From IMG/VR virus record IMGVR_UViG_3300044723_003200: a stretch of DNA of 20,000 bases; one strand, 5' to 3'. Positions 1 to 20,000 of the stretch are shown here, one piece after another. The position numbers and the translations under genes are program-made. The notes under the pieces were generated by a model. The model did no database searches, was not told the DNA's origin, and saw nothing but the letters and a program-made list of their open reading frames with translations. The stretch is from an uncultured virus (IMG/VR IMGVR_UViG_3300044723_003200) (Duplodnaviria > Heunggongvirae > Uroviricota > Caudoviricetes). The number at the start of each line of letters is the position of its first letter. The stretch's first letter is position 1.

Positions 1-336
1 AGGACGAGGAACTCAGCATATAGCGCAAACTATCAGAGAACACGAACCTCTATATACAGTGCGAACTATCAGAGGACACGTATAAGTACTTATACCAGAA
101 CATCTACACGGGACTCTCTTAACAACTTTACCCGTATATCGACCCGTGATAATATTGTGGTTCGTTCAAGTGCTTACAGTAGGACGAGGGTTAGCCTTAC
201 CACATTTACCGGAGACTTTGTGGGTAACTTTGTTGGTGATTTTGTCGGTAACTACCTTGGAAACTATGTTGGCACAACGATTGACTCAGGAACGTCAACT
301 ATAACAACCTTTACATTATATCAAAGGACAGCCTAA
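1..336 (+). CDS. 3' end (111 aa visible) of a Thr/Ser/Arg/Tyr-rich repeat protein, probably a virion fibre or spike component; 5' truncated by the window
   Basis: Absent from the ORF track. Frame 1 is open from base 1 to TAA at 334-336: RTRNSAYSANYQRTRTSIYSANYQRTRISTYTRTSTRDSLNNFTRISTRDNIVVRSSAYSRTRVSLTTFTGDFVGNFVGDFVGNYLGNYVGTTIDSGTSTITTFTLYQRTA*. The repeats are at peptide level with synonymous codon variation. The function is inferred from composition and context. Confidence 0.75.
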   Translation, partial: RTRNSAYSANYQRTRTSIYSANYQRTRISTYTRTSTRDSLNNFTRISTRDNIVVRSSAYSRTRVSLTTFTGDFVGNFVGDFVGNYLGNYVGTTIDSGTSTITTFTLYQRTA

Positions 337-343
337 ACTTTGA

Positions 344-351
344 TATACATA
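344..351 (+). promoter_or_regulatory. Probable T4-type late promoter variant (TATACATA) upstream of the hypothetical-glycosyltransferase-oxygenase cluster
   Basis: One mismatch to TATAAATA, in the short intergenic gap after the stop at 336. Confidence 0.5.
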
Positions 352-376
352 TTTGTGAATGTCGATGGAGAATATA

Positions 377-829
377 ATGGCAGACAGAAAATGGTTAGAT
401 AATGCTTTTTGGGAGACTCCTCAAAAAGAACTCTTGAATGCTATCAGTGAGACCACTGAGAACAATCGCGAGGTTCGTCAAGTACACAAGATCCCCAAGA
501 CCAACGAAGACGGCACCGAGAACGAAATGTTCAAAGAAGTGCTTGAGTATCTTGGTGAGGATGTGATTGATGCGTCCAGCAAGAAACGCCTGGAAAAAAA
601 GCAGGCCGAAGCTGAGATGGAGAAGGAGAAACAACTCGAACAAGAACGAGCACGTAAACTCGAAAAACTGTTTGAGTACAAACTGGAAACCTTTGAAGTC
701 CCAGAAATCAAGGAATCCAAGAATCGTCTGTTGAAGTCTAAACTCAGGCGTTCTAAGTCTATTCCTGAAGTCAACCTATACGCCATGCTGATCGTGAAGG
801 ACACTATTGATAATGCAGAATCAGAGTAA
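377..829 (+). CDS. Hypothetical charged, helical protein (about 150 aa) with a central coiled-coil-like stretch
   Basis: Track ORF 359..829. ATG at 377 is preferred because GGAG at 367-370 is a well-spaced Shine-Dalgarno. E/K-rich segment SKKRLEKKQAEAEMEKEKQLEQERARKLEKL. Its stop overlaps the start of the next gene. Confidence 0.8.
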   Translation: MADRKWLDNAFWETPQKELLNAISETTENNREVRQVHKIPKTNEDGTENEMFKEVLEYLGEDVIDASSKKRLEKKQAEAEMEKEKQLEQERARKLEKLFEYKLETFEVPEIKESKNRLLKSKLRRSKSIPEVNLYAMLIVKDTIDNAESE

Positions 830-1559
830 AGGATTCGTAATTGTTGCATCTAACAATGTAAACTTTTACGTCTACGCAGTCAACCTCATTGAGTCCATCA
901 AGGACTGGTATCCTGAAGCACAAATCACTCTTGTAACCGAAGAGCGTTTCATCGATGAACGTGCGGATGAGGCTGATAACATCATCTTCTGTGATAACCA
1001 TTATAGGGCTAAACTCTGGGGTATGGCGCAATCTCCATATGATATCACGATGTATGTTGACGCTGACATGGACTGTGAGCACGAAGATATTGCAAAGGTC
1101 TGGGATGAGATGAAAGACTATGATATGGTCTTTCATGAGTTGACTGAAGAGCGTGAAAAGTTCTATGCTATCCGAGAGTTTCGATACAAGGGTAGGATGG
1201 AAAAATATACTCTGTGTGGTGGCGTTTGTTTATATCGTAGTAGTAATCCTCTGGTCATGGAATTCATGCGAGAGTGGTTTGAACTGTTCAACAAACAAAT
1301 GAACAACATATGGGAACCAGAGGGGTTTGACAAAAAGCAGTGGAACAATGATCTGAAACACTTCGATCAGACAACGCTGTGGTGGCTGACTGAAAAGGTA
1401 GATAAATATAAAGATCTCAAGATTGGTATCTTTGAGGATGACATTCGATGGAATTACTTTACTCAATATCAATACGAGAATCTACACTCTAAAGAAGGCA
1501 AACCACCAATCCTGAGACACTACTCTGGATCACTGCATAAGGATCGACTCTTGGTATGA
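813..1559 (+). CDS. GT-A fold glycosyltransferase, GT8-like
   Basis: N-terminal strand-helix GFVIVAS...YAVNLIESIK, DxD motif YVDADM, and GT8-like downstream motifs CGGVCLY, FDQTTL, IRWNY and ILRHYSG. Start is ATG 813 or TTG 807 (SD AAGGA at 797-801). ATGA overlap with the next gene. Confidence 0.8.
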   Translation: MQNQSKGFVIVASNNVNFYVYAVNLIESIKDWYPEAQITLVTEERFIDERADEADNIIFCDNHYRAKLWGMAQSPYDITMYVDADMDCEHEDIAKVWDEMKDYDMVFHELTEEREKFYAIREFRYKGRMEKYTLCGGVCLYRSSNPLVMEFMREWFELFNKQMNNIWEPEGFDKKQWNNDLKHFDQTTLWWLTEKVDKYKDLKIGIFEDDIRWNYFTQYQYENLHSKEGKPPILRHYSGSLHKDRLLV

Positions 1560-2230
1560 AAGATGTTCCGATTGAAAATAAAGATGTTCTGGTTGCACTG
1601 GACAACTTTCTTTGGTATTATGAAAACAAGGATATCGTAGCAAAGACTCTGAGACTGCATGGCGAACCTGATAAACGGGAACACTACATATCTGCGAAAT
1701 ATCGGGACTCTGTCATTGCAGAAGATGAACGTCATGAGGGATTCCCCGAAGATTGCTATGCGTATGCTTTGAAGTCAGATAGGTTGCACTTTGATGATGA
1801 ACACAATACATCACCATTAGCAGCCAGTTTCTACTCACGGTACAGTCAGTACAATGAAGAATTGTGCACCCTGTTATCAACACGTAACAATGCACTGACG
1901 CAACTATACCCGCCAGGCGGATACATCTCTTGGCACAACAATGCGAATGCCTCTGCCTACAACATCATTTTCTCATGGTCTGAGACCGGAGAAGGAAACT
2001 TTCGATATGTTGATGGACATACCGGCAGAGAAGTCGTGATGCAGGATAAGAAAGGGTGGCAGTGCAAAGCAGGATATTTCGGAGCCTATGGGGAACCTTG
2101 GTACAATAGAGTCTATCATGCTGCGGAAACTGACTGTTGGAGGATCACTGTGTCCTACATGTTTGATCGTAGTGACATGGCCTCTGGTCTCCAAGAGGAC
2201 ATTATAGAGGAAATAATGTCCGATTTCTAG
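1556..2230 (+). CDS. 2OG-Fe(II) oxygenase-like (double-stranded beta-helix) protein with an H-x-N first motif
   Basis: YPPGGYISWHNN (His codon at 1934), distal His in YHAA (2117), and R-x-T in WRITVS (Arg at 2141) follow the HxD...H...RxS layout of this superfamily. Confidence 0.7.
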   Translation: MKDVPIENKDVLVALDNFLWYYENKDIVAKTLRLHGEPDKREHYISAKYRDSVIAEDERHEGFPEDCYAYALKSDRLHFDDEHNTSPLAASFYSRYSQYNEELCTLLSTRNNALTQLYPPGGYISWHNNANASAYNIIFSWSETGEGNFRYVDGHTGREVVMQDKKGWQCKAGYFGAYGEPWYNRVYHAAETDCWRITVSYMFDRSDMASGLQEDIIEEIMSDF

Positions 2231-2251
2231 TTCGTTCAACGACCCAATCCT

Positions 2252-2259
2252 TATAAATA
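2252..2259 (+). promoter_or_regulatory. T4-type late promoter (gp55-dependent)
   Basis: Exact TATAAATA in the intergenic region upstream of the adaptor and fibre genes. Confidence 0.85.
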
Positions 2260-2298
2260 AACAAAGAAAATAAATGTTTTTTATACGGGTTATAATCG

Positions 2299-2664
2299 AT
2301 GCTACCGAACTACGAAGACATCACCATTCAGCAAGGCACAGATGTAGCAATAGAAGTACATCTGGTCACTGATAGTGACGGAGCGTTCAATCTGACCAAC
2401 AGGTCAGTCGCTGCGAAGATGAAAAGAAACTACGCTGACTCTGCTGATGATCCTGATACAGTAGCCTTCAATGCAATTGTAGCTACCCCTCCCAGTGATG
2501 GTATCGTCACACTCTCTTTAACCAACACCCAAACTGATGCCTTAAAAACCCGTGGGCGATATGTATATGATGTAGAGATATCTTATACTGACAGTGATGA
2601 AAATACTATCATTCAACGAGTCCTTGAAGGACAGATTGAAGTTTCACCGTCTGTCACGAAATAA
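2299..2664 (+). CDS. Small beta-sandwich virion protein (BppU-N-like, possible fibre adaptor), 121 aa
   Basis: Motifs ITIQQGTD, GIVTLSLTNTQT, GRYVYDVEI and RVLEGQIEVSPSVT resemble small structural proteins found before fibre genes in aquatic T4-like phages. Recognised from memory, not searched. Confidence 0.6.
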   Translation: MLPNYEDITIQQGTDVAIEVHLVTDSDGAFNLTNRSVAAKMKRNYADSADDPDTVAFNAIVATPPSDGIVTLSLTNTQTDALKTRGRYVYDVEISYTDSDENTIIQRVLEGQIEVSPSVTK

Positions 2665-2676
2665 AGGAAAGACCTA

Positions 2677-5600
2677 ATGGCTGAGAAGATCATTGTAAAG
2701 AAGGTAGTAGTCGGAACACCCATAAAACGGGTAACGGCAGGTGCTTTTGCTATCTCAAACTTGGGTGGTGTTGATGTAACTGCTACGGAATCCGATGGTT
2801 CTATTCTTGCTTACAATCAAGTAAGCGGAAAATACGAGGTAACTAATCTCCGCACTGATGCAAATATCACTGCCGAGTTTGACAGCGAACAAAATAAATA
2901 TACTTTCGGCTTGACAAATACTTCTTTTACTGGTAGTATTATCCCTGATAGCAACGAAGCATACGACCTTGGTAGTTCATCCAACAAATGGCGTGACCTC
3001 TATCTCAGTGGAGATACAATCGTCCTTGGATCAATATCCTTAAAAGACAGTGGTGGTCAATTAGTCTTTGTTGACAGTGATGGAAACAAGACAGGTCTTG
3101 GTCTAAGCCTCATAACCAACAACACCAGTATTCTATCTCTGGATAGTGACACGGGTGTATTTACATTCAACGACTCTGACATTGCACGAACAGATGTCAA
3201 CGAAGTATTTCACGCTGGCCTGACAGTCAACGGCGGCGCAACTGTCGATAGTGCGACCATCACAACTCTCGCCAACACAACTTTAATTGGTAGTCAAGCC
3301 ACTCTTGATAGTGCCAATATCGGTACGCTTCGGGTTACAGGTAATACTGTGCTTGATGGCAATCTGACTATCAGTGGTACTCAGACGATAATCAATACTG
3401 AGACTATCAATCTAGCCGACAACACGATCATTCTCAACTCTAATGCAACCGGCACTCCCACAGAAGATGCCGGTATTGAGATTGAACGGGGTGACCTCGC
3501 AAATGTATCCATTCTATGGGATGAGGGGGAGAAACACTGGACACTAGGCAGCGAAAATTTAGTAACAACTGGTAAACTTCTCTTCGGTAATGTTTATGAT
3601 TCAGAGGGGGCTCTTCCGTCCGCATCTGTCTATCATGGTATGTACGCACATGTGCACGCTACTGGTCGTGGATACTTTGCCCATGCGGGTGACTGGCACA
3701 AACTGATTGATTCGGACACCACAACAAGACAACAGGTCTATACTCTGTCCTCTGAAGTCGCTGACATCACCGATGGTACAATCACTACTCTTTATAACAG
3801 TAACTTATCTGGTGGTCAGGCCACGTTTGATAGTGCACACTCTACGAATCTTACGGCAGCCACGGCTACCCTAGACTCTGCAACGGCAACTAATCTTGCA
3901 AGTACTACACTTACGGGTGGCACTGCCACATTTGACTCCGCGACAGTAACAAACCTAGCAACAACCGAACTGACTGGATCTCAAGCAACCTTTGACTCTG
4001 CGACAGTAACAAACCTAGCAACAACCGAACTGACTGGATCTCAAGCAACCTTTGACTCTGCGACGATCACAAACATCAGATTCGACAATATTGATGCACA
4101 GACAACGGCAACGATTAGAAACATATTCAGTGCTTCGGGTGATCTGTCATATGATAGTGCAACTGGTCAGTTCTCCTTTGATGTTGAAACAGTATACACT
4201 AAGGCTAACTTCGATAGTGATTTGGGTGATGCGAATACAGGACAACTACCTGAAGGCACCAACTTATATTATACTACCGCACGAGCAGACAGTGACTTCG
4301 ATGTTAGACTTGCAACAAAAACAACATCGGATGTTGCAGAGGGCACAAATCTCTACTACACTCAGGTAAGGTTCGACTCTGCGTTTGGTGATAAGACCAC
4401 TACGGACTTGACCGAAGGTACGAACCTTTACTATACCACTGCACGATTCGATGCTGCACTTGCTACTAAAACAACAGCGGATGTTGCCGAACATAATAGT
4501 AATCTTTACTATACTACTGCACGAGCAGATAGTGACGCAAAGGCATCATTACTTGTAAACGATACGGGTGGTGATGGGTCTCTGACCTATGACAGTGCTA
4601 CAGGTGTCTTTACCTATACTGGGCCCAGTGCGGCAGAGGTAAGGGCACATTTGAGTGCTAGTGGAGATTTATCCTACAATAGTTCTACTGGTGTATTCAG
4701 TGTTGATATAGAGGATGTCTATACTCAGGCAAACTTTGATAGTGACTTCCTGAAGAGACTAGAATCACAGATTGATAGTGCGGGTATTACCACATTAACG
4801 AATACTAATGCAACTATCACAAGCCTGACCGGAAGTCAAGCAACTTTTGACTCTGCAAACATTACCTCTCTAGGTGCAGTAGCAGGTGTTGATGCGACAA
4901 CCACATCAACAATCCGTGGATTGTTCAGTTCATCCGGTGACTTAACCTATAACAGTGGAACAGGTCAGTTCTCCTTTGATGTAGAAGATGTCTACACCAA
5001 GGCAAACTTTGACTCTGATCTGGGAGATGCCAACACAGGGCAACTACCTGAAGGGAGTAATCTCTACTATACGGACGCAAGAGCAAGAAATGCAATCGGT
5101 CTGTCTGATGTTGGTGGGGATGGTTCACTTACATACGATTCGGCAACGGGTAGATTTACCTACACCGGCCCGAGTGCTGCGGAAGTAAGAGCACACTTAA
5201 CTGCAAACAAAGGACTCTCTGTATCTAATGGAGAGTTCAATATTGACTCAGCAAATGTCAGAGGGATGTTCTCTGCAAGTGGAAGTCTAAGTTATAACTC
5301 ATCTACAGGTGCTTTCTCCTATACGGATTCAGATAGAACGGCATCTCAGATAAAGGGATTATTCTCTGCGACTGATGCTGGTGGTGATGGAAGTTTCTCA
5401 TATAGTGATGGGGTCTTTACTTACACAGGGCCTTCTGCTTCAGAAGCAAGAGCGCATTTCTCTGGTGGAACTGGCGTCACAATCACTGATGGTTCGATTG
5501 CGATTGGTCAGTCTGTTGGAACGACAGACAATGTAACCTTCGCACAAACCACCATGGATTCAGCCATTGTTGATGGTGTTAACTTTAATGTTCTAACATC

Positions 5601-8600
5601 AAGACATACAAATGCTGCTGGAACATTGTATTTTGACTCTGATCATCAAAAGGGTCTATCACTTGTTCTTGATACTCAGAATAATCCGAATCCAGATGTA
5701 ACTCTTAATATTGGTCAAGAGATATTCCTCTATGTCCATAACTTAACTGGTGCTCAGATTGACAACGGTCAAGCAGTCTATATCTCTGGAACTGCACACG
5801 GTAAACACCCTCAAGTATCTCTTGCGAGAGCGGATGCGTCTGGAACTGCTCAACCTACTGGTCTTGCGACTATGGATATTCCAGATGGCGCACACGGTTG
5901 GGTAACTCGTTATGGTATCGTCCGTGATGTAAACACTGGTGGTCTGACTGCTGGTTCGACATTATATCTTTCCGCTGATTCTGCTGGTGAGTGGACAACA
6001 ACAGAAGTCACTGTGGATACTGGTTATCCATATCATATTGGTCGTATTCTAACCGCTGACTCAACCGCTGGCACAATCCTTGTAGATGGTTTCAGTGAAC
6101 ACTACGAATATCTGCGTATTGAAGATAGACTGAAAGTCTCCGGTAGACTTGAAGCTGATTCGGCATCACTTCTGAATGTTCAGTTTGATATTACAACCTT
6201 TGATTCACATCAACCATATAGTGAAGGTCTGTTATATTACGATAATGCACACAAGACACTGAACTATAATGATGACATCACTGGTATGGTTCACGAGATT
6301 GGTCTCCAAGAACACCAGCGTGTATTCAACAATAGTGGCGCAACCATTAAGAAAGGTAATGCACTATACTTTAGTGGTAACTACACATCAGGCGATATTG
6401 ACGTTCCGACTGTTGGTCTTGCAGATGCAACAGATGTAAACGCATATAACGCTCAAGGTATTGCTGCTCAAGATATTCCAAACAACTCTTATGGTCACTG
6501 TTTGATTGCTGGTCAGTTGACTAATGTTAATACTGCACACTTGAGTGACGGAACTAACTTCTTCGTGTCCGTGACTACACCTGGCTCACACCAGAATGCA
6601 TCTCCGACATATCCAAACTTCCCTATGTGTTTAGGTTGGGTTGTTAAAACTGGTGATTCAGACAATGGTATCTTACTTGTCAATCAACAGAATCACTCTG
6701 TTCGTTCTTTCCGTGTTCAAACTTCTGCACATATTGGTACAGACTTACAGGTTGATGGTAACTTAACGATTTTAGGTAGTCAGACCACTGTAGGTACATC
6801 TAATGTAACTCAGGGTGCGCCATTCTATCGTCTTAATGAAGGTGATGCGATTGGTGAAGCAGGAACGACATTTACTGGTTCTGGCCTTGACGATGCGTTC
6901 TTTGCTGGTCACTTTACTGGAACATCTTCACAAACCTACTATGTCAAGATTGATGGTGTAGGAACTGGTGGTGGTGGCGTTGATACTTTTGCGGTTGCTC
7001 TTGGTAGTGATAGTGAGTTTGCATCTCCTGTTCTTACAAAACAGAATATTACAGGTGACGCACAACTTATTCACTCTGCGGATAATATCTCCGTTGAGTT
7101 TGGTGCGACTACAGGCCACGATAGTGGTGATAGATGGTCTGGTACTGCTTCTCCTGTTAATGTAGATACTGGTTTCTTCACAAACCGAAACACTGGAACA
7201 AGTGGTGTCGGTTATACCCATATGGGTCTATGGTTTGATGTCACTGACGAGAAATGGAAACTCGTAGACGAATATGACTCAACACCTACAGGAACAATTA
7301 ACACTGCGGATTCCTCATTCAGTCTTGCGACTCTAGTTGCAGATACGTTTGAAGGTAGTCTGATTGGTGCGGTAACAGGTAATGCTCAAACTGCTTCTGC
7401 TCTTGCAAGTGGTCAAAACTTCTCCTTAACAGGTGATATCACTGCATCTGCTGTATCCTTTGATGGAACAGGTGCGGTTCAATTGACAACCGCATACAAC
7501 CCTGGCTCTATTGTTAACGCAGACATCAATGCTGCTGCTGCGATTGCGGATTCTAAACTCGCAACCATTAGTACTGCGGGTAAGGTAAACAACTCTGCGA
7601 CCACTGCTACTGATGCAAATACTGGTTCTGCGATTGTAACACGTGATGCATCTGGTAACTTTGCGGCAGGAACGATTACTGCTGAACTAGATCGTTCTGC
7701 AAACACTACGGTTGAGGCTGGGGTCTACGGATCAACCACTGCAATCCCTGTATTGACGATTGACTCGAATGGTTATGTTGATAGTGCAGGAACGGTTGGC
7801 GTATCTGGTATCACGGGTGTTGACTTTGATAGTTCAAACGGTACTCTGACCATTCAGACTTCCACTGGTAACTTTACGGATGTACTTACGCTTGATCCGT
7901 TTACTACTGCGGATTTGACTGAAAATACAAACCTCTATCATACGGATGCCAGAGCAAGGGCAGCCATTTCCGTGACCGATGCGGGCGGTGATGGTTCACT
8001 CGCCTACAACGATGGTACGGGTGTACTGACATACACTGGCCCTAGTGCTTCCGAAGTAAGAGCGCATCTAACCGCCAACAAGGGTCTGTCTGTAACATCA
8101 GGTGAGTTCAACATTGACTCTGCTAATGTTCGTGGTATGTTCTCTGGTGGTACGGGTATCACATACAACTCCGGTACTGGTGCGATTACCACAACCGATG
8201 GTGACATTGTCCACGACAACTTGAGTGGATTTGTTGCTAACGAACACATCGATCACACTTCAGTCTCCGTGACTGCGGGTGCAGGTTTGACTGGTGGTGG
8301 TACTATTGCCGCAACCAGAACTATTGATGTAGTTGGTGGTAAGGGTATCATTGCGAATGCAAATGATATTCAGATAGACTCTGCGAATGTCCGAGGAATG
8401 TTCTCCGCTGGTGGTGATCTAGCATACAACAGTGGTACTGGTGAGTTTAGTGTAACGAAGTTCACTACAGCAGACGCAAGAAGTGCTATATCAGCAGGAG
8501 GTGATTTATCATATAATTCATCGACTGGTGTAATGAGCTATACAAAACAGACTGCAAGTGAATTGTTGACTGCGGTTAAAACTGTAGACGGTGCATCAAG

Positions 8601-8688
8601 TGGATTGGACGCTGACTTACTTGATGGTCAAGAAGGTTCTTATTATCGAATCAATGTATACAATAACGCAGGTACTCTGTTAAACTAA
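2677..8688 (+). CDS. Large repetitive fibre protein (2003 aa), tail or neck fibre
   Basis: T/S/G/A/D-rich. Contains IIPDSNEAYDLGSSSNKWRDLYLS, repeated EGTNLYYTxAR and GDGSLTYDSATGVFTYTGPSAAEVRAH modules, and the C-terminal fibre motif SGLDADLLDG. SD AAGGA upstream. Sits immediately before gp13, where T4 has gp12 and wac. Confidence 0.85.
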   Translation: MAEKIIVKKVVVGTPIKRVTAGAFAISNLGGVDVTATESDGSILAYNQVSGKYEVTNLRTDANITAEFDSEQNKYTFGLTNTSFTGSIIPDSNEAYDLGSSSNKWRDLYLSGDTIVLGSISLKDSGGQLVFVDSDGNKTGLGLSLITNNTSILSLDSDTGVFTFNDSDIARTDVNEVFHAGLTVNGGATVDSATITTLANTTLIGSQATLDSANIGTLRVTGNTVLDGNLTISGTQTIINTETINLADNTIILNSNATGTPTEDAGIEIERGDLANVSILWDEGEKHWTLGSENLVTTGKLLFGNVYDSEGALPSASVYHGMYAHVHATGRGYFAHAGDWHKLIDSDTTTRQQVYTLSSEVADITDGTITTLYNSNLSGGQATFDSAHSTNLTAATATLDSATATNLASTTLTGGTATFDSATVTNLATTELTGSQATFDSATVTNLATTELTGSQATFDSATITNIRFDNIDAQTTATIRNIFSASGDLSYDSATGQFSFDVETVYTKANFDSDLGDANTGQLPEGTNLYYTTARADSDFDVRLATKTTSDVAEGTNLYYTQVRFDSAFGDKTTTDLTEGTNLYYTTARFDAALATKTTADVAEHNSNLYYTTARADSDAKASLLVNDTGGDGSLTYDSATGVFTYTGPSAAEVRAHLSASGDLSYNSSTGVFSVDIEDVYTQANFDSDFLKRLESQIDSAGITTLTNTNATITSLTGSQATFDSANITSLGAVAGVDATTTSTIRGLFSSSGDLTYNSGTGQFSFDVEDVYTKANFDSDLGDANTGQLPEGSNLYYTDARARNAIGLSDVGGDGSLTYDSATGRFTYTGPSAAEVRAHLTANKGLSVSNGEFNIDSANVRGMFSASGSLSYNSSTGAFSYTDSDRTASQIKGLFSATDAGGDGSFSYSDGVFTYTGPSASEARAHFSGGTGVTITDGSIAIGQSVGTTDNVTFAQTTMDSAIVDGVNFNVLTSRHTNAAGTLYFDSDHQKGLSLVLDTQNNPNPDVTLNIGQEIFLYVHNLTGAQIDNGQAVYISGTAHGKHPQVSLARADASGTAQPTGLATMDIPDGAHGWVTRYGIVRDVNTGGLTAGSTLYLSADSAGEWTTTEVTVDTGYPYHIGRILTADSTAGTILVDGFSEHYEYLRIEDRLKVSGRLEADSASLLNVQFDITTFDSHQPYSEGLLYYDNAHKTLNYNDDITGMVHEIGLQEHQRVFNNSGATIKKGNALYFSGNYTSGDIDVPTVGLADATDVNAYNAQGIAAQDIPNNSYGHCLIAGQLTNVNTAHLSDGTNFFVSVTTPGSHQNASPTYPNFPMCLGWVVKTGDSDNGILLVNQQNHSVRSFRVQTSAHIGTDLQVDGNLTILGSQTTVGTSNVTQGAPFYRLNEGDAIGEAGTTFTGSGLDDAFFAGHFTGTSSQTYYVKIDGVGTGGGGVDTFAVALGSDSEFASPVLTKQNITGDAQLIHSADNISVEFGATTGHDSGDRWSGTASPVNVDTGFFTNRNTGTSGVGYTHMGLWFDVTDEKWKLVDEYDSTPTGTINTADSSFSLATLVADTFEGSLIGAVTGNAQTASALASGQNFSLTGDITASAVSFDGTGAVQLTTAYNPGSIVNADINAAAAIADSKLATISTAGKVNNSATTATDANTGSAIVTRDASGNFAAGTITAELDRSANTTVEAGVYGSTTAIPVLTIDSNGYVDSAGTVGVSGITGVDFDSSNGTLTIQTSTGNFTDVLTLDPFTTADLTENTNLYHTDARARAAISVTDAGGDGSLAYNDGTGVLTYTGPSASEVRAHLTANKGLSVTSGEFNIDSANVRGMFSGGTGITYNSGTGAITTTDGDIVHDNLSGFVANEHIDHTSVSVTAGAGLTGGGTIAATRTIDVVGGKGIIANANDIQIDSANVRGMFSAGGDLAYNSGTGEFSVTKFTTADARSAISAGGDLSYNSSTGVMSYTKQTASELLTAVKTVDGASSGLDADLLDGQEGSYYRINVYNNAGTLLN
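3931..4064 (+). repeat. 60-bp in-frame tandem repeat (2 full copies plus a partial third) encoding FDSATVTNLATTELTGSQAT
   Basis: 3931-3990 and 3991-4050 differ at one base (gactcc/gactct). The third copy starts at 4051 (tttgactctgcgac). More degenerate copies lie upstream at about 3826-3930. Confidence 0.95.
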
Positions 8689-8689
8689 G

Positions 8690-8697
8690 GATAAATA
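8690..8697 (+). promoter_or_regulatory. Probable late promoter variant (GATAAATA) upstream of gp13
   Basis: One mismatch to TATAAATA, ending 5 nt before the ATG at 8703. Confidence 0.55.
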
Positions 8698-8702
8698 GTT
8701 AG

Positions 8703-9500
8703 ATGTCAAGTTATCAAAAAATCGGAAGTAGATCCGAATTCATCGAATATTGTCTCCGTAAATTGGGCGCGCCTGTCATTGAAATTAACGTCGATGATGA
8801 ACAAATCGAAGATCGTGTAAACGATGCTTTACAATTATTTACTGAGTATGATGGTGACGGTAGTTTCCGCGCATACTCAGTGAAGACGATAACTCAGGAT
8901 ATAATTGATCGTGGCTACATTGATTTTGATGAAGATGGTGTAAACCCCAACATTAGTTCTGATAACATTCTGAGTGTTCTTCGTGTATTCCCAATCGATG
9001 ACCATGCATCAAGCTCTAACTTCTTTGATATCAAATATCAGATGCGCCTGAATGATATGTGGGACTTAAACACTGGTATTGGGGATCTAGCATACTTTGA
9101 ACAGATGCAACAATATCTGTCTACCATTGATATGAAATTGACCGGACACCCACAGATCCAGTACGTCCAAGCGGGAAATACTTTGAACATCTTTGGTGAC
9201 ATTGCAGGCAGCCATGGAGATCTTCAAGTAGGTGATAAGATTTTGATTGAACTGTATATTGCTACCGATCCGAATGGAAATGGTAGGGTATATAACAACA
9301 TCTTCTTGAAAGAGTATGCTACAGCACTTATTAAAGAACAATGGGGTGCGAACCTAATAAAGTTTGACGGAATGACCCTGCCGGGCGGTGTCCAGTTAAA
9401 TGGTCGCCAAATTTATGAGGACGCAAAGCAAGAGATCGAAGTAATTCGTCAACGAATATATAATGAGTATGACACGCCACCGGACTTCTTCGTAGGATAA
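8703..9500 (+). CDS. gp13: Neck protein gp13
   Basis: YCLRKLGAPVIEINVDDEQIEDR at the N-terminus and KEQWGANLIKFDGMTLPGGVQLNG near the C-terminus; T4 synteny. Confidence 0.95.
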   Translation: MSSYQKIGSRSEFIEYCLRKLGAPVIEINVDDEQIEDRVNDALQLFTEYDGDGSFRAYSVKTITQDIIDRGYIDFDEDGVNPNISSDNILSVLRVFPIDDHASSSNFFDIKYQMRLNDMWDLNTGIGDLAYFEQMQQYLSTIDMKLTGHPQIQYVQAGNTLNIFGDIAGSHGDLQVGDKILIELYIATDPNGNGRVYNNIFLKEYATALIKEQWGANLIKFDGMTLPGGVQLNGRQIYEDAKQEIEVIRQRIYNEYDTPPDFFVG

Positions 9501-9504
9501 TATA

Positions 9505-10377
9505 ATGGCAACGAACCCGTATTTCAAGCAAGGTGTTCGTTCTGAACAAAATGTCTATGAGGATATCATCATTGAAGCCCTCAAGATGTACGGTCAGGAT
9601 GTATATTACCTCCCACGCGAAATAGTCAACAAGGACAAGATCTTTGGGGACGATGTGCCATCACGATTTGGTTCTTCGTATAAGGTGGAAATGTACATTG
9701 AGAATACCGAAGCGTTTGACGGGGAAGGTGATCTATTCACTAAGTTTGGTATTGAGTTAAGAGACCAAGCAAACTTTATTGTTTCCAGAAAGAGATGGAA
9801 GCAACTTGTAGGCACTCGACTGTCAGAGAATAACTTCCGTCCACGCGAAGGCGATCTAATCTACTTGACGCTGTCCAACTCCATGTTTGAGATACGGAGA
9901 GTAGAGACCGAGACTCCGTTTTATCAGCTGAGTCAATTGCCTACATTCCGTATGCAGTGCGAACTGTTTGAATACAATGACGAAGACTTTGATACGGGTA
10001 TTGACGCAATACAAGAGATTGAGGCAGAAGATGCCTTCCAGTATGCGTTGACATTAGACTCAGCTAGTGTTGGATACACAGTGGGCGAGACAATAGAACA
10101 AGAATTTGCCACCTATACAATGAAGGGTGAGGTATCTGATTGGTCTGACTCAGACAGAGTCTTGCAATTGGTACATGTGGGTGCAACCGATGGTAAGTTC
10201 CATGAGTTTACCACTACAACACAAGTTAAAGGCTTGACCAGTCTTGGTGTTGCTACTCCAACTCTTGTCACACAACTACAGAACATTCAAGCTGACGCAC
10301 AGAACTCAGTATTCGATGACTTTGAGAGTGACTTCTTGGACTTCTCTGAGAGTAACCCATTTGGAGATATCCAGTAA
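9505..10377 (+). CDS. gp14: Neck protein gp14
   Basis: YGQDVYYLPRE, GDLFTKFGIE, RPREGDLIY, PFYQL and C-terminal DFSESNPFG; synteny. Confidence 0.95.
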   Translation: MATNPYFKQGVRSEQNVYEDIIIEALKMYGQDVYYLPREIVNKDKIFGDDVPSRFGSSYKVEMYIENTEAFDGEGDLFTKFGIELRDQANFIVSRKRWKQLVGTRLSENNFRPREGDLIYLTLSNSMFEIRRVETETPFYQLSQLPTFRMQCELFEYNDEDFDTGIDAIQEIEAEDAFQYALTLDSASVGYTVGETIEQEFATYTMKGEVSDWSDSDRVLQLVHVGATDGKFHEFTTTTQVKGLTSLGVATPTLVTQLQNIQADAQNSVFDDFESDFLDFSESNPFGDIQ

Positions 10378-11156
10378 TGTTTGGAACATGGTTTTATCAT
10401 AAGAGAGTCAGAACAGCAGTGTCCGTATTCGGATCTATGTTCAATAACCTCTATGTCTTGCGAGAGAACTCGGCTGGTGAGATTATCTCACAGGTTAAAG
10501 TACCTCTGTCTTATGCACCAAAAAGAAACTTCATCTCGCGACTAGAACAGATGAGTAACGGTGAAGAAGCAGAGCGCAGACTTGCCATCAAGTTGCCTCG
10601 CATGTCGTTTGAGATTACGAACATGCAGTACGATGCAACTCGACAGTTACCCAAGACCAATGCAATCTCCAAGGTTGTGGCTGACACGGTAACCAGTAGA
10701 CGCAAACTCTATACGTCTACCCCGTATACGATTTCATTTCAGTTGAATGTATACTCCAAGTCACAGGATGATGCACTACAGATCGTAGAACAGATCTTAC
10801 CATACTTTACGCCACAATATACCTTGACAATCAAACCGTTTGCTGATATAGACACTCTAACAGAAGATGTTCCTGTCACATTGTCTGGTGTGAGTTTTTC
10901 GGATGACTTTGAGGGTGCACTGGAACAGCGTAGGACAATCATATATACATTAGACTTTGAAATGAAGATTGCTCTGTACGGGCCAGAATCTAATAAGTCA
11001 ATCATCCGTGATGTTCGCAACAACTTGTTCTTACAAGAGGCGGGTCTGGCAGACAGTGATGTGTATATTAAGACTCTGAAGATCACTCCTGACCCATCTT
11101 CAGTAAATGCTGATAGTGACTATGGATTCATCGAAACCGATTTGGATAGTGCATAA
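10377..11156 (+). CDS. gp15: Tail sheath stabilizer / tail terminator gp15
   Basis: MFGTWFYH, KVPLSYAPK, LPRMSFE, QIVEQILPYFTP and RRTIIYTLDF; synteny. Confidence 0.95.
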   Translation: MFGTWFYHKRVRTAVSVFGSMFNNLYVLRENSAGEIISQVKVPLSYAPKRNFISRLEQMSNGEEAERRLAIKLPRMSFEITNMQYDATRQLPKTNAISKVVADTVTSRRKLYTSTPYTISFQLNVYSKSQDDALQIVEQILPYFTPQYTLTIKPFADIDTLTEDVPVTLSGVSFSDDFEGALEQRRTIIYTLDFEMKIALYGPESNKSIIRDVRNNLFLQEAGLADSDVYIKTLKITPDPSSVNADSDYGFIETDLDSA

Positions 11157-11500
11157 TGAGTGATGAAAAAAGAATCAAGGATGACTACGAATACTCTCGT
11201 GATACCTACTACGATATTCTAGAGAAGGGTAAAGAGAGCATGGAACTGATGATTGAGGTCGCTCGTGAGTCAGAGCATCCTCGTGCCTTTGAGGTTCTCT
11301 CGACCATGATGAAGAACATGGCTGATGTCAACGACAAGTTGATGGATTTGAATAAGAAGAACAAAGAAATCAACACAAAAGATGAACCCAAGCAGGTAGG
11401 CCATACCACAAACAATTTATTCGTAGGCACCACGACTGATTTGCAGCGACTTATTAATGATGAAAAGAACATTATAGATGTTGAATCCAAACCAGAATGA
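11156..11500 (+). CDS. gp16: Terminase small subunit gp16
   Basis: DDYEYSR, ARESEHPRAFEV and NNLFVGTTTDLQ; directly before the large subunit. Confidence 0.92.
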   Translation: MSDEKRIKDDYEYSRDTYYDILEKGKESMELMIEVARESEHPRAFEVLSTMMKNMADVNDKLMDLNKKNKEINTKDEPKQVGHTTNNLFVGTTTDLQRLINDEKNIIDVESKPE

Positions 11501-13097
11501 GTCCTATCTTGGCAATATCAATGTCAAGCGAGACGGAGTTCAACACAATTTCACCGAAGAAGAGATCAAGGAATATATCAAGTGTTCCAAAGACCCCGTA
11601 TACTTTTGTAAAAAATATCTAAAAGTCATCTCCCTTGATGATGGATTAGTGCCATTCAATCTATACCCATATCAGGAGAAGATGTTTGATCATTTCAACA
11701 ACAACCGATTTAGCATTGTCCTTGCATGTAGACAGTCTGGTAAGTCTATATCTTCTGTCGGTTATCTCATTTGGTTTGCTTGTTTTCACAGTGAAAAAAC
11801 TATTGCAATTCTAGCAAACAAGGGTGCGACTGCGAGGGAGATGTTGTCTCGTGTCACCTTGATGTTAGAGAACCTACCATTCTTTCTCCAGCCAGGATGC
11901 AAGGCACTCAACAAGGGTTCTATTGAGTTTAGTAACAACTCACGCATCATCGCTGCGGCAACGTCCGGTAGTTCTATTCGTGGTATGTCTGTGAACCTAC
12001 TGTTCTTGGACGAGTTCGCTTTTGTGGAACGTGCGAATGAGTTCTATACATCCACCTATCCGGTAATCTCGGCTGGTAAAGATACTAAGGTGATTATCAC
12101 ATCTACCGCAAATGGTATCGGTAATACCTTCCACAAGATATGGGAGGGAGCGGTTCAGAAGGTGAACGAGTTCGTCCCCTTCACGGTAAACTGGAACGAT
12201 GTTCCTGGCCGCGACGAGGAATGGAAGCGACAAACTATCGCCAACACTTCGCAGTTACAGTTCGACCAAGAATTTGGTAACACCTTCTTTGGTACAGGTG
12301 ATACACTCATCAACGCCGAGACATTATTGTCGTTCAGGGCAAAACCGCCACAACAAGCGCTTGAGGGGGCGGATCTACTCGTATACGATACCCCACAGAA
12401 AGGACATGAATATGTTATGACTGTGGACGTATCAAAGGGAAGAGGACAGGATTATTCTACGTTTAACGTAATCGACATTAGCATGAGACCTTTCAAACAG
12501 GTTGCTGTCTATCGCAATAATACTATATCTCCAATACTCTTTCCTAATATTATCTATAAGTATGCGAAACTCTGGAATGAGGCATATGTGGTTATTGAAT
12601 CAAATGACCAAGGTACGTTGGTATGTCAGGGCCTCTACCAAGATCTAGAGTATGAGAACATCCACATGGAATCTGCTATCAAGGCAGACCGTATCGGCAT
12701 TGAGATGAATCGCAAAGTAAAACGTCTTGGATGTTCTGCGATCAAAGATATCCTAGAAGAGAATAAACTGGATATCGTGGACGAGAATACTATCCTAGAA
12801 ATATCTACCTTTGTGTCCAAGGGGCAATCCTACGAGGCCTCAGACGGTAACCACGATGACTTGATGATGAATCTGGTCATGTTTGGTTACTTTGTATCTA
12901 CGCAGTTCTTTGCTGACCTGACCGACATAAACCTAAAAGAAATCATGTTTGCAAAGAAGATGAAAGAGATCGAAGACGATGTCCCGCCCGTTGGCTTCAT
13001 CGATGATGGGCTGGAAGAAGTCAGACATGAAGAACAACAAAAATCCATGGGATGGCACAACTTCGAGGGTGCAGACATCGGCGTAGAAGAATGGTAA
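11478..13097 (+). CDS. gp17: Terminase large subunit gp17
   Basis: LYPYQ adenine-binding motif, Walker A CRQSGKS, Walker B LLFLDEFAF, ITSTANG, and nuclease motifs VDVSKGRGQDYS and HDDLMM. No intron or intein is evident. Confidence 0.98.
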   Translation: MLNPNQNESYLGNINVKRDGVQHNFTEEEIKEYIKCSKDPVYFCKKYLKVISLDDGLVPFNLYPYQEKMFDHFNNNRFSIVLACRQSGKSISSVGYLIWFACFHSEKTIAILANKGATAREMLSRVTLMLENLPFFLQPGCKALNKGSIEFSNNSRIIAAATSGSSIRGMSVNLLFLDEFAFVERANEFYTSTYPVISAGKDTKVIITSTANGIGNTFHKIWEGAVQKVNEFVPFTVNWNDVPGRDEEWKRQTIANTSQLQFDQEFGNTFFGTGDTLINAETLLSFRAKPPQQALEGADLLVYDTPQKGHEYVMTVDVSKGRGQDYSTFNVIDISMRPFKQVAVYRNNTISPILFPNIIYKYAKLWNEAYVVIESNDQGTLVCQGLYQDLEYENIHMESAIKADRIGIEMNRKVKRLGCSAIKDILEENKLDIVDENTILEISTFVSKGQSYEASDGNHDDLMMNLVMFGYFVSTQFFADLTDINLKEIMFAKKMKEIEDDVPPVGFIDDGLEEVRHEEQQKSMGWHNFEGADIGVEEW

Positions 13098-13099
13098 TG

Positions 13100-13107
13100 T
13101 ATAAATA
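13100..13107 (+). promoter_or_regulatory. T4-type late promoter for genes 18-19
   Basis: Exact TATAAATA just after the gp17 stop codon. Confidence 0.88.
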
Positions 13108-13166
13108 AAGGTATGTGAAAATAACCGTATTATGAAAACTTATAATAGATACAAAGGATAAAAGTT

Positions 13167-14936
13167 ATGGCACTTTTTACACCCTCTGCTTCTCCTGCTG
13201 TAACAGTAAAAGAAATTGACCTGACGGGCGTGGTGCCTAATGTTCAAACTTCTACTGGTGCATTTGTGGGGAACTTTGGTTGGGGGCCTGTTGGAGTTGC
13301 AACTCTAGTCTCAGATGAATCTGGGCTCGTAAGTACCTTCTCGGCACCAACCGACGATAATACGGTAGATTTCCATTCTGCTGCGTATTTTTTACGTTAC
13401 TCAAACTCTATGTTTGTTGTTCGTGAGCAGGATAGTGATGGCGTTAACGCTGTTGCTAACCATACTTCCCTAGGCAGTTTGACTGCACAAGCAATCAATA
13501 ACTTGGACGCATTTGAAGACCTATCTCTTGATAGTTCTGACGGTGCATTTATCGCTAAATATCCAGGCTCACTTGGTAACTCTCTAAAAATCTCCATCGT
13601 GGGTTCTGACTCCGATAATGGTGGGACAACCAACTTTAACGCATGGGCATATAAAGATGAGTTCGATGCTGCTCCTAGCACATCATCCTTCGTATCCGCT
13701 CTCGGTGGTAAGAACGACGAAATTCACGTTGCTGTTATCGACGAAGATGGCGAGATTACGGGGACTGCTGGAACAATCCTCGAAACCTTCCCATTCTTGT
13801 CTGTTGCTAAAAACGCAAAAGCTTCGGACGGAACATCTAACTACTTCAAAGATGTTCTGAAACTCCGTTCTTCTTGGGTCTATGCTGGTGTAGCTCACAC
13901 AGGTGACTCCGCTAGTGTATCCGATTTCATCGGTGCAAACTGGGGCGCAAACGCGACGACTGGATCTGAGGACTTCAAATCAGACTTCAAATACTCATCC
14001 GCACAAAGCACATGGTCATTCACCTCTGGTGTGACTTCAAGTTCTTTGGGAACTGATGACATTCTACGTGGTTTTGACAAGTTTGAGGACAAAGAGAATA
14101 TCGAAGTAGACTTCTTGATTGCCCCCGAATCACTCGCAGACGCAACCGCAACTACGATTGTAAATGACCTTGTATCTATTGCAGGTACTACTCGCAAGGA
14201 CTGTGTGGCAGTTGCCTCACCTTCTCGTGCGGCTGTAGTCACCACTGGTACTAACACCGCTATCTTAGCGTGTAACAATACCTACACTAAGTCATCCTAC
14301 TTAGTACAAGACAACAACTACTTGAAAGTCTTTGATAAGTACAACGACAAGTACATCAAGATTCCTGCTGCATCATCCACTGCGGGTCTCATGGCTGCTA
14401 CCGACTTAGTCGCTGCACCATGGTTCTCTCCTGCTGGTTCGAGACGAGGACGATATCAGGGTATTACCGATATCATCGTGTCTCCGACGAAGGCAGAACG
14501 AGATGCATTGTACAAAGCAGGTATCAACCCGATTGCCAATATCCCAGGCGAGGGTATCATGCTCTTTGGTGATAAGACCAACGAGTCACGGCCTTCTGCA
14601 TTCGACCGAATCAATGTTCGTCGTTTGTTCTTGGGTGTTGAAAGGGCAATCGCAATTGCAGGACGCAACGTAATGTTTGAGTTCAACGACGAGTTTACTC
14701 GTGCGGAGTTCGTGAACATCGTTGAACCATTCCTTCGCGAGATTCAAGGACGCCGTGGTATCACGGACTTCCGAGTAGTCTGCGACGAAACGAATAACAC
14801 GCCTGCTGTTGTTGACCGCAACGAATTTATCGCTAGCATCTTCATCAAACCTGCCCGTTCTATCAACTACGTAACATTGAACTTCGTAGCGGTAAGGACT
14901 GGCGTCGAGTTTGAAGAAGTCGTTGGCACAGTATAA
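13167..14936 (+). CDS. gp18: Tail sheath protein gp18
   Basis: SPAVTVKEIDLT, FGWGP, AKYPGSLGNSL, PWFSPAG, FDRINVRRLF, FEFNDEFTR and IKPARSINYVTLNFVA. Confidence 0.98.
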   Translation: MALFTPSASPAVTVKEIDLTGVVPNVQTSTGAFVGNFGWGPVGVATLVSDESGLVSTFSAPTDDNTVDFHSAAYFLRYSNSMFVVREQDSDGVNAVANHTSLGSLTAQAINNLDAFEDLSLDSSDGAFIAKYPGSLGNSLKISIVGSDSDNGGTTNFNAWAYKDEFDAAPSTSSFVSALGGKNDEIHVAVIDEDGEITGTAGTILETFPFLSVAKNAKASDGTSNYFKDVLKLRSSWVYAGVAHTGDSASVSDFIGANWGANATTGSEDFKSDFKYSSAQSTWSFTSGVTSSSLGTDDILRGFDKFEDKENIEVDFLIAPESLADATATTIVNDLVSIAGTTRKDCVAVASPSRAAVVTTGTNTAILACNNTYTKSSYLVQDNNYLKVFDKYNDKYIKIPAASSTAGLMAATDLVAAPWFSPAGSRRGRYQGITDIIVSPTKAERDALYKAGINPIANIPGEGIMLFGDKTNESRPSAFDRINVRRLFLGVERAIAIAGRNVMFEFNDEFTRAEFVNIVEPFLREIQGRRGITDFRVVCDETNNTPAVVDRNEFIASIFIKPARSINYVTLNFVAVRTGVEFEEVVGTV

Positions 14937-14946
14937 GGAGTAGGAA

Positions 14947-15474
14947 ATGGCGATTTTAGGCGTAGACGATTTTAAGTCGAAACTCAGAGGGGGCGGTGCT
15001 CGTCCTAATCTGTTCAAGGCAACGGTCAACTTTCCAGGCTACGCAGGCGGGGATGTCGAACTGACATCCTTCCTGTGCAAAACTGCTCAGTTACCTGCCT
15101 CTGTCATGAATGTCATCGAAGTACCATTCCGTGGTAGACAGCTCAAGATTGCGGGTGACCGCACTTTTGAAACGTGGACTGTCACGGTACTGAACGATAC
15201 GGATTTCAATGTTCGTAGCGCAATGGAACGATGGATGAACGGCATCAATGCTCACCAAGCAAATACTGGTCTGACTAATCCTATTGATTATCAGGCAGAC
15301 TTGATTGTTGAACAACTTGACCGTGACGAAAGTGTACTCAAGAAGTACAACTTCCGTGGATGTTTTCCTGTAAATGTATCTGCAATCGACGTAAGTTACG
15401 AGACTGTAGATACCGTGGAAGAGTTCACGGTAGAGTTCCAAGTCCAGTACTGGGAATCTGACACGACCAGTTAA
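14947..15474 (+). CDS. gp19: Tail tube protein gp19
   Basis: GGARPNLF, LPAS, VPFRGRQLKIAGDRTFETWTVTV and EEFTVEF; follows gp18; SD AAGGAG. Confidence 0.97.
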   Translation: MAILGVDDFKSKLRGGGARPNLFKATVNFPGYAGGDVELTSFLCKTAQLPASVMNVIEVPFRGRQLKIAGDRTFETWTVTVLNDTDFNVRSAMERWMNGINAHQANTGLTNPIDYQADLIVEQLDRDESVLKKYNFRGCFPVNVSAIDVSYETVDTVEEFTVEFQVQYWESDTTS

Positions 15475-15480
15475 TCTGGT

Positions 15481-15488
15481 TATAAGTA
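15481..15488 (+). promoter_or_regulatory. Possible late promoter variant (TATAAGTA) for the portal gene
   Basis: One mismatch to TATAAATA, in the gene 19-20 gap immediately before the hairpin. Confidence 0.5.
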
Positions 15489-15489
15489 G

Positions 15490-15517
15490 AGGGGTAGGGT
15501 AGTCCTACCCCTTTATT
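15490..15517 (+). terminator. Stem-loop, probable intrinsic terminator after gene 19
   Basis: AGGGGTAGG (15490-15498), loop GTAGT, CCTACCCCT (15504-15512): a perfect 9-bp inverted repeat followed by a short, interrupted T tract (TTATT). Confidence 0.75.
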
Positions 15518-15530
15518 ATGAGGAATGTAA

Positions 15531-17045
15531 ATGGCAGAACAAGACAATAGCATTCTCAAACTCTTTGGTTTTGAACTGAAGAGGCAGGATAAACCTGAGA
15601 AAGAGAAAGAAAAGTTAAAGTCGATTGTTGCCCCCACTGATGAGGATGGTGCGGGTTATGTCACTGCGTCTGGTAGCCACTATGGTCAATACATTGACAT
15701 GGAAGGTAGTCAGGCAAAGGACAACCAACAACTCATCATCAAGTATCGTGGTGTGGCTTCACACCCAGAAGTAGATGCTGCAATCGAAGATATTGTCAAC
15801 GAATCTATTGTTGGTTCTGAGATGGACGTTTCGTGTGAAATCAATCTAGATAAGGTTGAAGCTCCAGACAGTATCAAAAAACAAATGACCGAAGAGTTCA
15901 ACAACGTCTATAGTATGTTGAAATTCACCGATCTAGGTCATGATATTTTCCGTTCATTCTATGTTGATGGTCGTATCTATCACCACCTCGTAGTGAATGA
16001 ATCAAATCTAAAAGCGGGCATCCAAGAGATCCGAACAATTGATGCCGCTAAGATTCGTAAAGTAAAAGAAATAAAGCACAAGAAAGACCCTATAACGGGC
16101 GCAAAGATCGTAGAGAAAGTTTCTGAGTTCTACATCTATCAAGAGAAGGCAGGAACCAACCAAGGGGTAAGGTTATCCCCAGATTCAGTATCGTATGTGT
16201 CGAGTGGTCTACTAGACCCTAGTAAGAAGCAGGTAGTATCCTATCTCCACAAGGCACTGAAACCTATCAACCAGTTACGCATGATGGAAGACTCCTTGGT
16301 CATCTATCGTTTGGCTCGTGCACCAGAACGTCGAATCTTTTATATCGATGTTGGTAACATGCCACGTAACAAGTCTGAAGCGTATATGCGTGACATCATG
16401 TCTCGTTATCGCAACAAGATTGTATATGATTCCAGTACGGGTCAACTGAAAGATGACCGCAAGCACATGTCTATGCTCGAAGACTTCTGGTTGCCTCGAC
16501 GCGAAGGTGGCCGTGGCACAGAGATAAGTACATTGCCAGGCGGTGAGAACCTTGGTCAGATTGATGATATCCTGTACTTCCAGAAGAGACTGTATCGTTC
16601 ACTGAACGTGCCTGTCAATCGTCTGGAACAAGAAGCACAGTTTACGCTAGGACGATCAACCGAGATCTCTAGGGACGAAGTAAAGTTCCAGAAGTTCATT
16701 GACCGTCTGCGTCGAAGGTTCTCAATGTTGTTTACTGGGATTCTCAAGAAACAACTTATCCTGAAAGGTATTATTACCGAACAGGATTGGGATGAATGGA
16801 AGTCCGCTATCACGGTTGACTTCCAACGTGACAATCACTTCACTGAACTGAAGAATTCAGAACTGTTGCAGAACAGACTGCAAACTTTGGATCAGGTATC
16901 ACAGTATGTGGGTGAGTACTTCTCACGTGAGTGGGCTATGAAAAATGTCATGATGATGTCCGATGAGGATATCGAAGAAATGAAACAACAAGTCGAAGCG
17001 GAAAACTCTGTGGTAGACGAGGATGAGGAAACTAATAATGAGTGA
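15531..17045 (+). CDS. gp20: Portal protein gp20
   Basis: HPEVDAAIEDIVNE, FYVDGRIY, SYLHKALKPINQLRMMEDSLVIYRLARAPERRIFYIDVGNMP and EDFWLPRREGGRGTEISTLPGG. Confidence 0.98.
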   Translation: MAEQDNSILKLFGFELKRQDKPEKEKEKLKSIVAPTDEDGAGYVTASGSHYGQYIDMEGSQAKDNQQLIIKYRGVASHPEVDAAIEDIVNESIVGSEMDVSCEINLDKVEAPDSIKKQMTEEFNNVYSMLKFTDLGHDIFRSFYVDGRIYHHLVVNESNLKAGIQEIRTIDAAKIRKVKEIKHKKDPITGAKIVEKVSEFYIYQEKAGTNQGVRLSPDSVSYVSSGLLDPSKKQVVSYLHKALKPINQLRMMEDSLVIYRLARAPERRIFYIDVGNMPRNKSEAYMRDIMSRYRNKIVYDSSTGQLKDDRKHMSMLEDFWLPRREGGRGTEISTLPGGENLGQIDDILYFQKRLYRSLNVPVNRLEQEAQFTLGRSTEISRDEVKFQKFIDRLRRRFSMLFTGILKKQLILKGIITEQDWDEWKSAITVDFQRDNHFTELKNSELLQNRLQTLDQVSQYVGEYFSREWAMKNVMMMSDEDIEEMKQQVEAENSVVDEDEETNNE

Positions 17046-17328
17046 AGTAGAAGAGTTGGAACAGGAAGTTGAGATTTCTGCTGTCGAACAGATGATCGAT
17101 CAGATCAGTGCTGGAGACTTGAACAAAGCAGAGGGATCATTTCATAGTATTATTCAGGACAAGATGGCTGATGCACTAGAAGCACAACGTATTGCGACAG
17201 CACAGGCAATCTTCAACAGTCAGGATGATGATCTGGCGGATGATGATGAAGATGAAATTGAGTATGAATTCGATGAAACTGAGGATGAAGTCGAGGACGA
17301 AGAAGAAGATGAGGTTGAAGAAGATTAG
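17038..17328 (+). CDS. Acidic prohead core protein, gp67-like
   Basis: Very E/D-rich small ORF directly after the portal, at the T4 gp67 position. ATG 17038 is preferred over 17023 because GAGG lies just upstream. Confidence 0.7.
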   Translation: MSEVEELEQEVEISAVEQMIDQISAGDLNKAEGSFHSIIQDKMADALEAQRIATAQAIFNSQDDDLADDDEDEIEYEFDETEDEVEDEEEDEVEED

Positions 17329-17357
17329 TATTCAACCCTCCCTGTGACGCTAAGCTT

Positions 17358-17386
17358 ATTTTATCATAAAAAACATGATTTGTCAA
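17358..17386 (-). promoter_or_regulatory. Near-consensus sigma70 promoter on the minus strand, antisense to the gp67-like and portal genes
   Basis: The minus strand reads TTGACA (17386-17381), a 17-nt spacer ending in TGA (extended -10 TGn), then TAAAAT (17363-17358). Confidence 0.65.
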
Positions 17387-17398
17387 GAACTTTATTCT

Positions 17399-17406
17399 TA
17401 TAAATA
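17399..17406 (+). promoter_or_regulatory. T4-type late promoter for the head assembly genes
   Basis: Exact TATAAATA, ending 5 nt before the ATG at 17412. Confidence 0.88.
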
Positions 17407-17411
17407 ATACT

Positions 17412-17630
17412 ATGAAATCTTTCAAAGACATCATGGTAGAAGTCAAGGGCAAGACACCCAAGGGTGAGGTTGTCTTTGATAAGAAAGTAAAACGTATCCC
17501 AGTCCTTATTGTGAAGGACAAGGGATCTTTGCCTTTTGTGGTATATATTGACGGCGACAAGTTGGACGCTTTCAAGACACAGAAGGATGCAGAACGGTCT
17601 GCTATGAAGGTAATACAGGAACTAACTTAA
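17412..17630 (+). CDS. Small basic protein (72 aa) at the gp68 position, possible prohead core protein
   Basis: Between the late promoter and gp21, with a TAATG overlap to gp21. The MKSFKDIMVE start resembles the N-termini of T4-like internal head proteins. Assignment is positional only. Confidence 0.6.
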   Translation: MKSFKDIMVEVKGKTPKGEVVFDKKVKRIPVLIVKDKGSLPFVVYIDGDKLDAFKTQKDAERSAMKVIQELT

Positions 17631-18292
17631 TGAAACTTATTACTGAGTTTACCGAGAACGACACTCTACAATGTATCGTAGAGAAGAAAGAGAATGGCGA
17701 GAAGAACTACGTCATCGAAGGCGTTTTCGCACAGGCAGACAAAAAGAATCGTAACGGGCGTGTTTACCCCAAGGCCATCATGGAGAAGGCAGTAGGTAAG
17801 TACGTGACCGAACAGGTTAGCAAGAAACGTGCTGTGGGTGAATTAAACCACCCCGAAGGCCCGACTGTTAACTTGGATAAAGTTTCGCATCTCATCACAG
17901 ACCTCAAGTTTGAGGGAAATGATGTGGTCGGAAAGGCACAAATATTGGAAACTCCGATGGGTAAGATTGTAAAAGGTCTCCTTGATGGTGGTGTCCAACT
18001 AGGCGTGTCAACTCGTGGTATGGGTAGCCTTGAGCAACGAAACGGCGCAATGGTCGTTAAAGACGATTTTATTCTTAGTACAATTGACATTGTACAAGAC
18101 CCCAGCGCACCTGAAGCATTTGTTAATGGTATAATGGAAGGTGTAGACTGGGTCTGGAATAACGGTGTTTTGACGCCTCAGGTAATTGAAGAAATGGAGA
18201 CTGAAATTAAAACTGCTCCGAAGCCTGTCTTGTATGAGACAAGTGTTCGAGAGTTTAAGAATTTCCTCTCGTTACTAAAGTCTAGAACGTAA
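17630..18292 (+). CDS. gp21: Prohead protease gp21
   Basis: NRNGRVYP, catalytic His in GELNHP, catalytic Ser region GVSTRGMGSL, and DIVQDPSAPEAFV. Confidence 0.97.
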   Translation: MKLITEFTENDTLQCIVEKKENGEKNYVIEGVFAQADKKNRNGRVYPKAIMEKAVGKYVTEQVSKKRAVGELNHPEGPTVNLDKVSHLITDLKFEGNDVVGKAQILETPMGKIVKGLLDGGVQLGVSTRGMGSLEQRNGAMVVKDDFILSTIDIVQDPSAPEAFVNGIMEGVDWVWNNGVLTPQVIEEMETEIKTAPKPVLYETSVREFKNFLSLLKSRT

Positions 18293-18302
18293 GGAGTCTA
18301 AA

Positions 18303-19328
18303 ATGACTGAAGAAGAAAATCTAGAGGTCGAGCTCCACGATGAAGTAACAGACGAAATCGTGGAAGAAACTCTCGAAGAGGCAAAGGCGCAAGACCCGAA
18401 TGCGACTGACGAAGATGAGTCACAAGCAACCGTGGACAAAGCGTCTGATGCCACAAAACAAGCTCCTGCTCCAAAAACGAAAGCGGGTATGATTAATGCT
18501 ATGAGCATGAAGTTACATTCTATGAAGAAGAATGACCTTCAAGCGGCATACGGTAAAATGATGGGTGAAGAAGTTGAAGAAGCAGAGGACGCAATCGTGG
18601 AAGCACAGATTGATACCTCTGCTGAACTGGATGCATTAGTCGAGTCTGAAGCTACACTCAGTGATGAGTTCAAAGCAAAAACCGCAGTAATCTTTGAAGC
18701 AGCTGTGAAGTCGAAACTGTCTGAAGAAGTAGACCGTATCGAAGCACAGTACAAGGAAGAGTTGGCAGAAGAAATTTCTTCTACTAAGTCAGAACTTGTA
18801 GAAAAAGTAGACAGCTACCTAAACTATGTAGTTGAAACTTGGATGGAAGAGAACCAAATTGCAATCCAAAACGGTCTTCGTACCGAGATTGCTGAGACCT
18901 TCATGGACAAGATGAAAGATCTGTTCGTAGAGTCTTACATTGAAGTACCTGAATCCAAGGTAGACCTAGTTGACGAACTGGCTGAGTCAGTAGAAGAGTT
19001 GGAAACACGACTCAACGAAACTACTCAGAAAGTTATTGATACTACCGAGGAACTGGAAGTATACAAGCGTGACACGATCATTCGTGAAGCGTCACGTGAC
19101 CTTGCAGAAACTCAAGTTGAAAAACTGAAGTCGCTCGTAGAGAGTGTTGACTTTGATGACGAAGATTCTTTCGCATCCAAGGTCAAGACGATCAAAGAGT
19201 CATACTTCACTAAAGAAATCACTGATGGTGAAGAAGTAGAACAAGTAATGGAAGATGCTGACCAAGAAGTCGAAGTATCCTCTGTCATGGAATCCTACTT
19301 GGCAACCATCCGTAAAACTGCAAAATAA
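18303..19328 (+). CDS. gp22: Prohead core scaffolding protein gp22
   Basis: Acidic coiled coil with LSDEFKAKTAVIFEAAV, KVDSYLNYVVETWMEEN and KVKTIKESYF; between gp21 and gp23; SD AAGGAG. Confidence 0.95.
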   Translation: MTEEENLEVELHDEVTDEIVEETLEEAKAQDPNATDEDESQATVDKASDATKQAPAPKTKAGMINAMSMKLHSMKKNDLQAAYGKMMGEEVEEAEDAIVEAQIDTSAELDALVESEATLSDEFKAKTAVIFEAAVKSKLSEEVDRIEAQYKEELAEEISSTKSELVEKVDSYLNYVVETWMEENQIAIQNGLRTEIAETFMDKMKDLFVESYIEVPESKVDLVDELAESVEELETRLNETTQKVIDTTEELEVYKRDTIIREASRDLAETQVEKLKSLVESVDFDDEDSFASKVKTIKESYFTKEITDGEEVEQVMEDADQEVEVSSVMESYLATIRKTAK

Positions 19329-19337
19329 GGAATAACA

Positions 19338-20000
19338 ATGCAATCTTACGATAGTCTAATCGAAAAATGGGCTCCCGTCCTTGACGAAGCCTCTGCTGGT
19401 GAGATCAAAGATCCCCACCGCCGTGCAGTCACCGCTGCAATCTTGGAGAACCAAGAGAAAGCAATCGCTGAAGAGCGTGCTGCTTCTGCTGGTTTCCTGT
19501 CTGAAAACGCTGCAGCTCCTGCTAACGCAACGGGTTCTGTAAACAACTTTGACCCCGTGTTGATCTCACTGGTTCGTCGTGCTATGCCTAACCTCATCGC
19601 ATACGACATCTGTGGTGTACAACCCATGAACGGCCCTACGGGTCTTATCTTCGCAATGAAGTCGCGCTACCAAGGTGGTTCTACTTCTAACCGTGAAGCA
19701 CTGTTCAACGAAGCAGAAACCCAGTTCTCTGGTGACTCTGGTGGTACTCATGACAGTGACAATCCTTCTGGTTTCAACGATGACAGCGATGGCATCGATT
19801 CCGAAGGTGCACGTTTGACCGCACTTGCTGCAGGCGGTATGCCTACGGCCGATGCTGAAGCATTGGGTCGCACTGGTGGTTCTTCCTTCAATGAGATGGG
19901 ATTCACCATTGAGCGTCAAACGGTTACTGCTAAGAGCCGTGCACTGAAGGCGGAATACACGCTGGAACTGGCACAAGACCTCAAGGCAATCCACGGTCTG
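19338..20000 (+). CDS. gp23: Major capsid protein gp23 (first 221 codons, 3' truncated by the window)
   Basis: Absent from the ORF track because there is no stop in the window. Translation: MQSYDSLIEKWAPVLDE...AILENQE...FDPVLISLVRRAMPNLIAYDICGVQPMNGPTGLIFAMKSRY...EMGFTIERQTVTAKSRALKAEYTLELAQDLKAIHGL. Likely gp21 cleavage after FLSE (residue 56). Confidence 0.98.
   Translation, partial: MQSYDSLIEKWAPVLDEASAGEIKDPHRRAVTAAILENQEKAIAEERAASAGFLSENAAAPANATGSVNNFDPVLISLVRRAMPNLIAYDICGVQPMNGPTGLIFAMKSRYQGGSTSNREALFNEAETQFSGDSGGTHDSDNPSGFNDDSDGIDSEGARLTALAAGGMPTADAEALGRTGGSSFNEMGFTIERQTVTAKSRALKAEYTLELAQDLKAIHGL

Follow-up and report, generated by a model that had tools for sequence, protein, structure and literature searches.

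Asp-Ser-Asp/Ala excess in the fibres and other peripheral virion proteins of a marine T4-like phage clade: structural motif or candidate glycosylation sequon

Does the abundance of Asp-Ser (DS) dipeptides in a phage tail fibre mark residues modified by a glycosyltransferase encoded beside it, or does it reflect how these proteins are built? The question was raised by a 20,000-nt stretch of DNA (the window), which comes from an uncultured marine T4-like phage without psbA and covers its late module of fibre, neck and head genes; all its features described below lie on the + strand. The window opens with the last 111 aa of a fibre-like protein of 801 aa (1..336), which is complete in the near-identical contig G001; these 111 aa carry two DS (DSL, DSG). 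A three-gene cassette follows, comprising a 156-aa ORF of unassigned function (359..829) with no family and no Atlas match, a 250-aa GT8-like glycosyltransferase of predicted GT-A fold (807..1559; pLDDT 90.8), and a 224-aa double-stranded beta-helix (DSBH) protein with a predicted 2OG-Fe(II) oxygenase fold (1556..2230; pLDDT 94.3). The T4-type late-promoter-like motif TATAAATA (2252..2259), the sequence of the late promoter in T4, lies 5' of the genes for a 121-aa LtfC-like beta-sandwich protein (2299..2664; phrog_1084, phrog_3304), a fibre adaptor or assembly protein, and for the 2003-aa tail fibre (2677..8688); the motif has three matches in the window versus 0.69 expected, the further copies being at 13100 and 17399. 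Downstream are gp13-like (8703..9500) and gp14-like (9505..10377) neck proteins, a gp15-like tail sheath stabiliser (10377..11156), the small and large terminase subunits gp16 and gp17 (11156..13097), a gp18-like tail sheath (13167..14936), the gp19 tube, gp20 portal, two small prohead ORFs, gp21 protease and gp22 scaffold (14947..19328), and the start of the major capsid protein gp23 (its first 221 aa; 19338..20000). The gene calls of the preliminary description were upheld: the module is late and T4-like, the DxD-containing glycosyltransferase has a GT8-like fold, and the DSBH fold is of the oxygenase type.

Our analysis confirmed that the DS excess is real, and every hand count made earlier was reproduced exactly. 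The fibre contains 45 DS (20 DSA, 12 DSD, 3 DSE, 2 DSG and 8 others) and 9 DT, and further DS are found in the adaptor (three: DSD, DSA, DSD), gp14 (DSA185, DSD215), gp15 (DSD226, DSD246, DSA257), gp18 (four, all within residues 89-247 of its variable N-terminal half) and the N-terminal part of gp23 (five). Four of the latter (DSG, DSD, DSD, DSE) fall in a single D/S/G-rich loop (residues 133-156; 19734..19805) within unaligned query residues ~114-157; the flanking matched blocks end at T4 gp23 residue 133 and resume at 219, and the T4 stretch between them is presumably the surface insertion domain. There is no DS in gp13, gp16, gp17, gp19, gp21, the two small ORFs, the glycosyltransferase or the 156-aa ORF, a group that was put together post hoc. 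The portal, scaffold and 224-aa protein hold seven, whose next residues are I, V, L, S, Y, F and V, and DS[ADEG] is absent from every protein from gp19 to gp22.

Shuffling of the fibre gave an expectation of 16.3 DS (sd 3.7), the observed number being reached in 0 of 5000 shuffles; DS[ADEG] occurred 37 times versus 5.2 expected and DT 9 times versus 22.7, and the three DS of the adaptor and of gp15 compared with 0.27 and 0.37, respectively. The 45 fibre sites form 26 context families, and the excess persisted after repeats were collapsed, including an over-aggressive reduction to 588 non-redundant residues (DS 14 vs 4.1; DS[ADEG] 8 vs 1.3). The Ser of DS is encoded by 40 TCN and 31 AGY codons (372 and 149 for Ser overall); because both codon families are used, the signal lies at the protein level, as the preliminary description had argued, and a DNA repeat or GANTC-type site is ruled out as its source. 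When all non-fibre ORFs of the window were pooled, DS was not enriched (26 vs 24.3) and only DS[ADEG] was, with 16 versus 7.2 (P=0.0026, for a motif defined post hoc).

The third residue had been described as Ala, Asp, Glu or Gly, a class that we narrow to Asp or Ala. Across 22 ORFs of the virion module, the main fibre being left out, the observed/expected numbers were 26/4.2 for DSD, 13/4.3 for DSA, 5/4.1 for DSG and 1/3.3 for DSE, the last two showing no enrichment outside the fibre. The ~6-fold DSD excess extends over 9 of these 22 proteins, of unrelated folds (P=6e-13), and DTD, NSD and ESD are not enriched in the same set. Thr is depleted at the second position, DT[ADEG] being found 3 and 0 times versus 11.9 and 5.4 expected. 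In the complete relative G002, DS[ADEG] amounted to 25 vs 8.8 in the distal-tail block, 28 vs 4.9 in adaptor plus fibre, 10 vs 6.3 (z 1.6) in the gp13-gp23 block and 23 vs 30.8 in 138 non-structural ORFs. The idea that the motif marks outward-facing virion proteins was borne out for peripheral ones, such as those of the distal tail and fibre, and was weak for head, neck and sheath. What the clade displays is a Ser-specific excess of hydrophobic-Asp-Ser-Asp/Ala in fibres and other peripheral virion proteins.

The most likely reading, put forward tentatively from sequence context, is that DS[D/A] is a structural motif, its surroundings resembling helix N-cap or beta-turn sequences. A hydrophobic residue occupies position -1 in 59% of DS[AD] sites (n=70), versus 30% in the background and 28% for other Asp; for DSA (n=32) hydrophobics reach 72% at -1, 47% at +4 and 62% at +7; and among tripeptides SDG ranks second in enrichment (13 vs 2.26). 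The D-S-A of the fibre would start short repeat units, where the hydrophobics at -1, +4 and +7 would suit a helix that begins with an Asp/Ser cap and a hydrophobic staple, while the D-S-D of globular proteins, usually followed by Gly, may form an Asx/Ser beta-turn or a cation-binding loop. The N-capping box with hydrophobic staple and the Asx/ST beta-turn are textbook protein motifs, and the likeness to them consists in a hydrophobic residue, Asp-Ser, a small or acidic residue and hydrophobics 4-5 and 7-8 residues later, D-S-D-G being the turn version. Repeats also argue for a structural origin: the fibre families include QATFDSAT.TNL, NLYYT.AR.DSD, ANFDSD, G(D)LSY[DN]S[ASG]TG.F and EFNIDSANVRGMFS, three in-register families hold 22 of the 45 sites, and in one family YDSATG alternates with YNSSTG and YNSGTG, an Asp/Asn interchange that speaks against a sequon. 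In phage C48C1, where the glycosyltransferase is present, the most enriched protein is a tandem repeat array with several DS per repeat, and large non-repeat virion proteins have 0 DS[ADEG] versus 3.2, 3.5 and 3.6 expected; the motif may have spread in the clade by repeat amplification and module exchange between fibre genes. Furthermore, neighbouring proteins carry stronger repeat-driven excesses that are not plausible sequons (NY, z 9.4-11.7; GN, up to 12.8; GNY, P=3e-37), and in the adaptor, gp14 and gp15 the conservation of DS residues does not significantly exceed that of other D and S (0.84 vs 0.79 and 0.60; P=0.15). However, capping and turn motifs are universal and would not by themselves lead one to expect a 4- to 10-fold excess limited to one clade and to Ser; the spread of DSD over unrelated folds with DTD, NSD and ESD flat counts against this reading, and the exclusion of Thr is left unexplained by a purely structural one.

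A different proposal, which we consider possible and somewhat less probable, is that the Ser of D-S-[D/A] is a putative acceptor in an O-glycosylation sequon. Sites on exposed caps and turns of fibre, peripheral baseplate, neck and capsid-loop proteins would receive sugar from a host UDP-sugar in the cytoplasm late in infection, transferred by phage GT8-like retaining glycosyltransferases; the candidate here would be the 250-aa protein (807-1559), and in other clade members another GT8-like pair. The assembly of phage virion proteins takes place in the cytoplasm, in contrast with the predicted non-cytoplasmic proteins in which the Bacteroidota motif was assessed. If the proposal were true, the fibre would carry sugars that shield it, help it to adhere or stabilise it. 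It is favoured by an excess that is specific to Ser, restricted to peripheral virion proteins, spread over unrelated folds and absent from the 138 non-structural ORFs, and by the outgroups. There, phages that lack the glycosyltransferase family also lack the DS excess: PF01501 had no match in Syn9, P-TIM40, phiM7 or T4; enriched ORFs numbered 0 of 178 in Syn9, 0 of 244 in T4 and 0 of 186 in P-TIM40, each genome being covered in full; and in Syn9, phiM7 and T4 no tripeptide spread over at least 5 proteins surpassed P ~1e-5. Homologous repeat positions in outgroup fibres carry DT, NA, NS, DN or DA, so DS is not structurally required there. The last three of these outgroup results weigh against the structural motif. 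In contrast, the association is essentially one phylogenetic contrast, since all glycosyltransferase-bearing genomes form a single clade, and non-virion proteins show no specific avoidance (DS[AD] 0.34-0.66x in the clade, with DSA and DSD equally low in Syn9, T4 and P-TIM40).

The genes of the cassette lie in the fibre operon on one strand with overlapping reading frames (23 nt between the 156-aa ORF, its first gene, and the next), and its synteny is kept in 80 of 80 loci compared, that of the 156-aa ORF being shared with C48C1. In the predicted glycosyltransferase, D85-x-D87, D187-Q188 and H238 are invariant among 32 relatives, and the top Foldseek matches (E ~1e-8, TM 0.5-0.6) are LgtC, a lipooligosaccharide galactosyltransferase ranking first, and glycogenin, the UGGT catalytic domain and GlyE, whose titles name protein substrates. 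The enzyme call holds at the level of the fold; no Pfam match exceeded the cut-off. A predicted co-occurrence of DS enrichment with the glycosyltransferase/oxygenase cluster failed, however: the 57 loci with the cassette are enriched 3.8x, versus 9.5x in 12 distinct related loci with a different GT8-like pair and no DSBH protein, and 6.5x in 10 with neither in the locus. Most cassette-less loci have another GT8-like pair, such genes lying near the fibre module, and one member carries there an island with a sugar aminotransferase and a carbamoyltransferase, which favours glycosylation; the structural motif, for its part, leaves unexplained the presence of sugar-related and protein-modifying enzyme genes in fibre modules across the clade. 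On the other side, a 91%-complete relative lacks both the cassette glycosyltransferase and DSBH families, L078 has the glycosyltransferase and is unenriched (5 vs 5.4), fibres of L205 and L208 are unenriched in the presence of a GT8-like gene, the most enriched locus, G008 (DS 85 vs 19.4), has no GT8 match in the 52% of the genome covered, and in G006 the GT8-like pair is encoded on the strand opposite to the late genes. Overall, the preliminary interpretation is partly supported: it kept its gene calls, protein-level signal, peripheral restriction and outgroup absence, and lost ground on cassette co-occurrence, the third-residue class and the cap/turn context.

The 224-aa protein raises the further possibility, to which we give very little weight, that another covalent modification marks the motif: the target of an oxygenase-like protein could be the Asp itself, through beta-hydroxylation, or a neighbouring residue that is hydroxylated first and glycosylated afterwards by the glycosyltransferase, a logic known from collagen, Skp1 and mimivirus, and radical-SAM/SPASM enzymes could be modifiers in relatives, whose clusters fill the same slot 5' of the adaptor. 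Its gene is translationally coupled to that of the glycosyltransferase, it had no Pfam match, and all 50 fold matches listed are of the 2OG-oxygenase fold, judged by titles. Prolyl hydroxylases rank top (Z 10.2 to P. putida P4H), and AspH scored Z 8.2-8.3. The relation to prolyl 4-hydroxylases holds at the level of the predicted fold; activity is doubtful because, among the invariant residues (H127-N128-N129, H188, R196), Asn replaces the HxD carboxylate of the metal triad, so that the oxygenase call stood for the fold and not for a complete triad. Hydroxylation is also opposed by the lack of the DSBH protein in the 12 loci that carry the other GT8-like pair and are most enriched, and of any outstanding Pro or Lys motif, and the radical-SAM/SPASM genes of L205 and L208 accompany unenriched fibres. 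Slightly less improbable, yet still unlikely, is a cassette unrelated to virion proteins, serving DNA hypermodification (TET/JBP plus glycosyltransferase logic) or a change of host surface glycan, with the DS excess a separate matter. AlkB homologues and NgTET1 (Z 7.6-9.1) in the fold list and LgtC as top glycosyltransferase match would agree with it, and DNA-modifying phage glycosyltransferases are well documented (PMC13326640). Against it stand the position inside the late fibre operon, the higher rank of prolyl hydroxylases over TET and AlkB, the incomplete HxD motif, and the lack of a ThyA-type hydroxymethyl-pyrimidine synthase in G002, G006, G004 and C48C1, for which the T4 positive control matched. 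If DS[D/A] is a structural motif, as we favour, the cassette would have a separate role and could modify other fibre residues or a host glycan.

Among known systems, mycobacteriophage virion proteins are reportedly O-glycosylated by phage-encoded glycosyltransferases, with the glycans shown chemically, in work attributed to Freeman et al. (2023, Cell Host Microbe). The present case resembles them in that a tailed phage has its own glycosyltransferase gene among or beside structural genes and is proposed to decorate its own virion proteins; it differs in host, phage type (a T4-like myovirus), enzyme family (a small GT8-like GT-A protein) and proposed acceptor (a dispersed tripeptide on fibres), and is known from sequence alone. 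With the GT8 retaining enzymes LgtC, glycogenin and GlyE, and with the UGGT catalytic domain, which has the same fold, the protein shares the GT-A fold, invariant DxD, D-Q pair and C-terminal His, but at 9-15% sequence identity, with no PF01501 match at E<=10, a length of only 250 aa and members on phage-sized contigs only. The acceptors in TibA and AIDA-I are Ser residues in beta-helix repeats. The heptosyltransferases TibC and Aah, which act on these autotransporters, are described as dodecameric with an iron-finger motif (PMC4358343); the parallel is a dedicated, adjacently encoded enzyme that hyperglycosylates many sites of a repeat-built fibrous adhesin in the cytoplasm, although the enzyme here is a small GT-A protein outside that heptosyltransferase family. 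Finally, the Bacteroidota O-glycosylation motif, given in the preliminary description as D-(S/T)-x, is stated as D-S/T-A/L/V/I/M/T and was assessed in predicted non-cytoplasmic proteins (PMC12871550). Compared with that statement of it, the most enriched tripeptide here, DSD, does not fit, and Thr is accepted there and depleted here; what the two share is an Asp before the acceptor (here putative) Ser and a motif that DSA fits.

We confirmed that the excess of Asp-Ser (DS) in the 2003-aa tail fibre (2677-8688) is real and stronger than an artefact of repeats or composition. All hand counts of the preliminary description were reproduced exactly. Against shuffled sequences, the fibre contained 45 DS versus 16.3 expected (sd 3.7), 37 DS[ADEG] versus 5.2 and 9 DT versus 22.7, and DS ranked first in over-representation (z 7.1) among the 192 testable dipeptides of the protein, with FD and SA next. 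The DS sites fall in recognisable repeats; in-register flank identity sorted them into 26 site families, three of which held 15, 4 and 3 sites, the other 23 being singletons. When the fibre was collapsed to 588 residues, 14 DS versus 4.1 and 8 DS[ADEG] versus 1.3 remained, values that give an extreme lower bound only, the collapse having over-merged by single linkage. The serine was encoded by TCN 40 times and by AGY 31 times (372 and 149 overall), with both codons for Asp and a range of third codons in use as well, so the signal lies in the protein, as had been claimed. A cause at the DNA level, such as GANTC or another repeat, is thereby excluded.

The real genes of the window all lie on the + strand, in the 5' to 3' order of a three-gene cassette (359-829, 807-1559 and 1556-2230), a 121-aa LtfC-like adaptor (2299-2664), the fibre and then gp13 onward. 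Pfam and PHROGs identified T4-like gp13, gp14, gp15, gp16, gp17, gp18, gp19, gp20, gp21, gp22 and the N-terminal part of gp23, each from gp14 to gp23 having a Pfam match, and this is the late structural module of T4-like (Straboviridae/Kyanoviridae-type) order gp13-gp23. Perfect copies of TATAAATA, which we take to be a T4-type late-promoter motif, were found on the + strand at 2252, 13100 and 17399 (3 versus 0.69 expected), each just 5' of a gene start, namely those of the adaptor, gp18 and a small ORF at 17412. The cassette would likewise be expressed late, judging from operon context only. Phage C48C1, syntenic and filed under Kyanoviridae, was the sole isolate similar in DNA or protein across the region, and a literature search found no relevant paper on it. 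A near-identical 26.8-kb contig (G001) reaches ~16 kb further upstream, where gp6-, gp8- and gp9/10-like baseplate proteins, a DUF4815 giant protein and more fibre-like proteins are encoded. psbA was absent from the complete or nearly complete relatives (137-160 kb). Parts of the fibre were 35-61% identical to the fibres of Roseobacter podophages CRP-6 and CRP-207, a possible hint of a marine alphaproteobacterial host, and many cyanophage fibres also matched in parts (35-60% identity).

In the remaining ORFs of the window, pooled, DS was at expectation (26 versus 24.3) and DS[ADEG] was raised about twofold (16 versus 7.2, P=0.0026). A set of 22 ORFs (9284 aa), made up of the non-fibre ORFs and the upstream proteins of G001 with no hand selection, contained 26 DSD versus 4.2 (P=6e-13, in 9 proteins) and 13 DSA versus 4.3; DSG (5 versus 4.1), DSE (1 versus 3.3), DTD (2 versus 4.8), DTA, NSD and ESD were all at or below expectation there. 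This defines the motif as D-S-[D/A], specific for Ser: of the third-residue class A/D/E/G proposed at the outset, D and A were retained, but G and E were not. SDG ranked second for enrichment among the tripeptides of a hand-chosen nine-protein subset, which points to D-S-D-G. Pure composition as the cause was ruled out by the shuffles, and a pure repeat artefact by the repeat collapse, the flank families and the 22-ORF count.

Genome-wide tests were run on the relatives G002 (complete, with a glycosyltransferase 78% identical to that of the cassette), G004, G005, G006 and C48C1. The motif had been proposed to mark capsid, neck, sheath and fibres. In G002, DS[ADEG] was strongly raised in adaptor plus fibre (28 versus 4.9, z 11) and in the distal-tail block (25 versus 8.8, z 5.7; DT[ADEG] 3 versus 11.9), but not significantly in the gp13-gp23 block (10 versus 6.3), so the marking of capsid, neck and sheath is the weakest part of that proposal. 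The inner baseplate block (98.4-108.6 kb) was strongly depleted in DS (5 versus 19.5, z -3.6), and the 138 non-structural ORFs held 23 DS[ADEG] versus 30.8. The gp23 sites of the window sit in a short D/S/G-rich low-complexity loop (19680-19810 region), within only ~44 unaligned residues (query ~114-157) that separate two aligned blocks, the first reaching T4 gp23 residue 133 and the second starting at 219; the intervening T4 stretch is presumably the surface insertion domain. DS was also depleted in the big ORF just 5' of the cassette in G004 (86638-91695, 1 versus 6.6) and G005 (74713-79380, 0 versus 5.8). Avoidance of DS[AD] in non-virion proteins was considered as well: it amounted to 0.34-0.66x in the clade (0.34-0.46x in four clade genomes; 5 versus 14.5 in G002). 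Since the outgroups Syn9, T4 and P-TIM40 were equally low (DSA 0.29-0.81x, DSD 0.41-0.81x), it carries no evidence.

Look-elsewhere controls placed these values in context: in fibre proteins, high scores of dipeptides and tripeptides are frequent where repeats generate them. Repeat-derived NY, GN, TR, GNY, PRP, KIT and QKG reached P values of 1e-17 to 1e-37, each within 1-4 proteins, and in Syn9, phiM7 and T4 tripeptides across at least 5 proteins reached only about 1e-5. In the lineage of the window and in G002, G004 and G006, DSD extended across 9-11 proteins (P 2e-6 to 6e-13). This dispersal is unusual; other repeat-derived tripeptides of the clade (RNF, TGN, GDY) span 5-7 proteins too. Fibre-like neighbours built of G-N-Y/F...T-R repeats were observed in G001 (locus L005, 1095-5527, minus strand), in the window (1-336) and in C48C1 (41356-51054, rotated coordinates), where NY, GN and TR had z values of 5-13, far above the DS signal in the same proteins; GNY occurred 49 times versus 3.7 in G002. 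The structural set of G006 held QKG, GQK and KGQ 26-27 times versus 2.1, and the 60-125 kb region of G004 held EPE and FVG 32-34 times versus about 3, excesses that probably come from further fibre repeat families.

The sequence around the sites fits local structure well. A hydrophobic residue preceded DS[AD] at 59% of 70 sites (30% background), and around DSA hydrophobic residues occurred at frequencies of 72% at -1, 47% at +4 and 62% at +7. Hydrophobic residues at -1, +4 and +7 are the pattern seen where a helix begins with an Asp/Ser cap and a hydrophobic staple, and D-S-D-G is a classic turn. One fibre repeat family alternates between Asp and Asn, and the DSDG of the adaptor aligns with PDG, ADG or TDG in distant relatives. 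The DS sites of the adaptor, gp14 and gp15 are positionally kept in the close clade, with a third residue that varies (A, S, G or D), and in these proteins DS gained no significant conservation over other D and S residues. We consider the chance that the DS excess is a structural motif to be only a little short of even.

The competing proposal was that DS[ADEG] is an acceptor sequon for the enzyme encoded at 807-1559. The GT8-like identity of this ORF holds at the fold level: its AF2 model (pLDDT 90.8) has a GT-A Rossmann-like alpha/beta/alpha fold, and the best Foldseek matches were LgtC, glycogenin, the UGGT catalytic domain and GlyE (E 2e-8 to 5e-7, TM 0.5-0.6). The invariant residues include D85-x-D87, D187-Q188 and H238; D85 and D87, which form the DxD metal/nucleotide-sugar motif, were invariant in 32 sequences, to 53% identity. 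The family consists of ~250-aa proteins on phage-sized contigs (368 proteins at E≤0.001; 312 confirmed viral contigs). PF01501 (Glyco_transf_8) gave no match at E≤10, the nearest Pfam entry was PF00535 (E=0.14, 12.5 bits, under the cut-off), and a profile search of the PDB returned chance-level matches only.

Its supposed oxygenase partner (1556-2230) was upheld in fold, but not in its metal site. The model (pLDDT 94.3) has a 2OG-oxygenase double-stranded beta-helix (DSBH) fold closest to prolyl 4-hydroxylases; VIA-align gave Z 10.2 to the P. putida P4H, all 50 of the 50 listed chains being of 2OG-oxygenase fold by title, and Foldseek gave E about 5e-6 with TM of only 0.3-0.4. The residues H127-N128-N129, H188 and R196 are invariant. 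In the register of the model strands, Asn takes the carboxylate place of the His-x-Asp/Glu...His triad, so the iron triad lacks its carboxylate, and the name 'oxygenase' describes the fold and makes no claim of activity. R196 lies 8 residues after H188, a spacing at which it may correspond to the basic residue that, in the family, binds the 2OG C5-carboxylate ~8-10 residues after the distal His. The protein may be inactive; it might act as a pseudo-enzyme, carry a variant metal site or serve as a binding protein. Pfam and PHROGs gave no assignment for it or for the glycosyltransferase, PDB searches with its profile and with the fibre sequence yielded matches at chance level only, and Pfam, PHROGs and the ESM Atlas detected no relatives of known function for the 156-aa ORF (359-829). 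Collagen-like G-X-Y targets of a hydroxylase-like protein were sought among the upstream proteins, and there were none. Three places in C48C1 match the DSBH protein. In cyanophage S-SCSM1, genes annotated as 2OG-Fe(II) oxygenases (locus L116, 20510-21061 and 1-531) lie within the baseplate/fibre module; the clade is thus not alone in having genes of oxygenase fold among its fibre genes.

Outgroups without the GT family lacked the excess. The positional fibre orthologues held 21 DS versus 18.9 in P-TIM40 and 9 versus 10.2 in Syn9, the CRP-6 and CRP-207 fibres showed no DS enrichment, and ORFs with DS[ADEG] at P<0.01 numbered 0/178 in Syn9, 0/244 in T4 and 0/186 in P-TIM40, with none in the 50-kb structural modules of S-SCSM1, phiM7 and T4. 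At homologous repeat positions the GT-less outgroups carry DT, NA, NS, DN or DA. Enriched ORFs in clade genomes numbered 4/181 (G002), 4/177 (G004), 1/177 (G005), 2/175 (C48C1) and 5/193 (G006). The most enriched protein of C48C1 is a 1568-aa gp9/10-like 'tail fiber connector' (record 126305-131011; L115:14306-19012), built of long tandem repeats, probably helical, with several DS[E/D/A/K] per repeat and 31 DS in total; the large non-repeat virion proteins of that phage had 0 DS[ADEG] versus 3.2-3.6 expected.

Within the clade, co-occurrence with this GT/oxygenase cluster failed. Among 80 GT loci fetched, 72 had at least one downstream ORF of at least 400 aa, the other 8 ending too soon after the GT. 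The downstream fibres were enriched 5-9x where the GT was at least 72% identical and about 1-3x where it was 57-60% identical, and the fibre of one GT-bearing locus (L078) was at expectation (5 versus 5.4). Anchoring on the adaptor instead of the GT gave 113 loci, of which 86 were distinct with a large downstream ORF. DS[AD] was enriched 3.8x in the 57 distinct loci with this cassette, against 9.5x in 12 with a different GT8-like pair and no DSBH gene (L205 and L208 not enriched) and 6.5x in 10 with neither in the locus and at least 4.5 kb of upstream sequence available; in the other 7 distinct loci, which end too early to judge, it was 7.2x. Because loci without the cassette are enriched as well, the excess does not follow it. 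G006 (91% complete) is without both the GT and DSBH families, yet has five PF01501 matches, and GT8 pairs are present in G011 and G012. The most extreme fibre, that of G008 (85 DS versus 19.4, contexts mostly unique), belongs to a genome in which no GT8 gene was found in the 52% covered. The lineages of L243 and L250 are likewise rich in DS, with no GT detected so far. G009 and G010 were considered as GT-free controls, PF01501 being silent in both, but phmmer with the GT8-like frames of G006 found a homologue (E about 5e-45), so they are not GT-free. The excess characterises a clade almost all of whose members encode some GT8-like protein close to the fibre genes. The outgroups have no GT8-like genes, and the association comes down in effect to a single phylogenetic contrast, with exceptions of both kinds.

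In cassette-less relatives the slot upstream of adaptor and fibre was observed at ~631-14526 of L221 (G006 140001-159934), L205:449-9957 and L200:3-5381, with other enzyme sets that include radical-SAM/SPASM, DegT/DnrJ-type sugar aminotransferase (E 1e-80), carbamoyltransferase (E 7e-68) and QueC-like genes and GT8-like pairs. The fibre module of G006 includes an island on the opposite strand that encodes radical-SAM/SPASM enzymes, a carbamoyltransferase and a sugar aminotransferase of DegT type. The fibre module looks like a hot spot of interchangeable modification-enzyme cassettes. That a modification other than Ser O-glycosylation marks the motif is a reading to which we give very little credence. 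It also seems improbable that the cassette acts on DNA or a host glycan and has no role on virion proteins, an arrangement that would be compatible with a structural motif; the DNA route is weakened because a ThyA-type hydroxymethyl-pyrimidine synthase is absent from four clade genomes, the T4 positive control having been matched.

Under the O-glycosylation reading, this clade of uncultured marine T4-like phages would coat its own fibres, peripheral baseplate, neck and capsid loop with sugar at a cytoplasmic sequon, hydrophobic-Asp-Ser-Asp/Ala, by means of small GT8-like transferases that are specific to phages and encoded within the fibre module. Members of the clade would fill one genomic slot with different, interchangeable cassettes: here a GT with the oxygenase-like protein, elsewhere a pair of GT8 enzymes together with genes for amino-sugar and carbamoyl transfer, or with radical-SAM enzymes. 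This reading stays alive because DS is not structurally required at homologous positions in other phages, the excess is Ser-only, dispersed over unrelated folds and confined to peripheral virion proteins, and genes for sugar-related or protein-modifying enzymes are retained in the fibre module across the clade. However, the acceptor class is [D/A] rather than [ADEG], a tie to this one cassette did not survive the co-occurrence test that the preliminary description itself had set, the site context is well explained structurally and the oxygenase-like partner may be inactive. For these reasons DS[ADEG] is not established as the acceptor sequon of this GT, and we hold the O-glycosylation reading only tentatively.

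A literature search, limited to open-access sources, yielded no account of a sequon-based system for T4-like phages. If the fibres are glycosylated, sequon-based virion glycosylation would exist in T4-like phages and be abundant in ocean metagenomes, would bear on host recognition, particle stability in seawater and the reading of fibre sequences, and would make available a soluble enzyme of small size and a short peptide tag to go with it. A structural motif would instead show that an excess of short motifs in phage fibres beside glycosyltransferase genes does not in itself count as evidence of a sequon. Phage virion glycosylation is reportedly established in mycobacteriophages. In the TibC/TibA system (PMC4358343), a repeat-built adhesin is hyperglycosylated by a neighbouring cytoplasmic enzyme. 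The motif of general O-glycosylation on exported Bacteroidota proteins is D-S/T-A/L/V/I/M/T (PMC12871550); the motif described here differs from it, since DSD, its main form, lies outside that pattern and Thr is depleted.
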